Shown here: piece after piece, positions 1 through 64,000 of the stretch
Layout of the letters: each line of letters begins with the position of its first letter
Numbering within the stretch: the first letter of the stretch is position 1
Virus record (IMG/VR): IMGVR_UViG_3300023199_000154
Length of the DNA: 64,000 nt
Reading direction: 5' to 3' (one strand)
DNA from: an uncultured virus (IMG/VR IMGVR_UViG_3300023199_000154)
Taxonomy: Duplodnaviria > Heunggongvirae > Uroviricota > Caudoviricetes
Made by a program: the position numbers and the translations under genes
The notes under the pieces: model-generated
What the model saw: the letters and a program-made list of their open reading frames with translations, nothing else
Told to the model about the DNA's origin: nothing
The model's database searches: none

Positions 1-261
1 CCCTATCAGCCCGAATACCCGCAATCGCTGCAGAGTGAGCTCTCCTTGCCCATGGGAACCCTGCAATGGGGGCAGGGGTTGCTGTTGTGGAGAGCCTCCA
101 GGAGGTAATCGATCCAGCTTCGGCCGCCGGGGGCGCAATCGCACTCGTCGCCGCTGCCTTGGGTGAAGGAGCACAGCGTGCTGTGCTCCATCGAGCCCCA
201 GAACAGGTATTCGAGCTCGAGTGCGTACTGCGTCTGCTTGGCGAGAAGCTCCTCGAGCTCG

Positions 262-1023
262 TCACGCCGTATCGGGTGAGGACCCTGAACGGTCGTCATC
301 AGAGGCGACAGGATGTTCGGCTTCTTCTTCCTCATGGCATTCTCCTAGGGCGGGGTCGCACCATCCGCGGTTGAGGGTCCCATCGCACTGTGACTCGAAC
401 CAGCCGTCGTCGGTGCGGTCGTCGATGCCGCGGCCGCCCCAATGGTCGGCGCGGTACCGGCAAGACGGAGGAGGCGGTGTGGAGCGGAGGTCGGCTCGTG
501 CTGCTGCGATGGCGGCCATCCAGCGCGGCCGCGCTTCGGACCACGGCTCGGTGCGGTTGTACGCGGGTGGCCTTGCGCCGTCGAGTCGAAGTTGGGCAAT
601 CCAGCGCGTGCGGTCGCTTCGCGGTGGTGCAACTCCGGTTGCTCGGGAGGAGTAGGCCTTCATTGCGCGGAGGCTTGGACGGTCACTGCCGGCTACGCGC
701 GCGAGGACGTGGAACAGCAGTCGGTGATCTGCGCGATTGCCCCCTTCGTGCTCATGGAAGTAGATGCGAGCGAGGCATTCGACGGGGCCGGCGCATTCTG
801 TTGGCTGCCATCCCTGAGCGGATGTGGCGTCGATGGCGTTGGGAGAGGCTGGTTCGAGTTGGCCCTCGATGAGGATCGGCTCCATGCGGATGACATACGG
901 CATGCGCTCGATCTTCTTCACCACGAACCCCCCCTCTCTTTCCCCGTGGGTGGAGGCGGTCATGGTGGTGAGGGATGTGGCGAGAAGCGCGATCCAGATT
1001 GAATGCGGAAGCAATTTCTTCAT
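262..1023 (-). CDS. Secreted SleB-like cell wall hydrolase (putative)
   Basis: N-terminal hydrophobic signal; CLARIYFHE resembles the SleB/Hydrolase_2 CLAxxIYFE catalytic motif. Confidence 0.5.
   Translation of the reverse strand: MKKLLPHSIWIALLATSLTTMTASTHGEREGGFVVKKIERMPYVIRMEPILIEGQLEPASPNAIDATSAQGWQPTECAGPVECLARIYFHEHEGGNRADHRLLFHVLARVAGSDRPSLRAMKAYSSRATGVAPPRSDRTRWIAQLRLDGARPPAYNRTEPWSEARPRWMAAIAAARADLRSTPPPPSCRYRADHWGGRGIDDRTDDGWFESQCDGTLNRGWCDPALGECHEEEEAEHPVASDDDRSGSSPDTA
925..950 (+). repeat. Dispersed motif copy 1 (inside CDS)
   Basis: GAA CCCCCCC TCTCTTT CCCCGTGGG. Confidence 0.8.
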
Positions 1024-1213
1024 GGGTCTCTCCTTCGGATGGGGCCCTTATCAGGGGTCAGGGCTCATCGGCAAGCCACGTCGGGGCGACGCCGTCGATT
1101 TCTCCGCTTGCCTGATCTGTGGTCAGGAACATGCTGGTCGTCACCTCGTAGAGGGTCACGTTCCCGGCAGGCGTCTTCTTCAGTTTCTCTCGCTTGCTCA
1201 TGCTGCTCCTCCG

Positions 1214-1546
1214 TCATCCATTGGGTCGATACCAGAAGGTGAACTTCGCCTTCACCAGGTCGCGTACTCGGCGCACGAGCTCGTTGCCGCCCAGCTCCTT
1301 CCAGTCGGCCTTGTGCGCCTTGAGCGCTTCGGCCATTTGCCGGTGCGGGATCCGGTGCGCGCTGAAGTCCCACGGCTCGATGCCGCAAGCTTCCGCGAGC
1401 AGCTTGCTCGATTGCGTCGTCGCGCAGTGATGCGGGGTGAGCAAGATCGGTGTCCCTTCGGGCACCGGCTTGATCTCGTAGTCGGTATGCGCCGCGATCG
1501 AGTCGGTGTACCGCCCGATTGCCAATAGCTCGGCGTTCATGCCCAT
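1214..1546 (-). CDS. Hypothetical protein
   Basis: ORF with purine-rich upstream sequence and coding-like composition. Confidence 0.6.
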   Translation of the reverse strand: MGMNAELLAIGRYTDSIAAHTDYEIKPVPEGTPILLTPHHCATTQSSKLLAEACGIEPWDFSAHRIPHRQMAEALKAHKADWKELGGNELVRRVRDLVKAKFTFWYRPNG

Positions 1547-1650
1547 CCTCACCCTCCTCTCGGGCCAGTCCATCGTTCGTGCTCCCGTAGAAAAAAGGAC
1601 CTCCGCGGGGGGTCAAGGGGTTCCGCCTGACGAGCCCACAGCCCACAGCA

Positions 1651-1857
1651 TCATTGCTGCGGGGTGCTCGTCCTCAGCTTCCACAGACGGCGCTCGTACA
1701 TCGGGTCGCCGTCGTGCTCGAGCTTGCCGCGCCGCGAGAGCTCGACGATCGTCAGCCGCGTGGCCTCGATGTCCCAGCCCATCTCCTCGGCGAGGCGTGC
1801 GTACGAAATCGGGCCGTGCGCGGCGAGGGCCTTCTTGACCTTCTGGTAGAACGTCAC
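1651..1857 (-). CDS. Small winged-helix DNA-binding protein (putative)
   Basis: GTG start overlapping the upstream stop; ALAAHGPISYARLAEEMGW...LSRRGKL wHTH pattern. Confidence 0.55.
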   Translation of the reverse strand: MTFYQKVKKALAAHGPISYARLAEEMGWDIEATRLTIVELSRRGKLEHDGDPMYERRLWKLRTSTPQQ

Positions 1858-2156
1858 AGATCGATGTCCTTGAGGTTTACTCGCATCCCGTGGCCTACGA
1901 GCACCTTGATGTCCACCCCTGCACGCTTGGCCTTCATCGCCGCATCCCGCCTCGAGTAGTGAGTCGAGACGGTGTGCGCCACCTGCTGCCCGTAACAGGG
2001 CACGCTCCGTGGCGCGTTGCACGACGGGCAGGCAGCATACAGCACCGAGGGGTCGGTGCGCATGTAGCGGTGAGGGTTCGTGGGGTCGGGTGCGAAGACG
2101 ATCGTAGGCCCACCCGACAGCATCACGAGAACTGCCTGCCCGAGCGGCTTGGGCAT
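1854..2156 (-). CDS. Zinc-finger-like hypothetical protein
   Basis: CPSC..C..H pattern; translationally coupled. Confidence 0.55.
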   Translation of the reverse strand: MPKPLGQAVLVMLSGGPTIVFAPDPTNPHRYMRTDPSVLYAACPSCNAPRSVPCYGQQVAHTVSTHYSRRDAAMKAKRAGVDIKVLVGHGMRVNLKDIDL

Positions 2157-2602
2157 CAGGCATCGCCCTTCGGAATCTGGATCCCGTGCGAGTGAATCGC
2201 GCTGATGATTGCTGCCGCGTTTGCCCTCGCCCAGCTCGACCAAAACTTCTTCGCGAGCAGCGTGTCGTCAGCCTTCCGAGCGACTGCCTCGACGAACATC
2301 GGCCAGTCCTCCTGGTCTCCGTCGATGAACGGACCGATGATCAGCGTGAAGTCCGGGTACGGAGGCTTGTGCAGGATGACGCAGGCGTGGTCGGCATGCT
2401 CGGTGTCGTCGTCCTTGTGCTTCACGCGATGGGCGAATATCGCGTAGATGTCGTCGGGCGAAAACCCCATCTGCCGAAGGAGCTGGCATGCGCACCAGAT
2501 CTCCCAAAGCAGGGGACGTGCTTTGGCGACATCGAACGACTCGACCTGCTCGTCGGTAGGTGCCGGCACGTCTGCTTTCTCGAGATCCATCTCGTCGTTC
2601 AT
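2156..2602 (-). CDS. Hypothetical protein
   Basis: Coupled ORF (MNDEMDL start). Confidence 0.6.
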   Translation of the reverse strand: MNDEMDLEKADVPAPTDEQVESFDVAKARPLLWEIWCACQLLRQMGFSPDDIYAIFAHRVKHKDDDTEHADHACVILHKPPYPDFTLIIGPFIDGDQEDWPMFVEAVARKADDTLLAKKFWSSWARANAAAIISAIHSHGIQIPKGDA

Positions 2603-2952
2603 GATGAGACGAGCTCCTTCTGCTGGGCGATCCATTCACTCACCACGAGCGTGCCACGGTCGCCCTCCGAGGCGACTTCACTCTCGGGCGAGACCTGGCT
2701 CTTCGGAAACCACTCCTCACGCCCATCGGGCAACAGGATGCAGAGCGCTTTCGGGGTTTCGGCCTTGCACTCCGCGTTGTCCACGTCGAACCACTCGTCG
2801 GTTTTGTTGCCACCGCCGAGACCCGACGTGGTTTTCGCAGGCACGCTCTCGCTCGCGGATAGCTGCTTGAGCTCCTGGCGCGCGTCGTCGATGTACTTCG
2901 TTGCGAGCCGGAGCTTCTTGGCGATGCTCTTGGTCAAGTCCGTGTCGTCCAT
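2599..2952 (-). CDS. Phage protein with ETxKA...WxPKSQ motif
   Basis: ETPKALCILLPDGREEWFPKSQV, a pattern common in small phage proteins. Confidence 0.65.
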   Translation of the reverse strand: MDDTDLTKSIAKKLRLATKYIDDARQELKQLSASESVPAKTTSGLGGGNKTDEWFDVDNAECKAETPKALCILLPDGREEWFPKSQVSPESEVASEGDRGTLVVSEWIAQQKELVSS

Positions 2953-2959
2953 GTCTCTC

Positions 2960-3382
2960 CTATCGGTTCGGCAGGTGAATCGGGAAGACGAAACAGGGTA
3001 TGCCCACCAGGGCCGCTTCGGTCACCGTGTTCTGCGTGCCCTTGGACCGGATGCCGACTGCAGGAAGCGCGATGCACCGCGGGCGTCTGAACCGCGAGGC
3101 TGCGTCGGCCATGGCCTGATTGCGAGCGTGGAAGGCATGGGGCTTGGGACCGACGGGCGGATACGAGACGACCTCGATCTCGGGCGGACGTACCTGGTTG
3201 TCGGCCCACCAGGCAGCGAGGGAATCGACTCCAGGGTTCCCCGGTCCGGCCCCGTGGAACAGGCGACGCGGCAGGCCCCGTTTGTCGCGGATGCGGTTGA
3301 GCACCGCGGCCACCTGTGCGTAGTCGGATGCCTGGCGAGTGCCGCACACGATCCACACATCGTCGGGACGCTGACGCTTCAC
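2960..3382 (-). CDS. SLOG/YspA-like (DUF2493-type) protein
   Basis: IVCGTR, HGAG..GVDSLA, RNQAM and SKGT motifs. Confidence 0.7.
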   Translation of the reverse strand: MKRQRPDDVWIVCGTRQASDYAQVAAVLNRIRDKRGLPRRLFHGAGPGNPGVDSLAAWWADNQVRPPEIEVVSYPPVGPKPHAFHARNQAMADAASRFRRPRCIALPAVGIRSKGTQNTVTEAALVGIPCFVFPIHLPNR

Positions 3383-3981
3383 GAGAGCGTTCTTTCCTGT
3401 GGTGGCACGTACTCCATGCCGACGGCTTCGAAGTAGGCGCGCTCGGTCGGTACCGGGATGGCTTCCATGTTGCGGTCGAGCACGCGGCCCTTGTGGAACG
3501 TGACCCCCTCACGACGCTTGGCGTCCTCGATCACGCGCTTGTTCCATTCGGCTGGACCGGTGCGCAGGCAGAAGATGTAGCCCCACTGGTGGGGGTCTTC
3601 GACGATGAACAGGTCGATGGGGATCCCTGTCGCCTTGTCCCGGAGCAGCTTCATCTTCGGCCCATCGCCCATGGGCTTTCCAGTGTCGGGGTTCATGCGA
3701 AGGACCATCCCCCCTTCCTCGCATCGGTTGTAGGAGTCGATGCCAAGAGGAAGCATCGACTCGACCGACTCGGACTGACCAAACAGGTCTTCTCTCGTAC
3801 TGCGGTACTTCGGCAGGGCCACGATCTCGATATCCTTCACCCGCGGCTTGCGCCGGCGGATGGAGCCGGCGATGCGCACCTTCTGGCAGAAGGGCTCGAG
3901 GTGGTGGACGATGGCTTTTGCCACCATCGCCGCATAGGCCCACTCGAAGGGTCGGTCCTTGCCCTGGTGCTGAACGCTCAC
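3379..3981 (-). CDS. DNA polymerase X family nucleotidyltransferase (minimal palm/thumb)
   Basis: IAGSIRR..KDIEIV, IDLF, RTGPAEWN and TERAYFEAVGMEYVPP motifs; GTG start overlapping the upstream stop. Confidence 0.85.
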   Translation of the reverse strand: MSVQHQGKDRPFEWAYAAMVAKAIVHHLEPFCQKVRIAGSIRRRKPRVKDIEIVALPKYRSTREDLFGQSESVESMLPLGIDSYNRCEEGGMVLRMNPDTGKPMGDGPKMKLLRDKATGIPIDLFIVEDPHQWGYIFCLRTGPAEWNKRVIEDAKRREGVTFHKGRVLDRNMEAIPVPTERAYFEAVGMEYVPPQERTLS

Positions 3982-4529
3982 GGCAACTCGGGATGGATCA
4001 TGTCGCGGTAGAACCGGTAGGTCTCGATCGCAGCCTTGCAGTCGTCCATCGCCTTGTGCGGGCGAGGGTGGTTGTCGTTGTACTCCTTCGCCATCGCGCC
4101 GAAGTGCGGGTGGTCTTCGAGGAAGCGGCGGATGGAGGAGACGTCGAGCACCCGATGCGATAGGTGCGCCGCGAACGTGGGCATCTGCGCCATGACGAAA
4201 TTGCGGTCGAAGTGGACGCTGAATCCGGCGAGGATGATGCGATCGCCCTCGGGATCGGGTTGCGTGGTAAGCGCGAGGTGACGCATCAGGTCCACCTCGA
4301 GGCTGTGAAGCGTGACCTGCGACACGGAGCAACGCTGAATCAGTCCTGTCTCGGTGTGCATCTGCCGCACGTATGCGTTGCACTGCCGGAGGATGACGGT
4401 CTCGGGGTACCCAACGGCCATGGGCCCGAACTGCTGGATGTGGCCCTGCTCGTAGATAGCCGCGAGCTCGAGGATGAGGTCTCGCTCCGGATCGATTCCG
4501 GTCGTCTCTAGGTCCAGCCACAAGATCAC
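3978..4529 (-). CDS. Oligoribonuclease-like DEDDh exonuclease
   Basis: WLDLETTG, GFSVHFDR, HRVLDVSS and HKAMDD motifs. Confidence 0.85.
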   Translation of the reverse strand: MILWLDLETTGIDPERDLILELAAIYEQGHIQQFGPMAVGYPETVILRQCNAYVRQMHTETGLIQRCSVSQVTLHSLEVDLMRHLALTTQPDPEGDRIILAGFSVHFDRNFVMAQMPTFAAHLSHRVLDVSSIRRFLEDHPHFGAMAKEYNDNHPRPHKAMDDCKAAIETYRFYRDMIHPELP

Positions 4530-5110
4530 AACTCCACCTCCATGTCGTCGTCGTCCTCTGAGTGCTTGGCGGCCAGCGACTCGATCGGCTCACCGAGCAC
4601 CACCGCCAACGGGTCGTCGCAGTACGAGCACGTGCCGTCGGACTCCTTGTCCTGTCCGCATCCCCGGCAGTAATCGTTCCGGGACGGCCCCAGGGCCTCC
4701 TCCACGGTCATTTGGCGGGGGTCGGCGCCCATGGCCCGGGAGGGGGTGTGCGCGGCGTCCGTGGGCGCCTGTGCGGACGCCCGTGCCCGTCCAGCGGCCG
4801 CGTTGCGCCGGTCCGCCTCGTCGCCGTGCAGGTGGCAATCGGCGGCGTGCAGGCCGTCCTCGTCCACGTAGCAACGGCACCCCGGCTCGCCGATCGGACC
4901 GTTCGGCAGGTCGCTCAGGGCCCGGAGGAAAGCGTGCCGGAGCTTCTTGGACCGCCACATGCGCTCGATGGGGTCGTCGTCGGTGTTGCCGCCGAGCGTG
5001 TAGCGGGCAAATACGAAGGAGGCGATGCGCGTCCTCGCCGCCGCAGTCTCGAGCTTGTCGAGCTCTCGGATGCAGGCGTTGAGCGCCTTGATCTCAGGGT
5101 CCATCGCCAC
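4526..5110 (-). CDS. Hypothetical protein with Cys motifs
   Basis: Coupled ORF with CxxC pairs. Confidence 0.6.
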   Translation of the reverse strand: MAMDPEIKALNACIRELDKLETAAARTRIASFVFARYTLGGNTDDDPIERMWRSKKLRHAFLRALSDLPNGPIGEPGCRCYVDEDGLHAADCHLHGDEADRRNAAAGRARASAQAPTDAAHTPSRAMGADPRQMTVEEALGPSRNDYCRGCGQDKESDGTCSYCDDPLAVVLGEPIESLAAKHSEDDDDMEVEL

Positions 5111-5468
5111 GGGCGCTCTCCCTTAGCTCGAAGGAGCAGTCATGCATCACGGTGCATCGCATCTTGGGTGGCAGCCCCCTCGCGACGAGCTTGGCGTTGG
5201 CGAGGTGCTGGATGACCCCCGAGGTCAGCTCGATCAGGTCCCGGAAGTCCTTCCGCTGCGCATCAGTCACCATGTCCTCGATGAACGCGATGCCCAAGGC
5301 GCCGTCGTCGAGGAGGTGGCAGTGGACTTCGGTTTGGATGGAGCGACTCTCGAAGGTGCGCTTCAGGTCCCGTGCGTGCGATTCCATCACATGCTGCAGC
5401 TCGGGGCTGACGTTATCGGGACCCCTGTCATACCCTTCGACCTCGATCACGAGAAGCGTGCCCTTCAT
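5094..5468 (-). CDS. Hypothetical protein
   Basis: ATGA overlap with the parB stop. Confidence 0.6.
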   Translation of the reverse strand: MKGTLLVIEVEGYDRGPDNVSPELQHVMESHARDLKRTFESRSIQTEVHCHLLDDGALGIAFIEDMVTDAQRKDFRDLIELTSGVIQHLANAKLVARGLPPKMRCTVMHDCSFELRESARGDGP

Positions 5469-7237
5469 GCGGCCTCTGGACCCGTTGTGGGCGGCTCGGT
5501 GTCGTCCGATTCGTTCTTCTTGGACTTCTTCTTCGAGGAAGACTTCTTCGAGGAGGCCTTCTTGCCGTTCTTCTTCTTGGACGACTCGCGCTTCTTGCGG
5601 CGCGCGTCCTGTTCGTCCCACTTCGACTTGAGCTCGGCGAGGTTCTTGTCCATCACCTCGTTGAGCGGCACGGCGAGATGGTTCATGGCCATCTCGAACG
5701 GCTCGCTGATGACCTGGTGACCTCGGTAGTGGCGCAGCGCGTAGCGCATGATCACGTCTACCGGATCGAGTTTGCCGCTGGTCATGTCGGCATGCATGGC
5801 CTTGATGACGGCATCGTTGTCTCGCTGCGGGTCGTAGTCCTCCTGTGCGTAGTCGAGGCTCTGCGCGACGCGGCCCATATAGTCCGAGTCGAGAAGCATG
5901 ACGGCGGTGGCGATGAGCCGGTCGTTCAGCGACCGGTCCTTTACCTGCTGGATGTATTCGCGGAAGGTCGGGTCTTCGAGCGCGATGCGGGTGCAGATCT
6001 CGACCACCCCCGCGATGGTCCGATTCGTCTCGTTCTCTCGCTTGCGCTTGAGCCGATCGGTCTTCTCCTTCGGAGTGAGCGTGCCATCGCCGCTCTTCGA
6101 GGTCCTCTTGCGCATCATCGACTTGGCCTTCTTCGAGTCGATGAGATACCGGATGGTTCCAGATGCGTCACGTGCGAGCACGATGTCCTTGGGGTCGGGC
6201 TCGAGCACCTCGAACATGGGCTTGCCGTCGTGGCTCCAGCTCGAGCGCATCAGGTCGTCGTACTCCGCATCGTAGACGAGGTTGTTCGCGCCACCGAACG
6301 CCTTCTTGGCGGCCTTCTTGGTGAGGACGGTACCGCCGATCTTCATGTGGTCCGCATGCAGCCGCTTCCACGTCTCGTCCATCTTCGCCGAATAGCAGGC
6401 GCGGTCGGTGCATCGTCCCTTCGTCTTCACGTCCGCATCGAACAGAGTCTCCTGCGGTTCGTTGCCGGTCATCTTCGGGCACGTGGTACAGGGTCCGGCT
6501 GCGGGGAGGAGATTGTCGTCGGCGGGATCCCATGGCACCGACTCGATGTTGCGCATCATGCTCTCGACCTGATGTCGAGTGGAGAACAGGCTCGACGGCT
6601 CGAAGGGCTCGTCGTCTTCGCGCTCGATCTCCTTCTCGCTGACCGACACCTTCTTGTGCATGCCGCTGTGTCCATAGGCGGCGAACCGACCAGCCTCATC
6701 CTGATCTTGCTCGTCGTGGAGCTGGGAGATCACCAGGGCGTGACCCAGCTCGAACCGGCCGTTGAGGAACAGCTCGCGGTTCTGGTTGGTGAGCGCGAGC
6801 AGGCGCATCCGGCTGTGGATGTACTGGACCGACTTGCCGATCTTCGCCGCGAGCTGCTCGACGGTGTAGCCCAGCTCGAGCACCATCGCCTCGAACGACA
6901 GCGCCTCCTCCATCGAGTGCACGTCTTCGCGCTGGGCGTTCTCGACGTGCTGCATCTCGCGGACCTGCTCGTCGGTCATGTCGCGGATGAGGCACGGCAC
7001 CGTGGGAAGCCCAACCTTGATGGCCGCCCGCTTGCGCCGATGTCCGACGATGCACTCGTAATTCCCTTTGAGACCATCTCCAATCGGCCGAACGATGAGT
7101 GGTTCGATGACGCCGACTTCGGCGAAGGAGTCAGCCAGCTCGGCGATGGACTCGTTCGAGTAGTGCTGGCGAGGGTTGGTGGGGCTGTCTTCGATGATCT
7201 CCGGTGCGATGTCGTAGATGCGTTCCTGCTCGGTCAT
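5465..7237 (-). CDS. parB: ParB/Spo0J family protein (long, PRTRC-ParB-like, basic C-terminal tail)
   Basis: NPR, GVIEPLIVRP, GHRRKRA, ENAQREDV, HTH and CxxC..C..C; start moved to MTEQER after the RBS. Confidence 0.9.
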   Translation of the reverse strand: MTEQERIYDIAPEIIEDSPTNPRQHYSNESIAELADSFAEVGVIEPLIVRPIGDGLKGNYECIVGHRRKRAAIKVGLPTVPCLIRDMTDEQVREMQHVENAQREDVHSMEEALSFEAMVLELGYTVEQLAAKIGKSVQYIHSRMRLLALTNQNRELFLNGRFELGHALVISQLHDEQDQDEAGRFAAYGHSGMHKKVSVSEKEIEREDDEPFEPSSLFSTRHQVESMMRNIESVPWDPADDNLLPAAGPCTTCPKMTGNEPQETLFDADVKTKGRCTDRACYSAKMDETWKRLHADHMKIGGTVLTKKAAKKAFGGANNLVYDAEYDDLMRSSWSHDGKPMFEVLEPDPKDIVLARDASGTIRYLIDSKKAKSMMRKRTSKSGDGTLTPKEKTDRLKRKRENETNRTIAGVVEICTRIALEDPTFREYIQQVKDRSLNDRLIATAVMLLDSDYMGRVAQSLDYAQEDYDPQRDNDAVIKAMHADMTSGKLDPVDVIMRYALRHYRGHQVISEPFEMAMNHLAVPLNEVMDKNLAELKSKWDEQDARRKKRESSKKKNGKKASSKKSSSKKKSKKNESDDTEPPTTGPEAA

Positions 7238-7257
7238 GTTGGTTCCTTTCGGTTTGC

Positions 7258-7668
7258 TCAGGTCACGTGGCAGTGAATCACGGTGCCCAGGTAGGCGATG
7301 ACGTAGCCTCGTGCTCGCACGTATCCCTCCACGCAGCATGGTTGGGAGACCAGCAGAGGCGGAAACCACAGTGGGGTGGTCATCGGAAGGGGCGTTGCGA
7401 AGTGGTGCTCGACGAGCGTCTTGTCGAGATGCATCAGGCGAATGTCCACCTCTGCAACGAGGTGATGCTGTCCTCTCGTTTCGACGAGCAGTCCGCCTAC
7501 CATGTTGAACGAGACGCCTTGATTCTCGTAGCGAAACGATCGGGTGGCGGCGAGATCGTACTTCACCCACTCCTCCCGAAGCTCATCGGTGTGAGCCACC
7601 ACGCCGCGCGAGCAGTACATGTCTCGACCCTCCACCGGGTGGAAATGCTTGTCGAGCAAGGTGCTCAT
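7258..7668 (-). CDS. Hypothetical protein
   Basis: Coupled ORF. Confidence 0.55.
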   Translation of the reverse strand: MSTLLDKHFHPVEGRDMYCSRGVVAHTDELREEWVKYDLAATRSFRYENQGVSFNMVGGLLVETRGQHHLVAEVDIRLMHLDKTLVEHHFATPLPMTTPLWFPPLLVSQPCCVEGYVRARGYVIAYLGTVIHCHVT

Positions 7669-8294
7669 GACCCGTACTCGATTTCGGCAAGCGCCGCGTC
7701 ACGCGCACGGTTGAGCAGCACCATCTCGTCGTGGGTGCCGCCGTAGTCCGGGTGCCGCTTGCGGACGAGCGCGCGGTACAGGTTGTCGATGAGGGCACGA
7801 TCGACCTTCGTGTCGGCGTCGATGCCGAACACCTGCCGCCACCAGCCTTGATGCATCCCCGCTTCGGCCGGGAGCGCGTTGAACCCGCGGTACGCGCGCT
7901 CGAGGAGCTGCGAGGCGCCCGAGCGCTCGATCTGCCGGATCCCCGCCACTGCGTAATACAGCGCCCTCATGTTGTGGTGGAGCATCGTCCACATATCGCA
8001 GGCCAGCGACCAAGTACGACCCTCGGAGTCGGTCCAGTAGATGGCGGCACCAGGATCCCTCGGATAGCGACTTGCGTTCGCGTAGGGAGCACCGTCCTTC
8101 CGCGTTGGCATGTTCGTAGACAACACCACGTCGCGAGCGCCCTCGATCTTGGCCACCTCATCAACCAGCTCGACACGAGCCCTGTTGGGAGTGACCCGAT
8201 ATCTCGAGTTGTCGCGTCGCTTCTCCGGTGGCGTGCGCGGCCACCCGTCAGGCCACTGAAGTGGGTACGCATCGGGAATCTTGACCGTCTTCAC
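7665..8294 (-). CDS. Phage J-domain (DnaJ-like) protein
   Basis: AYPLQWPDGWPRT N-terminus; C-terminal YRALVRKRHPDYGG J-domain. Confidence 0.85.
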   Translation of the reverse strand: MKTVKIPDAYPLQWPDGWPRTPPEKRRDNSRYRVTPNRARVELVDEVAKIEGARDVVLSTNMPTRKDGAPYANASRYPRDPGAAIYWTDSEGRTWSLACDMWTMLHHNMRALYYAVAGIRQIERSGASQLLERAYRGFNALPAEAGMHQGWWRQVFGIDADTKVDRALIDNLYRALVRKRHPDYGGTHDEMVLLNRARDAALAEIEYGS

Positions 8295-9401
8295 TTATCC
8301 CTCCACCGACCGAATCGCATCGGCCATTACCCCGCTTGCGATCTCGTGAGAGCCATCGCTGGTCTTCCTGGTGATACCCAGCATTTCCATCTCCTCGAGC
8401 ACGCGGGTGGAGATCGAGGTGTGGACACGCATCGTGCGCGCGACGTCCTTGCTTCGATTCCTCCCGTTCGCGAGTGCCTTCATCGCCAGCAGACGGGGGA
8501 ATGGAAGGCTGTCGAGGGTGATGCGGTAGATCATCTCCTTGATGAAGTCCCACCCGGTCCCCATCGCGCGCGCAGCGAGCGCCACAAGCACGAGCTGCTT
8601 GGTGACGCGCGTCCCGACTTCCACCGGCATTGCCGGGAAGTGAACGTCCTTGGTGTAGGTGTCGCGCTGAATGGTCGACCTGGCACGCGACAGGTACAAG
8701 CCGCACTCGCTGATGACGTCGAGCAGGTCGTGCGGGAGCTTCCTCCGATCGGGGTTGATGTAGAACTCCTCGATGAAGGTCCGGCTCGCCTCACCCAGCT
8801 CCTCGCGCATCATCGACTCGGTGCCCGTATTGCGGAGAGCGGCGCGGATTAGCTCCCGGTCGTAGCTCAGGTCGTAGGTGTCGCGGATGCGGATGTAGAG
8901 GAAGCGCTCGCCGAGCGCGGCCTCGTTCGCACGATCGAACTCGATCGCCTGCGTCGTGCCGCCGAGCATGCCGAACTTGCCGCTCCATTCCTCATCCCCA
9001 CGGCCATGCCACTTGTGCAGTTTGCCGTTGAACGCCTGGCGGAAGAACGAATAGATCGCCTGCTTCGACTCCTTCGGAAGGGCGCTGAGACCGCTCATGT
9101 CCTCGACGATGAGGAGCGCGTGGGGGTGGGTGAGTCGATGGAGCATCGAGTACTCCTCGCCTTGCCCGGACAGCAGAGCATTGGGCGTGAGCGTCGAGGC
9201 GTCGACTACGCCTTCGGCTCCGTACATCGGCATCAAGAGCTGCGTCTTGCCGCCGCCAGCGCGACCGATGACCATCGCCCAGACGGGCACACCGTCGTAG
9301 CGGTTGGCGAGGACGACGGCGTAGATCAATCGCAGCAAATGGGGGTCGTGGTCGAGCGACAGGTACTTCCTGTACACGCTCTCCAGCTCGTGGAATTCCA
9401 T
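8295..9401 (-). CDS. P-loop ATPase/helicase-like replication protein with C-terminal wHTH
   Basis: Walker A GRAGGGKT, Walker B LLIVED, LGERFL. Confidence 0.75.
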   Translation of the reverse strand: MEFHELESVYRKYLSLDHDPHLLRLIYAVVLANRYDGVPVWAMVIGRAGGGKTQLLMPMYGAEGVVDASTLTPNALLSGQGEEYSMLHRLTHPHALLIVEDMSGLSALPKESKQAIYSFFRQAFNGKLHKWHGRGDEEWSGKFGMLGGTTQAIEFDRANEAALGERFLYIRIRDTYDLSYDRELIRAALRNTGTESMMREELGEASRTFIEEFYINPDRRKLPHDLLDVISECGLYLSRARSTIQRDTYTKDVHFPAMPVEVGTRVTKQLVLVALAARAMGTGWDFIKEMIYRITLDSLPFPRLLAMKALANGRNRSKDVARTMRVHTSISTRVLEEMEMLGITRKTSDGSHEIASGVMADAIRSVEG

Positions 9402-9457
9402 CGTGTGTCTTTCCCCATTGCCTCGACAGCCACACGAGCGAGCATTACAGGGTCTAC

Positions 9458-9623
9458 GGACCCCCCCATTGCTACCCCGTGGGGGGAAGGGTGCATGCGG
9501 GCATCAGCGGCGGGACTCCACGGGTCACCGGGTGTGAGGGGGGGTTAGAGCACAGTGCCGGCTCTTGGCTGCCCCTCCATCTGATGCGCGCGCCTCCCCC
9601 ACGGGGTAGCAATGGGGGGGGTC
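9458..9623. repeat. Inverted pair of dispersed motif (copies 2 and 3), candidate origin or regulatory site
   Basis: 9459-9486 GAC7ATTGCTACCCCGTG6 and its near-perfect reverse complement at 9596-9623, intergenic between the ATPase and SSB-like genes. Confidence 0.9.
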
Positions 9624-9658
9624 AGGTCAGACCCCGCCCGTGCGGCCATCGCCGAGCT

Positions 9659-10306
9659 TCACAGCTCGGCGAGGTCTACGTCGTCGTCGTCCTCCTCGTC
9701 TTGGGAGGATGCCGGCGGCTTGGCCGGCTCCTCGTCCTTCTTCGATGCACGGGCCGACGGCTTCTTGCCGTTCTTGCCCTTGCTGCTCTTCTTGGGCGAC
9801 TCGTCATCCTCCTCCCCGGAGGACTTGCCACCGCCGCCGATGCGGACCAGCTCGCCTTCCTCGTTGACGACGTAGCGAAGGCCCTCCCAGCCCTCGGCGC
9901 TTCGGAAGCCCTTGAGCCGGTACTGCGGGTTGTTCGGGTCGTAGTCGTCCTCGTACACGTTGGCCACGAACAGCTTGGCCTTGCGCATCTCGGTGAGCGG
10001 GATCTTGTTGCCGGTGAGATCCGGAAGGATCGCCTTCGCAAGGTTGGCAATCTTCCACTGCGACGCCGATCCGAGGTTGAAGATGTCGAACACCTTTTTG
10101 TTGACGCCCTCCTCGTGATCCTCGTCGAGGCAGTCGATGAGTTTCGTCTCGGTCTTGAGGAACTTCTTGCTCGAGTCGTTCCGGGCGCTGGACTTCTTCA
10201 GATCCTCGAGGAGGCACAGGTACCGGCCCTCGGGGATCCGGTATTCGCCGTCGCCGAATTCCTCGACGTTGCCTTCAAGCTCGAGTTCATCTACGCTGTC
10301 TGTCAT
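9659..10306 (-). CDS. SSB-like (DUF669-type) protein
   Basis: IPEGRY motif, beta-rich core, acidic tail DDDDVDLAEL; adjacent to a Sak4-like ATPase. Confidence 0.7.
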   Translation of the reverse strand: MTDSVDELELEGNVEEFGDGEYRIPEGRYLCLLEDLKKSSARNDSSKKFLKTETKLIDCLDEDHEEGVNKKVFDIFNLGSASQWKIANLAKAILPDLTGNKIPLTEMRKAKLFVANVYEDDYDPNNPQYRLKGFRSAEGWEGLRYVVNEEGELVRIGGGGKSSGEEDDESPKKSSKGKNGKKPSARASKKDEEPAKPPASSQDEEDDDDVDLAEL

Positions 10307-10359
10307 TCGGTAGCTCCTTCAGGGTTCGGTTCGGTTCCATGCTCAGAAGCCGGTCAGGG

Positions 10360-11145
10360 TCACTCCTGGCCGGCTTCTTCGTTTTCTGGCTCGGGCACGT
10401 GGCGCCCGGTGAGCTTGCGCTGGATCATCGCGAGGTCCGCTGGCTCGCGCTCCTCGAGCACGCCCAGCCGATCTCCATGCATCGGCCGGAAGTACCGGGC
10501 ACCGCTCTTGCCCTTGGTGACGCGCAGGATGGCGTCGGCGTCGCCAGTGAAGCGATCGAAGCTCTGCCCCCTGATGCCCGGGACCTTGTAGCCCGTCTCC
10601 TTGCGGTCGATCTTCTCGTCGCGTTCCAGCGCTACGGTAACGACATTGCAGGGCATGGCATCCAGGGCGTCGGCAACCTCCGACATATGCCCGAGGTTCA
10701 CTCCCCAGTCAACCTCGGTCACCATCTCGCGGATGTATTCGTCGCCGACGTCGTGCTTCTGTGCCTTGATGTTGATGCGGCGGGCCTCGGCGAGCAGACG
10801 GTTCTGCAGGTGAGTCACCGTGTCGAGCGCAACCCAGATCTTCCCCCGGTCCTTCTTCTTCGCGATCCGCGTCACCCAGGACCTAGCCGAGTCGAGCGCC
10901 CGTCGCACGTCCTTGAGCGTGCGGATGTCTTCCTCGACCACCACCCGCCCCTGGTAGTCGCCGGCGTTGCGGTGCAGCTCGATGAGACCTCGATCGACGC
11001 TCAGGTACACGATCACGTGCGACCCGCCACGGCTCCGTGATGCCAGGTCGAGGATCGCGTGCGTCTTGCCAATCTTCGGTGGCCCGTAGAGGAGTACGTA
11101 GGCCCGATCAGCGTACTTGCTGGTTCCCAATTCGGTCGTGAACAC
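10360..11145 (-). CDS. AAA_24/Sak4-like recombination ATPase
   Basis: LLYGPPKIGKT, VALDTVT. Confidence 0.8.
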   Translation of the reverse strand: MFTTELGTSKYADRAYVLLYGPPKIGKTHAILDLASRSRGGSHVIVYLSVDRGLIELHRNAGDYQGRVVVEEDIRTLKDVRRALDSARSWVTRIAKKKDRGKIWVALDTVTHLQNRLLAEARRINIKAQKHDVGDEYIREMVTEVDWGVNLGHMSEVADALDAMPCNVVTVALERDEKIDRKETGYKVPGIRGQSFDRFTGDADAILRVTKGKSGARYFRPMHGDRLGVLEEREPADLAMIQRKLTGRHVPEPENEEAGQE

Positions 11146-11339
11146 GGCAGCCTCAGTCCTTTCGCTTGCGCCCGCACCAGACGCAGTACTCGTCGGACTC
11201 GATGCGGATGTACTGGTGGTCGTGGATCAGAATCCGCAACAACATAGCCGCTCCGATGAGCAACAGGACCGCCTCCCACCATTGCACCGAATCACCGTTG
11301 TACGCGCCCAATGTGGCGCGTGTCAATACCCGATGTGCG

Positions 11340-11564
11340 TCACCACTTGCGGGGATCCCGCGCCCCGCAGGCGCGACAGAACACCGCTCCACCGCGATTC
11401 CGCACCGGCCCCGCACCCTTGTTCCGGCGGCGTCGGATGCGCATGCATCGCTTCTGTTCGCACCACCAGTATCGGCCGCGCATCTCGGCTTGGCGCGCAA
11501 GCTCGAGACGGCGCAGCATCTCTGGATCGTAGCTCGCCGCCACCCGTCCGATGTAGTCGGTCAT
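11340..11564 (-). CDS. Hypothetical protein
   Basis: Short ORF with CxxC. Confidence 0.4.
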   Translation of the reverse strand: MTDYIGRVAASYDPEMLRRLELARQAEMRGRYWWCEQKRCMRIRRRRNKGAGPVRNRGGAVFCRACGARDPRKW

Positions 11565-11578
11565 TGCCCTCGCTCCGT

Positions 11579-12001
11579 TCACCGAAGGCCCAGGGGCGGG
11601 AGGATGGCCCCCATCAGGTAGCCGGCCAGATACAGCGCGATGGCCAACGCGATCATGACGAGGTGCGGGAACCGCTCTTCCGGAGCAGGCTCGGCCATCA
11701 GGCGCAGCGTGTGGCACTTCTCGCATGCCCTCGCCACCTGCGGCCTCGGGTCGGGATTCACGCACTCGATGGCTATCTGCTCTTTCAGCGATAGACCCAT
11801 CACCATATGCCGGTTGAAAGAACCGCCTTCCATGCGAATGTAGATGAAGTCTTCTCTCCCACGGGGGAACCCCATCGTGTGATCCCACCTCCTTCGGCAT
11901 GTCGGACACCTGTTCCTGTAGGACTCGAGGGGCGGCAAGTTGGTGTCGATGCCCTCAGGGATCGAAGGCGTGCGATAAGCGCCGTGGCCGTTGACCTTCA
12001 T
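11579..12001 (-). CDS. Hypothetical protein with CxxC motifs and a C-terminal TM helix
   Basis: ATGA-coupled ORF. Confidence 0.55.
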   Translation of the reverse strand: MKVNGHGAYRTPSIPEGIDTNLPPLESYRNRCPTCRRRWDHTMGFPRGREDFIYIRMEGGSFNRHMVMGLSLKEQIAIECVNPDPRPQVARACEKCHTLRLMAEPAPEERFPHLVMIALAIALYLAGYLMGAILPPLGLR

Positions 12002-13035
12002 CCCTTGCCTTTCTTGTCCGAGGGAGATCGGATCTTGCCGAGCTCCTGGATGTCGGTCTTGATGGCCGCCGCGATCTCGCGACTCGATGCGCCGATCATC
12101 TCCTCGCAGTACGCGCGGTAGTCGCACAGGCCGCACTCCCCGCCACCATAGCTCGGCGGATAGTCCTCCTCTTCGATAACCGGCAGCATGTCGTTCATCG
12201 AACGCATGTGCTTGAGCACGGCGTCGACGTCGAGATCTTTGCGCGCAATGACCATCTTCTCGACGTTCGCCGCGCCCTTCTCGCACAGGTCCTCGTACAC
12301 GCGCTTCTCGAAGTCGGCCATCTTCTCGGTCTTCTTCGGCCGGAGCTGGGGCTTCTTGAAGGTGAGTCCTCGGAACGCCTTGGCCGACGGCAGTCCCTTC
12401 AGGTACACCGCGGCTTGCATGAGGTACTGGATCTTGGTGTAGGGGTTCTTCGCGTACTTCCACTCGTCGATGACCTCGGGAGCACGCTCGCTGATGACGC
12501 CCGCCGGAATCACGACGTCAGCGAACCCACTGTAGAAGCCGCCGCCGAACGGGAAGTGGAACGGGACCTCGCACTTCACCGAGCCCGGTTCGTAGTAGGG
12601 GTTCTCACTGTACCAGCGGAGCACCGCGCGCAGCTTGGCCTTCTCGAGCGGTCCGATCTCGTCACGCGGCTCGGGGACCGTGCCATCCCATCCTTTCCCA
12701 ACATCCACCTTCGCGCGAGCGATGGTGAAGGCGTCGCCGGTGAGGAAGTACTCCGGGGTCTTCGGAAGATCCTTGATGACGAAGTACTTGTAGCTCATGG
12801 CGAACTTGCGAGCGCAGCCTCCCATCGTCTTGATGCGTGACGGGCTCATGGCTGCGTTGCTCGAACGCTCACGCTTGGCCTCGACGCGGAACTTGAACAC
12901 GTCGAGCTCGCAGAGGAAGTGGTTCGAGTGCAGACAGACCTCGCCATCCTTGTACTGGCACGTCGCGCCGCGCTCGGTGCGCACGGCCGTGAAGTCGGGA
13001 CAGATCTCCAGCACCTTCTTCTTCGATAGCTTCAT
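11998..13035 (-). CDS. PD-(D/E)XK nuclease (RecB/Cas4-like)
   Basis: SPSRI..C, E, GFADVV, DEWK, QAAVY and C-terminal C..CDYRAYC. Confidence 0.85.
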   Translation of the reverse strand: MKLSKKKVLEICPDFTAVRTERGATCQYKDGEVCLHSNHFLCELDVFKFRVEAKRERSSNAAMSPSRIKTMGGCARKFAMSYKYFVIKDLPKTPEYFLTGDAFTIARAKVDVGKGWDGTVPEPRDEIGPLEKAKLRAVLRWYSENPYYEPGSVKCEVPFHFPFGGGFYSGFADVVIPAGVISERAPEVIDEWKYAKNPYTKIQYLMQAAVYLKGLPSAKAFRGLTFKKPQLRPKKTEKMADFEKRVYEDLCEKGAANVEKMVIARKDLDVDAVLKHMRSMNDMLPVIEEEDYPPSYGGGECGLCDYRAYCEEMIGASSREIAAAIKTDIQELGKIRSPSDKKGKG

Positions 13036-13367
13036 TCGTCCTTGTCCTTCTCGTCGGCAATGATTTCTTCAGTCAGTTCCAAGAGCTTCGCGTAGCTCGT
13101 GCGTGCCAATCCCTTCCAGTGGTTGGCTCCTCGGTCCATCGGGACACCGATCGCCACTAGCGGCAAGAACACCTGGATCTGCTTCGCTCGTTCGAGTTGG
13201 CGTTCGAGTTGGGCAACCCGATTGCGCGCGGTCACCGCCTCTTCGAGGCTCTCGCGAAGGTCGCGGAAGTCGGACTTCCGGATTACGAGGTCAGGCTCCG
13301 TTGGCCTCTCCGCCCGCCACCGCACGACCTCGAGCAGCTTGTCGACGGTCATCTTGGTGGAGCTCAC
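13032..13367 (-). CDS. Hypothetical coiled-coil protein
   Basis: Coupled ORF. Confidence 0.55.
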   Translation of the reverse strand: MSSTKMTVDKLLEVVRWRAERPTEPDLVIRKSDFRDLRESLEEAVTARNRVAQLERQLERAKQIQVFLPLVAIGVPMDRGANHWKGLARTSYAKLLELTEEIIADEKDKDE

Positions 13368-13759
13368 CGTCGACCGATCCTTTCATTCAAAAATGCGCGC
13401 AGCTCGGACAGTGGGCGACCGTTCTTGCAGAGCAAGTCGTTCTTGTCGATCAGTTGACCGGTGATGAGAGGCCGGAGGTCGTTGTACGGGCGGTCATCGA
13501 GCGCGTCATCGATCTCCTCGAGGAATATGTCGAGGCGACTCTCTTCCTCTCCGTGGTCCCACACCTCTGGGAGCTTGCCGAATCGATCGATGCAGTAGGC
13601 TGCGCCGAGCAAGCACGCACACCACCCGCACGGTCTCCGATACAGCACGTATCCGCCGTGAGCCCACCGACCGGGTTCACGTTCGAGCGCGTCGATCGCG
13701 TCGTGAAGCAGCTTCTTTGCGTACTCGCGTTCCATGTCCCTCCACCTTGGAAAACTCAC
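13364..13759 (-). CDS. Hypothetical protein
   Basis: Coupled ORF. Confidence 0.55.
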   Translation of the reverse strand: MSFPRWRDMEREYAKKLLHDAIDALEREPGRWAHGGYVLYRRPCGWCACLLGAAYCIDRFGKLPEVWDHGEEESRLDIFLEEIDDALDDRPYNDLRPLITGQLIDKNDLLCKNGRPLSELRAFLNERIGRR

Positions 13760-14027
13760 AGACCTTCATCCCGCCGCGTGCGTCGATTCGGACGATGCGC
13801 TCGCACAGGTGCACGAAGAAGTAGACCTCATTCGGGGTGAGCGACTGCCAGTCCTTCTCGAGCAGCCACCGAACGAAGGCATCCCGGTCGCGGACTCCGT
13901 TCTTGGCAACGTAGCGCTCGAGCTCGTTCTGCACCCCGGTGCCATGTGCGAAGGACGCGCCGCCCTCGAACAGCAGCAGCGTCTTCAAGGTGCGAAACCG
14001 TCGTCGTATCCGCGCGCTCTCGATCAC
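13677..14027 (-). CDS. Hypothetical protein
   Basis: ORF with RBS-like upstream sequence. Confidence 0.45.
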   Translation of the reverse strand: MIESARIRRRFRTLKTLLLFEGGASFAHGTGVQNELERYVAKNGVRDRDAFVRWLLEKDWQSLTPNEVYFFVHLCERIVRIDARGGMKVCEFSKVEGHGTRVRKEAASRRDRRART

Positions 14028-14045
14028 AACCGGCTCCTGAAAGAC

Positions 14046-14461
14046 TCATTCGTCGTCATCGTAGGACCCCTTTCGGATCTTCTTCGCCAACTCGCGCATT
14101 TCCTGAGCGGCGTATCGGTGAGCCTCGGGCCAGGTGGTTGTGTCGGTGTCCGGTCCGCCAGATTCGTCGATCCAAGCCACCACATCCTCGGAGTAGGCTT
14201 CCTTGTCGAGGAGATCAGCGATGCGCGATGCAATCTGGTCTCGCTCGGTTTCCATATCAGCCCGTTCGGCCTGAGCACGCGACTCCGCTTCGAGCGCCTC
14301 TCTCAGGGCCTCGTTCAGACGGTCTCGCTCCTCCTTGGAAGCCTTCGCCTGCTCGATCAGGATGCCCAGCTTTTCCTGAGCCTGGGGATACGGAAGCCCA
14401 CGAAGAAAGTCTGCTCCACATTCGCCCGCACCCGCTCTACTGCCTCTCGCTCTTCTGTCAC
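14046..14461 (-). pseudogene. Frameshifted coiled-coil gene
   Basis: The coupled GTG start at 14461 stops after 34 codons, while the coiled-coil body continues in the -1 frame without its own start. Confidence 0.45.
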
Positions 14462-14706
14462 TGTCCTGCCTCCTCGGGACGCCACCATCCCATCCCTCCC
14501 GGCTGCTGGGATCCGGTCCCTGCCGTCGACAGACGCCGCTCGTAGTCGCGTAGCACCCGTGCCCGCGACTCGGATCTCTCCGCCGCCTCGCGCACGTCGT
14601 GGACGACCTCCTCGCGGGTGACTCCGACGCGGCCACACCAGCGCACCGCGTCTCCGACCGTGTGCAACACCAGCTCCCTGTGTACGTGCATTTCTCGCTC
14701 GGTCAT
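14458..14706 (-). CDS. Hypothetical protein
   Basis: Coupled ORF. Confidence 0.5.
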   Translation of the reverse strand: MTEREMHVHRELVLHTVGDAVRWCGRVGVTREEVVHDVREAAERSESRARVLRDYERRLSTAGTGSQQPGGMGWWRPEEAGQ

Positions 14707-14885
14707 TTGCCAATCTCCAGGCCGCGGTCGTTCATGTCGCTCACCATCGTATCAAGCGTTGCGGCGACTTCACCTTCGAGCCAGCTCCTCACTTCTTGCC
14801 GCGTCGCACGCCGATTGCGTCCGTAGTGCGCTGCGACAGCTCGCAGCTGCTCATCGGTGAAATCGAACGAAATGCGGACCTTCAC
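14703..14885 (-). CDS. Hypothetical protein
   Basis: Coupled short ORF. Confidence 0.5.
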   Translation of the reverse strand: MKVRISFDFTDEQLRAVAAHYGRNRRATRQEVRSWLEGEVAATLDTMVSDMNDRGLEIGK

Positions 14886-14911
14886 TGATCTACCCGAGAC
14901 TCATCCTCCAG

Positions 14912-15160
14912 TTACTCCAGTGGCAACAACTCGGGCACGAGCGAGAACAGGTGGGTGCGCTTCTTCTCGTACTGCTCGAGCACGCGGATCAGTTCGGCAC
15001 GTGCGGTACCGATCTGCGACTGCGCGTCATTGAGCACTTTGCGGTATCGTCTCTGCACGTCGACGAGTCGGCCTTCAGCCTTGTGCAACTCGTGGAGTGC
15101 GACATTGACCGAAGCCACCGCGTTCGAGCGCTTCGTCGCTTCATCATCCGAAAATGCCAT
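14912..15160 (-). CDS. Hypothetical coiled-coil protein
   Basis: MAFSDDE start after a GAGG RBS. Confidence 0.55.
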   Translation of the reverse strand: MAFSDDEATKRSNAVASVNVALHELHKAEGRLVDVQRRYRKVLNDAQSQIGTARAELIRVLEQYEKKRTHLFSLVPELLPLE

Positions 15161-15445
15161 CAGTACCTCTCTACGGTTTGATCCACCACTGTGTAGAAAC
15201 ACCCGAGCGGGCACGTCATCGACGCTGCACCAGTGCTCCACGCCGAAGGGTCGTACACCGAGCCCGCAGGCACCTTCACGCGAATGGAGGCACCGCATAC
15301 CGGACAGCGCGCATGAACGGTGTATGGGGGATGGGGGGCGCAGCCGCCCAGAGCTTGCCGAGACCTCATCGCCGGAAACCTCCCGAGATCCTTCCGCCTT
15401 GGCCTGAAGCCAAAAAGCTCAATAATTCCGCATGGTTAGAGCACT

Positions 15446-15700
15446 TCACTTGGTCTTCCGATAAGGGCCGTTCTCGGAAGTCGAGGAGGCACCGTCTAGG
15501 GCGGTGAGGGCGTCATCGAGGGCAGCGTGGGCCTGGTCTGCGAGAGCCACGCGCTCCTGCACGTCCGGATCGTCCTCGCGATCCCCTGGAGAGGGGTGGT
15601 TGCGTAGGGCGCCGCTGGCAAACCGCGCTGCCTCTGCGACTGCCTCCAGGCGCGCACACCGCTTGCGCAGCTCGAGCACCTCTCGACTGAGGGCGATCAC
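15446..15700 (-). CDS. Hypothetical protein
   Basis: Coupled ORF. Confidence 0.5.
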   Translation of the reverse strand: MIALSREVLELRKRCARLEAVAEAARFASGALRNHPSPGDREDDPDVQERVALADQAHAALDDALTALDGASSTSENGPYRKTK

Positions 15701-16173
15701 GACGTCGGCATCCCGCTCTCCGCGAGGGCCTCCTCAGCGCATTCCTCGCACTCGTCGAAACACGTCTCGCGGACACCAGGCGTCGGCATGTAGGCACAAC
15801 GGACCCCGTGTCTACAAAACAGAGCACGGCAGTCCGGCGTGTGGAGGTAGTCGGAGCCGGTCATGTGACCGTCTCGTTGCACGTGCACCTCGATCACGCG
15901 GTCACCTCCGCAATGCGGACAGGGGCGGTCGGGCTGCCTCACCAGGTACAGCCCCGGATCTAGAACCGTCGGGCATCGGCGTTGTGTACTCACGCGCTTC
16001 TTGAGCTCCTCGAGCAGCTCGATGCACTCGTTGACGCTCGCCACGGCGCCTAACTCCCAGAAGCGGCCGCCGTAGTTGGACGCGGAGGCACCACTGGCTG
16101 CTTGCATGCGCCGTCGGCGGATTTGCCTGAACTCCTCAATCGCCTCGTCCAGCACGTCCAGATCTATCTTCAC
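15697..16173 (-). CDS. Hypothetical Cys-rich protein
   Basis: Coupled ORF. Confidence 0.5.
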   Translation of the reverse strand: MKIDLDVLDEAIEEFRQIRRRRMQAASGASASNYGGRFWELGAVASVNECIELLEELKKRVSTQRRCPTVLDPGLYLVRQPDRPCPHCGGDRVIEVHVQRDGHMTGSDYLHTPDCRALFCRHGVRCAYMPTPGVRETCFDECEECAEEALAESGMPTS

Positions 16174-16433
16174 GAGTCCTCCTTCGCTGCGTACACCGCT
16201 GCAACCATGGCCGCGAAGTTGCACACGTCCGCAGCCTCTTGCCGTACCTCTTCGGCCGGCGCACCACGCTGCAAGGCCCGCGACAGCTCGCGGGCCTCGT
16301 CGTAGATGCGACGTGTCAGGTAACCTAGGTCCGCACGCATCCAGTGCCGCTTGTGTTTGTTGGCGCGCAGCTTTTGCAGCTGCACCGGCCGGAGCGCGTC
16401 CACCAGGGCCTCCTCTTCCGCCTTGGTGCTCAC
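16170..16433 (-). CDS. MazG-like NTP pyrophosphohydrolase
   Basis: DEARELSRAL...RQEAADVCNFA, an ExxE..EaaDv pattern. Confidence 0.7.
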   Translation of the reverse strand: MSTKAEEEALVDALRPVQLQKLRANKHKRHWMRADLGYLTRRIYDEARELSRALQRGAPAEEVRQEAADVCNFAAMVAAVYAAKEDS

Positions 16434-16634
16434 GGCTTCCCCTCGGGGCTCGGCTCGGAGGAGTAGGTCACCACCGCGTCTGGCTCACCTTCGCCGCTGC
16501 CCGCGACGTGCGGATTTACGGAGCCGCACAGATAGTCGCGGCGACCACACGACGGGCACGTGCGGAGCCAGTGGCCTGCGTGCACGTAGCGGCACGCGCT
16601 GCACTGCCATAGGCGCTTGTCAACCAGTGGCCGG

Positions 16635-16955
16635 CTACTCACGAATCGTCTCCCCCTGCATGTCCCTCGCCCTCCACCACGACCAGTAGATCGCGGAGGC
16701 AATGGCGACGGTCTCCTCGGTGAGGTCGTGGCCAGCGGCGTCCACGATCACGTTGCAGACGTTGGTCACCAGCCGCCGTGCGGCTCGCGCGCTCCCCCGA
16801 TCGGCCAGCGGTGGTAGCCGCTCGAGCTTGCGCAGTCTGTTGACGGTCCCAGCAAGCGCCGCGTCGTTGTCAGTCCCGAACGGGCACGACGCACACGGCT
16901 TCTTCGTCTCTGGACGCTTCGGCATCCACAGCTTCCGTAGGTTCGGTTGCTCCAT
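16635..16955 (-). CDS. Hypothetical protein (KPCxxCPF)
   Basis: ORF with RBS. Confidence 0.45.
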   Translation of the reverse strand: MEQPNLRKLWMPKRPETKKPCASCPFGTDNDAALAGTVNRLRKLERLPPLADRGSARAARRLVTNVCNVIVDAAGHDLTEETVAIASAIYWSWWRARDMQGETIRE

Positions 16956-17060
16956 GATCTCTCCTTGGCCCTGTCACACAGGGCGTGCAGATGCGGACTG
17001 CATCAGCATCCAGACCTTCGCCGCACAGCCCGCACATGATCTGCAGGTTCCTCGAGTGCA

Positions 17061-17927
17061 TCAGGACCCCCCACTCTGATTCCCCGTGGGGGTGAGAGGC
17101 AGGTGGATCTTCTTCGCGTGCCGCCCGTGCGCCTCGAACGCGATCCCTCGCCCAGAACGCCGCAACCGGTCCGTGTCGAAGCACAACCGGCAGTGGACGC
17201 AGGGCACCTTGCGCGTCTGCGCCGGGCACGGAACAAAGCGGTGACCCGCCATCGAGAAAGCACGCTCCGAGGGGAAGCGTGGAACCACCACCGCCGGCAC
17301 CCAGCCCTCGTCGACGGCCCTCCGAACGTCCAGCGCCGTCTCACATGAAGCGAGTGCCGAGATGGGACCGAAGTCACTCGGCCGGTGCGTCCGCCAGCGG
17401 TGCGTGTAGGTCCACGGCGCGCCTCCCCCCTGCAACAACCATCGCTCCACGCCGCGCGCGAGCCGCTGCGTCGAGACCGGCTCCACGACATCGCCCGAGA
17501 CGTGCAGGCGCAGGTCCCGGCCTCCCCTCGCGCCGTCCAGCGGCAGCATCGTCTCCTCGAGGAGCTCGGCCTCGTGCTGTATGACGCGGCGGCCATCGAG
17601 GCCCTCGGAGTCGGTGTCGAGCTTCTTCATCAGCCACGCTGTGTAGCCGGTCTGCGGATAGCATCCGTTGTCGCGGAAGAAGCAGTCGGTGGGACAGGTG
17701 GACCCGATCGAGACGTAGGTCGCGGCCACGAAAGGAGGAAGCGCCACCGGACGCCGGGTTCCTTTCCAGTCGAACTCCTCGCCGACCACCGCGAGCTTGC
17801 TGTTCGCACAGTTAGCACGCAGCGACACCCCAGGGCGTGCGTGGGTGCCAGTCTTCGGTCGAGTCGAGGGGTCGATGAGATGGTTGAGCCGGCGCCCCAG
17901 GGCGCGCTTGCGGTGAGCCTGGCTCAC
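17061..17927 (-). CDS. Cys-rich gp88-like/radical-SAM-related phage protein
   Basis: NSKL, TCPTDC..GCY, LRLHVSGD, WTYTH, CPAQ..CVHCRLC and IAFEAHG motifs. Confidence 0.65.
   Translation of the reverse strand: MSQAHRKRALGRRLNHLIDPSTRPKTGTHARPGVSLRANCANSKLAVVGEEFDWKGTRRPVALPPFVAATYVSIGSTCPTDCFFRDNGCYPQTGYTAWLMKKLDTDSEGLDGRRVIQHEAELLEETMLPLDGARGGRDLRLHVSGDVVEPVSTQRLARGVERWLLQGGGAPWTYTHRWRTHRPSDFGPISALASCETALDVRRAVDEGWVPAVVVPRFPSERAFSMAGHRFVPCPAQTRKVPCVHCRLCFDTDRLRRSGRGIAFEAHGRHAKKIHLPLTPTGNQSGGS
17064..17092 (+). repeat. Dispersed motif copy 4 (last codons of CDS)
   Basis: GGA CCCCCC ACTCTGATT CCCCGTGGGGG. Confidence 0.85.
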
Positions 17928-18583
17928 AGGTTTCGTTCCAGCTCGGGGGGGCGGTGCAGATGCTCGAAGGCGTTGGCGATGACCATCGGATCACGCATCG
18001 GACCGAGCCAGTCGATCATCGCCTGCTCACCGCGATCGAGGTACTCGAGGGCGACGCAGAGCATGGTCTGCATCGGCCCATGCATGAACGGCAAACCCGA
18101 CTCGTCGGCAGCATCGGCTTCGGCATGAAGCGCATCAATCGCGAATCTGGCGGTGTTCACGAAGGCACCTTGCGAGGAGTGCTCTGGATCGCACTCCTCG
18201 GGCTCGCTCACCGCCAGATGCGTCCGGCAAGGATACGGTCGCGCGTCGTAGACCATGCAGCTACCGCCGCCCAGAAAGACGCAGGGGCGCTTCATGAGGT
18301 ACCAGCGATTGCAGTCCATCTTCGGATCGACCAGCTCGCGGTGCTCCGATTCGATCTCCGGACGCTTGCCCCGAATCCACTCACCCAGACCGTTGGCGTC
18401 GCACCACCGGACCACGGAGATCGCTTCGAGCAGGCTCACCGCAACGAGCTGATTGCAGCAGTGCGGCTCGGTGCAGCGCGAGCAGGTGACGGGGTGACGT
18501 CGCTCGGCCGTCGCCATGAACCCGTCCGCATGATCGTGAAGTACCTGCAAGCGACGAAGCGCACGCTTCAGGCGGAACCTCAC
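17924..18583 (-). CDS. YkgJ-family Cys-cluster (Fe-S/Zn) protein
   Basis: CSRC...CC, CVFL...CMVYDARPYPCR. Confidence 0.8.
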   Translation of the reverse strand: MRFRLKRALRRLQVLHDHADGFMATAERRHPVTCSRCTEPHCCNQLVAVSLLEAISVVRWCDANGLGEWIRGKRPEIESEHRELVDPKMDCNRWYLMKRPCVFLGGGSCMVYDARPYPCRTHLAVSEPEECDPEHSSQGAFVNTARFAIDALHAEADAADESGLPFMHGPMQTMLCVALEYLDRGEQAMIDWLGPMRDPMVIANAFEHLHRPPELERNL

Positions 18584-18801
18584 GCCGCCCCCTTCTCCTC
18601 GCGGATGTGCTGCTGCAGCAGAGCCCGGAGCGCCTGGATGGGCGTGTACTCGTTGCCCATCTCCTTGGAGAGCGCTCGAGCTCGCCGCTCGAGGTACGAC
18701 CACTGCTCCTTGGGCAGCTCGATCGTCGTGCGGTGCATGCCCTCGCGCCGGTTGCGGCGCCGCGGCTTCGACTTGCGAGCCGACTTCTTCTTCGTAGCCA
18801 T
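18580..18801 (-). CDS. Ribbon-helix-helix-like regulator
   Basis: Basic N-terminus, RTTIELP beta-strand followed by two helices. Confidence 0.6.
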   Translation of the reverse strand: MATKKKSARKSKPRRRNRREGMHRTTIELPKEQWSYLERRARALSKEMGNEYTPIQALRALLQQHIREEKGAA

Positions 18802-19032
18802 CAAATGGTCTCCCTGAAAGGATTGGTCATGTCCGTACCGAGCGAGCGGGCGGGCGTCGGTCAGTCCACCAAGAACGTGAGGCGGTGAGGCAAATGCGAC
18901 ACGGGGCCATGGCCGTACCATACGGGGGGCACACGGGTCAAGCCCGAAATGGCGACGTCCCACCGACGTCGCGGGCCCGGGCCGCGGCCGCGCCGGTCGA
19001 CGTCCGAGCGACGTCGCCACGGCAGAAGGTCT

Positions 19033-19085
19033 GCCCCCAGGCCTCGGCCTGGTGGCAGGGCGCCCCCAGGCCGAGGCCTGGGGGC
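19033..19085. terminator. 20-bp perfect hairpin downstream of the RAMA gene
   Basis: GCCCCCAGGCCTCGGCCTGG (19033-19052) pairs with CCAGGCCGAGGCCTGGGGGC (19066-19085); no U-tract. Confidence 0.6.
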
Positions 19086-19094
19086 TTACGGGCA

Positions 19095-19805
19095 TCAGTG
19101 GACGGTCAGCTCGAAGGTCTCGCCCTTGTAGGTGTGTTCGTACACACCCTCGGGCTCGTCCCGGTCGCTGATGCTCCACCAGACCCAGCCGTTGACGGCG
19201 CCCTTGTTGGAGGGGTCGACTGACTGGATTGCGGCCTTGGCCGCGGTCGAGGGGGAGCCGAAGGTGCCGAGGCCCTTCACGGTGAAGCGGCCGCTCGCCT
19301 GCTGGCGAGCGCCGGTGGCCTTGGCTGTTCGGGGCTTGCCGCCGGCCCGGCCTCGCTCCACGAGCAGGGCCTTGCCCTCCTCGTCGGCGCGAATGACGAC
19401 CGTCCCATACCCCGGGGGGGGCAGGGGCAGCTTGCCCTTGACGAGCTCCTCCACCTTGGCGGTGTACTCGTCGAAGACGACCTGCGCCTCCTCCGCGTCT
19501 CGCCGGTCCATTGCCCGGACGATGGCGTTGATCTCGGACTCCACGGCGGCGATCTCTCGCGAGATCTCCTCCTTGGAGGCCATGTCCTTCGCCGTCGCCT
19601 TCTTCGGCAGCAACTCCGCGAACGACGAGCCTAGCTCGTCGAGGCGCTTCTGCGCGGCCTTCGGGTTACGGACCAGCTCCTCGGGGCTGAGGGGCTCCTC
19701 GGCGGCCTTCTGCTTCTTGGCAGCCTCCGCGCCCTTCGCCCGAGCGGGCTTCCTGCTGGTGCCCTTGGTGTTCTTGGTGGACTTGGTGTTCTTCTTTGCA
19801 GCCAT
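19095..19805 (-). CDS. Basic coiled-coil protein with C-terminal RAMA (DUF4357-like) domain
   Basis: FGSPSTAA...NGWVWW motif; Lys-rich N-terminus. Confidence 0.7.
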   Translation of the reverse strand: MAAKKNTKSTKNTKGTSRKPARAKGAEAAKKQKAAEEPLSPEELVRNPKAAQKRLDELGSSFAELLPKKATAKDMASKEEISREIAAVESEINAIVRAMDRRDAEEAQVVFDEYTAKVEELVKGKLPLPPPGYGTVVIRADEEGKALLVERGRAGGKPRTAKATGARQQASGRFTVKGLGTFGSPSTAAKAAIQSVDPSNKGAVNGWVWWSISDRDEPEGVYEHTYKGETFELTVH

Positions 19806-20437
19806 AGCGTGTATCTCCGTTTTCGAGGCCTCCGTGGAGGCCAGAATTGGGTTGCTATGCCCGCCGGTTTTCGGTCCATTCCCGCGAAGCGCACGAAGCG
19901 CTCCACGGGCCAGAATCCCGTGAGCGATTCAGTTTGTCAAAGAACGGCCCACCCACCGTTCCGCGTGACACGCGCCACGCGCCGCAAGCCGGGGGTTCCA
20001 GGCTGCCCGCCGGAACGGGCAATGTTGTGCGATGTGTGACGCACGCATGCCGCGAGTATTCACGCTTTCTCGCAGGTGACCGGAAAGACACGGCTTTCCG
20101 GGCACGAACGCCATGCCGGCCAGGCATGGCCGGCATGGGGAAACGTCGCTCCGACGTCCCCAACGTGCGCGCGCGTATGGCGCCTGCCGGGCATGGCGTG
20201 GCCGCCCCGGGATGGCCGGCGGGCCATGGCGGGACCGTGCGGGCCATGCGCCAACCGGCGGGGCCTCCGATGGCGCCATGGGCGCCCAACGCGCCACACG
20301 GCGGGCAGGCGCCCATGGCGGCCACGCGACGTCCCTCGGACGATCGACGTCGCATCGACGTGCCCATCCGTCCGAGCGACGTCGCGCCGGTCGAGCGTGG
20401 CACGTGGAGTGCTACGCGCGCCTGCCGCGAAAGACGA

Positions 20438-20893
20438 CTATGGCAGGAAAGCGTCGATGCGACGCATCAGCCGTCGAGCATCGCTCACCAGGCCACGGGT
20501 CACCCCGAGGCTCGCCAGCTCGGCTCGCACCTGGGCCTCGGCGGCATCGGCGCACAGCGTCTGCGTCTCGCGGCGCAAGGCGCTGCCGCTTCGTTCGAGT
20601 CGCGTCTGCAAGCGCGCGGCGCCCTGACCGAAGTCGCGCTCGAGCTCCTTCTTCGCCACGAGCCAGACCACGGTTCCTGCGGCCGCGCCTGCACCTGCGC
20701 CGAGCACCAGGCGAAGCCACAGCGGAGGCTCGCCCGTACCGAACTGCGACAGGGTGCGGCCTTCGGCGCGGCGCCGCTTGTTGACGGTCGCGGCGGCCAT
20801 GCGCTTGCAGGCCTTCATCGGCCTGTTTCCGGAACAGGACTCGACGATGTGCGCGTACATCCGTTCGTCCTTGGCGCTCCAAGCTTTCGGCAT
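20438..20893 (-). CDS. ChaB-like N-terminal domain plus TM segment, putative virion protein
   Basis: MPKAWSAKDERMYAHI..AAATVNK, then LSQFG and a Gly/Ala-rich TM. Confidence 0.6.
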   Translation of the reverse strand: MPKAWSAKDERMYAHIVESCSGNRPMKACKRMAAATVNKRRRAEGRTLSQFGTGEPPLWLRLVLGAGAGAAAGTVVWLVAKKELERDFGQGAARLQTRLERSGSALRRETQTLCADAAEAQVRAELASLGVTRGLVSDARRLMRRIDAFLP

Positions 20894-21195
20894 CAGCTCA
20901 CCCTCCCGAGGAATCGCCGGAACGTCTGCACGTAGCCGACCAGCTCGCGCGCTTCGGCGCGAGTCAGGCCTGCGCCGTCGAGGCCGTCGGTGACGCCTTG
21001 CCGGATTGCAGCCCGCACTCGCGTCGGTGCCTCGCGAGCAACCGTCTCGACGCCTTCACGCATGCGCTCGGCGAGCTCCTTGTCACCGACGATCAGCTCA
21101 CCCGCGATGGCCTGGCGCGCAGCACGTCGAGCAAACGCACCCACGATCAAGCCTGCGCCGGCGCCGACCGCGACTTCGGCCCAGGGAAAGCTCAC
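20893..21195 (-). CDS. Membrane protein, putative virion protein
   Basis: SFPW followed by a Gly-rich TM at the N-terminus. Confidence 0.6.
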   Translation of the reverse strand: MSFPWAEVAVGAGAGLIVGAFARRAARQAIAGELIVGDKELAERMREGVETVAREAPTRVRAAIRQGVTDGLDGAGLTRAEARELVGYVQTFRRFLGRVS

Positions 21196-21240
21196 GACGA
21201 GGCCCCCGCGATCTCTGGTCTCATCCTGGCATTCTGACAC

Positions 21241-21270
21241 GACCCCCACGGGGTGGAAAAGTGGGGGGTC
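21241..21270 (-). promoter_or_regulatory. Dispersed motif copy 5, overlapping a putative sigma70-type promoter
   Basis: Minus strand GAC6ACTTTTCCACCCCGTGGGGG; TTTCCA-17 bp-CAGAAT with TG extension upstream of the 21195 gene. Confidence 0.7.
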
Positions 21271-21673
21271 AGGGCACCGGCCAGTAGTAGTCGAGCTTCG
21301 CCTGCTCGTCCCATCCGAACTGACGGTACCACGCGGGGTTCTTGTGAAGGAGCGCTGCGCGGTGGCTCGAATGCAGCCTGCGGATGCCGAGCCACCAGGG
21401 TTTCCGGAAGTCGCCCTGGTCACCCGGAATCGCGAACGACTGCTCGAACCCGCGCTGCTTCCACTCGAGGCAGATCTCACGCAGGTATTGTCGTAGCGCT
21501 GGCGTGAAGCCGCGCCACATCTTCGCCGCGGGGTGATGACACCAGCCGTTCGGCGAGTAGGGGTGGATGGCACCGAGGAGCGTGATCGCTTCTCGCCTCT
21601 GGTTTCCAAGGCGCTTGTCGTCGAGGCACTGCGCGGACTCGCGCAAGCTCGGGTATGGCAAGAAGGTCTGCAC
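21269..21673 (-). CDS. Pyrimidine-dimer DNA glycosylase/DenV-like (MSMEG_6728-type)
   Basis: MQTFLPY, LDDKRLGNQRRE, HPAAKMW and SSHRAALLHK motifs. Confidence 0.85.
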   Translation of the reverse strand: MQTFLPYPSLRESAQCLDDKRLGNQRREAITLLGAIHPYSPNGWCHHPAAKMWRGFTPALRQYLREICLEWKQRGFEQSFAIPGDQGDFRKPWWLGIRRLHSSHRAALLHKNPAWYRQFGWDEQAKLDYYWPVP

Positions 21674-21843
21674 CGCTAGACCTCCTCTGTGTACGCCCGG
21701 CCGTCGTAGATGAGCGAGTCCGCCACGATCCTCTCAGCCTCTATCTCCGCCTCGAACGGAGCAAGGCGCGGCTTCTTCACTGTTGGTGACGTGAAAGGTT
21801 CGTCCATTGCTAATAGACCACATAGACCGTCTCCCATTCTCTG

Positions 21844-23271
21844 TCAGGACCACCCCATTTCTTCCCCGCGGGGGTGTCGGGTCAGTGCGATGGCCTCCTC
21901 GGCGTGACGCTTGTAGATGCTGTCCTTGCCGTCGAGGGCGGCGCAGGCTCGTGCGATGCGAAAGAGGCTCGCATACCGCACCGCGCCGTCTTTCTGCGAA
22001 GCCATTTCCTCGATGGCCTTCAACGCGGACTTCTTGAAGCCGTCGATGACGCTGTTCGGCGCCTGCCGCGACAGCTCCTCACGCGCATCCACGACACGAC
22101 GCTTGAGCGTGGACGACTCCATGCAGGGAGCCTTGGTCTTCGGGCGCTTGATGAGGGGGACCCAGATGCGGATCGGGAGATCTGGCAAGAGGTGATCGAT
22201 GCGCCGCCAGTACCCATCGATCCGATTCGGAGTGCATGAGCACAACGAAGCCCATCCGCAAGGACAAGCGAGCATCGACCCCACGACCATCGGCGAAGCC
22301 GGCAGCACGACGCGCTGATCGGTGCGAGCCACAACAGCATGACCCTCGGCAACCGCCACCTGAACAGCACCGATCGCTCTTCGGCTGAACTCGGGCAGAT
22401 CGTCGAGAAACAGCACGCCGTGGTGCGCGAGCGACACTTCACCCGGCCGAACAGGCGATCCACCGCCCGTCAAAGCCGCTGGAATGCAGGTGTGGTGTGG
22501 CGCACGAAAGGGGCGGGCCATCGGCCTGGTCACCCGAAGCCCAGATGCACTGTGGACGCAGGCGACCTCAAGCTCCTCACGCTCGGTGAGGTCCGGCAGG
22601 ATGCCAGGCAGCCTTCGCGCGAGCATCGTCCTGCCCGATCCAGGCGGCCCGATGAGCAGCACGTTCATCGAAGCGGCCGCAGCCACTGACAAGCCGAAGG
22701 CCGCATCGCGGTGCTCCATCACATCGCTCATGTCCGGGTACCTAGCCGGAGCTGCTGGTGCTCTTCGATCGGCTTTCCGGCTCCACAACAGATCAACCGC
22801 TTCGGCCAGTGAGGACACCTTGTCTACGTGACGGAACACGAAGTACGTCTCGTTCTCGTTGGCGCTCGGTACGAGCGCTCGGCTTCGGCACGCCACCAGC
22901 ATCGGCACCACCCCGCGTACCGGTCGTACCTTGCCAGACAGGGACAGCTCGCCGACGATCAGCCTGTCTTCGAGCGGCGTCGCGTCTTGCCGCAACAGCG
23001 CGATGATGCCGAGCGCAATCGGCAGGTCGAGATGCGACGTGCTGTTCTTGCCAATGTCGGGGAGATGCGCGGTGAAGCACAGGCCAGGCTTCATCTCCAC
23101 ACCCATCTCCTTCAGCGCTGTGACCACGCGGACTCGCGTCTCGCGGACTTGCCTCTCGGGGATCCCCAAGATATCGAGTACCAACCCCGAGCTATCGCTC
23201 ACACCCACCTCGATCTCGATCGGACGCGCATACACGCCCACCAAGATCGCTGTCTCCACATTCACCTTCAT
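21844..23271 (-). CDS. comM: ComM/YifB Mg-chelatase-like ATPase homolog, catalytically degenerate
   Basis: DLPIALG, GELSLSG, PFRAPHH, PGEVSLAHHGVLFLD and CPCG motifs; Walker A reads GPPGSGRT. Confidence 0.9.
   Translation of the reverse strand: MKVNVETAILVGVYARPIEIEVGVSDSSGLVLDILGIPERQVRETRVRVVTALKEMGVEMKPGLCFTAHLPDIGKNSTSHLDLPIALGIIALLRQDATPLEDRLIVGELSLSGKVRPVRGVVPMLVACRSRALVPSANENETYFVFRHVDKVSSLAEAVDLLWSRKADRRAPAAPARYPDMSDVMEHRDAAFGLSVAAAASMNVLLIGPPGSGRTMLARRLPGILPDLTEREELEVACVHSASGLRVTRPMARPFRAPHHTCIPAALTGGGSPVRPGEVSLAHHGVLFLDDLPEFSRRAIGAVQVAVAEGHAVVARTDQRVVLPASPMVVGSMLACPCGWASLCSCTPNRIDGYWRRIDHLLPDLPIRIWVPLIKRPKTKAPCMESSTLKRRVVDAREELSRQAPNSVIDGFKKSALKAIEEMASQKDGAVRYASLFRIARACAALDGKDSIYKRHAEEAIALTRHPRGEEMGWS
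21847..21874 (+). repeat. Dispersed motif copy 6 (variant, last codons of comM)
   Basis: GGA CCACCCC ATTTCTT CCCCGCGGGGG. Confidence 0.7.
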
Positions 23272-23287
23272 CGGTTGCTCCTTTCGG

Positions 23288-23983
23288 TCACCTGCAGCAC
23301 ACCGCCCCTGCGGTCGCGTCGATCGATCTTGGAGTCCAGTACGCGCACGCACCGCATGAGACGACCCGCTTCTGAACATCAGTCGTGAGCCCCATCGGGC
23401 CAGGGTAGGTCCCACTAGATACGGGAATGCCTGCGCAGCTCCGTGTCGAATAGGTGGTCTCGCCTTCGCTTCCATCACACACGCCAGAACGTGGACACCC
23501 CGTGGCGTCGAGACAGGCCGACAGCCAGAAAGTCTGCAACGGCTCGATGCCGCTCCCGCCGCGGTCGAAGTACTCGGACGGCGTGCAGAGGTGCCAGCCC
23601 TCACCGCACAAGCTCGAGGCGTCTGCCTGGACGACAAGCCGTACCGAACACCCGCTCATCGTCTCGCTCCAACGATCGCCCTCCGACCCATCGGCGCAAG
23701 GTGGACGTGGCCCTGCATCGTGACCTGCATCAGGTGTCCGCCCGGCGTCTGTGGAAGCATCAGGCAGAGCAGCATCCAACCCACCAGCATCCGTGGCTGC
23801 ATCGAGCAGGCCAGCATCCCAGCCGGCATCGAGGGACACCGGCCCGCTGTCCGACCCCGCTTCGACCACTTCGCCATCGGTTGGGCAGGGGTTGCCTTCG
23901 GGGGTCCCGCAAACGGCGAAGCTCCCGAAGTCGAGCCAGCAACCCGCAAGCAAGAGAGCACCGAATGCCGCCGCCCGAGTCAC
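23288..23983 (-). CDS. Cys-rich lipoprotein with DAG linker repeats
   Basis: Lipobox LLAGC, DAG/DAA-rich spacer and GAVCC end; typical of myxobacterial lipoproteins. Confidence 0.7.
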   Translation of the reverse strand: MTRAAAFGALLLAGCWLDFGSFAVCGTPEGNPCPTDGEVVEAGSDSGPVSLDAGWDAGLLDAATDAGGLDAALPDASTDAGRTPDAGHDAGPRPPCADGSEGDRWSETMSGCSVRLVVQADASSLCGEGWHLCTPSEYFDRGGSGIEPLQTFWLSACLDATGCPRSGVCDGSEGETTYSTRSCAGIPVSSGTYPGPMGLTTDVQKRVVSCGACAYWTPRSIDATAGAVCCR

Positions 23984-24116
23984 CGGCCACCTCCGATTCG
24001 TCCGAGGAGGGTCCACAGCACGACCCCGCCGACAACGATCACAGCGCCCTTCCACCCAAGGACAGCGCCTGCGATCGCACCCAGCGCTACGATGGTCCAC
24101 GGCTGCCATTGCATTC

Positions 24117-24620
24117 TCATGACGCGCATCCGATCTTGAAGTGCTTGGGCACCGCCCATTCGTGGCCGCATGCTTGGCACAGGAAGCGGAAGTCTTCGCA
24201 TCCGTCCGTGGTCAGGTCCCAGACCATGGTCAGTGACCCGTCCGCCTCGATGTAGACGTGGTGGACGTGCTGGGCACTTTCGACCGCCATGATCGGGTAG
24301 GCGCTCTCGCTGTATCCACCTTCGGTTTCAGCGCTCGCCTTGCAACGCGGGCACCGGAGTGCGCTCACCCGCTCGAAGTCGGGGTGGTGGCTCTCGACGA
24401 CGAGCTCGAGAACCCCGCGGATGTTCTCCTCGTCGGCTCCATGGTGAAACTCCAGCTCGTTGTTCCATTCCTCCAGGCCGGGCCATGGCCGGTCGAGCTT
24501 GACTGACAGCAGCACGTAGTCGTCCATCCTGGCAACCGTGCCCGTCTCGCCTTTGGGGATGCTCGCGTGGGGGTAGCGATCGACTCTAGTTGTCAGACGC
24601 ACCCTGTTTCCGATCTTCAT
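24117..24620 (-). CDS. Hypothetical protein (SH3-like N-terminus, Zn ribbon)
   Basis: Coupled ORF; CPRC...CQACGHEW. Confidence 0.55.
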   Translation of the reverse strand: MKIGNRVRLTTRVDRYPHASIPKGETGTVARMDDYVLLSVKLDRPWPGLEEWNNELEFHHGADEENIRGVLELVVESHHPDFERVSALRCPRCKASAETEGGYSESAYPIMAVESAQHVHHVYIEADGSLTMVWDLTTDGCEDFRFLCQACGHEWAVPKHFKIGCAS

Positions 24621-24841
24621 ACGACATGCTCCTTGTTCTTGTTCTCGGAACACCACGGTCGGTGGGCTCCAGGAAACTGGTTGCACTCGCGGCATCGCTT
24701 CGGCGCCTTCTGGTAGGTGTTGCCGCACTTGTTGCAGTGGACCTTGAATCCGCGGGCCTTGCCGAACCTGTCCTTGAAGACGTGGACTGCGCCGTAGGGG
24801 ACGTTCGCGCCGCACTGGCACACGATCTTTGCGCTGCTCAC
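24617..24841 (-). CDS. Small zinc-finger protein
   Basis: Multiple Cys pairs. Confidence 0.5.
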   Translation of the reverse strand: MSSAKIVCQCGANVPYGAVHVFKDRFGKARGFKVHCNKCGNTYQKAPKRCRECNQFPGAHRPWCSENKNKEHVV

Positions 24842-25494
24842 GCCGACTCCGATTCGCGCACCAGCATTCCCGCGTCGAGGAAACTGAAGTAGTCGCTTCT
24901 GCCGATGATGATGTGATCGACCACGCGAAGACCCAGCATCTCGCCTCCCTTGCAGAGCATATCGGTGAGCGCGACGTCTTCGGGACTGGGGCTCGATTCG
25001 CCGCTCGGGTGGTTGTGGACGAAGATCGTTGCGTACGCGCCCTCTCGAATCAGCTCACGGAAGACGTCTGCCGGATTCACCGGACAAGTGGTCAGCCCAC
25101 CCTTGCCGACGAGTATCTCGCCACGGATGCGGTTTTTGCTGTCGAGCACCAACACCCAGAACTCCTCGCCGTCGAGATACGCAAGACGCCTGTACTTGTG
25201 GTTCACGTCTCGTGAGCTTCCGATGCGGTCAGGAGGCGGTGGTCGATCCATCCTCCGAGCAAGCTCGCTGATTCCAGCGATGGACTCGCGGAGTCGCTCG
25301 CTCTGGACCATCGAGAGAGACATGCGCTTGCTGATGTCACACGCCGACAGTTTCGGGAGACGCTCGATCGAGCCAGCGGCCTGCAACAACATCTCCGCGT
25401 CCGCTGAATGGATCCCGAGAGCAATCTCCAGAAGCTCCACATCGGTCAGGCTCGAGATTCCGTAGGCGCTTCTCCTCTCGCGAGGCATCATCAC
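24838..25494 (-). CDS. radC: RadC family JAB-domain protein
   Basis: EEFWVLVLD, HNHPSGESSPSPED, VVDHIIIG. Confidence 0.95.
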   Translation of the reverse strand: MMMPRERRSAYGISSLTDVELLEIALGIHSADAEMLLQAAGSIERLPKLSACDISKRMSLSMVQSERLRESIAGISELARRMDRPPPPDRIGSSRDVNHKYRRLAYLDGEEFWVLVLDSKNRIRGEILVGKGGLTTCPVNPADVFRELIREGAYATIFVHNHPSGESSPSPEDVALTDMLCKGGEMLGLRVVDHIIIGRSDYFSFLDAGMLVRESESA

Positions 25495-25718
25495 CCACCT
25501 CCAGTCGGCTTGCGCCCCGACGGCATAAGCGCGCCGGTCGTGTACTCGCGGATGCGCTGCTCCAACCGGTTCTGCGCCCCACGAAGGTAGGGGGCGTCGG
25601 CGGCTTCGACCAGGTACTCGCGATTGCGATGAATCGCGTAGAGCGCGCTCATCAACGCATGCGCCTCGCGAGGCGTCAGCTCGAGCACGATCTTGGGATG
25701 TCCATTCTGGATCTTCAC
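25491..25718 (-). CDS. Hypothetical protein
   Basis: Coupled ORF. Confidence 0.5.
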   Translation of the reverse strand: MKIQNGHPKIVLELTPREAHALMSALYAIHRNREYLVEAADAPYLRGAQNRLEQRIREYTTGALMPSGRKPTGGG

Positions 25719-26164
25719 GGTCTCCTCCTGTGCATGTCCCACCAAGCCTGGGGCACGTGAACCGGGCGGTCGTGGAACCTGTTGTAGGCGCAGGCCTTCG
25801 TACAGGTGACCCTGGCGAAAGCCCCGCAGAGAGGGCATCGGTTTCGGATACGCCGGTCTCCTGCCTTCTCCATCATCTCGATCTGCTTCGCGACACGCGC
25901 CCCTTCCTCCTTCTGGATCAGAGGCTCCCCGCGCGCCTCCATCAGCCAACGGTGGTACTCGAGCACCTCCATTGTCTGGTGAAGGCACGCGATCTGCGGA
26001 CGCCGCAGCGTCGAGCTCCGGAACTCCTCCATCACGAAGGGCATGTCGTCGCAGCAAGGGTGCTCTCGCCTCAACATGCACCTTGCAAGCGTCACGAGAC
26101 TTGAATGCTCGTGTCCGCATCTTCCGTGCACCTTCGAGTGCGCGAAGTAGTAGAACTCGCTCAT
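25715..26164 (-). CDS. Hypothetical protein
   Basis: ORF with RBS. Confidence 0.55.
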   Translation of the reverse strand: MSEFYYFAHSKVHGRCGHEHSSLVTLARCMLRREHPCCDDMPFVMEEFRSSTLRRPQIACLHQTMEVLEYHRWLMEARGEPLIQKEEGARVAKQIEMMEKAGDRRIRNRCPLCGAFARVTCTKACAYNRFHDRPVHVPQAWWDMHRRRP

Positions 26165-26174
26165 TGGACCTCCT

Positions 26175-26516
26175 TCAGACCAGGAACTTCTTCTTCGGCG
26201 GCTCGGGCGCGTCTTCGAAGAACGCGCGTACGTAAGCTCGCCTGCTGGATTCGTTGTCGATCTTCCACATCTGCAACTTGCTCTTGACCGGCATCGCCCA
26301 CAGGTGGTCGCTGCACGCAGGGTTGGGCGTCAGCTCGCTGCACGACGGATGACCGCATATGCCGTACAGGAGGTAGCGACGACTTCCGCCAGCCCCCACT
26401 GGAAGCACCTTGTTCGTGCGACTGCATGACGTGCAGCGCAGGTGAATCACCACTCCGGCCCACGCGCCCTGCTTGAGCGGCGGCAGGTCCGCTTCGCAGA
26501 ACACGCACCTCATCAC
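26175..26516 (-). CDS. Cys-rich hypothetical protein
   Basis: Coupled ORF. Confidence 0.55.
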   Translation of the reverse strand: MMRCVFCEADLPPLKQGAWAGVVIHLRCTSCSRTNKVLPVGAGGSRRYLLYGICGHPSCSELTPNPACSDHLWAMPVKSKLQMWKIDNESSRRAYVRAFFEDAPEPPKKKFLV

Positions 26517-27202
26517 CGCCCTCCCTGGAGGAGGCCGCGCACGCCGGCCTCGAGCCTCAGGAACTGGCGACGCAGCGAAGCGGCGTCCTCCGCGTGTCGG
26601 TAGATGCCGCCGGTGGTTTCGGAGATCTTCGTCAGCCTCTCCGCATCCACGTCGGAGCCGAACCCGATGCAGTCGACGATGATGCCCTCCCGAGCCAATC
26701 GCTCTGGAAGAGTCATGGACTCATGCAGGTATTCAGCCGGAATCTCACGCACCGGCGTGCCGTGGTAATCCGCTCCATCCGACAAGAGGATGCCTCGCAG
26801 CACAGGCTCGGTCCGGAGCGTGAGTAAGTCCTCGAACGCCACCAGCGCCTCGTTCATCAACGTTCCTCTCTGGACGAAAAGGCGACCAAGCGTCGACTCG
26901 GGCGATCGGTGATCGAAGTCCGCCACGATGTCGTAGTGCTCGCTGAAGCTCACGATCGCCACATTCGACAGGAGCGAGGCTCGTATCAGATCTCGAGCTG
27001 CATCCTTCGCCGCCTCCAGGCGCGAGGGGTGCCCGTAGCCCGTATCGGGCCCATTGGCTGGCGCGCTCATCGAGAGCGATACGTCGATGGCGATCACCAG
27101 CGCCTCCTTCTTCTCTGCGGTCAGCTCCTTGACGCGCTCGCGCCGCAACCTCTGATTGCGGATCTTGGCGAGCGCGCCGCCCTTCTTCTTCAAGCTGGAC
27201 AT
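26513..27202 (-). CDS. von Willebrand factor A domain protein
   Basis: MIDAS DVSLS, GT, LLSDG, CIGFG. Confidence 0.85.
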   Translation of the reverse strand: MSSLKKKGGALAKIRNQRLRRERVKELTAEKKEALVIAIDVSLSMSAPANGPDTGYGHPSRLEAAKDAARDLIRASLLSNVAIVSFSEHYDIVADFDHRSPESTLGRLFVQRGTLMNEALVAFEDLLTLRTEPVLRGILLSDGADYHGTPVREIPAEYLHESMTLPERLAREGIIVDCIGFGSDVDAERLTKISETTGGIYRHAEDAASLRRQFLRLEAGVRGLLQGGR

Positions 27203-27338
27203 TGGCGTGTGCCTCCTTTTCTGGAGCCGGCCGACGAACACAGGGCGGAGATACACGCCAATGAACTCCCCGATGCTCGCCGGCCGGCTGCAGACAAGGA
27301 GGCCTCCTTGCCGGCAGGTGGCTTTCGCCACGTTCTCG

Positions 27339-28508
27339 TCAGACCTCGATGCGCCTCGGCTGGCCGACGCGGCGCGACAGGTAGCGGTGCGCCATCTCCT
27401 CGAGAGCCAGTCGGCCGTCAGTCTCCTTGTGCTGCGCGGTGCGCGTGATGGCGTTGGCGATCGTGTAGACGCTCGCGCACGACCCGTCGAAGGCCTCGTC
27501 GATCGTCTCGGGCGATGCCTTGGCCGGGAGGTAGAGCTGCATGTCCGAAGCCAGCGTCGAGGACACCTCGCGCGTGTCGCTCACCGTCACCCCGTAGCCG
27601 CGAAGCAGGTCGATGTCAGCCAGCACGTCGTCGACCATTCGGCTGGTGGCCTTCTCCCACTGCTCGAGTTGCCCTCGCGCTTCGGCGAGCACCAGCGGAA
27701 CCGCATCGCGGAAAGCTTCACGGAGCTTGCTCGCGTCGCCGACGTGTCGCAGCTTCGTGGTCGCCTCGGTCTTCCACGCACGCATGCCGTTCTTGCAGAC
27801 CAGTCGGTAGGTCACGCCGCTGATCGACACGGCCCGGTTCCCGACCTCGCCGTTGAGCAGGTCGAGCCCGAACTCGATCGGGTCGCCCTCCCTCACCTCG
27901 ATCGACTCGCCGGGGAAGACGATGCGGATGCAGGTCGTCGGCCCGCTCGCAACCGAGCGGACCCTGGCCGACCTCGACAAGCCCGCCTGCTCGAACACGT
28001 CGTTGATGACGTCGAAGACATAGCGGTCGTCGAGCTCTCCGTAGCGACCGCTCACCAGAGCCCGCGCCTGGTTGCCTGCCGCCAGCCGGAGCTTGCCGTC
28101 GCGCTTGGCCGCGGTGTCGTGGGTGAGCGCCCAATTGAGGTTGGCGAGCTGGAGCTTCGGCGGGAGCCGCAGCATGTAGTCGCTCGGCACGTTGATGCGC
28201 TGACAGAGCTGTCGGAACGCCGTGTTGCGCATCTTGTAGGGTCCGAGGTTCCTCGCGCCCGGCACGGGCACCGGCGCAAGCCCCAGCGTCGTGGACTCAA
28301 TCGGTACCACGGCCCAGCCGCGCATGGAGGCGATGTGCAGGTCGTCGCCGTGCTGGTCGGCTTCGTGCCGCTGCATCACCATGTCCAGGGCTTCGTCGAG
28401 GCGAATCGGATCGCTCCCGAAAGTCAGCCAGTCCTGCACCTGGTCGTCGAGGACGATCAGCGGGTGCTTGTCCATTTGCTCTCTTGCTTCTTGCAGTCTC
28501 GGTTCCAT
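27339..28508 (-). CDS. DUF932-like phage/plasmid protein
   Basis: RALVSGRY, NGEVG, RLVCKNG, NAITRTAQ. Confidence 0.8.
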   Translation of the reverse strand: MEPRLQEAREQMDKHPLIVLDDQVQDWLTFGSDPIRLDEALDMVMQRHEADQHGDDLHIASMRGWAVVPIESTTLGLAPVPVPGARNLGPYKMRNTAFRQLCQRINVPSDYMLRLPPKLQLANLNWALTHDTAAKRDGKLRLAAGNQARALVSGRYGELDDRYVFDVINDVFEQAGLSRSARVRSVASGPTTCIRIVFPGESIEVREGDPIEFGLDLLNGEVGNRAVSISGVTYRLVCKNGMRAWKTEATTKLRHVGDASKLREAFRDAVPLVLAEARGQLEQWEKATSRMVDDVLADIDLLRGYGVTVSDTREVSSTLASDMQLYLPAKASPETIDEAFDGSCASVYTIANAITRTAQHKETDGRLALEEMAHRYLSRRVGQPRRIEV

Positions 28509-28531
28509 GTGTATCTCCGTTCGGTTCGTGT

Positions 28532-29089
28532 TCAGATGAGGCGAAACATCTTGTCGTGCTTCGCAGCGAGCTCTCCACAGGCAAGTCCCACCTCGGCACT
28601 CACCACCATTTCGAGCGCGTAGAGATCTCTCACGATGGCAGTGTCCGACCTGGCCTCGCGAAGGAGCATGATCAGGTCGTTGACCGACCGCTCGATGTCG
28701 GCGATCAGCGCAGGCTGGCGCTTCAGCAGCGAGAGCATGTCACGTAGGTGATCTCGCACTGCGCTGTAACGCGCCCACATTCGCGTAGCACCCGAATCGG
28801 CGCTCCACTTCATAAGCAACTCGATCGCATCCTTGCCTGGTTCGTCGAGGACGTCGATCCCGACCCACGCCCCGTTGTAGACCTCGATGCGAGTGCGACC
28901 GGCACGCATCTCCCTGATCAGGTGAGAAACGTCTCGTCCGATGCACTTGCGCAAGCCGAAGGTGTCGTGACCTCTGTCGAGGTGAAGGCGTGCGTCGAGG
29001 ATGAAGCGCTCGTCCACCTCGAGCTCGAGAATCGAGCCAATGGGGTCGGCCTGTTCTGCGTCGGTGAGGCGCACGAGGAGCCGGTTCAC
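28532..29089 (-). CDS. Hypothetical protein
   Basis: Coupled ORF. Confidence 0.6.
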   Translation of the reverse strand: MNRLLVRLTDAEQADPIGSILELEVDERFILDARLHLDRGHDTFGLRKCIGRDVSHLIREMRAGRTRIEVYNGAWVGIDVLDEPGKDAIELLMKWSADSGATRMWARYSAVRDHLRDMLSLLKRQPALIADIERSVNDLIMLLREARSDTAIVRDLYALEMVVSAEVGLACGELAAKHDKMFRLI

Positions 29090-29478
29090 TTCATCACCTC
29101 GTGCTCGTTATTGCCGCAAGCCTCGATGATGGCGGCGCGAAGCTCGGCTGCCTGAAAGCCGCGGCCCATCTTGCTGGCTGCCGCCTTCGTGTCGGCGCCG
29201 AGCCAGTCAGCGATGGACCAGAGCAGCGACAAGCCGTAGATGCCCATCAACTCGTCCACGGGCTGGCTATCGACGAAGATCGTCGACTTGTGACTCTCGT
29301 GGTCGCTCCGGTGCGTACGCAAGATCGGCTTCCAGACCTTCTTCGGGAGGGGGAAGCGATCCCTCACGAGGTTCGTGTCGAAGATGGTGTGACCATTGAG
29401 TCGCTTGACGACCTCGATCACGTTGTTGCGCGTAGCGCTGTTCAGTTTCTTGGCCTCGGGTGTCATCGGATCCTCCAC
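29086..29478 (-). CDS. Hypothetical protein
   Basis: ORF in operon. Confidence 0.6.
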   Translation of the reverse strand: MEDPMTPEAKKLNSATRNNVIEVVKRLNGHTIFDTNLVRDRFPLPKKVWKPILRTHRSDHESHKSTIFVDSQPVDELMGIYGLSLLWSIADWLGADTKAAASKMGRGFQAAELRAAIIEACGNNEHEVMK

Positions 29479-29900
29479 TGGTGGATCTCGTTCATCACGT
29501 CTTCGAGCGTGTCGGCGATGGTTCTGTAGATGGCTCGATCGAAGGGGTCTTCGACCTCCTCGATCCGCTGCATCGTCCGGTTGTGCCAGCCCCTCAAGCT
29601 CGAGTGCGTCGTCGCCATGCCCGCGAAGTAGTTGAGCGCTCGCTCGAGCATTCGGTTCTTCGCCTCGGTCGAGCTGTCGCGGATTCCGCTCCAGTCACCG
29701 TTCGTCCCCTCGCCCTTGCCGTAGCCGTCGGCGAGGTCTTCGTACTCGACCCCCGCATCCCAGGCATGCCGGATGAGAAGAAGGCTGATGTCGAAGTGGA
29801 TGCGATGCTGGAGATCTCCCCTCTCCACGATGGCGGTGTAGCCCCCATCGCTCCCCTGCAGGTCGGAGTAGAAGGGAGGCTGTTTCATGTCGATCGTCAT
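29463..29900 (-). CDS. Hypothetical protein
   Basis: ORF with AGGAG RBS. Confidence 0.6.
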   Translation of the reverse strand: MTIDMKQPPFYSDLQGSDGGYTAIVERGDLQHRIHFDISLLLIRHAWDAGVEYEDLADGYGKGEGTNGDWSGIRDSSTEAKNRMLERALNYFAGMATTHSSLRGWHNRTMQRIEEVEDPFDRAIYRTIADTLEDVMNEIHQWRIR

Positions 29901-29918
29901 GGGCGTGTCTCCTTTGGT

Positions 29919-30359
29919 TCAGATTCCTCGGTCCTTTTTGAGTTGCTCGAACGCCTGCCCGAGCAGCACGAACTTGCTTGCGTCTCCATCCGGCGCATCC
30001 GGGTGAAGCGACGCGGCGATGACCCGGTAGACCTTCTGCAAGGTCGCGTCAGGGCACAGCCGGATCATCTCACCCGCGGGGTCGGTGCCACTGACAGCAA
30101 CAGGCACCTCAACCACCTCGGGCTCGACTTCGACCACCTCGACGCGATCGAACATCCGTTCGCACAGGGCGATGAGGTCTTCGTCGTAGGCAGGGTCTAC
30201 GCACCAGACCTTCTCGTCGGGATCCCACTTGCGCTGGCCGCGCGGGATGATCGCCTTGAGGTCGGCGACGAAGGAGGGCACGTAGGGAGTACGGACCTTG
30301 ATCCAGGCACCCTCGAGCCACAGCGTCGCTTTGGCTTTCGATCCCGACACGGCCACCAC
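29919..30359 (-). CDS. HARP-like N-terminus plus J-like (HPD) C-terminus
   Basis: PYVPSFVADLK..RKWDPDEKVW; YRVIAASLHPD. Confidence 0.65.
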   Translation of the reverse strand: MVAVSGSKAKATLWLEGAWIKVRTPYVPSFVADLKAIIPRGQRKWDPDEKVWCVDPAYDEDLIALCERMFDRVEVVEVEPEVVEVPVAVSGTDPAGEMIRLCPDATLQKVYRVIAASLHPDAPDGDASKFVLLGQAFEQLKKDRGI

Positions 30360-30362
30360 CGC

Positions 30363-30860
30363 TCAACTCATCACGAACAGCAGGTTTCCGCAGAACCGGC
30401 ATCGAAAGGATGCGCCCTTGCGAATCCTCCCTGCCATCTGCACGGGGATGTAGCGAGAATCGCACCCACAGAAGGCGCGTACCTTCTTGCAAGCAGCGAT
30501 TCGCTCGTACCCATGGAACCCGATGCACTCGCTGATGGCTCGATAGCCAAGCGTGCGCATCAGGTCAGCCCACGACTCCGTGTGAGGATCTGGACCCGGC
30601 ATGTACCCGATCACGTGAGCATCGACCAGGTGACAGACCTCGTGATCGAGCGTCTCCCTCCGCGCGGAAACGCTCATCACCGGCCAAGCCTTTCTTGACA
30701 GACGAATGCGCATCTCCGGGTAGAGCGCATCCGCGATCGTGGCCGTGAAGCGGCCGTTCCACATCCACCAGACCTTGCCGACCAGCTCATCGCAGCCAAG
30801 CACTCGAAGCGTGCTGGCAACCCGAGCGTCGATCTCGTGTTGTCCCTTGTAGGTTCTCAT
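30363..30860 (-). CDS. SprT-like zinc metalloprotease
   Basis: TLDHEVCH, H..W and C-terminal CxC..CxxC. Confidence 0.75.
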   Translation of the reverse strand: MRTYKGQHEIDARVASTLRVLGCDELVGKVWWMWNGRFTATIADALYPEMRIRLSRKAWPVMSVSARRETLDHEVCHLVDAHVIGYMPGPDPHTESWADLMRTLGYRAISECIGFHGYERIAACKKVRAFCGCDSRYIPVQMAGRIRKGASFRCRFCGNLLFVMS

Positions 30861-31054
30861 TTCTCCTCGATCTCGGTCTTGAAGATTCGGTCCCTCGGTG
30901 CGTAGTACTCTTTGCCGTCGTCGGGGTTGACGATCTCGACGCCACCTCCTTTCAGCCTTCGCTTGAGTACTCCGCGGACAACCCAGCAGTAGGTCGATGG
31001 GTATCCGCGCGGGATGAAGTGGATCCAAACCCGGCCCCTCTTCTTGCCAGCCAT
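30857..31054 (-). CDS. Hypothetical protein
   Basis: Coupled ORF. Confidence 0.55.
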   Translation of the reverse strand: MAGKKRGRVWIHFIPRGYPSTYCWVVRGVLKRRLKGGGVEIVNPDDGKEYYAPRDRIFKTEIEEK

Positions 31055-31069
31055 CAGTCAGCCCTCCCC

Positions 31070-31309
31070 TCAGACGCACTCGGGTTCGGGCTCGAGGCAC
31101 ACGTCGCACCAGTCGACCCCCGCAAGATGACGCTCGTAGTGATCATCGTCCCAGCGGGATGACGCTCCGCAGATCGGACAGGACCACAACCGATCAGCCT
31201 GCCCAAGCTGGCGCATGTACTCCTCGTAGGAGAGGTTCACCGGTCCATGCTCTGGATAGTGAACGCGGTATCGAGTGTCGAGGTTGCGAGGGTCCTCCAT
31301 GATCACCAC
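31070..31309 (-). CDS. Hypothetical protein
   Basis: Short ORF with CxxC. Confidence 0.5.
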   Translation of the reverse strand: MVIMEDPRNLDTRYRVHYPEHGPVNLSYEEYMRQLGQADRLWSCPICGASSRWDDDHYERHLAGVDWCDVCLEPEPECV

Positions 31310-31611
31310 CCCCCGCGCTCAAGCGCGTCCGCGCAGGAGTCGCACTGGTAGCCGCGATCTCGATCGATCGGCGTCAGCCGGTCGAGCTTGCCGCACGTGG
31401 GACAGGGCAGGTTGCGAGGGTTGGTCGGCGTCGAAGCCCGAAGCGCACTGCGGCCGCCCTCATCAGCAAAACCCACCCCGTCGATGAGGCCTTCGTAATC
31501 ATCATCCCAGTAAGAGTCGTCGCACCTCTCGCAGACTCCACCGTCAGCCAGCTTGTCACCGCAGTCGTCGCAGTAATCGATCCATTCGGCTTCCTGATTC
31601 GTATAGCTCAT
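31303..31611 (-). CDS. Zinc-finger phage protein, first gene of the leftward operon
   Basis: AGGAG RBS; NPRNLPCPTC..YQCDSCAD. Confidence 0.7.
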   Translation of the reverse strand: MSYTNQEAEWIDYCDDCGDKLADGGVCERCDDSYWDDDYEGLIDGVGFADEGGRSALRASTPTNPRNLPCPTCGKLDRLTPIDRDRGYQCDSCADALERGGW

Positions 31612-31902
31612 GGCGTGTTTCTCCTTTTTCTTGCAACGGCAACCCCATTACCGGAACGCAGAAGGATGCGCGCGACGCACGCGCACGCGACGCACGCGCA
31701 CGTTGCCGCTGCTCCTGGTGTGGCCAGTGTATGGGTTTCCGCCATACACACACCATGGCATATATGACGCATTCGGTCAAGCCGGTTTGGCCAACGATTC
31801 CGCGAGTTTGCAATGATGGTATGTGGCCATATGTGGCCATATGGCACACCGGCACGAAGATCTGGACCCCCCCACTTCTCCCCCGTGGGGTACCCTGGGC
31901 GC
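31612..31902. promoter_or_regulatory. Divergent control region with tandem repeats and dispersed motif copy 7 (31864-31890)
   Basis: ATGTGGCCAT twice at 31821-31840; GGAC7ACTTCTCCCCCGTGGGG directly followed by TACCCT and an ATG at 31903. Confidence 0.7.
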
Positions 31903-32082
31903 ATGAAGGCTCAACCGATCCGTCTGCTCGATGTGTTCTTCATCGGACCGCTGATGATCTGGGGCGGCCACCGCCTCACCCGAACCAACCGAGCCGCAGG
32001 AGCGGCGCTCGTCGTGTTCGGAGGAGCCACCATCAGCTTCAACGGCGGCAACTACATCGCAATTGGGAGGCGCAGGGGTTGA
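31903..32082 (+). CDS. Small two-TM membrane protein
   Basis: IRLLDVFFIGPLMIWGG plus a second hydrophobic helix. Confidence 0.65.
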   Translation: MKAQPIRLLDVFFIGPLMIWGGHRLTRTNRAAGAALVVFGGATISFNGGNYIAIGRRRG

Positions 32083-32435
32083 TCGCCGTACTCGAGGACT
32101 CCGAGCTGCGCGTGCGCACGCTCCGGCGGATTGCACGAGGCCACCACCTGGCTGTCTTCGACCGCGTGCAACCGTTCCTCGCGTACCTGGGCGCCCTGCT
32201 CGAGCGCCCCGAGCTCCTCGTCCTCGACTGCCACGTCACCGAGGGGACGGGTCTCGATGCCGCTCGCGCGCTTCCCACGCGCCTTCGCACCGTTCCAGTG
32301 CTCGTCTGGACTGACGACCCCGATTGCGCGCAGAAGATGGTCGACGAGATCACCCGACGCGGATGGCTCGCTGACGTGCGCTGGGAGCCCTTCGGGGCCT
32401 CGACGGCCGGCGTCGTCCGAGCGACGTTGCGCTAG
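32079..32435 (+). CDS. Stand-alone receiver-like domain protein
   Basis: IAVLED, LLVLD..GTGLD, VLVWT. Confidence 0.6.
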   Translation: MIAVLEDSELRVRTLRRIARGHHLAVFDRVQPFLAYLGALLERPELLVLDCHVTEGTGLDAARALPTRLRTVPVLVWTDDPDCAQKMVDEITRRGWLADVRWEPFGASTAGVVRATLR

Positions 32436-32632
32436 ATTCCGGAAGCGAGCTTCTCGGCTTCGTGGGGCTCGAGCTCGTCGCGTCGGTCGTTCTGCTCGAG
32501 CTCGTCGAGACCATCAAGCCGACTGCGCCGCGGCATGCGCCCCCGTGGCTTGAGGGGATGCGTCTCGACCCAGCACCGCGGGCATCCGTTCGGGCCCACG
32601 ACGTTGAACGGGTGGATGGAGCACTCCTTCAT
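32432..32632 (-). CDS. Hypothetical protein
   Basis: Coupled to the methylase. Confidence 0.45.
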   Translation of the reverse strand: MKECSIHPFNVVGPNGCPRCWVETHPLKPRGRMPRRSRLDGLDELEQNDRRDELEPHEAEKLASGI

Positions 32633-33483
32633 CGACCTCTCCGCTTTGTCCTGTGACGTCGCTTGGTCGACGCCTTTTTTTTGGATCCCCCCGGCGAGCA
32701 ACCAGCAGACTTGAGGGCGATGATGTTCACCCGCTTCTCCATCCCCCCATCGCCGCGGTTGGTGCTCACCCGGTGCGAGTAGACCTTCCAGCACCCCTGC
32801 TTCTGGGCCTTCTTGAACGCCTCGCGCACGCTCGGATGGTCGCCGTAGATGACCAGGCACGCGCCCTTCATCTTGTTGCAGGTGTCGCGAACATAGGCCG
32901 GGTCGTAGGCCTTGCCCATCTTCTTCTGACGACCGAGGTGGTACTTCGTGTCGGAATACCCGGAATCGAGCGGCCAGGGCGGATCGAGGAAGTGCACCGC
33001 CGAGGGCTTGTCGAAGCGCTTCATCACCTCATCGAAGTCGCCTACGACAAGGTGGGCCTTGCGGAGCTTTTTCTCGTACGCCTTGAGGTTGCGCATCTTG
33101 TTGCGCCCGACGACCTTGCCCTCGGACGACTTCGCGCCATAGGTGGCGCGGTCGCCGTGGTAGCTCAGGGTCGACAGCGCCATGCGCATGCAGGCGCTCT
33201 TGCCCTTCTTCGAGCGGTCGAACAGCGACCTCGAGGGCTTCATCCCCCCGCGGCACTTCCGAAGACCGCCGGTGCGCACCTGGTGGAAGAACTCGATGGG
33301 GAACGGGTCCTTGTCGCCGAGCACCGACAGCTCGACCTCCTCCTTGCGGAAGAAGGTGCTGCCGCCTCCCACGAACGGCTCGACGTAGGTGTCGTGCTCG
33401 GGCATGAGCTGCTCGAGCTTGGCCGCGAGCCGGGCCTTGCCTCCAGGCCACTTCAGGAGCGGGGGGAGCCGTGCCTTCGCCAT
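32629..33483 (-). CDS. Dam-like (D12 class) DNA adenine methyltransferase
   Basis: KWPGGK, YVEPFVGGGS, FLDPPW; basic C-terminal tail. Confidence 0.9.
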   Translation of the reverse strand: MAKARLPPLLKWPGGKARLAAKLEQLMPEHDTYVEPFVGGGSTFFRKEEVELSVLGDKDPFPIEFFHQVRTGGLRKCRGGMKPSRSLFDRSKKGKSACMRMALSTLSYHGDRATYGAKSSEGKVVGRNKMRNLKAYEKKLRKAHLVVGDFDEVMKRFDKPSAVHFLDPPWPLDSGYSDTKYHLGRQKKMGKAYDPAYVRDTCNKMKGACLVIYGDHPSVREAFKKAQKQGCWKVYSHRVSTNRGDGGMEKRVNIIALKSAGCSPGGSKKKASTKRRHRTKRRGR

Positions 33484-33917
33484 CAGAGGGTGCCCCTCTG
33501 CATGTGGTGGCGTACCGAGAAGTCGTAGGACTCGATCATCCAGCCCCACCCCTCGTCGCAATTCCACAACCAGGTGTCCTGGGCCTCTTGGATGTCCTCG
33601 GGCGTGTCACCATCTTTCGGCCCCGGCCATGTGCTGATGCACTCATCGAAGTAGATGTCGTAGGCCGTGTTGATGTTGAAGTTTTTGTGCAAGCTTGCCA
33701 CGCGGAGGTATCTCAAGTCCCCCTCGCGCATCACGCCTGGGAAGGGCTGCGGAAGCCTGCGTGCATAGGCCGCCTTGAGTCGATCGACGAACTCGGCAGC
33801 CACCGTGAGCTCGTCTTCCTCTGGGCTCAGGTACCGGCCGAACGAAGAGCTCGAACGCGACAACCAAGCCGAGAGGCTGACAAGGCCCGCACCCATCGCT
33901 GCGCCACCGAAGCTCAC
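33483..33917 (-). CDS. Membrane-anchored protein, tandem paralog A
   Basis: N-terminal TM plus SSSFG; similar to the adjacent gene. Confidence 0.7.
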   Translation of the reverse strand: MSFGGAAMGAGLVSLSAWLSRSSSSFGRYLSPEEDELTVAAEFVDRLKAAYARRLPQPFPGVMREGDLRYLRVASLHKNFNINTAYDIYFDECISTWPGPKDGDTPEDIQEAQDTWLWNCDEGWGWMIESYDFSVRHHMQRGTL

Positions 33918-34336
33918 AGGGTGCCCCTCTGCATGTGGTGGCATACCGAGAAGTCGTAGGACTCGATCATCTCATCCCACTCCCCATCGCAGTGATCGCC
34001 AAACTCCTCCTCAGTCATATCCCAGGGGCTTGGCGAGTTCCCGGGGCCCTTCCATCCTCGCATGCATGTCTCGAACCAGAAGTCGTAGGCCCGGTCGATG
34101 TTGAAGTTTCTGTGCTGCGAGGCGATGCGGATCTTCTTCACCTTATCGGCGTCGATCAGCCCCGGCTCGGGATACTGCCGAGCGAAGTTGAACCCGTGCT
34201 CGAGTCTCTTGACAAACTCCTGAGCAACCGTGTGCTCATCCTCATTCGGACCCAAGTACCGGCCGAACGAAGAGCTCGAGCGAGCCAGGAACGCGGCCGC
34301 CGCCAGAAGCCCTCCACCTACGAACACACCATTCAT
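33914..34336 (-). CDS. Membrane-anchored protein, tandem paralog B
   Basis: Shares MIESYDFSVxHHMQRGTL end; 58-bp DNA repeat 33483-33540 / 33914-33971. Confidence 0.7.
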   Translation of the reverse strand: MNGVFVGGGLLAAAAFLARSSSSFGRYLGPNEDEHTVAQEFVKRLEHGFNFARQYPEPGLIDADKVKKIRIASQHRNFNIDRAYDFWFETCMRGWKGPGNSPSPWDMTEEEFGDHCDGEWDEMIESYDFSVCHHMQRGTL

Positions 34337-34737
34337 CGAACACCTCCTGAGAGCGACGACGGCGCCGGACACGCCATCTGGTACTGAAAGCAATGGCGCT
34401 CGTACCGCTTCAAGCAGTCGGCACGACCTCGGAGCACCTGCTTTCTCCAGAACGCATCAGCGTTCGCGGTCCTCGCCACACCGCTCCGTAGCCCCTCTCC
34501 CCACACATGGCAGGCGATCCTCGAGGCCGCCTCGTAGAGCCGCGTTGCCACCCTGCGCCGACGGAGATCTTCGCGAACGTGGATGTGACTCACGGACGGC
34601 CCGGCAAAGATGCCAGCATCCGTCATCCAGATGCGCCGCCCTACGCGAATGTGCCCCGCCGGCTCACCGCCCTCATCGTAGGCGGTGACCTCGTAGACCC
34701 CGGGCACAGGCTCCTCGGTGCGGAAAGACAGCCTCAC
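34333..34737 (-). CDS. GNAT-family acetyltransferase
   Basis: IHVREDLRRRRVATRLY (motif A) and ADAFW. Confidence 0.7.
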   Translation of the reverse strand: MRLSFRTEEPVPGVYEVTAYDEGGEPAGHIRVGRRIWMTDAGIFAGPSVSHIHVREDLRRRRVATRLYEAASRIACHVWGEGLRSGVARTANADAFWRKQVLRGRADCLKRYERHCFQYQMACPAPSSLSGGVR

Positions 34738-34755
34738 TGGAGACCATCCTACCAG

Positions 34756-35802
34756 CTACGGACGGCGCCTGGCGACCCGAGCCCGAGCGCATCGGCGGCC
34801 CGTGTACCGGCAGTCGAGCACAGCCAGGACGTCCTCCGCGTCCGCCTTGCGGCCATGGCAGCGTCTCTGGCCGCCAGCGACGATCACCCGGCCCGTCGCC
34901 TCGTTGTGGACGCACCAGCGGCCCCTGTGGCGCTCCACGAAGCCCCCGAGGCCCCCCGAGCGGCCCCACCACCCCCAGACCAGGACCGCGGCGCCCAGGC
35001 CCAGGGCGATGTACCCGAGAGGTCGCTTCTCGCGGACCTTCTTCGGATAGGTGTCCTCCGGCGGCACGTAGTCGTATCCCGGCGGCGGCGAGGGCTGCCC
35101 CTCGGCCACCTTGTCCCATGGAAGAGGCGCCGGCGGGGGCTCCGGCAGGGGGGCGCCCAGAGCCCCCGCCAGCGTCACCAGGTCGGGCCCCTGGGGCCCC
35201 ACGGGACCCACCTCGGCGAACGTCGCTCCAACGAGCTCGCGAGCGAGGGCCGTCAGGTCGCACGGCTCGCCGTCGGGCACGAGCAGCCGGCCGTCACGGT
35301 CCACGCCGAGGGCAGCGAACCAGCGCACGGGGTCAACCGTGAGCGAATGCGGTCCTGGAAAGGGCGAGCCGCCGTCGGGGCGAGCTCGACGGATCTCGAA
35401 GTGCAGGTGCGGCCCCATCCCGCGGAACTTGCCGTTCGTGCTCGCCCCCACCGTCCCGAGCACCGCACCCTCGGGCAGCGTCTCGCCGGGAACCACCTTG
35501 ATCTCCTCGAGGTGGTTGTAGCTCGCCCACGAACCGTCGAGGTGCTTGACCACGACCACGTTGCCGTAGCCGCGGAAGGCCCGTCCTCGGTGCTGGACCT
35601 CAGGAAGCACGCTGTCCGCCTGACCGTCGTCGTGGACGATCGTCTCGACTGTGCCGGGGGCCGCGTTGTAGACCGGCTCGCCTCGAGCTGCGCGGAAGTC
35701 GAGTCCCGGATGGAACCTGCGCTCACCGGTCGTGCGCCCCGGCCGATAGCCGTATGGAGAGCCAACCCAGGACTCTTCGGTCGGCGGCACCGCGCAGCTC
35801 AC
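34756..35802 (-). CDS. M23 family peptidase with Pro-rich linker and TM anchor
   Basis: HPGLD, YGNVVVVKH, YNHL, PHLHFE. Confidence 0.9.
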   Translation of the reverse strand: MSCAVPPTEESWVGSPYGYRPGRTTGERRFHPGLDFRAARGEPVYNAAPGTVETIVHDDGQADSVLPEVQHRGRAFRGYGNVVVVKHLDGSWASYNHLEEIKVVPGETLPEGAVLGTVGASTNGKFRGMGPHLHFEIRRARPDGGSPFPGPHSLTVDPVRWFAALGVDRDGRLLVPDGEPCDLTALARELVGATFAEVGPVGPQGPDLVTLAGALGAPLPEPPPAPLPWDKVAEGQPSPPPGYDYVPPEDTYPKKVREKRPLGYIALGLGAAVLVWGWWGRSGGLGGFVERHRGRWCVHNEATGRVIVAGGQRRCHGRKADAEDVLAVLDCRYTGRRCARARVARRRP

Positions 35803-35836
35803 CGGCGGACCTCCAGCACCCGACGGCTCCGAGCCA

Positions 35837-36835
35837 TTAGACGAACCTCTCGAGCCTCTGACGCCCTCTCATGACGCGGCGTGCCGTGAAGCCGTAGTCG
35901 TTCTCGTCGGCGATCTGGTTCATGCGACGCGCCACCGCACTGGCCTTTCGGCTCGAGCTGTAGCACTGCGCGATCGCGCGACCCCCTCGCTCGAACTCGA
36001 GCTCGACGCAGTGACGGTCGGACTTCTTGGTCGCGCCAAGACCATTCAGCTCCATGCGTGACCGGGGCTCCTTGCAGAGCTTTTTCATCTGTCCTTCGCG
36101 CATCTGGAGCTGACGACCGACGCCCACATCTCGGCCCGTGCGACGGTGGTAGATGCGCATCCGGTGGAGCTTCGCACGGAGGGTGTTGCAGTCGGGATCG
36201 AACGCCCGCGCCTCCTGGTCGAAGTCGTAGGCCTCCTCGGCGAACGACTCCTCGGCCTCCATGTACTGCTCGTCGGTCACGCCGAAACTGGATAACCCGC
36301 GGCCCCCGCGAGACATCCACATGGCGACACCCACGAGCGCCGCCCCGAGCGCCAGAGCCTTGATCGTCTTGCCCTCGAGGAGTGCCGCGTTGACCCGGCC
36401 CTCAGCCTGCTGGTGCTCCTTGGGGGTGGGTGCCGGAAGTGGATCGCTCGCATCCTGCGACAGATCGCCGAACCACCCCGACAGCTCCCGGAAGAACACC
36501 CGGTCCTGCACCGTTCGGAGCGTCGCGAGGTTCTGCGCCACAGCATCGACGAGAAGCTCCCTCAGCGCCTCGAAGTCATCCCGCGATGGTGGGGGGACGT
36601 CCGCGGGGCGCATTTCGAGCCGTCCCATCGCCGCGTGCTCCCAAGAACTGAACAGCTCGAGCGATCGATCCATCATCGCCACGAGCGCACCAGGGCGCTC
36701 GACGTCACGCGACTTCATCGCCTGCTTGAGCGACTTGTACTTGGAGGCGAACACCGCCTGCTCGCGACGCATGGCGTTAGCGAGCGCCCGCCAGGTCTGC
36801 TCGCGGACGGGCTTGCGCACCTGGGCGAGGTCCAT
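35837..36835 (-). CDS. Putative virion membrane protein
   Basis: Central TM followed by LSSFG; LNGLGA later. Confidence 0.65.
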   Translation of the reverse strand: MDLAQVRKPVREQTWRALANAMRREQAVFASKYKSLKQAMKSRDVERPGALVAMMDRSLELFSSWEHAAMGRLEMRPADVPPPSRDDFEALRELLVDAVAQNLATLRTVQDRVFFRELSGWFGDLSQDASDPLPAPTPKEHQQAEGRVNAALLEGKTIKALALGAALVGVAMWMSRGGRGLSSFGVTDEQYMEAEESFAEEAYDFDQEARAFDPDCNTLRAKLHRMRIYHRRTGRDVGVGRQLQMREGQMKKLCKEPRSRMELNGLGATKKSDRHCVELEFERGGRAIAQCYSSSRKASAVARRMNQIADENDYGFTARRVMRGRQRLERFV

Positions 36836-37056
36836 CACGGCCTCCTCGGCGGCTCGCTCATGCCGGCGAACACCATCAGGCCGATGGCGCCGAGCAAGAC
36901 GATGCCTGCACCGATCATCAGGCCGTTGTTCGTAGACTCCTCGATCTGCGCGAGCGGTGCATCGTCGAAGAACTCGTACTCGCCAAGCACGGTCTCGATG
37001 TCGCGGACCCCCCACGTCGTCGGAGGGAGCCATCCGTTGTCGTACCAGTCAGCCAT
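36835..37056 (-). CDS. Small membrane protein
   Basis: C-terminal TM. Confidence 0.65.
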   Translation of the reverse strand: MADWYDNGWLPPTTWGVRDIETVLGEYEFFDDAPLAQIEESTNNGLMIGAGIVLLGAIGLMVFAGMSEPPRRP

Positions 37057-37528
37057 GGCAGATCACGCCCTCCCTCGAAAGAGCCGCTGCCACATCCTCG
37101 TCCACTTCGTCCTCGTCCACCGCCGCGCCGAGCCCACGGCCGGTCGCGGTCATCCAGAACATCCCGACGAGGCCGACCCCGAGAATGCCGAGGAAGATCC
37201 TTCCGGTGCGCTTCTTCGCGGCCTCCGCGCCCTCTGTCTCAAGCTCGAGGCGCACCTTCGACAGGACGTACCGAAACTGTTCCTGGGAGCAGTGCTCGTC
37301 CACCGTGCCGTCCTCGAGCATCGTGCGGAGTTGCTCGGCACCGAACCCCGCGCTGATCGCATCGATGCTCCCATCGGGTAACTCGACCTCGAAAAGCCGG
37401 TCCGCCGGCTGTGCCTCGAGAAGCTCGGCGACCCGCGCCACCTCCTCTGGACACGAGCGACTCTGACCGAACCCCCCCATTGCTACCCCGTGGGGGTCGT
37501 CGTGGAATTCGTAGCGTCCCAGGTCCAT
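37049..37528 (-). CDS. Membrane protein
   Basis: MGGFGQ near the N-terminus; TM near the C-terminus. Confidence 0.65.
   Translation of the reverse strand: MDLGRYEFHDDPHGVAMGGFGQSRSCPEEVARVAELLEAQPADRLFEVELPDGSIDAISAGFGAEQLRTMLEDGTVDEHCSQEQFRYVLSKVRLELETEGAEAAKKRTGRIFLGILGVGLVGMFWMTATGRGLGAAVDEDEVDEDVAAALSREGVICHG
37469..37496 (+). repeat. Dispersed motif copy 8 (inside CDS)
   Basis: C7 ATTGCTA CCCCGTGGGGG, identical core to 9461-9485. Confidence 0.9.
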
Positions 37529-37530
37529 TG

Positions 37531-37800
37531 TCAGCGCCTCCTGCGGGTGAACCCGCCGATGTCGAAGACGTTTCCGACCAGCACGCCCACGACCACTCCC
37601 GCCGCCATCCCGATGAGCATGTCCTGCACCTTCTCCGAGGCGTAGGCCCTCACGTCGGCCGCAGGCACCGCGATGAAGCCGCGGTTGACGAACAGCGAGC
37701 CCGGGAGCGTCGCCTGCACCGCCTGGTCGGCCGGGATCTCCTCCGGAACATCCACCGACTGCCCGAGCTCGCTCAGGTCGACGCCACGTAGCTCGATCAC
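37531..37800 (-). CDS. Small membrane protein
   Basis: LSELGQ; C-terminal TM followed by RRRR. Confidence 0.6.
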   Translation of the reverse strand: MIELRGVDLSELGQSVDVPEEIPADQAVQATLPGSLFVNRGFIAVPAADVRAYASEKVQDMLIGMAAGVVVGVLVGNVFDIGGFTRRRR

Positions 37801-38114
37801 GACTCCTCCAGCGGCGGCATCGCCCCCGGGCCTCCCGACGGCGCCGGGTACAGCCGCGCGGTCAGGAACAGCGACACGAAAAAGGACCCCGGGAGCACCA
37901 GCGCCCACGCAGGATCCATCGCACACGCGACCGCCACCAGCAGCACGGCCGACCACCAGCTCATGCACAGATCACAGGCCCACGGCTTGGTCCCCCTCTG
38001 CACCATCTTCGGCCCAGGAGGGACCACGCGCACAAGCTGGACCAGGCCCGCCGCCGACAGCCCGAAGGCCACCACCGCGGCGAGCCAGCCCAGCGCCGTG
38101 AGAGGCGCGGTCAC
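37797..38114 (-). CDS. Multi-TM protein with CxxC (DUF1360-like)
   Basis: KPWACDLCMSWW. Confidence 0.6.
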   Translation of the reverse strand: MTAPLTALGWLAAVVAFGLSAAGLVQLVRVVPPGPKMVQRGTKPWACDLCMSWWSAVLLVAVACAMDPAWALVLPGSFFVSLFLTARLYPAPSGGPGAMPPLEES

Positions 38115-38130
38115 AGGGGAACCCGTCCCC

Positions 38131-38358
38131 TCAGAAGCCCTGAGAGCGCTGGTAGGCGTACATCGCGCCCAGGCCCAGCACCACACCGATGCCCCCGGCG
38201 ACCCAGGGATTCTTCAGGTGATCCATCATGCCCCCCTCGCCGTTCTGGCCGAGGCCCGACAGGCGCATCTCGTTCGGAGCGGCGGACTGCCGGACGAGCG
38301 GGAAGCCGGCGCGGACCGGGTTGACGTGGGGAAGAGCGTTGCGAACGACGAGCGACAT
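38131..38358 (-). CDS. Small membrane protein
   Basis: LSGLGQ plus C-terminal TM. Confidence 0.65.
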   Translation of the reverse strand: MSLVVRNALPHVNPVRAGFPLVRQSAAPNEMRLSGLGQNGEGGMMDHLKNPWVAGGIGVVLGLGAMYAYQRSQGF

Positions 38359-38409
38359 GGTTGATTCCTCCTGTGCTGGACAAGCGTACCCCGAACGAGC
38401 GGGGATCGT

Positions 38410-38757
38410 CTACCGCGCCGACTGGCGCTCCCACCACCAGGCAGCGCCGAGCATGAGCGCCCCGACCCAGAGCACCCAGCGGCCGCCGGAGCGCCCTGGA
38501 GGCGGGCTCGGGGGCTCGAATGGGCCCATCGCCCCGTCGTCCCCCCCGTCGCCCTCCTCAGGCGGCTCGGGCGGCTCAGGGCCTCCGTTCCCCCCACGGG
38601 GGGTCAGTGGGGGGGTCGTGCGCTCCCGGCCCTGAGACTGCCGCATGGGCGGGATCTGGACCTCTTCCTCCTCGTCCTCCTCGTCTTCGAGTTCGACGAT
38701 GTTACCGTCCTCGTCGACGGGCTGGGAAGTGACCCGGATGTCCTGCTCTTCGGCCAT
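38410..38757 (-). CDS. Acidic/Pro-rich membrane-anchored protein
   Basis: C-terminal TM. Confidence 0.6.
   Translation of the reverse strand: MAEEQDIRVTSQPVDEDGNIVELEDEEDEEEEVQIPPMRQSQGRERTTPPLTPRGGNGGPEPPEPPEEGDGGDDGAMGPFEPPSPPPGRSGGRWVLWVGALMLGAAWWWERQSAR
38590..38617 (-). repeat. Dispersed motif copy 9 (inside CDS)
   Basis: Reverse complement GA C7 ACTGACC CCCCGTGGGGGG. Confidence 0.85.
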
Positions 38758-38760
38758 GGT

Positions 38761-39003
38761 TCAGGGGATGACGCCGCCGGCGCAGGGGCAGTTTGTGAAG
38801 TAGCCGAGCTTGAGCAGCCCGTCCTTCTTCTGGATGCCGAGCCACTGATTGCGGCTCGGAAGCCAGTAGACGTGCATCGTGCTCGAGCTGCGGTCGGGCA
38901 TCGGTTGGGCGCCGAGCTGACTCAGGCGCCCTTGGAGCTGCTGTGGGTAGATGATCTCCCCCGTGATGAAGATCGCCTCGTTGTCCTCGACTTCGGTGGC
39001 CAT
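38761..39003 (-). CDS. Hypothetical virion-module protein
   Basis: GGAGG RBS; LSQLGA. Confidence 0.6.
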   Translation of the reverse strand: MATEVEDNEAIFITGEIIYPQQLQGRLSQLGAQPMPDRSSSTMHVYWLPSRNQWLGIQKKDGLLKLGYFTNCPCAGGVIP

Positions 39004-39013
39004 GGATTCCCTC

Positions 39014-40714
39014 CTAGGAACGGAAGGAGCGTACCAGAAGCCCCGCTGCCACGGCAGCCCCGCCCACACCGAGGATCAGGCCGAAGGGGAACCTCGTGTC
39101 GTCCCCGTTGCCATCATCGCCGTCATCTCCACCCCCAGCCTCGCTATCGCGAACCTGCTCTCGGAGCCGCTCCTCGACACGGCACTCGGTGATGACGCGA
39201 AGGAACAGCGATTCGGGGCACCTCGGGGTGCCGAAGGTGACGTTGAAGATCTCGAGGTAGAGGTTGATCCACAGACCCGCCACCGCGCCGATGACGCCGC
39301 CGATAACGTCACCGAGAAGGCCCTCGCTGATGCTCGCGCCGATGGCCGCCGTGTTGCGGAATCCGCCGCGGAGCAGCTCATCGCGAGCCTCGATGAGTGC
39401 CTCGGGATCCGTTTCGAGCTCTCCGCGCTCGGCGAAGTAGAGGAGGTGGTTCGAGATCCAGAACAGCGTCACCCGCCCCACCAGCTCGTCGAGGTCCTGC
39501 GAGGTGAACCACTCGGCCCACAGCTCGGTCGCACGAATGTAGCCACCCGAGCCTGGAACGCGCGTGTTCGCGCCCTCTCCCCAATCGGTAGGACCGGGAC
39601 CAGGCCCCTTCTCGTAGGTCGTGCCGAACCCCGCCACGTACTGCGGACGGTCGGGGTAGAGCCGGAACACCTTCTCGTAGGCCGCCACGGGGCGGCGGTG
39701 GAGCCAGTACCATGTCGCGTCACGCGCCGCGCTCAGGCTCTTCTCTGTGTCCTTCGAGCGCTCGAGGAGCAAGCGGTCCTGAATCTTCTCCGGTAACGTC
39801 ATCGACCCAGGGTGAACCGTCTTGAAGTTGTCCTTGAAGTCGAGCACCTGGTTGACGCCTTCGAATTGAAACCGGACCGCTGCGGGCTTGGGGTAGTCGG
39901 CCGAGTTGGGTTCCCCCGATAGACCGAAAGCATCCACGATCGATTTCGGAAGCCAGCGCTGCGGTCTGAAGATGGGGCACCCATCGGGAAAGTCGCCCGA
40001 ATCGAGCTGGGCGCTGTTGCACCATCCCTCGGAGCGCTGGGTGCGCATCTCCTCCTGCGTCACGAACAGGAAGCGCGGGTTGATGTTCGAGGCGACCACG
40101 CCGACCGAGATCCACCGGAACACCTGGTCGCTCCACCGATACCAGTCCCCACCTGTCTCGTTCGGCCGGAACGCCATCAGGTGCCGCACCGCCGCTTGCG
40201 CCTCGTTCCAGATGTCCTTGCGGATGAACACCTTGCGCTTCTTCGCCTCGGTGCACTCGCCGCCGTACTGCATTTGCGGGATCGTGCAGGCCCGATCGTC
40301 CACCTTCGGCCACGACTTCTTGCCGCCGGCGAAGTCGCTCTTGAGCTGGTTGATGACCGTCTCCACCGAGCGCCTCGGCGGCGGGAACATCGCGAGTCGG
40401 CGCTCGAACTCCCGACGGCGCTCCGCGGCCTCGCGCGTCGAAGCGATGACCTCCGGACTCCGGTAGACCGCGCACCCGATCTTCCCACCCGTCGTCAGGC
40501 ACCTGTCACTCGTGCGCTGGCAGAAGTCGACGCACCCCACCAGCGTTGAACTGTCCATCGTCCGAATGTCCGCGTCACACTCGCTCGGAAGCGGCTGCTT
40601 CAGACACGCGGTGGGGGAGTCTCCGCCAGCCGTGGTGGGATCGAGAGTCGGCGACAGCGACGGCATGAGCTGCCCGAACGCATCGCCCCAACTGCCCTTG
40701 ACACCGATCGTCAC
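39014..40714 (-). CDS. Large membrane-anchored virion-module protein
   Basis: Cys-rich N-terminus; C-terminal FPF followed by TM. Confidence 0.7.
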   Translation of the reverse strand: MTIGVKGSWGDAFGQLMPSLSPTLDPTTAGGDSPTACLKQPLPSECDADIRTMDSSTLVGCVDFCQRTSDRCLTTGGKIGCAVYRSPEVIASTREAAERRREFERRLAMFPPPRRSVETVINQLKSDFAGGKKSWPKVDDRACTIPQMQYGGECTEAKKRKVFIRKDIWNEAQAAVRHLMAFRPNETGGDWYRWSDQVFRWISVGVVASNINPRFLFVTQEEMRTQRSEGWCNSAQLDSGDFPDGCPIFRPQRWLPKSIVDAFGLSGEPNSADYPKPAAVRFQFEGVNQVLDFKDNFKTVHPGSMTLPEKIQDRLLLERSKDTEKSLSAARDATWYWLHRRPVAAYEKVFRLYPDRPQYVAGFGTTYEKGPGPGPTDWGEGANTRVPGSGGYIRATELWAEWFTSQDLDELVGRVTLFWISNHLLYFAERGELETDPEALIEARDELLRGGFRNTAAIGASISEGLLGDVIGGVIGAVAGLWINLYLEIFNVTFGTPRCPESLFLRVITECRVEERLREQVRDSEAGGGDDGDDGNGDDTRFPFGLILGVGGAAVAAGLLVRSFRS

Positions 40715-40715
40715 C

Positions 40716-40988
40716 TCAGCCCCCGCGCATGCTGCGAACGAGGAGACCGATCGCCACCGCCCCCGCACCCGCCGTCGCCACGAGCGGCAGCGTCTTCAGG
40801 TTGCCATCGGCATCCCGGAAAAACCCGCCGTCCTTCTTGACCTCCACCACGTCGCTCGAGCGGCGCACGAGGCCCCCCGAGGGCTTGATCTGTCCGAGCA
40901 CGGATACGTCGTAGACGGTCGCGTCCTGAATCTCCGGAAGGGGATCCGAGAACTCGTAGTCGATGGGCAACTGCCCGCAACAGGCCAT
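40716..40988 (-). CDS. Small membrane protein
   Basis: C-terminal TM ending GLLVRS, like the neighbouring gene. Confidence 0.6.
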   Translation of the reverse strand: MACCGQLPIDYEFSDPLPEIQDATVYDVSVLGQIKPSGGLVRRSSDVVEVKKDGGFFRDADGNLKTLPLVATAGAGAVAIGLLVRSMRGG

Positions 40989-40997
40989 GGGGTTCTC

Positions 40998-41504
40998 CTA
41001 CTTGAATGCGATGAGCGCCGCGACGCCGAGAGCCGCAACTCCGCCACCTGCGAGCAGCAGCGTGTTACGCCGCTCCTTCGCCCTCTGACGCTCGAGCTCA
41101 CGCTGTGCGCGAAGCCGCGCTGCCTCGACCTCCGCGGGGCTCGGCCCGCTCGGAACCGACGTGGAAGAAGAGGGCTCGCTGTCGGAGCACCCCACCGCCT
41201 TGAGAATCGCCGCCGCAGTCCCCCCGAGCGCCGCCACGCGCTCACAGGTTCGACGGTCGGTCTTGTCGTCGATCATCGAGCACGCACTCGCACCCGTGAC
41301 CGCGACGAGGGGAGCCACGACCTCCATCACGTCGCAGAAGCCTCCGAGGTCGCTGAAGCCGTCCAGGATGGCCACGTCGTCAGCTTCGCCGAGGTCGCCG
41401 AGCGAACCGGCCCACGCGGGTGGAGCGTACAGTAGGTCTTGCAGAACGAGCTCGTCGTCCCAGTAGGGCAGGTTCATCGCGACGATGTAGTCGTCGCGCT
41501 TCAT
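40998..41504 (-). CDS. Membrane-anchored protein
   Basis: LGDLGE, coiled coil, C-terminal TM. Confidence 0.65.
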   Translation of the reverse strand: MKRDDYIVAMNLPYWDDELVLQDLLYAPPAWAGSLGDLGEADDVAILDGFSDLGGFCDVMEVVAPLVAVTGASACSMIDDKTDRRTCERVAALGGTAAAILKAVGCSDSEPSSSTSVPSGPSPAEVEAARLRAQRELERQRAKERRNTLLLAGGGVAALGVAALIAFK

Positions 41505-42004
41505 GCGGCACGCCTCTGGTAGAGAAGCCACAGCCCGAGCGCCCCGAGCCCGAGGCCCACGCCGACCAGTACTCCCGTCGATGGGCCGCTGTCGGTCGGC
41601 ACGATGTCGTCGCTCGGAGGCACGCCGCCGCCTCCACCACCACCGCCCGAGCCGCTGTCGCGACGAGCGTCGATCTTCTGCTGCAGGCTCGCGATGGCCT
41701 TGTCGATGACCGCGCTCGCCTTGGCCCGGATCGTATCGATCTCGCTGACGGTCGAAGCCGTCCGGAGCTGACCGACCGCCACGTCCACAGCACGCTGCGT
41801 GCTCGCGAGAACGGACTCCACCTCCGAAGACCGAACCCCCGCGTCTTCCGCCTCGGAGGCCACACCGAACAGCTCTCCGAGCTCGGCGCTGATCTTCTGC
41901 ACCGCATCGGTCCGCCGGCCCTCGACGCTGGTGGCCCCCGAAAGAGCACGATCGAAGGCAGCGCCCCAGGCGCCGAAGTCCACACTGTCGAGTACCGTTG
42001 CCAT
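41501..42004 (-). CDS. Helical membrane-anchored protein
   Basis: Gly linker followed by C-terminal TM. Confidence 0.65.
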   Translation of the reverse strand: MATVLDSVDFGAWGAAFDRALSGATSVEGRRTDAVQKISAELGELFGVASEAEDAGVRSSEVESVLASTQRAVDVAVGQLRTASTVSEIDTIRAKASAVIDKAIASLQQKIDARRDSGSGGGGGGGGVPPSDDIVPTDSGPSTGVLVGVGLGLGALGLWLLYQRRAA

Positions 42005-42024
42005 GAATCCTCCTACGCTACCAC

Positions 42025-43035
42025 CTACCCCGTGGGCTGGGGAAGGAGGCGCTGGCGCACCCCCTCGGCCGAACTGCTGAACAGGAACCACCCGACCCCT
42101 GCGACCGCGCCGATGCCGATGGCCCAGGCCCAGGGAAACCCATCGCCCGTCTCCGGACGCTTGCCTCGAAAACGGATGGCGGGGTCGAAGATCTGGCGAA
42201 TCTGATCGGGCGTCAGCCCTCGCTGAATCCCCTCGTTGATCCCCCGGATGACCTCGAGCTCGCCCTGCGCTTCGGTCTGTCGAGCCTTGGCCTCCTCGAC
42301 CGCCGGCTGATTCCAGGCGTAGATGCCCGCTGCCACCGTACCGGCCACCAGCACAACGCCAACGCCTACCGCGATCACCACCCCGAGCGGATGGCCGAAC
42401 GAACCGAGCGTCTCGCCCTCCACCGCCTCGAGTGAGGGCCTGGGGATGGGCTCCATGAGCGTCTCGGTCACCTGATCGAGAGATAGGTCGATCCGAGCCG
42501 CCTCAGCGCTTACCGCATTGCGCCACTGCTCGTTGGCGACCATGTACTCGACGATCATCGCGCCCCAGGCATCGATCTCGTCGGCCCACGCGGTGTAGTG
42601 ACGCTTCGCCTCCCCGGTGAGCGCCCCCTGCGTCGCGTAGATGTGCATCGCGTTCGCCATCGGCACCGCCAGGTTACGCTGCTGCACGTAGGACAGGACG
42701 TTCGCGCCCCATGTCCCGGGCTGTGCCCTCGGCATCCCCGTGAGGAGGGTCCGGGCGAGAGCCGCCAGACGCTGGATCTCCATCAGCACGCTCGCCGGGG
42801 ACACCGACACGAACCGGTTGTCCTCCGAGGGGCTGATGTCGGCGTCCGCACGAATCGCGAACATCAGCGTCTGCAGGCCGAAGACCGTCTGCGCATCCCA
42901 CCGACCCGTAGGCGACACCGGGATCAGAAGCGCCGTCATCTCCTCCTGAAGCTGACGCACGCTGATCGTGGCGACGGTGGACTGCTCGAGGTCCTCGAGG
43001 TGGGCTCGGTGATTCTGCCGGCGACGGTGGCTCAT
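42025..43035 (-). CDS. Membrane protein with a possible peptidoglycan-binding-like N-terminus
   Basis: VRQLQ..TGRWDAQT pattern; two TMs; LGSFG. Confidence 0.6.
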   Translation of the reverse strand: MSHRRRQNHRAHLEDLEQSTVATISVRQLQEEMTALLIPVSPTGRWDAQTVFGLQTLMFAIRADADISPSEDNRFVSVSPASVLMEIQRLAALARTLLTGMPRAQPGTWGANVLSYVQQRNLAVPMANAMHIYATQGALTGEAKRHYTAWADEIDAWGAMIVEYMVANEQWRNAVSAEAARIDLSLDQVTETLMEPIPRPSLEAVEGETLGSFGHPLGVVIAVGVGVVLVAGTVAAGIYAWNQPAVEEAKARQTEAQGELEVIRGINEGIQRGLTPDQIRQIFDPAIRFRGKRPETGDGFPWAWAIGIGAVAGVGWFLFSSSAEGVRQRLLPQPTG

Positions 43036-43412
43036 GGCGTGACCTCGGTGACCTGTACGAAGAACGTGCCGTTTGTGGTAGCACGGATGTAGAGCTCCTC
43101 GGCGGAAAGGAGGACCTGCTGCAGAGGACCGATCTGCAAATCGATCGTCTCGTGGTTGTCCTCGCTCACCTGCTGCTGGCCGCCCACCATCACCACGGGT
43201 GCCGCGTGCGCAGGATGCTGACGAACCTGAACGAAAAGAACCGGCGCGAGCCGGTTCTGAGCTACACGGATGGGGGCGCCACCACCGAGCCGGACGGTGC
43301 GCGTGCGGCCAGCGACGTTGGCCCGGAGGGGACCGGCCAGCGACGCAATCGCAAGCCTGATCTCCTGAAGGGTCAGCTTCTCGTGCGGCCGCTCCCCGTC
43401 ATCCCAAAGCAT
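43032..43412 (-). CDS. Beta-rich putative minor capsid/penton protein
   Basis: Alternating beta-strand pattern; downstream of the capsid-like genes. Confidence 0.45.
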   Translation of the reverse strand: MLWDDGERPHEKLTLQEIRLAIASLAGPLRANVAGRTRTVRLGGGAPIRVAQNRLAPVLFVQVRQHPAHAAPVVMVGGQQQVSEDNHETIDLQIGPLQQVLLSAEELYIRATTNGTFFVQVTEVTP

Positions 43413-43418
43413 GGAGGA

Positions 43419-43958
43419 TCACCCCATGCCTGGAAGGACGATGGATCCGTTGCCGAGCTTCTTGACACGCACCATGTCGCCGGTGATCGAGACGCCGACG
43501 CGGATGTTGCTGATGGCGGGCAGATCCGCGAGCGTGATCGACCAGTCGACCTGCAGATCCGCACCCGGGATGAACACGTAGAACGAGTCCCAGGCCATGT
43601 CGTGAGCCGGACCGGCGTCGGAGACGAGCGCCGACAGGGGGATGTCGTCGTCGAAGATCGCTCGCCGCGCCCGACCCTGGTCGGAGACGTTGAACGTGAA
43701 GTGATGCACGTACTCGCCGTTGACCTCGGGGCGGCTGACGTACCCCTTGATGCGCCGCATGGCGAAGAGGTAGTTGGGGTCGATGCGCTGCGACTCGGTG
43801 AGGAACGTCTGCAGCTGGTTGACAGCGTGCAGCTCGAACCGGAACTGCTCGAACCGGACGAGCTCCGGCGGCAGCTTGGTGGTGTCCCGGAGGTAATCCA
43901 GGATCGGGCCGATGTCGCTGCGGGGCTCCTGCCCCAGGTGTCCTGTTCCGTCCGGCAT
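43419..43958 (-). CDS. Putative single jelly-roll capsid protein (second or small MCP)
   Basis: Beta-rich 179 aa with a strong GGAGG RBS, adjacent to the MCP candidate. Confidence 0.5.
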   Translation of the reverse strand: MPDGTGHLGQEPRSDIGPILDYLRDTTKLPPELVRFEQFRFELHAVNQLQTFLTESQRIDPNYLFAMRRIKGYVSRPEVNGEYVHHFTFNVSDQGRARRAIFDDDIPLSALVSDAGPAHDMAWDSFYVFIPGADLQVDWSITLADLPAISNIRVGVSITGDMVRVKKLGNGSIVLPGMG

Positions 43959-43995
43959 GTCGCACCACCTCCTGCTCGAATGGTTGAGTGAGGGT

Positions 43996-44031
43996 CCCGG
44001 CCCCTCGGCAGCAGGTTACCGAGGAGCCGGG
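43996..44031 (-). terminator. Hairpin directly downstream of the MCP candidate
   Basis: 13-bp stem (one G-U pair on the minus strand), 10-nt loop. Confidence 0.55.
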
Positions 44032-44044
44032 CGGGGCGAAAGCC

Positions 44045-44686
44045 CTACTTGCTGACCGCCATCTTGATGAGGCCGTGCAGCCACGCAGTGATGAACACCG
44101 GCGTGGTCAGCGTCGGCATGCGGTCTTCCGGCGCCAGGTCACCCCCCGTCCAGTTGCGGTCGAAGAAGGTGAGCAGGGCCTGGATCTCGTGCTCGGAGGT
44201 GATGAGCTGCGTCTTGAGCAGCTTCGCGGCGGCCGCCGTGCTCGGGACGCCGATGGAGACGATGCCCTGACCGTTCTCCACGGTGTTTCCCGCCAGGCCG
44301 TAGCCCGAGGGGAACTTGATGACCGGCCCCTCGATGAGGAGGAGCTGGTTCACCGTGAAGGTGATGAAGGCATCCTCAGCCACCCGCTTGAGATCCGCCG
44401 GAGGCGGAAGCAGGTTGCCCGTCGCGCTGCGGAGCGTGACGCCGACGCGATCGATGATCATCTCCTCGCCCGCGCTCAGGCGCGACTGCTGGGTAAGGTT
44501 GGTGTCGATGCGCCGCTTGTTCGCCACGTCCCGGTAGAACGTGAGCTGGGTGCCGGCCGCGACCGCCTTCGCGGGGAGGATCTCGGTGTCGTACTTGTCG
44601 TCCTCCCGGTAGTCCGAGATGTCGAGCACCTTGCCGGTGCCGGTCTCGAGGAACTTGCCGGGGCGACCCTTGATGGGCTTGAGCAT
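44045..44686 (-). CDS. Putative single jelly-roll major capsid protein
   Basis: 213 aa, beta-rich; YDT..LTFY..DTNL..L pattern; strongly biased codons; followed by a hairpin. Confidence 0.6.
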   Translation of the reverse strand: MLKPIKGRPGKFLETGTGKVLDISDYREDDKYDTEILPAKAVAAGTQLTFYRDVANKRRIDTNLTQQSRLSAGEEMIIDRVGVTLRSATGNLLPPPADLKRVAEDAFITFTVNQLLLIEGPVIKFPSGYGLAGNTVENGQGIVSIGVPSTAAAAKLLKTQLITSEHEIQALLTFFDRNWTGGDLAPEDRMPTLTTPVFITAWLHGLIKMAVSK

Positions 44687-44759
44687 GCTGTCTTCTCCTG
44701 TGGTTTCGCCTTCGTGCTTACCGTTTGTGCCCGGCCCCAGTGCCGGGAGAACTCGCTCT

Positions 44760-45275
44760 CTACGGGATGTAGAGGATGGTCAGGTCCGTGAACACGTCGG
44801 TGGCCTGACCGCCGTAGTTGTGCAGCGTGATCTGGATGTCGCCACCCGAAAACAGCACCCCCCAGCTCACCAGGGGCGTCTCTCCCGCACCACCTTGCGC
44901 GGCATCGGAAAGGAACTGGAAGGAGACCACGACCTTGCGAATGTCGTCGAGAATCCAGTTTCCGCGACCCGGACCGAAGTTGGCCGGCAGCCCGTGCTGG
45001 TTCGCGGCCGCCTCGTCCGACACCAACTGCCCCGTATCGGCTGCAGCCGGATTCGGAGTGCCGATCCGCGCCGCCAACAGAGCCGCGTTGTTGCTTCGGA
45101 TGTAGAGCTCGTTGAGCTGACTTCGGCGCTCGACCTCCGTGGCCTGCCAGAAGATGTCGTCTGCCGCGACACCACTCACCGGCCCGTTCGGCTGTGAGGC
45201 GTACACCCCACCAGGAGCACGAATCGAGTCCGCGTCGATGAGAGCCGCTGCTGGTCCTAGTCCGCCGAATGCCAT
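44760..45275 (-). CDS. Virion protein, paralog family member 1
   Basis: YASQPNGPV, FWQATEVE and HGLPANFGPGRG shared with 45348 and 49777. Confidence 0.7.
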   Translation of the reverse strand: MAFGGLGPAAALIDADSIRAPGGVYASQPNGPVSGVAADDIFWQATEVERRSQLNELYIRSNNAALLAARIGTPNPAAADTGQLVSDEAAANQHGLPANFGPGRGNWILDDIRKVVVSFQFLSDAAQGGAGETPLVSWGVLFSGGDIQITLHNYGGQATDVFTDLTILYIP

Positions 45276-45300
45276 GAATGCACCCCTTCTACCGCCTCAA

Positions 45301-45324
45301 GCCCCTCCGGTTTCCCGGAGGGGC
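45301..45324. terminator. Intergenic hairpin
   Basis: GCCCCTCCGG-TTTC-CCGGAGGGGC. Confidence 0.5.
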
Positions 45325-45347
45325 CGATTCGGGACGCCCCTTGGCCG

Positions 45348-45869
45348 TCAGGCCTGGACGTACTGAACGAGGATGCTGGCGTTCGGACCTACCACCGCAT
45401 CGCCGTTGTTGTGGATGAAGACCTCCACGTCATTGCCCACCAGGCGAGCCTGCCAGGTGACCGCGTAGAGGGTGGTGGCTGCTCCCACCGCGACGTTGGC
45501 CGGATCGGGTACCTGCACGTTCAGCCGAGCGACGTCGGCCTCCGTCCAGTGCCCACGCCCGGGACCGAAGTTGGCCGGCAGCCCGTGCTGGTTCGCGGCC
45601 GCCTCGTCCGTGACGAGCGCTCCGGTATCCGCCGCGGTGATGTCGAAGGCCGCACCCGCTCGCACCGCGAGCAGATCCGTCCCAACCCCATCGCCGGTGA
45701 TGATGATCCCCATGAGCTGGCCGCGACCCTCCACCTCGGTCGCCTGCCAGAAGGGACCCGCGGCCGCAGCCGCCCCGTTCACCTGGTCGGCGTACTGCCC
45801 AGCCGGGTGCGTGATGGAAGCCGCCTGAACGAGTCCTGCGGCTGCGCCGATGCATGTTCCGAATGCCAT
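45348..45869 (-). CDS. Virion protein, paralog family member 2
   Basis: FWQATEVE; DEAAANQHGLPANFGPGRG. Confidence 0.7.
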   Translation of the reverse strand: MAFGTCIGAAAGLVQAASITHPAGQYADQVNGAAAAAGPFWQATEVEGRGQLMGIIITGDGVGTDLLAVRAGAAFDITAADTGALVTDEAAANQHGLPANFGPGRGHWTEADVARLNVQVPDPANVAVGAATTLYAVTWQARLVGNDVEVFIHNNGDAVVGPNASILVQYVQA

Positions 45870-45925
45870 GACTGACCTTCCTTTCCTTCTCTTGCCTTCG
45901 TGCTTCGAGTTTCAGGGAAAGGCGA

Positions 45926-46693
45926 TCAGCCGCCGATCCAGCTCCCCAGGGAGTCCGCGGTCACCTCGTCCTCGCCGAGACCGTTGACCGCGAATGGATC
46001 GTCGCCCTCGACGATCGGCTGCGCGAGCTGACGGGGCGGCATCCCACGCACGTCGCCTCGCGTCGGCGAGAAGAACTCGTACATGGGAGTCCGCGTCACC
46101 TCGGCGGCTCCGAGGGAATGCGGAATCTCCGCGACGTCGCCGATGAGCCTGCTCACGCCCATCCCGCCGAGGCCCGCGAGGGCACCGATGGCGGCCGCGC
46201 GATCGGGGCTGGTGTTCCAGAGCAACCGCCCCAGCACCAGGCCCGCAAGCACCGCCGTGCCCGCCTTCGCCTTCGGCTTGTCGGCGAACCAGTCGATCCG
46301 CTCGAGCACGTTCGCGCCGAGCAGCTGCGAGCCGGCGCTCGCGAGCAGCGAGACGCCCGCGGTGCGGAGCATCTCGGGATCGACCATCTGCCCGAGCCCG
46401 AAGAAGTCCGGGCCGAAGTCCTCGCCCAGGTCCTCGAGCGGCGGGAAGTCCATGTCCTTCTTCCGTGCCATCTTGCCTCTCCTTGCGCCGCCTGGGCGCG
46501 AAAACATCCCTTGGGTCTTTCGCGACCCGACGCTCACCCGCAGCTTTCTCTCGCGACACAGACCCTCATACGGCTTGCGGGCCGAACCGGGGGGTCCGTA
46601 GGAGGAGCACTGGCACACCCCGTCCCCGCGGTCCCGGACTGCAATGCATTCCCTGGAACCGCGGAGACCGTCGAGTGTTTGGATCTGGGCCAT
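45926..46693 (-). CDS. Membrane-associated virion protein upstream of the capsid cluster
   Basis: Three Gly/Ala-rich hydrophobic segments; several LG motifs; start uncertain (alternative MARKKD). Confidence 0.65.
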   Translation of the reverse strand: MAQIQTLDGLRGSRECIAVRDRGDGVCQCSSYGPPGSARKPYEGLCRERKLRVSVGSRKTQGMFSRPGGARRGKMARKKDMDFPPLEDLGEDFGPDFFGLGQMVDPEMLRTAGVSLLASAGSQLLGANVLERIDWFADKPKAKAGTAVLAGLVLGRLLWNTSPDRAAAIGALAGLGGMGVSRLIGDVAEIPHSLGAAEVTRTPMYEFFSPTRGDVRGMPPRQLAQPIVEGDDPFAVNGLGEDEVTADSLGSWIGG

Positions 46694-46780
46694 CGAGTGC
46701 TCTCTACCTCAACCAGGGCTCTCCCTGCGTCACGCCTGTTGCCCGCGGCGTCCCGGGTCCTGCGTCTCGAGCTCGCTCGC

Positions 46781-47191
46781 TCAGGCCGCCTTGGCCCGGA
46801 TGCACCGGCCGTTCTTGCCGAACTTCCAGCCCTTCTTGAGCTTGCCCTTCTTCGTGCCGCTCTTGACGACGCAGGGCTTGCTCGAGACCTTCATCGCACG
46901 CTTGGCCGACTTCACGCCGCGCTTGGCCTTGTAGGACCTCGAGCGGCTCTCGGGCGCGTTGCCGCGACCGTTGAACTCCGCGCAGCGCGAAACGCGCTTG
47001 CCCTTCTGCGGACCGCTCTTGATGGTCACCTTCTTGTAGGACCGGCAGGTCATGTCCTGACCCGCGACCCCAGCCAGCCCACCGCGCCGACGACGACGCT
47101 TGGTGCTCCGGCGCTTGCTCGAGCGAGCCCCGCTCAGCCCACCGCGGCACTTGGTGAAGTGACCCTTCTTGTTTCTGCATCGACGCGCCAT
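46781..47191 (-). CDS. Highly basic protamine-like core protein
   Basis: Very K/R-rich; GGLSGA; KKGKLKKGWKF. Confidence 0.7.
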   Translation of the reverse strand: MARRCRNKKGHFTKCRGGLSGARSSKRRSTKRRRRRGGLAGVAGQDMTCRSYKKVTIKSGPQKGKRVSRCAEFNGRGNAPESRSRSYKAKRGVKSAKRAMKVSSKPCVVKSGTKKGKLKKGWKFGKNGRCIRAKAA

Positions 47192-47261
47192 GATCAGATC
47201 CTCCGTCTCATTTGTTGTACCTGTGGCAGAGAGCCAGTGTCAACGGAACCCACCGAACCCG

Positions 47262-48242
47262 TCAACCCCGCGGCTCCCCTTGCTTCAGCGCGGGCGCCGG
47301 TCCCAGCGCGATGATACGTATCGCCCCCGGCGTCCCCTGCGGCGGGATTCGCGCCCTTTCCCGTGATTTCGGGCCGCGCTTCTCCACTACCTCCCGCGGC
47401 AAATACGGCAGGCTGCGTCGATAACGATACCTGCGCTTGAGCCCGCACTTCGCCGTTCCCTGGCCCTCGGGGCAAAGCATCTTCGCGTAGAACGCCCGCA
47501 CGTCCGGGATGAAGTAGTCATCCTCCGGATGAGGCCCCGGCGTGTACCCCGCTCCCGACGACCACTGCTTGCAGCGAACCTTGCCGCTCGGTCCGCGGAA
47601 GTACTGCACACACACCTTCGCCGCCCCGTCGAGGCCGTCGAGCCGATTGCGGCCGCCGCGAATGCAGGTGCGCAGAAACCGGTTCCTCATGTGATGGACT
47701 CGCTTCAACAACGACTCCATCAGCTCCTTGTCCGCCGCGTGCTCACTTCGGTCCCGAATCCGGATCGGAACGCTCATCCAGTGCGTCAGCGCGCGCTGCG
47801 CCTCGCGGTCGATGGTCATCATCTCGCGTGATGAGCTGCACACTGGCTTGACCGATTTGATCATCGCCTCGGCGTTACGACGGTGCTGTTCCATCAGCGA
47901 CAGGTGCTCGTCCGGCGGAAGCCCGAACCCCCCCACTGCCCCCCCGTGGGGTCGTCGAGCCATCCATCGTGCCGCCCAGATCATCAGCACACCGATCGTC
48001 GTCGCGCGCGAGAACGTACGCTCCATCTCGGCGCGGACGGTTGCGCTCTCGAGCAGCGCAATCTGGACCCCGGTGCCCATCGGCACTTCGCATCCCTGCG
48101 ACTCGAGCGCGGTGGCGATGCCGTTGGCTGCACGAGCGGGGCCGCTTGGATCGGCCATGTCCTCGGCGAGCCATTGCTCGAGCTCGAGGATCGCTTCGGG
48201 GAACGCCTCCTCGAGCTCGTCAGTCGTGGGCACGAGCGCCAT
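47262..48242 (-). CDS. Virion-module protein (acidic N-terminus, basic C-terminus)
   Basis: Long ORF in the operon; VGGFG. Confidence 0.65.
   Translation of the reverse strand: MALVPTTDELEEAFPEAILELEQWLAEDMADPSGPARAANGIATALESQGCEVPMGTGVQIALLESATVRAEMERTFSRATTIGVLMIWAARWMARRPHGGAVGGFGLPPDEHLSLMEQHRRNAEAMIKSVKPVCSSSREMMTIDREAQRALTHWMSVPIRIRDRSEHAADKELMESLLKRVHHMRNRFLRTCIRGGRNRLDGLDGAAKVCVQYFRGPSGKVRCKQWSSGAGYTPGPHPEDDYFIPDVRAFYAKMLCPEGQGTAKCGLKRRYRYRRSLPYLPREVVEKRGPKSRERARIPPQGTPGAIRIIALGPAPALKQGEPRG
47925..47951 (+). repeat. Dispersed motif copy 10 (inside CDS)
   Basis: GAA C7 ACTGCCC CCCCGTGGGG. Confidence 0.85.
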
Positions 48243-48256
48243 TCAGCGCAACCCCC

Positions 48257-48616
48257 TCAGCGACGACGAGCCCTGCGGCGCTTCTTCGCCCTCTTGCGCA
48301 TCGCGGTGTGCGTGCCGCCGGGGCAGACCATCGGCACGAACTTGCGGCTGGGCTTGCCCTTGAGATTGCCAGCCTTGCGAAGCGACGCCACCGTGCCGAT
48401 GCAGACGGTCCCGCCACGCTTGTTGCTTCGCTTCTTCGATCCCTTCGGGCACGAGCCGGAACGAGTCTTCTTCACGAAGCGCTTGAACTTCGATTCCTCC
48501 GCCCGAGTCAGCCCCTTGGTGCAGACGAACCCCGGGCCTCGCGGCTTGGCGCCCCTCACGCCCTTGGGCTTGGTGCTGACGCGGCGGGCCCCCTTGGGGC
48601 ATCGACAATGAGCCAT
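48257..48616 (-). CDS. Highly basic Cys-containing core protein
   Basis: K/R-rich; CPKG twice and CPGG; GGAGG RBS. Confidence 0.7.
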   Translation of the reverse strand: MAHCRCPKGARRVSTKPKGVRGAKPRGPGFVCTKGLTRAEESKFKRFVKKTRSGSCPKGSKKRSNKRGGTVCIGTVASLRKAGNLKGKPSRKFVPMVCPGGTHTAMRKRAKKRRRARRR

Positions 48617-48687
48617 GCTGGATTCCTCCAAGTGAGGACTTTACGGTACCCGAGCCTCGGGGGCCCTGGCAACCAGCGCGGAGTCAG

Positions 48688-48996
48688 CTACCCCCAGAGA
48701 CGCGCGTTGCCCCGGGTGAGCCAGAGCAACGTGACGGTGCCCAGGCCGAGTGCGCTTCCGAGCGATGGCATCGTGCCGCGCGCGACCGCGCCTGCAGCGA
48801 GCACCCCCGTGAGGCCCGGCCAGAAGTTGCTCTCCGGCCGTTCGGGGCTGATGAGCGTCGGGACGAGGTACCAGAACAGCGCGTTGCCTGCGAAGCGGAA
48901 CATGTCGCTGTCGATGATCGTGTCGGTCTGCTCGAGTTGAGCGAGCTCCCTGAGGTCGGCGAAGTCGCCGATGTCGATCGTCGCGAGGGTGCTCAT
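48688..48996 (-). CDS. Small multi-TM protein (holin-like or virion membrane protein)
   Basis: Hydrophobic segments. Confidence 0.55.
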   Translation of the reverse strand: MSTLATIDIGDFADLRELAQLEQTDTIIDSDMFRFAGNALFWYLVPTLISPERPESNFWPGLTGVLAAGAVARGTMPSLGSALGLGTVTLLWLTRGNARLWG

Positions 48997-49163
48997 TCGG
49001 GGATCCTTTCACGCATCCGCTTCGCCCGCTCACTCGCGAGCTGGGACTTCGAGGTGTCGTCGAGGACGTGCTGAAGGCGGCGGGCCGCGTCGTCGTCCCC
49101 ATCCACAGCCCTCTCAATCAGCTCGAGCACTGTCTTGAGCGCCTGGAAGATGAGCTGCTTCAT
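48993..49163 (-). CDS. Small helical protein
   Basis: Coupled ORF. Confidence 0.5.
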   Translation of the reverse strand: MKQLIFQALKTVLELIERAVDGDDDAARRLQHVLDDTSKSQLASERAKRMRERIPE

Positions 49164-49777
49164 GGGTTCGTCCTTTCGATGGTCATCTCGTGTCGCTCGC
49201 TCGACGACTCCCCCGTGAGGGAATGGCATGCACCATCAGCCCAGTTCTTTGCGAACGACACCGCGTAGTCGATCTCGTGAACCTGGACGCCGATCTCCGC
49301 AAGCGATTGCCGTAACGCATCGAGAGCCATCACCAAGCAAGGCACCACGCGAAGCCACGAATCGTCCTCGCCCGTGATCATCCAGGTGTCGACCGCACGC
49401 TCGGCTGCGTCGAGCAGGCCGCGCTCACCCTCGGTACGGCGCCCACCACGAAGAGCGACCACCGCGGTCTTGGCCGCTTCGTAGGGCTCGATGGCCTCGT
49501 CGAATTCCGATCGCGTGATGGTTTCATCTTCGATGCGTGACTCGAGCTCGTCGAGCTTCCGCTCGTACATGCCGCCCACCAGATCGTCAGCCCCCTGCAC
49601 TCCCATGCCGGATAGCTCGATCGCCCGTCTTGCCGAATCGACCGACCACCCCCCGCCACATGCCACCAGGAGGATCGCCAGTGGGAGCACAGAAAGAAGA
49701 GGCACGCGCGTCAGACCTGCCGGGTGAACCCGTCGTCGTTGGCAGCAGCCGGCGCGGCTCGAGCCCCAGTCCATCAT
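49160..49777 (-). CDS. Putative lipoprotein
   Basis: Lipobox-like ILLVAC followed by a helical body. Confidence 0.55.
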   Translation of the reverse strand: MMDWGSSRAGCCQRRRVHPAGLTRVPLLSVLPLAILLVACGGGWSVDSARRAIELSGMGVQGADDLVGGMYERKLDELESRIEDETITRSEFDEAIEPYEAAKTAVVALRGGRRTEGERGLLDAAERAVDTWMITGEDDSWLRVVPCLVMALDALRQSLAEIGVQVHEIDYAVSFAKNWADGACHSLTGESSSERHEMTIERTNP

Positions 49778-50358
49778 CAGCTCCTCGCGTTGTAGCAGAC
49801 GGTGAAGTGAGACCTCTGAATGACTGCCTGAGCGCCGTGGTTGTGCATGATGAGCAGCATGTCGCCCCAGCCATCGTTGTCCGGATCGATGAAGAAGCAG
49901 TCCATGTCGATGAGAGGAGTCTCCCCGCGCGCGCCCTGCGCCGCGTCGGTGTAGGAGTAGAGCTCGACGCTCACCCGCTCGATGTCGCCCACACGCCACC
50001 GGCCTCGTCCTGGACCGAAATTGGCTGGCAGCCCGTGGACGTTGCCGGAAATGTCGGCTCCGACTCCGTTGACCGCAGTTGCCGGATCCTGCGTCGTGAG
50101 CCCGCCCGTATCCGCGGCCGCGATCGTTGGATCCAGAACATTGACACGCGCAGAAAGCATGTCGCCTTGGCCAGGTGCGGACGTGATGCGCAGCTCGTTG
50201 AGAGCGCTGCGCGTCTCGACTTCGTTCTTCTGCCAGAAGATGTCCTCTGCCGCGACGCCGTTCACGGGCCCGTTCGGCTGCGAGGCGTACTGGCCTGCGG
50301 GGGTGACCTGAGCCTCGGCCACGAGTGACCCAGCCGGACCGATTGTTCCGAAAGACAT
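49777..50358 (-). CDS. Virion protein, paralog family member 3
   Basis: GQYASQPNGPV, IFWQKNEVE, HGLPANFGPGRG. Confidence 0.7.
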   Translation of the reverse strand: MSFGTIGPAGSLVAEAQVTPAGQYASQPNGPVNGVAAEDIFWQKNEVETRSALNELRITSAPGQGDMLSARVNVLDPTIAAADTGGLTTQDPATAVNGVGADISGNVHGLPANFGPGRGRWRVGDIERVSVELYSYTDAAQGARGETPLIDMDCFFIDPDNDGWGDMLLIMHNHGAQAVIQRSHFTVCYNARS

Positions 50359-50371
50359 ATTTCTTCTCCTC

Positions 50372-50872
50372 CTACCTTGCGGTCTTGCCGATGGTGCGCG
50401 TGCGGGGCACCGGACCCTGCCTTGCACGAGATCCCCGAACCTCCCCACGCACGCCAGCCCGAGGCTCACCCACGTGGCGATATGACGCCGGCTCCGGACG
50501 AACCGGCTCCTCCTCCGACTCGGACTCGATCTCCGGCGCCGGCTCGGTCTCCGGGATCCGTCGAAGTGCAGACGGACGGTCCGGCCCCGTGTCGCGCTGG
50601 TCGTCGTCCTCGTTATCCACGTCGTCGCCCTCCTCCGGCTGCTCGTCGTGAGCAACCAGGGCCTCGGCGAGCTCCTCCTTGTTCATGGAGGAGCGACCCT
50701 CGATCTCCAGCTCGCTTGCCTTCTCGTACAGATCCTCGGCGGTGTTCTCGTCGAGCAGGCGCAAGATCTTCGCCTCACGAACAGCCTCGACGAGCTCGCC
50801 CTTGTCCATGGACGAATACCCGGAGACCTCGAGCTCCTTCGCCTCTTCGCGCAACTCCTTGACGGTCGGCAT
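50372..50872 (-). CDS. Protein with two Rho-N-terminal (HEH) nucleic-acid-binding domains
   Basis: TVKELREEAKELEVSGYSSMDKGELV and DLYEKASELEIEGRSSMNKEELA. Confidence 0.8.
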   Translation of the reverse strand: MPTVKELREEAKELEVSGYSSMDKGELVEAVREAKILRLLDENTAEDLYEKASELEIEGRSSMNKEELAEALVAHDEQPEEGDDVDNEDDDQRDTGPDRPSALRRIPETEPAPEIESESEEEPVRPEPASYRHVGEPRAGVRGEVRGSRARQGPVPRTRTIGKTAR

Positions 50873-50883
50873 TCCCATTCCTC

Positions 50884-51333
50884 CTACAGCTTGCAGGCCT
50901 TGATGCGCGAGCGACGCAGCTTCCTTCGGAAGGACGCCACGCTGCGACGCAACCCCATGTCTTCGACGTATCGAGAATCACGCTCGGCACGACCCAGCGC
51001 CTCGTGGGCCATGTGCCGTAGCTGCATTGCCTGACCGCAATCCTCCATCCGATCGGATTCGGCGAGGAGGTTCTTGCCGACCTCGATCTGCGAGCGCGCA
51101 TTGATCGCATGCGTCTTCGGCATTCCCGAAAACGCCCCCTTGCCCTTGCCAGCAAAGAACAGCGCCCACACCACCCACAGGCCCACGAGACCAAAGATCA
51201 GAGCGTAGGCTGCCGTCGGCCCCGCCCCGGTCGTCGCCCTCAGACCTTCCGAACGTACCCTCTCGAACGGGCTGTCGCTCAGGTCGACGCCCTTGTGAGA
51301 CTCGAACAGTGCCTCGAGCTCCCGGTCGGTCAT
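50884..51333 (-). CDS. Membrane protein
   Basis: Central TM. Confidence 0.6.
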   Translation of the reverse strand: MTDRELEALFESHKGVDLSDSPFERVRSEGLRATTGAGPTAAYALIFGLVGLWVVWALFFAGKGKGAFSGMPKTHAINARSQIEVGKNLLAESDRMEDCGQAMQLRHMAHEALGRAERDSRYVEDMGLRRSVASFRRKLRRSRIKACKL

Positions 51334-51833
51334 GGCCTTCTTCGTATCACAGACAGCCCCACCATTCCCAGCCCCACGCCGCCAACGAACCATCCCCAGG
51401 GGAAGCCGGACGCCTGCTGCTGGCGCATGGGGTGCACGGTCGCCGGTGAATCGCTCTCGGTCACCACCGGACCCGAGCCGCCATCTCCCGGCTCCACCGG
51501 CGGGGGCTCTGAACCCGGCTCGACAGGCGCCGACGCGAGCAGCGACTCCTTGCGATTGCGAAGCTCACGCTGGGCGGTCCTCACCGCCACGATCCCTCGA
51601 CGCTCGAGCCGAAGAAGGCCCTCCACGCTGAACACGCGGTCCATCGCATCGAGCGTCTCCTCCACCACCTGCTGCGCATCGCCCAGGATGAGGTTGGCCA
51701 CCGGATCGAGCGCGAGCACGTCATCCGCCTCGACCTGGCGGGTGAGCGTACCGATCTCCCCGCGCAACCTCCGCCTGATGCGAAAGTACTCGTCGGCGAT
51801 CGGCTCGCTGGCCTGACCCAAGCGTCGACGCAT
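51330..51833 (-). CDS. Membrane-anchored protein
   Basis: N-terminal RRLGQ; C-terminal GFPW followed by TM. Confidence 0.65.
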   Translation of the reverse strand: MRRRLGQASEPIADEYFRIRRRLRGEIGTLTRQVEADDVLALDPVANLILGDAQQVVEETLDAMDRVFSVEGLLRLERRGIVAVRTAQRELRNRKESLLASAPVEPGSEPPPVEPGDGGSGPVVTESDSPATVHPMRQQQASGFPWGWFVGGVGLGMVGLSVIRRRP

Positions 51834-51834
51834 T

Positions 51835-52080
51835 TCAGTCGATCCCGTGCTCGACGATCGCTGTGAGAGCTACCAGCCCCCCGATGACAATCGCGGCCTT
51901 CGTCCCCGACCCGAGGCCAGACTTGACCGTGGTCGTAACCTGCGCCTGAAAAGCCACGAGCTGACCGCTGGGGTCTCGAAAGACGCAACGGCCATCGGGG
52001 GCACGCCCCGCGCTCGTGTAGGTCACTCCATCGGGACCTTCCATGGTGGCACCCACCGGCATGCAATGCTGACCCAGCAT
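51835..52080 (-). CDS. Small membrane protein
   Basis: MLGQ start; C-terminal TM. Confidence 0.55.
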   Translation of the reverse strand: MLGQHCMPVGATMEGPDGVTYTSAGRAPDGRCVFRDPSGQLVAFQAQVTTTVKSGLGSGTKAAIVIGGLVALTAIVEHGID

Positions 52081-52089
52081 CTCACTCTC

Positions 52090-53712
52090 CTAGCTGATCG
52101 GAAAATCCTTGTACCGCTTGACCATGTGATGTGGCGGTTGCCAGCCCGGCTTCTTGCCGCTCACGCTCGCATCGAGTGCGAGCCACCGTGGCGCCTCCGA
52201 GTGCGGCGGGATGCCAACCATCAGGTAGATGTGGTCGAAGTCCGGGGACTCCACCGTCTGGATCACACGCGCCTTCACGGGGTAGCCGATGGACTCGAGC
52301 ATCGCGCCGAGCGTGATCGTGTAGTCGTCGCACTGGCGAGTGATCACGTCACTTTCCGGTAGATACACGCGACCCGAAGTAGTCATCAGGTCATAGCAGT
52401 GCACCTGCTCGTCCTCGACGGTGATCGATCGAACCTTCGCCCACGGCCGCCTGATGTGGTCTCGACGAACGGTGAGCCGGTGAATCGGGTTGGCTCCGAA
52501 CCCGCCATGAGCCACGACGGTCGCCATCGAGGTAGAGAATCCTTCCATGCGCTTGAGCACCCGGTACGCCAGTGCCAACTCCTTGCTCACCGTGGAGAAC
52601 ACCGTGTTCCCGCCAGAGGAGACTCCAGCATCACCCTGCTCGAGCGCTGCCACCATCGTGGCAATCGTGCGGGGGCCGAAGCGGAAGTGAGGTAGGTGCT
52701 TTTCGATGGAGATGCGACCGAACACCTCGGACTTCGGCCAGTCTGTTGCCCTGAAGCGGATCTCGCGGTCGCGCTTGCGGAACCTGATGCCGCGCGACTC
52801 GAGGATTTCTTCCACCCGCTCTCGAACGCCCTTGCCGCCGACAACCCCTGCCAGCGAAATCTCCGGAAAGACGTCGCTGCCCTTCTTCTTGGTCACGCGA
52901 CAACCCTCTGCGAGGTAGGCACCGGCGAGGTAGGCGTCGTCCTCGTCCCACTCCTCGTCGCCGCCGGCCATGAAGGATCGGGGCTGCAGCAGATCATCCC
53001 CGACCCGAAGGTCCGACATCAGCGCTTCCTCGGCGGAACCATATTCCCCAGGACGGTTACCGCCCAAACCGCGCGGCACGCGAAGCACCTTGTGGTTGTC
53101 GCTCAAACGAAGCGACGAGCCGTTGTTCAGATCAGCGCGGACGATCGTCTTCGGGCCGCGATCCCACGTCTGGAGAACATCCACCCACCGCTCTCCATCG
53201 TGGATCGTGTCGCCAACTTCGAGGTTCTCGACCGGGACGAATCCGTCTGGTGTGAGCAACATCGTGCCCTCGGGGAAACAGTCTCCGCCACCGAACTCGA
53301 GCGTGCGCTTGGGGTGCTGGAACAGATCGGCATGCAGCGGATCGCGGACGTACCGGACGTTCTGGCGGATGTAGTTGTACACCGCACGGACCTCCCCGAT
53401 ATAGTCGCGCTCGCGGATGCAATGCTTGGTGCCACACTTCTTGCTCACGACCTTCACCGCGAGCGCTCGGAACCGAGGGTCGTTTCGAGCCTTCGCCACC
53501 TGCTTCTGGATGAACTTCACCCGCTCCTTGATGTTGCGCACCTGGTGGGTGGACATGACCATCTTGGATGGCTCCGAAGGATGCGACGGGGCAGCGGTTG
53601 CCAGGGCCGGGCGACGTCGGCGCTGCTCTCTCCCCTCCCTCAACGCATCGTTCAACTGCTGCGCGCCGTTCATCAGGCTCACCGCGCCAGCGAATAGCTT
53701 CTGGAAGTCCAT
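52090..53712 (-). CDS. Transglutaminase-like cysteine protease containing an intein
   Basis: VRYVRDP, PKRTL..GGGD|CDD, FDHIY and LALDAS give a Cys-His-Asp triad after splicing. Confidence 0.9.
   Translation of the reverse strand: MDFQKLFAGAVSLMNGAQQLNDALREGREQRRRRPALATAAPSHPSEPSKMVMSTHQVRNIKERVKFIQKQVAKARNDPRFRALAVKVVSKKCGTKHCIRERDYIGEVRAVYNYIRQNVRYVRDPLHADLFQHPKRTLEFGGGDCFPEGTMLLTPDGFVPVENLEVGDTIHDGERWVDVLQTWDRGPKTIVRADLNNGSSLRLSDNHKVLRVPRGLGGNRPGEYGSAEEALMSDLRVGDDLLQPRSFMAGGDEEWDEDDAYLAGAYLAEGCRVTKKKGSDVFPEISLAGVVGGKGVRERVEEILESRGIRFRKRDREIRFRATDWPKSEVFGRISIEKHLPHFRFGPRTIATMVAALEQGDAGVSSGGNTVFSTVSKELALAYRVLKRMEGFSTSMATVVAHGGFGANPIHRLTVRRDHIRRPWAKVRSITVEDEQVHCYDLMTTSGRVYLPESDVITRQCDDYTITLGAMLESIGYPVKARVIQTVESPDFDHIYLMVGIPPHSEAPRWLALDASVSGKKPGWQPPHHMVKRYKDFPIS
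52333..53280 (-). mobile_element. Intein (316 aa) with LAGLIDADG-type endonuclease region
   Basis: Block A CFPEGT, block B SDNH, YLAGAYLAEG, STVSKELA, block F CYDL, ending ITRQ before Cys. Confidence 0.9.
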
Positions 53713-53770
53713 CGCCTCCAGACTACCTGCGAGCACCACCCAGCGGCAACCGGGTGGTATCCTCCCCACC

Positions 53771-54130
53771 ATGAGCCTGTGGCCAGGATTGGGGCTTTTG
53801 GGTCTGGGGGCGATGCTCGGTGCGTCGCGCGGGCTGTGCTACCAGCGCGCGCTTCGGCTTCTTCGCTCGATGGATGAGCGTGCCGATGGCGGCACCCAGG
53901 CCGAGCTGGTGCATGGATCTGTTCACCTCCCCGACTACGGGAAAAACATCCGCCACCACGCTTGGGTCGAGACCGAAGACATGATCTTCGACCCAGAAAT
54001 CGACCTCGAGCTCGACAAGGAGGAAGCGCGCGAAAAGGGCATCCTCTACCGACCCGAGGCGCGATACACGGCCGAGGAAACCCTCATCCTCGCCTTGCGC
54101 ACGGGCCATTACGGCCCATGGCACAAGTAG
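53771..54130 (+). CDS. Small protein with N-terminal TM and C..H(AW)..D motif (papain/transglutaminase-like)
   Basis: GLCYQ, LVHG, HAWVE, IFDP, YGPW. Confidence 0.55.
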   Translation: MSLWPGLGLLGLGAMLGASRGLCYQRALRLLRSMDERADGGTQAELVHGSVHLPDYGKNIRHHAWVETEDMIFDPEIDLELDKEEAREKGILYRPEARYTAEETLILALRTGHYGPWHK

Positions 54131-54316
54131 GAGGCCCGCGTGGAAAAACTCGCCATCATCGCCCTGGTCGCCCTGATCGCCGTCGTCGTCATCGCCTTCG
54201 TCCCCATCGAGGCGATGGCGAAGAAAACGGCTTACGCGATCGTGCTCATCGCTGCCGCCGCGGCGCTGCTACTCCACTTCCTGTAGCACCACCCCATCGG
54301 GCATTCGTCAGGGGTA

Positions 54317-54502
54317 CTATCTCGGGCAGTCGCTGCACAGGTGCGAGAAGTCGACGAAGATGCGCTTCGGACGCGCACCCTTCTTCTTGCTGACCTTGCG
54401 CATCTCGTACCGAGGAACGGTGTGCCATCCGGTTGGCAGCCTGTAGGATTCCACGGTGTGCTTGCACCGATCGCACCGCTTGAGGTTCACGCGAGACTCC
54501 AC
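54317..54502 (-). CDS. Small zinc-binding protein
   Basis: CDRC...LCSDC. Confidence 0.5.
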   Translation of the reverse strand: MESRVNLKRCDRCKHTVESYRLPTGWHTVPRYEMRKVSKKKGARPKRIFVDFSHLCSDCPR

Positions 54503-54693
54503 TCCCCATCGCCGGACCGAATCCAGCGCCGAACCAGAACCCCATCCTCCTCGAGCTCGATTCTATCGATATCGCCCTCCCAGAGAGAGGAGTCCATGAA
54601 GTGCTCGACCTTCTCGATCGCCATCGGCCACCCCTTGGCATCCACACTGTGAATCGAGAGCACGCCCCCATTCCACAGGCTGATGGTGAACAT
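54487..54693 (-). CDS. Hypothetical protein
   Basis: Coupled ORF. Confidence 0.5.
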   Translation of the reverse strand: MFTISLWNGGVLSIHSVDAKGWPMAIEKVEHFMDSSLWEGDIDRIELEEDGVLVRRWIRSGDGEWSLA

Positions 54694-55421
54694 CAGTCGT
54701 CCTCGAGGCTGTTGAGGATGCCCGTCATCATCTCACGCACCGTCGAAGCGGTGCTTCGGATGTTGCCGAAGTGAACTCGATCGAGCATCTGGCGTGACGT
54801 TTCGATTCTCCCCTGGATTTCACTCAAGCGCTGCTCGAGCAAGATGGTCCCTGGGGGCTTGCGCAACCCCATCGCCTCGGCGTAACACGCGTTCGATCGG
54901 ATGCAGTTGCAAGGGGTACCCCCCTCGGGGATGGGCCCCTTGCGGCAGTACACCTCGGTCGATGCGCTGACACCCTGCGCCGATTCGGAATCGATCGAGC
55001 CGTCGATACGCATCTGCTTGCCGCTCGCCGTGTCGACTGCCAGGCCGGGGCGTCCCTTGACGGGTTTCAGTCGACGCGAATCGTCGTCCTCGGTCACAAC
55101 CGGGGACTTGCGCCACTCCTGGACTTCGCGGAAGTCATCCTCCGCCGCATCGGCCAATGCACTCTGCGTCCCGGGAGACATCGCACGCTCGGACTCGAGC
55201 TCCGCCTCGAGGATAGACGGCTTGCTCGGACGCGGCGCGCCGCAATCGCAGCGGTCATTCGCCACGTAACCGGGGTTGAGCACCAGGTCCCCATCCTTCG
55301 TTCGCTTCCGCCACTGGCGCTGAAACGTCCACCAGTAGGCTTCGCAGGAGCCGCATTTCCACGCGGCGGGCCCCGTGTTGTTCTCTGCTTCGTGCACCAG
55401 CTCGAGCTCTTCACTGTGCAT
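54693..55421 (-). CDS. Hypothetical protein with a segment resembling the MCP N-terminus
   Basis: LKPVKGRPG..T..GK...I. Confidence 0.6.
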   Translation of the reverse strand: MHSEELELVHEAENNTGPAAWKCGSCEAYWWTFQRQWRKRTKDGDLVLNPGYVANDRCDCGAPRPSKPSILEAELESERAMSPGTQSALADAAEDDFREVQEWRKSPVVTEDDDSRRLKPVKGRPGLAVDTASGKQMRIDGSIDSESAQGVSASTEVYCRKGPIPEGGTPCNCIRSNACYAEAMGLRKPPGTILLEQRLSEIQGRIETSRQMLDRVHFGNIRSTASTVREMMTGILNSLEDD

Positions 55422-55797
55422 TTCGACGCTCCCACGTTCCCCAGGTGCTCTCCTCATCGCACCAGATCGTGAAATCCTGCGTGCCGACGAATAGGGCGTC
55501 GCTCTTGGTGTCTCGACCGATCACGGTCGCATTGCCCTTGCCGCCCACAGCAAGAACGAACCCGCTCTTGTGACGCAGCTCGAGCTTGGGAAGGTTGAAT
55601 GCCTTGGATGTCGTCTGCAGGGGGACGGGGTTGAGGATGCGAAGGATCGGCTGCTTGTTCTGCTGGGAGCCGATGCAGATGGCACCGTACCGTGCCTCGG
55701 GGACCTTGTACTTCTCCTGCATTGGCTTGGACGGATAGAAGTGAACCACCTCTCCCACATCGAGTGGGAGGTCCACCACTTCGGGTTCCTCGGTCAT
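55411..55797 (-). CDS. Hypothetical protein
   Basis: ORF with GGAG RBS. Confidence 0.6.
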   Translation of the reverse strand: MTEEPEVVDLPLDVGEVVHFYPSKPMQEKYKVPEARYGAICIGSQQNKQPILRILNPVPLQTTSKAFNLPKLELRHKSGFVLAVGGKGNATVIGRDTKSDALFVGTQDFTIWCDEESTWGTWERRNAQ

Positions 55798-55821
55798 GTC
55801 GGCAAGCTCCTGTCGTTCGAT

Positions 55822-57900
55822 TCAGCCCATGGCCGGCGCCAGGTCGCGCGCCGGATCGTCTTCCTCGACCTCCCCGGTCGGCTCGGGATCGGAAGACTCG
55901 TCCTCCTCGGGGGGCTCGTGCGCAGTCGGCGGATCTTCTTCGTCAGCGTCGTCTCCGTCGATGGCGTCTTCGTTCTCGTCGGCCGCCTCCTCCTCCACGC
56001 GCTCCTGCTCGATGGACGTGTCGAGACCCACCGCCTCCTGCGGCTCGGGGTCGGGCTCCGAAACCGGCTGCTCGCCCGCGGCGGCCGCGGCGTAGCGAGC
56101 GTAGTCCTCGTCGGTGATCTCTACCGCGTCGTCGTCGTCCTCGACCTCGGGGACCTCCGGCTCGGGGCGCTCGTCGTTGCTGGGGCCGCCGACCGGAGGG
56201 ACACGAGACGAGGCACGGTGCTCGGTGTGAGGCACGTAGGGGTCGGGATCCTCGTCGTGCTCCATGCCGAGTGCCTTGCACACCGCCAACCAGTGCTCGC
56301 GCACGCCGAGGATGACCTTCTTGACCGTATCGAGGTGCTTGATCGTGCCCGCCTCGTGGATACCGATGAGTATCTCGCCGAGCAGCTTGAGGCAGTCCTT
56401 CTTCTTGTTGGCTCGCGCAAGATGGATGACCTTCATCACGTAGGGGCGGAAGTCGGGGCTCTTGGCGGCGAGATGCTGGAGACCCTCGAGCGCGCTTCGT
56501 ATGAGCATCGCGACATCGGGTGGGTCGCTCTGTGCGTAGTGGTCCATCTTCTCGGCGTGCGTGTTGAAGGACGGAGGGATCTCAAGCGCGCCATCGTCCT
56601 CGTCCTCGTCATCCGAACCCGGGGGCAACTGCCGATTCTGCGTACCTGGCGGCTGCTCCTGTCCCTTGCCGCCGATGGCTTCCTGCAAGGCCTCGCCGAG
56701 CTTCTCCCCGACGGGTGTTCCGCCGAGGAAGTCGCGAGCGAAGTCCCAGAATCCACCGGTGCTCCCGCCGAACTCCTGGCTCATCTCCCCGAACACCTGC
56801 TTCATGTGCCGGTACTCCTTGAGCTGGTCTTCGAGCGACCGCGGTCCCTGAGAGCCGGGGGCACGCTGTGCGGTGGGGTCGAGCTCTCGGATCTCCTTCA
56901 TCATCGCGATGTAGTCTCGGAAGCCCATCTCCTCCTTCTTGGCACCGAACATCTCCTGCATCACGCGAAGCTCCTGCAGGAACTCCTGACGGCTGTTCTG
57001 TTGGGGCGGCGGCGGGGGCGGCGGCTGCATCGACTTCTGCATCGCAGCGAAGGCCTCGATCATCTTCGAGAAGCCCTCCATCGGATCAAGCGGCGGGGGC
57101 GGCGGCGGCATCGGAGGCATCGACGGCCCCTCGGAGCGCTTCGACACGCGACGTTCGAGCTGCTCGAGCCGATCGACGAGCTTCATCACGATGGGGTCGA
57201 GGCCGCCCTTCTGTGAGCCCCTCTCGCGGTCCATCATCATCATCATCATCAGGGCGCTGCTTGCGTCGCCCTTGCCCTCGTTGAGCTGCTTCTGGAGCGC
57301 GAGCATGCGCTCGAGCTGTTGTACCGGATCGATGTTCTTGCCCTCGTTCTGGATCTGCTTGCTCATCTCCATCAGCTCGCGGATGGTGCTCGTCTCACGG
57401 GCCCGGGGTTCGGCCTCATCCTTGGGCTTGCGGATGTAGACGCTCGGGAGCTCGGCGAGCTTCTCGCGCGGGGTGCCGGGCTTGCCGACGCGGATCACGT
57501 ACTCGCCGTAGTCGAACTGCGGTACGAGGTACTTGCGGATGAAGCCCTCGAGGGAGGAGGCGCGCTGGATCTCGCCCATCGCGTACTCGTTGCACCACTC
57601 CTCCTTGCCGGTCTCGCCGATGTACCAGATGTGAATCCGCTCCTCGGAACCGGTCACGAGTTGGCGAGCCTTGGTCGCCTTGGTGGCGGTGCGCCGGCGC
57701 GGGTTCTGCGCCGCACGAATCTGCTGCTCGACCTTCTCCTGGTCGATGGGGCCGCCCGATTCCTCCTCTTCGGCAGACGCACCGGCACCGTTCGCCTTCG
57801 CCGGCTTGGTCTCCCCCTTGCCTGTCGTCGCCAGCGGCGCCCCCTCCTTGAGCTGGTCGGCCAGGTCAGCGGCGGTCTTGTTCTTCGTGGTCGTGCTCAC
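55822..57900 (-). CDS. Large Met/Gln/Pro-rich helical protein with acidic tail
   Basis: 692 aa, MMMMMM run, poly-Pro, coupled to the recombinase. Confidence 0.8.
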   Translation of the reverse strand: MSTTTKNKTAADLADQLKEGAPLATTGKGETKPAKANGAGASAEEEESGGPIDQEKVEQQIRAAQNPRRRTATKATKARQLVTGSEERIHIWYIGETGKEEWCNEYAMGEIQRASSLEGFIRKYLVPQFDYGEYVIRVGKPGTPREKLAELPSVYIRKPKDEAEPRARETSTIRELMEMSKQIQNEGKNIDPVQQLERMLALQKQLNEGKGDASSALMMMMMMDRERGSQKGGLDPIVMKLVDRLEQLERRVSKRSEGPSMPPMPPPPPPLDPMEGFSKMIEAFAAMQKSMQPPPPPPPQQNSRQEFLQELRVMQEMFGAKKEEMGFRDYIAMMKEIRELDPTAQRAPGSQGPRSLEDQLKEYRHMKQVFGEMSQEFGGSTGGFWDFARDFLGGTPVGEKLGEALQEAIGGKGQEQPPGTQNRQLPPGSDDEDEDDGALEIPPSFNTHAEKMDHYAQSDPPDVAMLIRSALEGLQHLAAKSPDFRPYVMKVIHLARANKKKDCLKLLGEILIGIHEAGTIKHLDTVKKVILGVREHWLAVCKALGMEHDEDPDPYVPHTEHRASSRVPPVGGPSNDERPEPEVPEVEDDDDAVEITDEDYARYAAAAAGEQPVSEPDPEPQEAVGLDTSIEQERVEEEAADENEDAIDGDDADEEDPPTAHEPPEEDESSDPEPTGEVEEDDPARDLAPAMG

Positions 57901-58844
57901 GCAGCTTCCTCCGGTTCATCAATGAATCGCACCGAGCGCAGTCGGCGCAGAACGTTCGCCATGTCGTGCTGGACGTAGTGACGCGCGGTCACCCGAGCGA
58001 TGCCGCTGCCCGCTCGCGGCGCCTCGTGCCCGAGCAGCTGCATCACCAGAAACTCACTCACCCCGAGCTCGTCGAGCCTCGTCGCGTAGGTATGCCGGAG
58101 CACATGCGAGGTGAAGTCGGATATCCCAGTCATGTCCCGGACTGCCTCAATGTGCAGCCGCAGCGATCGGGTGGTCATCGGCTTCTTGTTCTTCGAGGGG
58201 AACAGCCACTTCGGGTCCGCATGCCGCGCCCGCCACTCCCCGAGGTAGTCGATGAGCTGGTCGCGGCCCTCAAGGAGCATCGGGACCTTCCTCCGCTTGC
58301 GCCCCTTGCCGAGGACATCGAACGCCACCCAGCGCAGGTCCTCGAAGTCTGGATCTGTGACGAGCTCGATGCTCCCGAGCTCGAGCTTGACCACCTCCTG
58401 CGAGCGCATCCCCGTCAGCGCCATCACCGTCAACGCCGTCCCCGAAGGCTCGGGTACGTCGAGGAAGGCATCGAGCACCTCCCGATGCTCCGAAACGGTC
58501 AGCACTCGCGGCGGGTTGTGCTCGGCCTTCGGCACGTCGGGGTCGTGGAAGTCGACCAGCGTCTCCCCCTGCCGCCGCCGGAAGCGCACGTACTGCTGGG
58601 CGCCGATGAGCATCAAACGAACCGTCGTCGCCCGCATCCCCTCGGTGTGAACCAGCCAGCCGACGAAATCCTCCAGCATGTTCGGGGGCATATCGGTCAG
58701 CGAGACGTAGCCCTCGGGTGGATCCTCCCCGAGGAACCGCATCAGCTTGCGCGCCGCACGAGCGTAAACCCGCGCCGTCTCCCTGGACTTCGTGGTCGTC
58801 ATTCGGCGCTCGAAGGCGTCGATGCTGAGGTCCAACTCCACCAA
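57897..58844 (-). CDS. Tyrosine recombinase/integrase (XerC/D-like)
   Basis: TGMRSQE, GKG, HVLRH, LLGH and HY give the full R-K-H-R-H-Y set. Confidence 0.95.
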   Translation of the reverse strand: MVELDLSIDAFERRMTTTKSRETARVYARAARKLMRFLGEDPPEGYVSLTDMPPNMLEDFVGWLVHTEGMRATTVRLMLIGAQQYVRFRRRQGETLVDFHDPDVPKAEHNPPRVLTVSEHREVLDAFLDVPEPSGTALTVMALTGMRSQEVVKLELGSIELVTDPDFEDLRWVAFDVLGKGRKRRKVPMLLEGRDQLIDYLGEWRARHADPKWLFPSKNKKPMTTRSLRLHIEAVRDMTGISDFTSHVLRHTYATRLDELGVSEFLVMQLLGHEAPRAGSGIARVTARHYVQHDMANVLRRLRSVRFIDEPEEAA

Positions 58845-58851
58845 ATGCCTG

Positions 58852-59166
58852 TCAGTTTCGCTTCTGCGGCATCGGAGGCCGAACGCTCATCGGATCGAAT
58901 TGAGCCCGAGCCTTCGTCCACCCCTCCTCTTCCAGAACCGCCCGATAACACTCGTTGTTGTCCGGGCAGACGAAGGGGACCTCCACCTGCTGCTGGCCCT
59001 GGGCGTTGAGGATCGGTCCGCCCACCGGACGGAAGCGCTCGACAACCGGGCGGGGGTTGGCCTCGATCACGCCGTCGACGATGAGCGCACGCTCGCAGAC
59101 ACGGCATTTGACCTGGACGTTGGGTTCCTTGTCGGAAACACCCTGCGATTCCTCGTTCTCTGCCAT
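58852..59166 (-). CDS. Hypothetical protein
   Basis: GGAGG RBS. Confidence 0.55.
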   Translation of the reverse strand: MAENEESQGVSDKEPNVQVKCRVCERALIVDGVIEANPRPVVERFRPVGGPILNAQGQQQVEVPFVCPDNNECYRAVLEEEGWTKARAQFDPMSVRPPMPQKRN

Positions 59167-59285
59167 GTTTCGATCCTCCACCGATGGCGGTTTTCGCCGG
59201 AACCAAGCGCGACCCTACCCCCGCCAAACCGCCGCGGTCAAGAGTTGCCTATCGCACGCGCTCGGGTCGGGGTAGGGTCGGCTGC

Positions 59286-59645
59286 ATGAAGCGAGGCGCC
59301 ATCGTGCTCGGGGGCCAGGAGCTCCCGCTGTTCGTGACCGAAACCCGCCGCGAGCTGGTCGAGGGGATGCGCGGTGTTCGGCAGTTACCCTCTCCGATGG
59401 CCGGGCTGCTGATGGTGTTTCGAGGGCCCCCGAGGCCACGGCAGCTCACCATGCAGGGGGTGATCTTGGATCTCGACGCCTTCGCCCTGAGCTTCGACGG
59501 CCGCTCTGGGGGTCACGTGGTCGACCAGGTTCGGATGAAATCCGACTCGAGCCACGCCTATCGGCTCGAGGCCTGCGCCCTGGTGCTCGAGCTGCCCGCG
59601 GGGCGGTTCGACCGCTCGATGGTGGGCGATCCTTGGAGGGCTTAG
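59286..59645 (+). CDS. DUF192-like protein
   Basis: GM..GLLMVF, TMQGVILDLD, VLELPAG. Confidence 0.7.
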   Translation: MKRGAIVLGGQELPLFVTETRRELVEGMRGVRQLPSPMAGLLMVFRGPPRPRQLTMQGVILDLDAFALSFDGRSGGHVVDQVRMKSDSSHAYRLEACALVLELPAGRFDRSMVGDPWRA

Positions 59646-59877
59646 AGCCGATCGAGGCGGTTGCGAACGCGCTGCTCGCACACGTCGCTGCAAGCATGAA
59701 AAATCCCAATCCACCCGGGCACCTCGAAGACGCGCCAGGGCGGAATGATCATCTCCTCGGGGATCTCAACCCCCGGGTCGATCTCGATGCGCTGAGGGCA
59801 GTCTCCGTCGCACGCGATGAGCTGGCACGTCGCGTCGTACATCCCGAGTGAGACTAGGCCGCTCGGGTCGGAAACGT

Positions 59878-60975
59878 CTACGGCCGCCGCCGAGCGGAAG
59901 GCCGCTTGCGCGGCTGTTTTTCTTCGAGATGCGCAAAACACGTGGGGATCCCGCAGGTATTCACCACCTCGCCCTTCGGCCACTCGCCGCCGTTCCTGAG
60001 CGCCCAAGCGAGTACGTACACCGAAACCTTACGACGATCGTGTTGGGTGATCGGCACACCCTCCGGGGTGGTGCCGCGCTGCCAGAGACAATGACCGTCA
60101 AGCTCGACTGACCGTTGCTCCAAACGGAATTTCAGGCGGTTGACCACATTGGCCGCAATCGGCCGAGAATGGCCCCAGGAGGCGCCCGGCCCCGATCCGG
60201 GTAGGGGGGTACCGGCGGGGGGTGATTCTGGACCGGAGACGGCGTCCTGGGCGGCGCGCGGGGCATCCTCGTTTCCGTCCGTGCCCCACCCTTCCACGAT
60301 CGGACAGACATGGGATGTACGGCAAATGACTTCGGCGTGGCTGAGGCAGCCCATGACCGAGCATCCCTGGACCACACGACCTTGGGGCCAATGGCCATTC
60401 AGCAAAGCCCAGACCACCCGACGTGCCGTAGTTTGCTTGCCGGCAACCATGACAAGCTGTCCTCCGGTCCAGACAACATGCCCGCCATCGATCCGTGTGA
60501 GCTTCGCATCCACCCGAGACTTCAGACGGTCGTAGCTCGAGCGGTCAAGAATCGGGGTGTGGCGTTGCCTGTAAAAGCTGCTCCTCGGGTTGTTCGTACA
60601 CCTGCGAGCGGTGTGCTGATCGCTCTTGCAGATGCTGCAGCGATACACCCGATTGGCCCGCTGTGACTTAGGCTTTCGTCGGGACAGGCGCTTTTGATCT
60701 TCGCGCCTGACCCGGTACTGCTCCTCGTGGCGCTGGAGACGCTCGGCAGCATCTCGCTTCAACTCCTCGAACTCGGCACGCCGTTCGCGGTCCTGCTCGG
60801 CAAGCTTGCAAGCGATCACCTCGTCGATCGTGCCGTCGTCCTCGAACCGCTTAGAGACCTCGGGCGGCATCCCGAGCCGAGCACGCTCTCGGCGGTCGGC
60901 CCGGCGCTTGGCCTCGATCTGGTCCATGGCCTCCTCGACGGTGACCAACCACTCGTCCTCGTCCTCGATCGACAT
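59878..60975 (-). CDS. Zn-knuckle plus two degenerate His-Me finger (HNH-like) domains
   Basis: CSICKSDQHTARRC; two W..G...W.L.NG.WP.G.V...C....C..H repeats. Confidence 0.6.
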   Translation of the reverse strand: MSIEDEDEWLVTVEEAMDQIEAKRRADRRERARLGMPPEVSKRFEDDGTIDEVIACKLAEQDRERRAEFEELKRDAAERLQRHEEQYRVRREDQKRLSRRKPKSQRANRVYRCSICKSDQHTARRCTNNPRSSFYRQRHTPILDRSSYDRLKSRVDAKLTRIDGGHVVWTGGQLVMVAGKQTTARRVVWALLNGHWPQGRVVQGCSVMGCLSHAEVICRTSHVCPIVEGWGTDGNEDAPRAAQDAVSGPESPPAGTPLPGSGPGASWGHSRPIAANVVNRLKFRLEQRSVELDGHCLWQRGTTPEGVPITQHDRRKVSVYVLAWALRNGGEWPKGEVVNTCGIPTCFAHLEEKQPRKRPSARRRP

Positions 60976-61029
60976 TCTCCACCTAACCTCCACCGATGAA
61001 TGCCGCGTGATACCATATCGGCGCAATCG

Positions 61030-61500
61030 GTGTCAATGGTTGACCGAATTTGAGTTGCCATCCTCGGCAACCATCCGGAATGATTGATATTTCATACCGA
61101 TTTAGCAACCAACTTCCACCGCGGCACCCCCAGGGTGTCCACCACGGCCCCTCAGTACCCCCTCCCCCCTAGTACTTAGTTGTATATGAGAAATGATACA
61201 CTTAACAATTACACACACTACATATAGCTACCAACACCTACACATGCGCACACATACATCCGGGGACCCCCGCGGTGGAAGTTTGCAAATATCAGCAACA
61301 TATCCATGCACAATCATTGTGGTTTCGCAACACCGCTCAAGTTTTCCGCATTACGTATCATCGCCCAGATACATGTAGCCCCCATCACATATATGGACAC
61401 GGGCCAACCATGATACGTGCCCGACGAGGTAAAAGGAGAACGGGTGGCTAACGGCACCCCCCGATCACGACCACCCACGGGGGAGAAAAGTGGGGGGTTC
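61030..61500. promoter_or_regulatory. AT-rich non-coding region (origin/att/control candidate) with 14-bp inverted repeat and motif copy 11 (61474-61500)
   Basis: Marked GC drop; AACTTCCACCGCGG 61111-61124 / CCGCGGTGGAAGTT 61270-61283. Confidence 0.65.
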
Positions 61501-61622
61501 GGACCACAGGGTGTGCCGATTGATACGCTTCGGGTGGGTTGGCGGTGAGCGAACAAGGCCCCCTCAGCGGATCGAGCCGCTTATCAGAAACTCACCCCCC
61601 CCCTCCGGCCGGCGCCAGCATG

Positions 61623-62240
61623 CTAGGGGCGCATCGCCTGCTGGACGCCCCCCGGTCCCCAGACGGGGCCCTCGCGGCGGCAGGTGCAGTCGCTCTCGCC
61701 CCGGCGGCAACGCGCTCTATCCGGCAGCCTGCAAACCAGGCCGTGGGCCCGGTCAGCTCCGCGGCCCGAGCACTGCTCGAGCACGTGGATGTACTCGTGG
61801 ACGATGTGGGCCTTGGGGACGCGGCCGTCCTCGGCGTAGGAGTCGTGGACGATGAACAGCCGGTGCTCGTGGCCGCCGAGGAACTCGTTGCCGTCGCCCC
61901 AGCACGCCGGCCAGCTCCCGACGCAGGGGGTCCGCGTGCAGGATTGCGCGCAGCCCCACGGGCATCCCTCGCTCGGCTGGTAGCCCGGGCAGTTGCCGGG
62001 GTTGCAGTATCCGCACAAGCCCGGGAACTCGTCGTCGCCGGCGACGATGAGCCGCATGTAGGTCCGCTCCTCGACGCAGCGCTCGGTGGCGATGTCCTCG
62101 AGATCGCGCTCAGTCCATGCTCGGTCGATGCGGTCGAGCAGCTGGTGCTCGGCGGGCGACGGCGGGTAGGCCTGGGGCGGAAGCGTCATCCCGCATCCGG
62201 AGGCAACGAGGGCGACGGCGGTGAGGGTGGCGATGCGCAT
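61623..62240 (-). CDS. Cys-rich lipoprotein with HExxH metallopeptidase motif
   Basis: Lipobox VASGC; HEYIH. Confidence 0.65.
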   Translation of the reverse strand: MRIATLTAVALVASGCGMTLPPQAYPPSPAEHQLLDRIDRAWTERDLEDIATERCVEERTYMRLIVAGDDEFPGLCGYCNPGNCPGYQPSEGCPWGCAQSCTRTPCVGSWPACWGDGNEFLGGHEHRLFIVHDSYAEDGRVPKAHIVHEYIHVLEQCSGRGADRAHGLVCRLPDRARCRRGESDCTCRREGPVWGPGGVQQAMRP

Positions 62241-62263
62241 GGCCTCCAAGGTAGCATCGGGGG

Positions 62264-62746
62264 ATGCGAGGTCTCGGCGACCAGTACTGCGTGTCCATCC
62301 CCGCACGGCCCGCGCGCGAGACCCGCGGCTACGCGCTGTGGAAGCTGTCGCGCTCCGAGCTCGGTCGCCTGCTGGCCCGCCTGACGGCACGCAAGGTCCG
62401 CTTGGGCCCGAAGGGCTTTCGGACCGCCATCGCTCGCCGGCCGGCGTGCACCCGCGCCCATGAGGGCGGTCTCGGGGCGCTCGGGGGCCTGCACGGGGCC
62501 GGTCGCGACGTGCCGGGCGCTCGACGGCTTCGGAAGCGGTGCCGCACCGTCGCCCTGTACGACCCGCACCACCCCGACCCTCGGATGCGCAAGCGGCCGC
62601 GTGAGAAGTACGACGAGATCTTGAGCGTCTACACCCTCAACGTTCTGTCGACGGCCGAGGGGCGGCGGGTGCTTCGAGAGATCCATTCGCTGCTCAAGCC
62701 CGGCGGTCGTGCGGTCTTGGCCGTGCGCCGCGACACCTGCAGGTGA
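62264..62746 (+). CDS. Class I SAM-methyltransferase-like protein (divergent)
   Basis: TAIAR, YDPHH, YDEILSVYTLNV, LLKPGG..AVRRD; start uncertain. Confidence 0.6.
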   Translation: MRGLGDQYCVSIPARPARETRGYALWKLSRSELGRLLARLTARKVRLGPKGFRTAIARRPACTRAHEGGLGALGGLHGAGRDVPGARRLRKRCRTVALYDPHHPDPRMRKRPREKYDEILSVYTLNVLSTAEGRRVLREIHSLLKPGGRAVLAVRRDTCR

Positions 62747-62774
62747 ATCACATGGACAGGAACGAAGTCATCTA

Positions 62775-62936
62775 ATGGCAAACGGAATCATCGGCGGCGG
62801 GCTCCTGCTCGCATTTGGCATAGCGCCCGGATGGATGGACGAGTCCGAATCAGCCGACTGGTACAACGACCAGTGCCGCAAGATCAAAACGCGACGTGCG
62901 CGCCAGTCCCCGACTCTCCAAAGGACACGACGCTGA
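62775..62936 (+). CDS. Small protein with hydrophobic N-terminus
   Basis: Short ORF. Confidence 0.4.
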   Translation: MANGIIGGGLLLAFGIAPGWMDESESADWYNDQCRKIKTRRARQSPTLQRTRR

Positions 62937-62947
62937 GGTCCCTGCCG

Positions 62948-63157
62948 ATGAGCGCCATCGGAAAGCAATCTCGCCGGCCCTCCGGAAGGCACGTCTGGGT
63001 CAACGACATCTCCGCTCGAGACCCGGACGACCTCGATCGCGTCGTTCGGCGTTGCAAGGCCTGTGGAACGCTCGACACCTGGGAGCTCGCGCGCGAAGCG
63101 TGTCCGATGGAACGGCAGTACCTGATGCAGCAGAAGAACCGCGCGTTCATCTCCTGA
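62948..63157 (+). CDS. Small zinc-binding protein
   Basis: GAGG RBS; CKAC. Confidence 0.45.
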   Translation: MSAIGKQSRRPSGRHVWVNDISARDPDDLDRVVRRCKACGTLDTWELAREACPMERQYLMQQKNRAFIS

Positions 63158-63695
63158 ACGCCAACGATCTCGGCGAACGACGGTTCTTCCACAACGGATA
63201 GGCCCTGAGCGAGGAGTCGATGTACCAGCGGTGCTCGGTCTGCGCCCACGTGTGCAGGCCCCACCAGCGGGGCACGATGACGTAGACGCGATCGGCCACC
63301 CGCTGCCACTCCACGAGGGCCGACTCGGGATCCTCGAGGTGTTCGAGCACGTGGCTCGCGATCACCGCACCGAAGTACTTGTCGGGGTAGTTGAGCGCGA
63401 GCGCGTCGCCGTGGCACGCCCGAGGTCCTAGGGGAAGCGCACCGAGTGGCGTGGGGCACGGGTTGTTCGCCGGTGCCGCCAGGTCGAGGTTCACGTCGCC
63501 GTAGCGTGTCGGCCCGAACAGGAACGCACGGAAGCTCGAGCCCTCGGTTCCGGAACCGACGTTGAGCAGGGGCTTTCCGACACGATGGCAGTAGCGGCGT
63601 GCGTCCTTGGCCGCCCGTGCCGGACGCACCATCACGTCGTAGAACCAAGCGCCTGCGACGTAGCCCAGACCGATCTTCCACAGCCCCATGCCCAC
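63147..63695 (-). CDS. Class I SAM-dependent methyltransferase with hydrophobic N-terminus
   Basis: LLNVGSG, GDALALNYPD, SHVLEHL. Confidence 0.8.
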   Translation of the reverse strand: MGMGLWKIGLGYVAGAWFYDVMVRPARAAKDARRYCHRVGKPLLNVGSGTEGSSFRAFLFGPTRYGDVNLDLAAPANNPCPTPLGALPLGPRACHGDALALNYPDKYFGAVIASHVLEHLEDPESALVEWQRVADRVYVIVPRWWGLHTWAQTEHRWYIDSSLRAYPLWKNRRSPRSLAFRR

Positions 63696-63705
63696 AGGTT
63701 ACCAC

Positions 63706-63875
63706 GACCCCCCACTTTGCCTCCCCGTGGGGTGCGGCGCTACCATGGTTGCGGGAGCTGGCGCGGCCCCATGAGCCTCCTGCGCGTCAGGCGGCACCTC
63801 GCCACGGACTCAACCTCGGACCAACCCGCTGTGTGCAGTCACTACTGCCCCCACGGGGGACCAGAGGGGGGGTCC
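63706..63875. repeat. Inverted pair of dispersed motif (copies 12 and 13)
   Basis: 63706-63732 GAC6ACTTTGCCTCCCCGTGGGG and 63848-63875 in reverse orientation. Confidence 0.85.
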
Positions 63876-64000
63876 GGCTATGACAAACGCCCCGGGCAGG
63901 GCGGGCGTCGAAGAGACGAGATTCGGTGGAGGGAATCTCCCTGCCCGGGGCCGAGAGAACGCTATCACAGCCGGCTTCGGCTCTGCCACAACTGGTAGCC

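Follow-up and report, generated by a model that had tools for sequence, protein, structure and literature searches.

The genome of an uncultured phage carries 13 dispersed copies of a two-box DNA word of about 28 nt with the consensus R-A-C6-8-W-Y-T-N4-CCCCG(T/C)GGG(G/T). These copies are real and non-random, they are kept at the level of DNA, and they are old. We tentatively propose, at a little short of an even chance, that a single sequence-specific DNA-binding protein, or a pair of proteins, would use them as docking sites on double-stranded DNA; the phage, or possibly its host, would encode this protein or pair. Binding by a protein, the identity of the binder and the effect of its binding are what we infer for the 13 copies. 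Counts of copies and genes refer to the window, i.e. the whole 64-kb stretch of DNA that was analysed; the phage genome measures ~75.6 kb, of which ~11.6 kb lie outside the window.

The motif and its copies

All 13 copies claimed by an earlier, sequence-only reading are present, 0-3 nt from the coordinates it gave, and they can be aligned without gaps. In a comparison with shuffled sequence, the exact box CCCCGTGGGG was found 10 times against 0.24 expected, and none of 100 shuffles reached 10; with at most one mismatch it was found 27 times against 10.06 expected. The 25-nt consensus with at most three mismatches gave 12 matches against 0.00 expected (shuffle maximum 0). Scanning with a position weight matrix (PWM) gave a bimodal result: the 13 copies score 33-42 bits, values inflated because the matrix was derived from the same copies, and everything else stays at or below 10 bits except for shifted registers of one copy, with no scores of intermediate size. 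The 5' half does not occur apart from the whole (12 of 12 occurrences lie within copies), and the same holds for 14 of the 15 occurrences of the box.

Approximately 40 bits of information are held in two blocks, separated by a variable 4-nt spacer, and flanks more than ~3 nt away from the motif hold none. A spacer that varies between blocks that do not is better explained by constraint than by recent origin alone. The box is near-palindromic (CCCCG-T/C-GGGG, 8 of 10 positions symmetric) and forms a perfect palindrome in one of 13 copies. The complete motif lacks symmetry: nothing mirrors the C-run block, and in 12 of 13 copies the central GT has the same orientation with respect to the C-run. 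The identity noticed earlier between the copies at 9458 and 37469 extends over 26 nt; both have the same 7-nt spacer as the copy at 9597, and three other copies have ACTTT in common.

Positions in the genome

Nearly all genes lie on the minus strand. The copies are unbiased in orientation (8 plus, 5 minus; P=0.29), and 8 of 13 are opposed to the direction of the genes. Gaps between clusters, which were defined post hoc, vary less than expected at random (CV 0.42, P=0.013). Six copies lie in coding sequences and six are non-coding; three are on stop codons and four well inside genes.

Three coding copies write closely similar peptides. The copy at 925..951 (+), GAAC7-TCT-CTTT-CCCCGTGGGT, encodes THGEREGGF directly past the signal-peptide-like N-terminus of CDS 262-1023(-). 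The copy at 37469..37495 (+) forms codons 11-19 (PHGVAMGGF) of gene 37049-37528(-), whose start ATG has AGGAGG 8 nt upstream, and the copy at 47925..47951 (+) is read in frame as PHGGAVGGF within gene 47262-48242(-). Two others form the last nine codons of their genes: 17064..17091 (+), adjoining the stop codon of the DUF7227 gene 17061-17927(-) (PTGNQSGGS*), and the variant copy 21847..21873 (+), with CCACCCC and the fully palindromic box CCCCGCGGGG, past the conserved C-terminus of the ComM-like gene 21844-23637(-) (PRGEEMGWS*). The sixth, 38592..38618 (-), is sense-oriented and falls into a linker of low complexity (TTPPLTPRGG) in gene 38410-38757(-). Another copy, 21244..21271 (-), overlaps the TGA that ends gene 21269-21673(-), which encodes a pyrimidine-dimer glycosylase.

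Non-coding copies include two inward-facing pairs, with members 122-126 bp apart. In the non-coding zone 9402-9658, the copy at 9458..9484 (+) precedes the start of gene 8295-9401(-) by 56 nt; its partner at 9597..9624 (-), with C8 and the spacer ATTGCTA, follows the stop of gene 9659-10306(-) at a distance of 34 nt, with a unique hairpin (9649-9672) ahead of it. Between them, a degenerate third copy can be read from the sequence at 9513..9545 (-), where AAC7-TCA is followed by CCCGTGGAG ~16 nt on, not 7. Only one clearly decayed copy was seen in all. In the second pair, 63706..63732 (+) is located 10 nt upstream of the start of the methyltransferase-like gene 63147-63695(-), and a terminator-like hairpin (63903-63888) precedes 63849..63875 (-). 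The copy at 31864..31890 (+) borders a repeat-rich non-coding region and precedes, by 12 nt, a possible ORF of 59 aa on the plus strand (31903-32082); 61473..61500 (-), whose box ends in GGGT, marks the upstream edge of the ~600-bp non-coding region 61030-61620. The two pairs have nothing in common beyond their 28-nt arms; the motif is no part of a larger unit.

Copies inside genes and the possibility of spread by insertion

The sequence-only reading listed six copies within coding sequences, with the peptides HG..GGF, PTG..GGS, PRG..GWS and PPLTPRG, and took selection as appearing to act on the DNA. The list is correct, the first peptide being found three times as T/PHG..GGF, and the view that nucleotides rather than peptide are kept is supported by a codon test and by a diverged homolog. 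Glycine codons within the six copies are GGG in 16 of 16 cases, as opposed to 24% elsewhere in the genome, and the spacer uses the rare codons AGA (3%), GTA (4%) and AGT (5%). A homolog of gene 37049-37528 with 36% identity (BLASTP E 5e-20) has the motif peptide THGERMGGF at the equivalent position. In a homolog of gene 47262-48242 with 71-72% identity, PLGDSVGGF stands where the phage has PHGGAVGGF. Retention of the motif peptide in such diverged homologs means that the site outlives most of the flanking protein sequence. Leucine replaces histidine in the box-encoded part of the second homolog, so that the copy may be decaying there. Another homolog, P0201, seems to lack exactly the motif block, as seen in a MAFFT alignment only, with the gap region outside BLASTP coverage. 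Selection and copy-and-insert spread account equally well for this gap and for the identical spacer in three copies.

The motif could accordingly be a miniature insertable repeat of 27-28 nt, spread by copy-insertion or recombination in the phage clade, with no function for the phage and tolerated in genes only where it landed in frame in permissive segments. The spacers shared within the two groups of three copies speak for this, as do the length of the coding copies (exactly nine codons), their foreign-looking codon usage, their location at permissive sites (behind a signal peptide, codons 11-19, a linker, non-conserved C-terminal tails), the gap in P0201 and the opposite orientation in four of four close pairs, which is also the arrangement of REP doublets. 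REP/REPIN elements and Rickettsia RPEs are short GC-rich inverted repeats that form opposed pairs and add peptides to proteins by in-frame insertion in genes, and the motif resembles them in its GC-richness, its opposed pairs and its in-frame copies. However, it is much shorter than RPEs, and it differs from REP/REPIN in that a search of the window's 110 ORFs revealed no transposase or RAYT-like gene, covariation lends a hairpin no support and there are almost no decayed copies. Unlike all of these, one copy, that of gene 37049-37528, has been kept across a divergence so deep that neutral DNA would have been lost. The pairs are alike only in their arms, no contig joint was found at any of five copies examined, and the P0201 gap is subject to the coverage limit mentioned. 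We consider spread without function rather doubtful.

Insertion and docking might also be combined. The two-box docking site would then be at the same time a discrete 27-nt unit that is copied and inserted through an uncultured phage clade; in-frame landings within genes would write T/P-H-G-x-x-x-G-G-F, and the copies would be kept because they provide a genome-wide DNA-binding machine, for example an orphan ParB-type clamp with an asymmetric loading site, with points for loading at even intervals. We hold this combination to be improbable. If true, both the type of site and its route of acquisition would be ones not described for the ParB family.

Occurrence in other genomes

The motif is present in none of 160 related loci (~1.85 Mb). 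Three of 401 sampled Myxococcota genomes matched (4 hits, against 6 for a reversed control), the other 398 being without the motif. A scan of one genome per species gave matches at at least 120 loci, each of them a single match among the matches listed; among 80 of these at least 120 matches, no assembly recurred more than three times, and the recurring assembly bears a different, fully palindromic repeat. In 2.9 million viral contigs, 19 single-match stretches were found, on 19 different contigs. These counts weigh against a repeat of the host genome (REP, uptake signal or similar) read by a host factor, a reading to which the spacing of the inward-facing pairs and the ComM-like and RadC-like proteins encoded by the phage would lend some colour, and which we regard as very improbable.

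Transcription signals and RNA structure

A transcription-level signal was considered in two forms, a two-block promoter of ECF type (GAAC-N16-CGT) and an RNA hairpin with the role of a terminator, an attenuator or a processing site. Promoters of ECF sigma factors have AAC at -35 and CGT at -10, with 16-17 nt in between, and are directed at the genes that they drive. The motif likewise has two blocks at fixed spacing, four copies contain (C)GAAC...N16...CGT, and the six non-coding copies and three on stop codons would suit such a signal. Against it stand the eight copies opposed to genes and the four well inside them, and scanning the 110 ORFs revealed no sigma factor gene, so that the promoter option of the sequence-only reading is disfavoured. 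Nor could its -10-like hexamers abutting three intergenic copies be substantiated, as a sigma-70 scan gave 0, 0 and 1 sites in the three regions, none of them at a copy. Throughout the regions scanned, no copy falls on a site resembling a sigma-70 promoter or an intrinsic terminator.

As to the hairpin, the C-run can pair with the G-run (MFE -10.6 to -20.5 kcal/mol), but z-scores range from -1.97 to +1.21. The two runs are complementary by composition: pairing amounts to 65.7% compared with 64.5% in shuffles, 130 of 500 of which pair equally well or better, and covariation is 0.083 compared with 0.074. There is no T-tract; Rfam gave no match at E<=1 over the whole window, which contains no tRNA or tmRNA genes, and gene ends of this genome carry perfect, unique hairpins of their own. 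Loop residues (T at -5, CCCC) do not vary in either orientation, a constancy of which an RNA reader could make no use. Taken in either form, a transcription-level signal seems to us quite unlikely.

The ParB-family protein

A candidate reader is encoded by the phage itself. The gene at 5465..7237 (-) has its likely start at Met 7237 and specifies a ParB-family protein of 590 aa with ParB_N (1e-22) and HTH_ParB (1.7e-14) domains by Pfam, a Cys-rich middle and a Lys/Ser-rich tail; TIGR00180 matches with 132 bits (cut-off 58). The copies could be its loading or centromere sites of the parS/OB type, with the HTH on the near-palindromic box and a second module, the Cys-rich middle or the basic tail, on the C-run. 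P1 ParB also reads a two-box site. Consistent with this, the 110 ORFs scanned yielded no ParA, the box of variant copy 21847 is perfectly palindromic, and the best plasmid homolog (32% identity over 57% of the query) comes from a Myxococcus plasmid where the ParB homologs are accompanied by 11 copies of one perfect palindrome, 10 of them intergenic. The account in PMC11790492 describes ParB-family sites as acting within genes and from afar, independently of orientation; KorB, loaded at OB sites, affects promoters up to 1.5 kb away.

With KorB OB sites of plasmid RK2, ParB-parS and Noc-NBS, the motif has in common dispersed sites of high information, some of them inside genes, and an HTH protein of the ParB family encoded by the phage, with no ParA found. 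Those sites are palindromes of 13-16 bp with symmetric dimers as readers (PMC11790492), whereas the motif is bipartite and asymmetric, its GT and C-run fixed relative to each other in 12 of 13 copies. The ParB gene region (5465-7570) holds no copy and no recurrent palindrome, the nearest copies being 1.9 and 4.5 kb off. A dispersed site network exists in one of four other elements with a ParB homolog and in none of pYRE, G406 and G407, and only two of the 160 related loci encode this ParB. The suggestion that the copies are parS sites for this protein finds no particular support, and we judge it unlikely.

Proposed docking sites and comparison with known networks

The broader proposal of the sequence-only reading, a network of binding sites, accounts for more of the observations than any other reading: the copies occur in both orientations, inside and outside genes, with coupled boxes and at fairly even spacing. 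Its specific versions as parS or promoter are less favoured, as set out above; its third version, signals for genome condensation or packaging, would be a possible role. As docking sites, the copies would consist of two obligately coupled parts at a fixed distance, the C-run block R-A-C6-8-W-Y-T and the near-palindromic box. Such a two-part site suggests two DNA-binding modules of one protein, or a dimer bound to the box with an accessory contact to the C-run. The sites, which are fairly evenly distributed, would act whatever their orientation or gene context, and their role would be genome-wide, in silencing or distant regulation, clamp loading, partition or compaction, by analogy with stoperators or KorB OB sites. 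Points against the proposal are the lack of the motif in the 160 related loci, the spacer shared by three copies, the gap in P0201 and the leucine in the box-encoded part of the other homolog, and no one candidate reader stands out.

Phage P1 C1 operators and phage N15 centromere repeats are likewise dispersed over their genomes, each set serving one regulator or partition protein. They have in common with the docking sites proposed here that the sites of one protein are scattered over a phage genome, in their case a temperate one, and are set apart, as commonly described, by differing sequence, length and architecture. Stoperators of cluster A mycobacteriophages (L5 gp71, TipsytheTRex repressor) are 13-mers found in promoters, short intergenic spaces and gene junctions of a temperate phage genome, with orientation following transcription (PMC9283540). 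Their repressor is given there as monomeric, with an HTH and a Stoperator domain, and two DNA-binding modules read an asymmetric site (PMC9283540). The motif differs from them in its 28 bp with a homopolymer block, in its random orientation (8:5) and in the four copies well inside genes, and no stoperator-type repressor was recognised among the 110 ORFs by Pfam and PHROGs. What both have in common is the presence of many copies of one asymmetric site over a phage genome, here 13 in 64 kb.

Copy number and anatomy of the motif

In the 64-kb window we counted 10 instances of the box CCCCGTGGGG; the number expected from dinucleotide-preserving shuffles is 0.24, and none of the shuffles contained 10 boxes. 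When one mismatch is allowed, the count rises to 27, against 10.06 expected. An A-C6-8 run is located at a fixed distance 5' of all exact boxes and of three one-mismatch boxes, giving 13 copies that align without gaps. These are the 13 copies described in the sequence-only reading, found with an offset of 0-3 nt. A 25-nt consensus with up to three mismatches has 12 matches, against 0.00 expected (maximum in any shuffle 0). The thirteenth copy, 61473, lies outside the register of this consensus. A position weight matrix trained on the 13 copies scores these same copies at 33-42 bits and the rest of the window at 10 bits or less, except for shifted registers of one copy; the gap in the middle of the score distribution is real despite the self-training. 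The identity noticed earlier between the copies at 9461 and 37472 extends over 26 nt of copies 9458 and 37469.

Conserved positions were counted over the 13 copies, with the box as anchor. G/A-A at -17 to -15, W at -7, Y at -6 and Y at -2 are invariant or nearly so, and T at -5 is present in 13/13 copies. Positions -14 to -8 are occupied by C, with one A in the variant copy and an A at -9 in the four C6 copies. CCCCGTGGGG itself is near-invariant (T is replaced by C once and the final G by T twice), and G is found at +10 in 10/13 copies. Little or no information is present at -4, -3 and -1, or more than about 3 nt outside either edge. All 12 occurrences of the 5' half R-A-C6-8-W-Y-T in the window fall within copies, as do 14 of the 15 occurrences of the box pattern; the two halves are obligately coupled. 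The box is palindromic at 8/10 positions. Variant copy 21847 carries a perfect palindrome, CCCCGCGGGG, as its box, and in the remaining 12 copies the central GT keeps one fixed orientation relative to the C-run. The complete 7-nt spacer ATTGCTA is common to copies 9458, 9597 and 37469, and ACTTT to three further copies.

Placement of the copies in the phage genome

The window covers the greater part of the genome of an uncultured phage (about 75.6 kb). Its genes code for a ParB-like protein, an RNase T-type exonuclease, a Sak4-like annealase, a PD-(D/E)XK nuclease, a DUF7227 protein, a pyrimidine-dimer glycosylase, a ComM-like ATPase, RadC, VWA, DUF932 and SprT-like proteins, a Dam-type methyltransferase, an M23 peptidase, an integrase and an HNH endonuclease. 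The best matches of the ComM-like protein reach at most 51% identity and come from several phyla. Nearly all genes, including every gene with a Pfam match, are carried by the minus strand; the motif copies divide 8:5 between plus and minus.

Six copies are non-coding (9458, 9597, 31864, 61473, 63706 and 63849). Among these, 9458/9597 and 63706/63849 form inward-facing pairs with boxes 122 and 126 bp apart, respectively. Three copies lie on gene ends. Copies 17064 and 21847 form the final nine codons of two genes, DUF7227 and ComM-like respectively; both are read in the same frame and end TCC-TGA. Copy 21244 overlaps the TGA of the glycosylase gene. The ComM-like tail containing 21847 follows the conserved ...AEA-x-x-R block of the C-terminus and belongs to a part of the protein that differs among 11 homologs. 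The remaining four copies are well within genes: 925 directly after a signal-peptide-like N-terminus, 37469 as codons 11-19 of a gene whose ATG is preceded by a good AGGAGG, 38592 in a low-complexity linker, and 47925 in an open frame that continues, with positive coding potential, on either side. Reading the sense strand at each site upheld the earlier assignment of six copies to coding sequences.

Between the first inward-facing pair, a degenerate third copy is found at 9513-9545 (-); its AAC7 block is intact and its box is weakened to CCCGTGGAG and shifted by about 9 nt. Directly after copy 17064, a small CxxC...CxxC (zinc-ribbon-like) ORF is present at 16870-17061 (-), whose ATG overlaps the DUF7227 stop (TGATG) and which itself overlaps the next called gene. 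Next to copy 31864, the stretch 31600-31860 is repeat-rich and non-coding, bounded by the start of a minus-strand gene (31611) and by a possible ORF on the plus strand (31903-32082; 59 aa, membrane). It contains direct repeats CATATGGCCACATATGGCCACAT, a palindrome GCCATATGTGGCCATATGGC (31826-31845) and a duplicated GCGTGCGTCGCG tract, and appears to be an independent operator or switch region with different sites of its own.

Constraint on DNA within genes

All 16 of the 16 Gly codons within the six copies in coding sequences are GGG, which accounts for 24% of Gly codons elsewhere in the phage genes (0.242^16, about 1e-10). The spacer codons are rare ones: AGA (3%), GTA (4%), AGT (5%), CCA (8%) and GCA (10%). 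Judged by this codon choice, selection in the motif copies is on DNA rather than on peptide, in agreement with the sequence-only reading.

Copies 925, 37469 and 47925 are read in one common frame as T/P-H-G-x-x-x-G-G-F. With the 159-aa protein carrying 37469 as query, an exhaustive search retrieved four proteins at E <=0.001, the query included. One homolog, P0200, is 36% identical to it by BLASTP (E 5e-20), and the alignment spans the motif block (DLGRYDF---THGERMGGFGQ vs DLGRYEFHDDPHGVAMGGFGQ). As the peptide signature is intact across the block at this identity, it has been kept despite deep divergence of the protein. Another homolog, P0201, has a gap of 9 residues against P0200 where the motif block would be when aligned by MAFFT (...YD------FGQ...); because the BLASTP alignment covers only the C-terminal half, a clean indel is suggested at most. 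P0200, P0201 and the protein P0073 each come from one short contig, of 7.4 kb for P0200 and 2.8 kb for P0073. A homolog of the gene carrying 47925 (71-72% identity) has PLGDSVGGF at the equivalent position, with the C-run half retained and the box-centre His codon altered.

Distribution beyond the phage

For wider scans we used the pattern ACCCCCC-N6-10-CCCCGTGGGG, which matches 10/13 copies. In 2.9 million viral contigs it was found in 19 stretches with a single match each, on 19 separate contigs, and in a collection with one genome per prokaryote species in at least 120 stretches, again with a single match per locus. The extended consensus is absent among the genome-collection matches listed; among the same matches, one assembly recurring three times has another, fully palindromic repeat. 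The 401 Myxococcota genomes scanned gave 4 hits, distributed over three genomes; the reversed control gave 6.

Related loci, 160 in number (up to 50% identity, about 1.85 Mb), were gathered through alignment of the neighbouring phrog_9210-like protein. They contain five lone boxes and no bipartite motif (0/160). Of the comparison foreseen in the sequence-only reading, the excess over shuffled sequence held, and recurrence in related DNA was not seen in these 160 loci. As matches elsewhere are sparse and the 160 related loci have no bipartite copy, the motif is assigned to a narrow uncultured lineage, visible via proteins only (P0200, P0073).

No match was obtained by blastn of 52090-57900 against deposited phages, nor were relatives found in viral contigs scanned with three single proteins. 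A 40-nt motif query of phage and plasmid collections also returned nothing, a weak result for a short, low-complexity query. In a full-text literature search on the two box strings, the papers listed look like unrelated primer or sequence matches. Private dispersed repeats of other kinds are present in 3 of the 102 related loci of at least 10 kb. A promoter-like module of about 60 nt is repeated six times at locus L174, with five units in one orientation and one reversed, and five times in a single orientation at L296; L164 has five hairpin-type repeats (CGGATGCG...GGGCATCCGA) in both orientations.

RNA, transcription and mobility

Copies can fold, since the C-run with its AC is roughly the reverse complement of the GT with its G-run. 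Hairpin z-scores against shuffles range from -1.97 to +1.21. On the 13-copy alignment, pairing covers 65.7% of cells against 64.5% in shuffled alignments (130/500 shuffles are as high), and covariation is 0.083 against 0.074. Rfam gave no match at E <=1 across the whole window, and no tRNA or tmRNA genes were found in it. Gene ends have unique perfect hairpins of the phage's own. Promoter or terminator function is improbable: in scans near the intergenic copies, no sigma-70 promoter-like or intrinsic-terminator-like signal coincides with a copy, and the signals found are at chance level. G-quadruplex, i-motif and triplex structures, judged from sequence, were dropped; four G-runs are present in 47925 only.

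The convergent pairs do not represent a larger duplicated element, as their alignment is confined to the arms. None of the 110 ORFs scanned was recognised as a transposase, RAYT-like gene or sigma factor. In assembled contigs of three sequencing runs over 2001-22000, no contig joints were seen at any of the five copies covered, and the sole loose contig end, at 9485, is explained by the identical copy at 37469; as these are assembled contigs and not raw reads, minority rearrangements and RNA ends are invisible in them. Run X2 contains the same phage with zero differences and hence no usable population variation.

Proposed docking sites, a rival insertable repeat and the candidate reader

Our preferred, though tentative, reading is that a sequence-specific protein docks on double-stranded DNA at the 13 copies. 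Several properties point this way: two blocks rich in information that keep a fixed distance across a free spacer, obligate coupling of the halves, a DNA-level constraint strong enough to override codon choice, and retention of one copy through deep divergence. The copies also follow neither a preferred orientation (8:5, P=0.29) nor the gene map, which indicates transcription from one strand, and the gaps between clusters are rather even (CV 0.42, P=0.013, for clusters defined after seeing the data). The main rival, a miniature insertable repeat without function, seems unlikely to us. It would account for spacers identical between copies, a length of nine codons, placement in permissive segments and the possible indel in P0201, but it would have to operate without a mobilising gene among the 110 ORFs scanned and to leave no decayed copies to speak of, and it sits poorly with the fact that P0200 has kept its copy. 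Both readings can be combined, as functional sites may have been gained by copy-insertion.

If the copies are docking sites, their asymmetric two-block form points to a protein that carries two DNA-binding modules, or else to a dimer that occupies the near-palindromic box and makes an accessory contact with the C-run. Stoperator repressors are a case of the first kind, one protein placing two DNA-binding modules on an asymmetric site (PMC9283540). Binding would then result in silencing or regulation at distance, clamp loading, partition or compaction; for clamp loading, KorB offers a precedent (PMC11790492).

The obvious candidate reader is the ParB-family protein encoded at 5465-7237 (ParB_N 1e-22, HTH_ParB 1.7e-14, TIGR00180 132 bits). 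It probably starts at an internal Met, with a length of 590 aa, and has a Cys-rich middle and a Lys/Ser-rich tail. No ParA was found alongside it in the window. Its gene contains neither a motif copy nor a recurrent palindrome, and a conventional palindromic parS elsewhere in the window was rejected, no palindrome recurring there. A homolog is encoded at only 2/160 related phage loci, and both whole contigs are free of a dispersed motif. Among plasmids, the protein is matched best by two from Myxococcus. One of them, NZ_CP123279.1, encodes two long ParB homologs and has, in 50 kb, 11 copies of a palindrome core AGACGTCT, mostly CGCAGACGTCTGCG (for example at 12763, 14729, 25843, 40586 and 47370). 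Ten of the 11 are intergenic, five precede the next gene by 125-160 bp and three flank the two ParB genes; apparently they form a KorB-style operator network. Several are followed by a conserved CATACACT-like element. The other plasmid has clustered long repeats only, and the plasmid parallel for reading by ParB is thin. Further candidate readers encoded in the window are a zinc-finger protein (1854-2243), possible small HTH and RHH proteins around 1651-1857 and 18580-18801, and a RAMA-like protein (19095-19805).

In some temperate phages and plasmids, dispersed phage-private site networks (stoperators, KorB OB sites) place control or organisation of the whole genome under one protein, and dispersed private networks as such are already known. 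In contrast to these, the present motif is bipartite and asymmetric, 28 bp long with about 40 bits, contains a homopolymer block, shows no orientation preference and runs in frame through at least four genes, overriding codon preference. A copy surviving at 36% protein identity offers a clean system in which a DNA signal and a coding sequence share letters. If the reader protein is found, the protein-site pair would be a new specificity module; were it the orphan ParB-like protein, the ParB family would gain a loading site that is not a palindrome. Should the motif be a selfish 27-nt insertion instead, it would be among the smallest known in-frame mobile repeats.

Other features of the window

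The stretch 61030-61620 (about 600 bp), between the HNH endonuclease gene and the gene 61623-62390, is AT-richer, has strongly negative coding potential in all six frames and contains many short ATAT/GTGT words; it may be a main regulatory region or origin. The genes for the ComM-like ATPase, RadC, VWA, DUF932, SprT-like protein and Dam-type methyltransferase (21844-33567) make up a combination that is characteristic of conjugative elements, in their leading regions. The gene 9659-10306 (-), which lies upstream of motif pair 9458/9597, codes for a protein without Pfam match, with a highly acidic tail DEEDDDDVDLAEL reminiscent of SSB-type C-termini. At 37003-37023, GGACCCCCCAC is directly followed by GTCGTCGG, which resembles, possibly by chance, the 5' block of the motif joined to the post-box sequence of 37469/47925, minus spacer and box.

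Follow-up and report, generated by a model that had tools for sequence, protein, structure and literature searches.

Gram-negative bacteria have a branch-migration motor specific to transformation, ComM. The BchD/ChlD subunit of Mg-chelatase, a member of the ComM AAA+ clade, serves as the degenerate AAA+ partner of BchI/ChlI, being a catalytically degenerate paralog that assembles with or beside an active ring and that has its own vWA domain and a known active partner. ComM needs nucleotide both to bind DNA and to hexamerize, according to the accessible part of the source (PMC6158740), and is recruited by DprA via its C-terminal domain; the interface residues named for this contact come from V. 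cholerae and, by the same account, are not conserved (accessible part of PMC12012524). Mobile genetic elements (MGEs) often inactivate comM by insertion, with many cases listed in the accessible portion of a review, which calls the reason why MGEs target ComM in particular an open question in the field (PMC12378983). The same portion describes RocRp sRNA, Prx/paratox, ComI and Rok-LS20 as plasmid- or prophage-made factors that lower transformation, none of which appears there as a recombination-motor homolog or as hitting ComM at the protein level (PMC12378983).

Here we describe a ComM-like protein, P0001, that is encoded on a phage-like element rather than on a chromosome, within a 64,000-nucleotide stretch of viral DNA (hereafter the window). 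Like the ComM proteins of L. pneumophila (PDB 8rxd and 8rxt) and V. cholerae, it has a Lon-like N-domain, an AAA+ core of the MCM/Mg-chelatase type that includes a zinc ribbon, and a helical lid, and it keeps the helix-2-insert (H2i) and pre-sensor-1 pore loops. Unlike these proteins, it carries replacements of the Walker A lysine, the Walker B glutamate, sensor 1 and three trans-acting arginines, and its lid is shorter. P0001 recalls BchD/ChlD as a degenerate AAA+ paralog, but the VWA domain nearest to it is a separate gene, 3.2 kb upstream. Insertion into comM by AbaR islands, serine-recombinase islands and prophages would resemble the P0001 case, the same host function being disturbed by a mobile element, but there the host gene is destroyed in cis, whereas P0001 is a whole altered copy that could act only in trans. 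Literature searches revealed no phage- or MGE-encoded ComM homolog of this kind.

Pfam searches recover in P0001 the Lon-like ChlI N-domain (PF13541; 2.4e-19, 69.8 bits against a 27-bit cut-off) and the Mg-chelatase AAA+ core (PF01078; 1.5e-55, 188.2 bits). Mg_chelatase_C (PF13335) reaches 14.9 bits, which is below its 26-bit cut-off, and the YifB profile TIGR00368 scores 277.7 bits on the whole protein, under the NCBIfam curated cut-off of 362.4. Among solved structures, L. pneumophila ComM 8rxd matches best (2.5e-63). A structure model that is confident throughout (pLDDT 92.8, pTM 0.91) has ComM chains 8rxt_A and 8rxd_D as its top PDB folds (TM 0.80), and in this model the C-terminal lid forms four helices despite falling under the Pfam cut-off. 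By sequence and by predicted structure, P0001 is a ComM/YifB-fold protein, a near full-length homolog as the first-pass annotation had it, with a degenerate ATP site. No PHROGs family matches P0001 at E ≤ 1e-5, and PADLOC returns nothing beyond a weak RtcR AAA match (2.1e-05).

The gene has the appearance of an intact coding sequence, as evident by 475 open codons on the minus strand with no stops or frameshifts, a Shine-Dalgarno-like site, and a GC content by codon position of 0.66/0.49/0.76, which looks coding although the third-position value is at the low end of the range for the window. The reading frame had been called intact, and these features bear that out. The ATG at 23271 lies 16 nucleotides past the stop codon of the upstream ORF, and a start at the alternative TTG, at 23637, would create an overlap with that ORF. 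No promoter or terminator signal near the gene rises above shuffled sequences, and the 177-nucleotide spacer downstream folds no better than its shuffles.

Table. Positions of the P0001 gene, its sequence features and two neighboring genes in the window.
Feature	Position	Strand	Basis
ComM/YifB-like CDS (P0001), 475 aa	21844..23271	-	stop codon 21844-21846; Pfam, TIGR00368, structure, model
Shine-Dalgarno-like GAAAGGAG	23278..23285	-	read directly; 6 nt 5' of ATG 23269-23271
N-terminal Lon-protease-like (ChlI) domain, residues ~1-165	22777..23271	-	PF13541 2.4e-19; 8rxd alignment
Walker A GPPGSGRT, residues 208-215	22627..22650	-	K replaced by R214, codon AGG 22630-22632
RPFRAPHH, residues 253-260	22492..22515	-	invariant in canonical and divergent relatives
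Helix-2-insert pore loop GGGSPVRPG, residues 269-277	22441..22467	-	equals ComM 281-289
Walker B VLFLDD, residues 286-291	22399..22416	-	E replaced by D291; motif reads LFLDDLPEF
Q304 at sensor-3 position (ComM R316, trans-acting)	22360..22362	-	8rxd alignment
R316 (ComM R328), pre-sensor-1 beta-hairpin DNA contact, kept	22324..22326	-	8rxd alignment
L334 at sensor-1 asparagine	22270..22272	-	family AAMNPCPCG, here GSMLACPCG
Zinc-ribbon C336, C338, C344, C346, all kept	22234..22266	-	alignment
DHLLPDLP, residues 359-366, replacing family SGPLLDRxD	22174..22197	-	D364 at ComM R381
Short helical lid, residues ~376-475	21847..22146	-	Mg_chelatase_C sub-threshold; model
RadC-like JAB protein, HNHPSG metal motif, upstream in array	24838..25494	-	Pfam RadC 4.7e-34
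DUF932 protein, first of DUF932-RadC-ComM-like order	27339..28508	-	Pfam; order common to Polyangiales MAG contig

Eight ATP-site positions were mapped using the numbering of 8rxd and the accessible part of its accompanying paper. Six of these are replaced in P0001 (K224>R214, Walker B E>D291, N346>L334, R316>Q304, R381>D364 and R463>V431, with the ComM residue in 8rxd numbering), and T215 and D290 are kept. The losses include all three arginines that ComM donates to the ATP of the neighboring subunit (R316, R381 and R463). Each of the motifs first quoted for this gene (GPPGSGRT, LFLDDLPEF, GSMLACPCG and DHLLPDLP) is present as described, and two changes, at the sensor-3 arginine R316 and the lid arginine R463, are added to the four recognized earlier. 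Two motifs of the trans face at the subunit interface, LRQPLE and SGPLLDRxD, are rewritten, the former reading VQVAVA around sensor 3.

These departures stand against the family background, as evident by an alignment of 268 relatives in which the Walker A lysine is present in 260, the Walker B glutamate in 263, the sensor-1 asparagine in 246 and the LLDR arginine in 219. The changes are also concentrated at the ATP site. Over 116 columns with conservation of 95% or more across 115 canonical ComMs, P0001 keeps 81, and the changes affect six of the eight ATP-site columns versus 29 of the 108 others (Fisher p = 0.009). The motif set is the most degenerate among the relatives seen. The first-pass statement that every ATPase motif is inactivated is a reading from sequence: six residues are replaced, P0001 retains T215, D290 and the P-loop glycine scaffold, and a Walker B DD occurs in at least five of 16 genome loci that are otherwise canonical in all motifs. 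Because DD is seen in otherwise canonical cellular ComMs, the E>D change by itself proves nothing.

DNA-contact residues were compared on the same basis, and six of the eight positions mapped from the accessible part of the 8rxd paper are kept (the H2i loop, R316, R350, R357, R43 and R46 of P0001). Two of these, R43 and R46, preserve the basic character of ComM K43 and K46; the position of K64 is occupied by C65. The N-terminal domain, PFRAPHH and PGEVSLAHHG had been reported as retained, and all can be read in P0001, as can the pore loops.

We consider it probable that P0001 is a ComM-derived non-motor, a non-hydrolyzing mimic of the host branch-migration helicase that is kept by a temperate phage-like element. 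Such a protein would no longer be able to drive branch migration, and at most would bind nucleotide and DNA, or ComM partners. Instead of moving DNA, it would occupy DNA intermediates or ComM assemblies; candidate targets are the rings of host ComM, recombination intermediates formed on incoming or element DNA, and a phage partner. If true, a P0001-type copy would represent a natural separation-of-function allele for the coupling of ATP to DNA movement in the ComM ring.

The relatives of P0001 place these residue changes in context. Its sole close relative among ~15 billion proteins, P0002, is 48% identical and collinear, with 11 gap positions over 482 columns and with clade-specific motifs kept, including a tail (EEAIAL..P.GEE.G.S) common to these two proteins only. 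P0002 is equally intact and retains K, DE and N, and the same three arginines are gone. In this clade, the pattern suggests that trans residues were lost first and cis residues later. The cellular ComMs seen are 37-44% identical to P0001. Canonical ComMs, the Sandaracinus protein among them, are closest in sequence once P0002 is set aside; with the motif columns removed, the nearest sequences in a neighbor-joining tree are canonical Polyangiales-type ComMs, with 0% bootstrap support at every node above the P0001-P0002 pair. An HMM built from finger-less proteins scores P0001 at 481.8 bits versus 430.7 bits for a canonical HMM.

The LLDR arginine is absent in at least 28 viral-contig loci and in 49 of the 267 top database relatives. 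The 28 finger-less viral-contig loci retain K in 23 cases, DE in 23, the sensor-3 arginine in six and the lid arginine in four, and the 49 database proteins retain these in 43, 45, 21 and seven cases, respectively. In many of these finger-less proteins the lid is gone as well. Judged by their residues, arginine-less ComM-like proteins are recurrent on mobile elements, and P0001 is no isolated oddity. A survey of isolated phages in INPHARED gave 28-29 records that match P0001, none above 60% identity, and the matches inspected are by name bacterial pieces or prophages cut into comM. Plasmid matches are by annotation chromids or chromosomes with YifB genes.

It is possible, though we would not favor it, that P0001 is an accessory protein that binds DNA statically in the entry or recombination module of the element itself. 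It would sit on branched or single-stranded intermediates of element DNA with RadC, DUF932, nucleases and Sak4-type proteins, independently of host ComM. The retained basic residues of the pore loops and Lon domain are consistent with this role, as is the position of the gene in an array of co-directional genes for RadC, a pyrimidine-dimer glycosylase, and DUF932, VWA, Sak4-like, PD-(D/E)XK and ParB proteins. RadC neighbors ComM-like genes in five of 29 loci, plus L068, and in locus L047 the two genes overlap by 4 nucleotides. The order DUF932-RadC-PD-(D/E)XK-ComM-like also recurs on an otherwise unrelated contig (C16) of a Polyangiales metagenome-assembled genome (MAG), where identities to the window are 36.5% for the ComM-like protein, 39% for DUF932 and 51% for RadC, such that the ComM-like protein has diverged about as much as its neighbors. 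Other loci have DUF3560, PcfJ, DUF4942 and DUF6908 nearby, which we take to be families typical of the entry regions of conjugative elements. However, RadC is the only partner that clusters with ComM-like genes across loci, and none is universal. We know of no function for either RadC or DUF932, and the module is therefore little guide to the role of P0001. A predicted complex of P0001 with the RadC of the window scores 0.00 and counts neither way. The nucleotide requirement for DNA binding by ComM, stated in the accessible text of PMC6158740, also speaks against a static DNA-binding role. If P0001 does serve the element's own DNA, the RadC/DUF932 entry modules, which are poorly understood, would gain a new pseudo-AAA+ component.

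Three further candidate relationships were rejected. Contig C16 is not a relative of the whole window, since just three of its ORFs match. A VWA partnership, an idea taken from the accessible part of PMC7159879, was set aside because no VWA gene occurs among 111 neighbor ORFs of 28 loci. P0001 does not appear to be a spare copy brought by an element inserted in comM, since the gene is complete, sits mid-array rather than at the element end, and is 35 kb from the integrase. Profile searches gave no convincing matches for virion genes of the element, and no tRNAs were found in the window.

The first-pass annotation proposed P0001 as a candidate dominant-negative inhibitor of transformation, and this reading fits the cis-kept, trans-lost pattern of the relatives. 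Under this proposal, which we regard as doubtful, P0001 would co-assemble with host ComM, give no arginines to the neighboring ATP site and stall the hexamer, thereby reducing ComM-dependent integration of transforming DNA and curing of the element. A subunit of this sort would need cis residues kept and trans residues lost, as seen in P0002 and 23 of the 28 viral-contig relatives, but P0001 has changes on its cis side as well, with the Walker A lysine and sensor 1 gone, and ComM K224A loses DNA binding (accessible part of PMC6158740). The sequence kinship of P0001 to canonical ComMs and the integrase on the element agree with the proposal. So does the MAG with the sister cassette, which also has an intact canonical comM beside recA; however, that ComM is just 37% identical to P0001 and the best cellular match 44%, and the interface motifs are rewritten. 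The earlier assertion that mobile elements often disrupt comM is borne out by the review cases (accessible part of PMC12378983) and by 11 viral-contig loci that end in comM truncated near the sensor-1 codons, and it too agrees with the proposal. Against the proposal, the DprA-docking C-terminal domain (as described in the accessible part of PMC12012524) is short, divergent and below the Pfam cut-off in P0001 and is missing in many relatives, and many carriers are viral contigs of 100-300 kb, for which anti-curing meets no obvious need.

A broader version of this proposal seems unlikely to us. It holds that phages and other mobile elements of high-GC bacteria repeatedly made host comM into an arginine-less, often lid-less mimic that would enter or block ComM/RecA recombination complexes, keeping the cell from disturbing the incoming element or removing it by recombination, with P0001 as the most stripped-down member. 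Such a mimic would be a protein-level counterpart to the known insertional knock-out of comM. If element-borne arginine-less copies do act on host ComM, they would offer a second, experimentally tractable handle on the MGE-comM conflict.

By comparison with the non-hydrolyzing mimic that we prefer, it is very improbable that P0001 is an active ATPase or helicase with non-canonical residues, in which R214 would serve in the P-loop and D291 as the base, with R432 or R368, which adjoin lost arginine positions, as substitute fingers. The K>R and E>D changes are conservative and preserve charge, DD occurs in otherwise canonical ComMs and R432 directly neighbors the lost lid arginine; therefore, P0001 may have residual or re-wired ATPase activity. 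M216 is intact along with the P-loop glycines and T215. However, six departures occur at once, among them sensor 1 N>L and the loss of three arginines, at positions each at least 95% conserved in the family, and ComM function requires the Walker A lysine (accessible part of PMC6158740).

Least probable of all is that P0001 is a functionless, decaying relic of a captured comM, for although its extreme motif degeneracy, somewhat low GC3, sub-threshold TIGR00368 score and single close relative would agree with this, the collinearity and intactness of P0001 and P0002 at ~50% divergence are hard to square with long neutral decay, and the family-conserved positions kept, the confident model and the correctly spaced Shine-Dalgarno site all argue against it, as does purifying selection on a related finger-less viral pair (dN/dS 0.107 over 372 codons, a single distant pair). 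This last value bears on the dN/dS comparison suggested at first pass for the viral homologs, for a pair other than P0001 and its close relative.

The element is present in two DNA sequencing runs of one study, one of which is probably its source, with no RNA run listed. These two runs contain no variants in the P0001 gene. Extra read depth at positions 22382-22449 derives from comM of other organisms.

The start of the gene encoding the ComM/YifB-like protein (P0001) is assigned to the ATG at position 23271, because a longer TTG-initiated reading from 23637 would run into the upstream ORF and because the family alignment starts at residue 1-5. The sequence GAAAGGAG lies 6 nucleotides ahead of this ATG, and the stop codon of the upstream ORF lies 16 nucleotides ahead. 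GC content by codon position (0.66/0.49/0.76) is coding-like, yet among the lower values in the window, in which most genes have GC3 values of 0.75-0.9. P0001 matches the Pfam families Mg_chelatase (1.5e-55) and Lon-like ChlI N-domain (2.4e-19); its C-terminal Mg_chelatase_C match falls under the Pfam cut-off (14.9 vs 26 bits), and it scores 277.7 bits against NCBIfam TIGR00368 (YifB; cut-off 362.4). Among solved structures, Legionella pneumophila ComM is the best match (8rxd; 2.5e-63, residues 7-461). A Foldseek search with an AlphaFold2 model (pLDDT 92.8, pTM 0.91; 70-row alignment) places ComM chains at the top (8rxt_A and 8rxd_D; TM 0.80), followed by Lon, BchI and MCM.

Every motif string quoted in the first-pass annotation is found in P0001, as is the AGG codon of Walker A arginine R214. 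Set against the accompanying claim that all ATPase motifs are inactivated, six of the eight ATP-site positions are changed and T215 and D290 are retained. That list of losses had also missed two arginines: when P0001 is mapped via the 8rxd alignment onto the numbering in the available text of the ComM structure paper (PMC11612176), the sensor-3 arginine (ComM R316) is Q304, and the lid arginine (ComM R463) is V431, with R432 adjoining. The Walker B pair is D302-E303 by 8rxd chain index and E302 in that paper, a one-residue mismatch for which we followed the alignment. Among 268 aligned relatives, the canonical residue is present in 260 for Walker A (K), 263 for Walker B (E), 246 for sensor 1 (N) and 219 for LLDR (R). 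When a single genome from each species was scanned, the peptide FLDDLPEF brought up 16 loci, at least five of which (L066, L067, L069, L071 and L073, all cellular) combine Walker B DD with canonical K, N and all three arginines. Because DD occurs naturally in such apparently ordinary ComMs, the change from E to D is by itself no sign of inactivation. DD together with a sensor-1 S is found in three ComM-like copies on a single Thermoanaerobaculaceae MAG contig (L072, L074 and L077).

Across the 116 columns with 95% or greater conservation among 115 canonical ComMs, P0001 retains 81 and its closest database relative, P0002, retains 83. Changes in P0001 affect six of eight ATP-site positions versus 29 of 108 other conserved columns (Fisher p = 0.009), and as judged from the alignment this concentration exceeds chance. 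Unlike the ATP site, most DNA-contact positions named in PMC11612176 are retained or still basic: the H2i loop GGGSPVRPG, R316 (equivalent to ComM R328), the counterparts of ComM R366 and K373, and R43 and R46 at ComM K43 and K46. Those of ComM R369 and K64 are lost. P0001 also retains all four cysteines of the zinc ribbon as well as the P-loop glycines. It reads as a ComM fold whose hydrolysis site is dismantled and whose DNA-facing residues are preserved.

According to the parts of PMC6158740 available, the ComM Walker A lysine is required for DNA binding, helicase activity and in vivo function, and hexamers form with nucleotide and DNA. The corresponding portions of PMC11612176 describe K224, T225 and the Walker B glutamate as acting in cis, R316 and R463 as supplied by the neighboring subunit, and R463 as the arginine finger. 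Given the ATP-site losses and these residue roles, P0001 would be unable to serve as a branch-migration motor, and it probably acts as a non-hydrolysing mimic of ComM. Residual activity is a very improbable alternative.

P0002 (479 amino acids, on a 2,989-nt contig) is the sole close relative of P0001 among ~15 billion proteins, at 48-49% identity, after which database scores drop from 441 to 268 bits. The two proteins are collinear (11 gap positions in 482 columns) and have clade-specific features in common, including the C-terminal tail. In P0002, K, DE and N are retained, and the three arginines are replaced by V, W and I. Most simply, this pair suggests that loss of the trans-acting arginines came first and that of the cis residues later, in the P0001 line.

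Proteins lacking the LLDR arginine (ComM R381, D364 in P0001), here termed finger-less, account for 49 of 267 aligned relatives; the other 218 retain it. One further database sequence, P0003 (483 amino acids), was dropped for an odd internal duplication of its Walker A to Walker B segment, which may be an assembly artefact. Among finger-less versus LLDR-retaining proteins, Walker A K is kept in 43/49 versus 216/218, Walker B DE in 45/49 versus 215/218, sensor-1 N in 32/49 versus 214/218, sensor-3 R in 21/49 versus 211/218, and lid R in 7/49 versus 210/218.

Using 25 aligned finger-less proteins as the query, a scan of IMG/VR viral contigs yielded 64 loci, from which 57 matching ORFs of at least 250 amino acids were aligned. 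Two very long ORFs in which the ComM-like part is fused to other sequence, L041 (1,091 amino acids) and L062 (1,233 amino acids), were left out. Eleven loci (L015, L016, L018, L020, L022, L024, L025, L027, L028, L033 and L035) hold canonical comM genes that break off around the sensor-1 codons, eight of them directly after ..AAMN; these represent the familiar integration of elements within comM, and the sensor-1 region looks like a common prophage attachment point. About ten are canonical genes with LLDRxD (seven full-length, three partial). Approximately 28 are divergent finger-less genes, many residing inside large viral contigs (up to 300 kb, GC 0.54-0.75) and many encoding almost nothing beyond the AAA+ core. 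They keep K in 23/28, DE in 23/28 (DD in four), N in 14/28, sensor-3 R in 6/28 and lid R in 4/28. The first-pass annotation had proposed a dN/dS comparison among viral homologs, and the sole sufficiently close pair, L051 and L053 (90% identity over 372 codons; dN 0.056, dS 0.53), gives 0.107. Strong purifying selection acts on at least this finger-less gene, which also lacks the lid. That the P0001 gene itself, open for its full length, is decaying seems highly unlikely.

Evidence on whether finger-less proteins form a single lineage or several is in conflict. P0001 scores 481.8 bits with a finger-less HMM (47 proteins, P0001 and P0002 excluded) versus 430.7 bits with a canonical HMM (218 proteins), and the finger-less model is preferred by 25 of 28 viral finger-less genes while all seven canonical genes from viral contigs score better with the canonical model. 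However, neighbor-joining without the motif columns (78 sequences, 376 columns, 200 bootstraps) supports P0001 with P0002 at 100% and all deeper nodes at 0%, and after P0002 the smallest distances from P0001 are those to canonical ComMs, that of Sandaracinus amylolyticus first. An initial tree from all columns grouped the finger-less proteins together, which long-branch attraction and shared losses may have caused. The gene may have been captured from hosts several times, with convergent loss, which, if true, would be the more interesting outcome.

Coordinates of the ComM-like gene, its neighbors and related loci
Feature	Location	Strand	Remarks
SLOG/YspA-like protein, small	2960-3382	-	Pfam YAcAr 3e-06, just under cut-off; PHROG 289
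Pyrimidine-dimer glycosylase	21269-21673		profile match
ComM-like ORF (P0001)	21844-23271	-	open for 475 codons
ORF directly upstream of P0001 gene	23288-24109	-	16-nt gap; lipoprotein-type signal (..LLLAGC)
RadC-like JAB gene	24838-25494	-	profile match
VWA-domain gene	26513-27331	-	profile match; directly after DUF932 gene
DUF932 gene	27339-28508	-	profile match
560-aa protein, mostly intein (Hint + LAGLIDADG)	52090-53772	-	nearest Atlas clusters 91-98% viral
Tyrosine integrase	57897-58844		profile match
RadC-like JAB genes beside divergent ComM-like genes	L004:10679-11122; L032:1451-2164; L037:7066-7713; L047:185-835; L085:6221-7060
Canonical comM of Polyangiales MAG G001	L082 416-2988, contig C51	-	immediately upstream of recA, same strand

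Predicted genes in the window lie nearly all on the minus strand. Further profile matches include ParB, a Sak4-like protein, PD-(D/E)XK and RNase T-type exonucleases, a Dam-type methylase, an M23 peptidase and an HNH endonuclease; no profile match to capsid, portal or terminase occurs within the window. The element is phage-like and probably temperate. The ORF directly upstream of the P0001 gene has D/A/G-rich repeats, a Cys-rich C-terminal part and GC that is flat over codon positions (0.65/0.66/0.66), and it has no match in Pfam, PHROG or PADLOC.

A cassette with the same gene order and direction is present at L068, on a 75,184-nt Polyangiales MAG contig: DUF932 (39% identity to that of the window), RadC (51%), a PD-(D/E)XK/Cas4-like nuclease, and a finger-less ComM-like gene (36.5%) with K, DD, sensor-1 A and no arginines. 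The remainder of the contig, which also carries Cro/CI-type regulators, an SNF2 helicase and an MmeI-type enzyme, is unrelated, as evident by only three matching ORFs (DUF932, RadC and ComM-like). This MAG also contains, beside recA, an intact canonical comM (494 bits, above cut-off), whose product is 37% identical to P0001 and 46% identical to the MAG's own ComM-like protein. Through binning only, this weakly suggests Polyangiales-type hosts possessing comM. In five of 29 loci, the window counted, a RadC-JAB gene is found no more than 3.5 kb from the ComM-like gene, with a 4-nt overlap in L047 and a spacing of 25 nt in L032; no other neighbor family occurs in more than three of these loci. 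A DUF932 homologue near a ComM-like gene is also seen in L030 and L068.

A non-hydrolysing mimic might act on intermediates of recombination that involve incoming DNA or that of the element itself; we offer this target tentatively, as it fits the module of RadC, DUF932 and nucleases. The dominant-negative inhibition of transformation suggested in the first-pass annotation would instead have P0001 enter host ComM rings as a poison subunit, and its relatives' pattern of cis residues kept and trans residues lost is exactly what such a subunit would require. A single dead subunit is enough to stall the ring in several ring helicases. However, the cis face of P0001 is changed as well, its identity to cellular ComMs is low and its interface motifs are rewritten. 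Moreover, the part of ComM by which it is recruited by DprA (PMC12012524) is reduced in P0001, and we consider ring poisoning doubtful. Some phage partner as the target is conceivable.

Mobile elements that inactivate comM by insertion and trans-acting competence inhibitors (RocRp, Prx, ComI and Rok-LS20) are both well documented (PMC12378983), and the accessible portions of that review include no element-encoded ComM homologue among their examples. Insertion disrupts comM, whereas P0001 is an altered copy carried by the element. Our literature search, which covered paper listings outside subscription journals, found no paper on a phage- or mobile-element-borne ComM/YifB homologue or on a degenerate ATP site in one. 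We view P0001 as a pseudo-AAA+ derivative of ComM carried on mobile elements, a variation on a type already known.

The element is present in two DNA runs of one study, in one, probably its source, as a 75,653-nt contig at a depth of 46 and in the second as identical pieces at ~5x, and the P0001 gene has no variant in these two runs. Extra contig depth at 22382-22449 in all three runs derives from comM genes of other community members aligned to the conserved PGEVSLAHHGVLFLD stretch, not from variants of the element.
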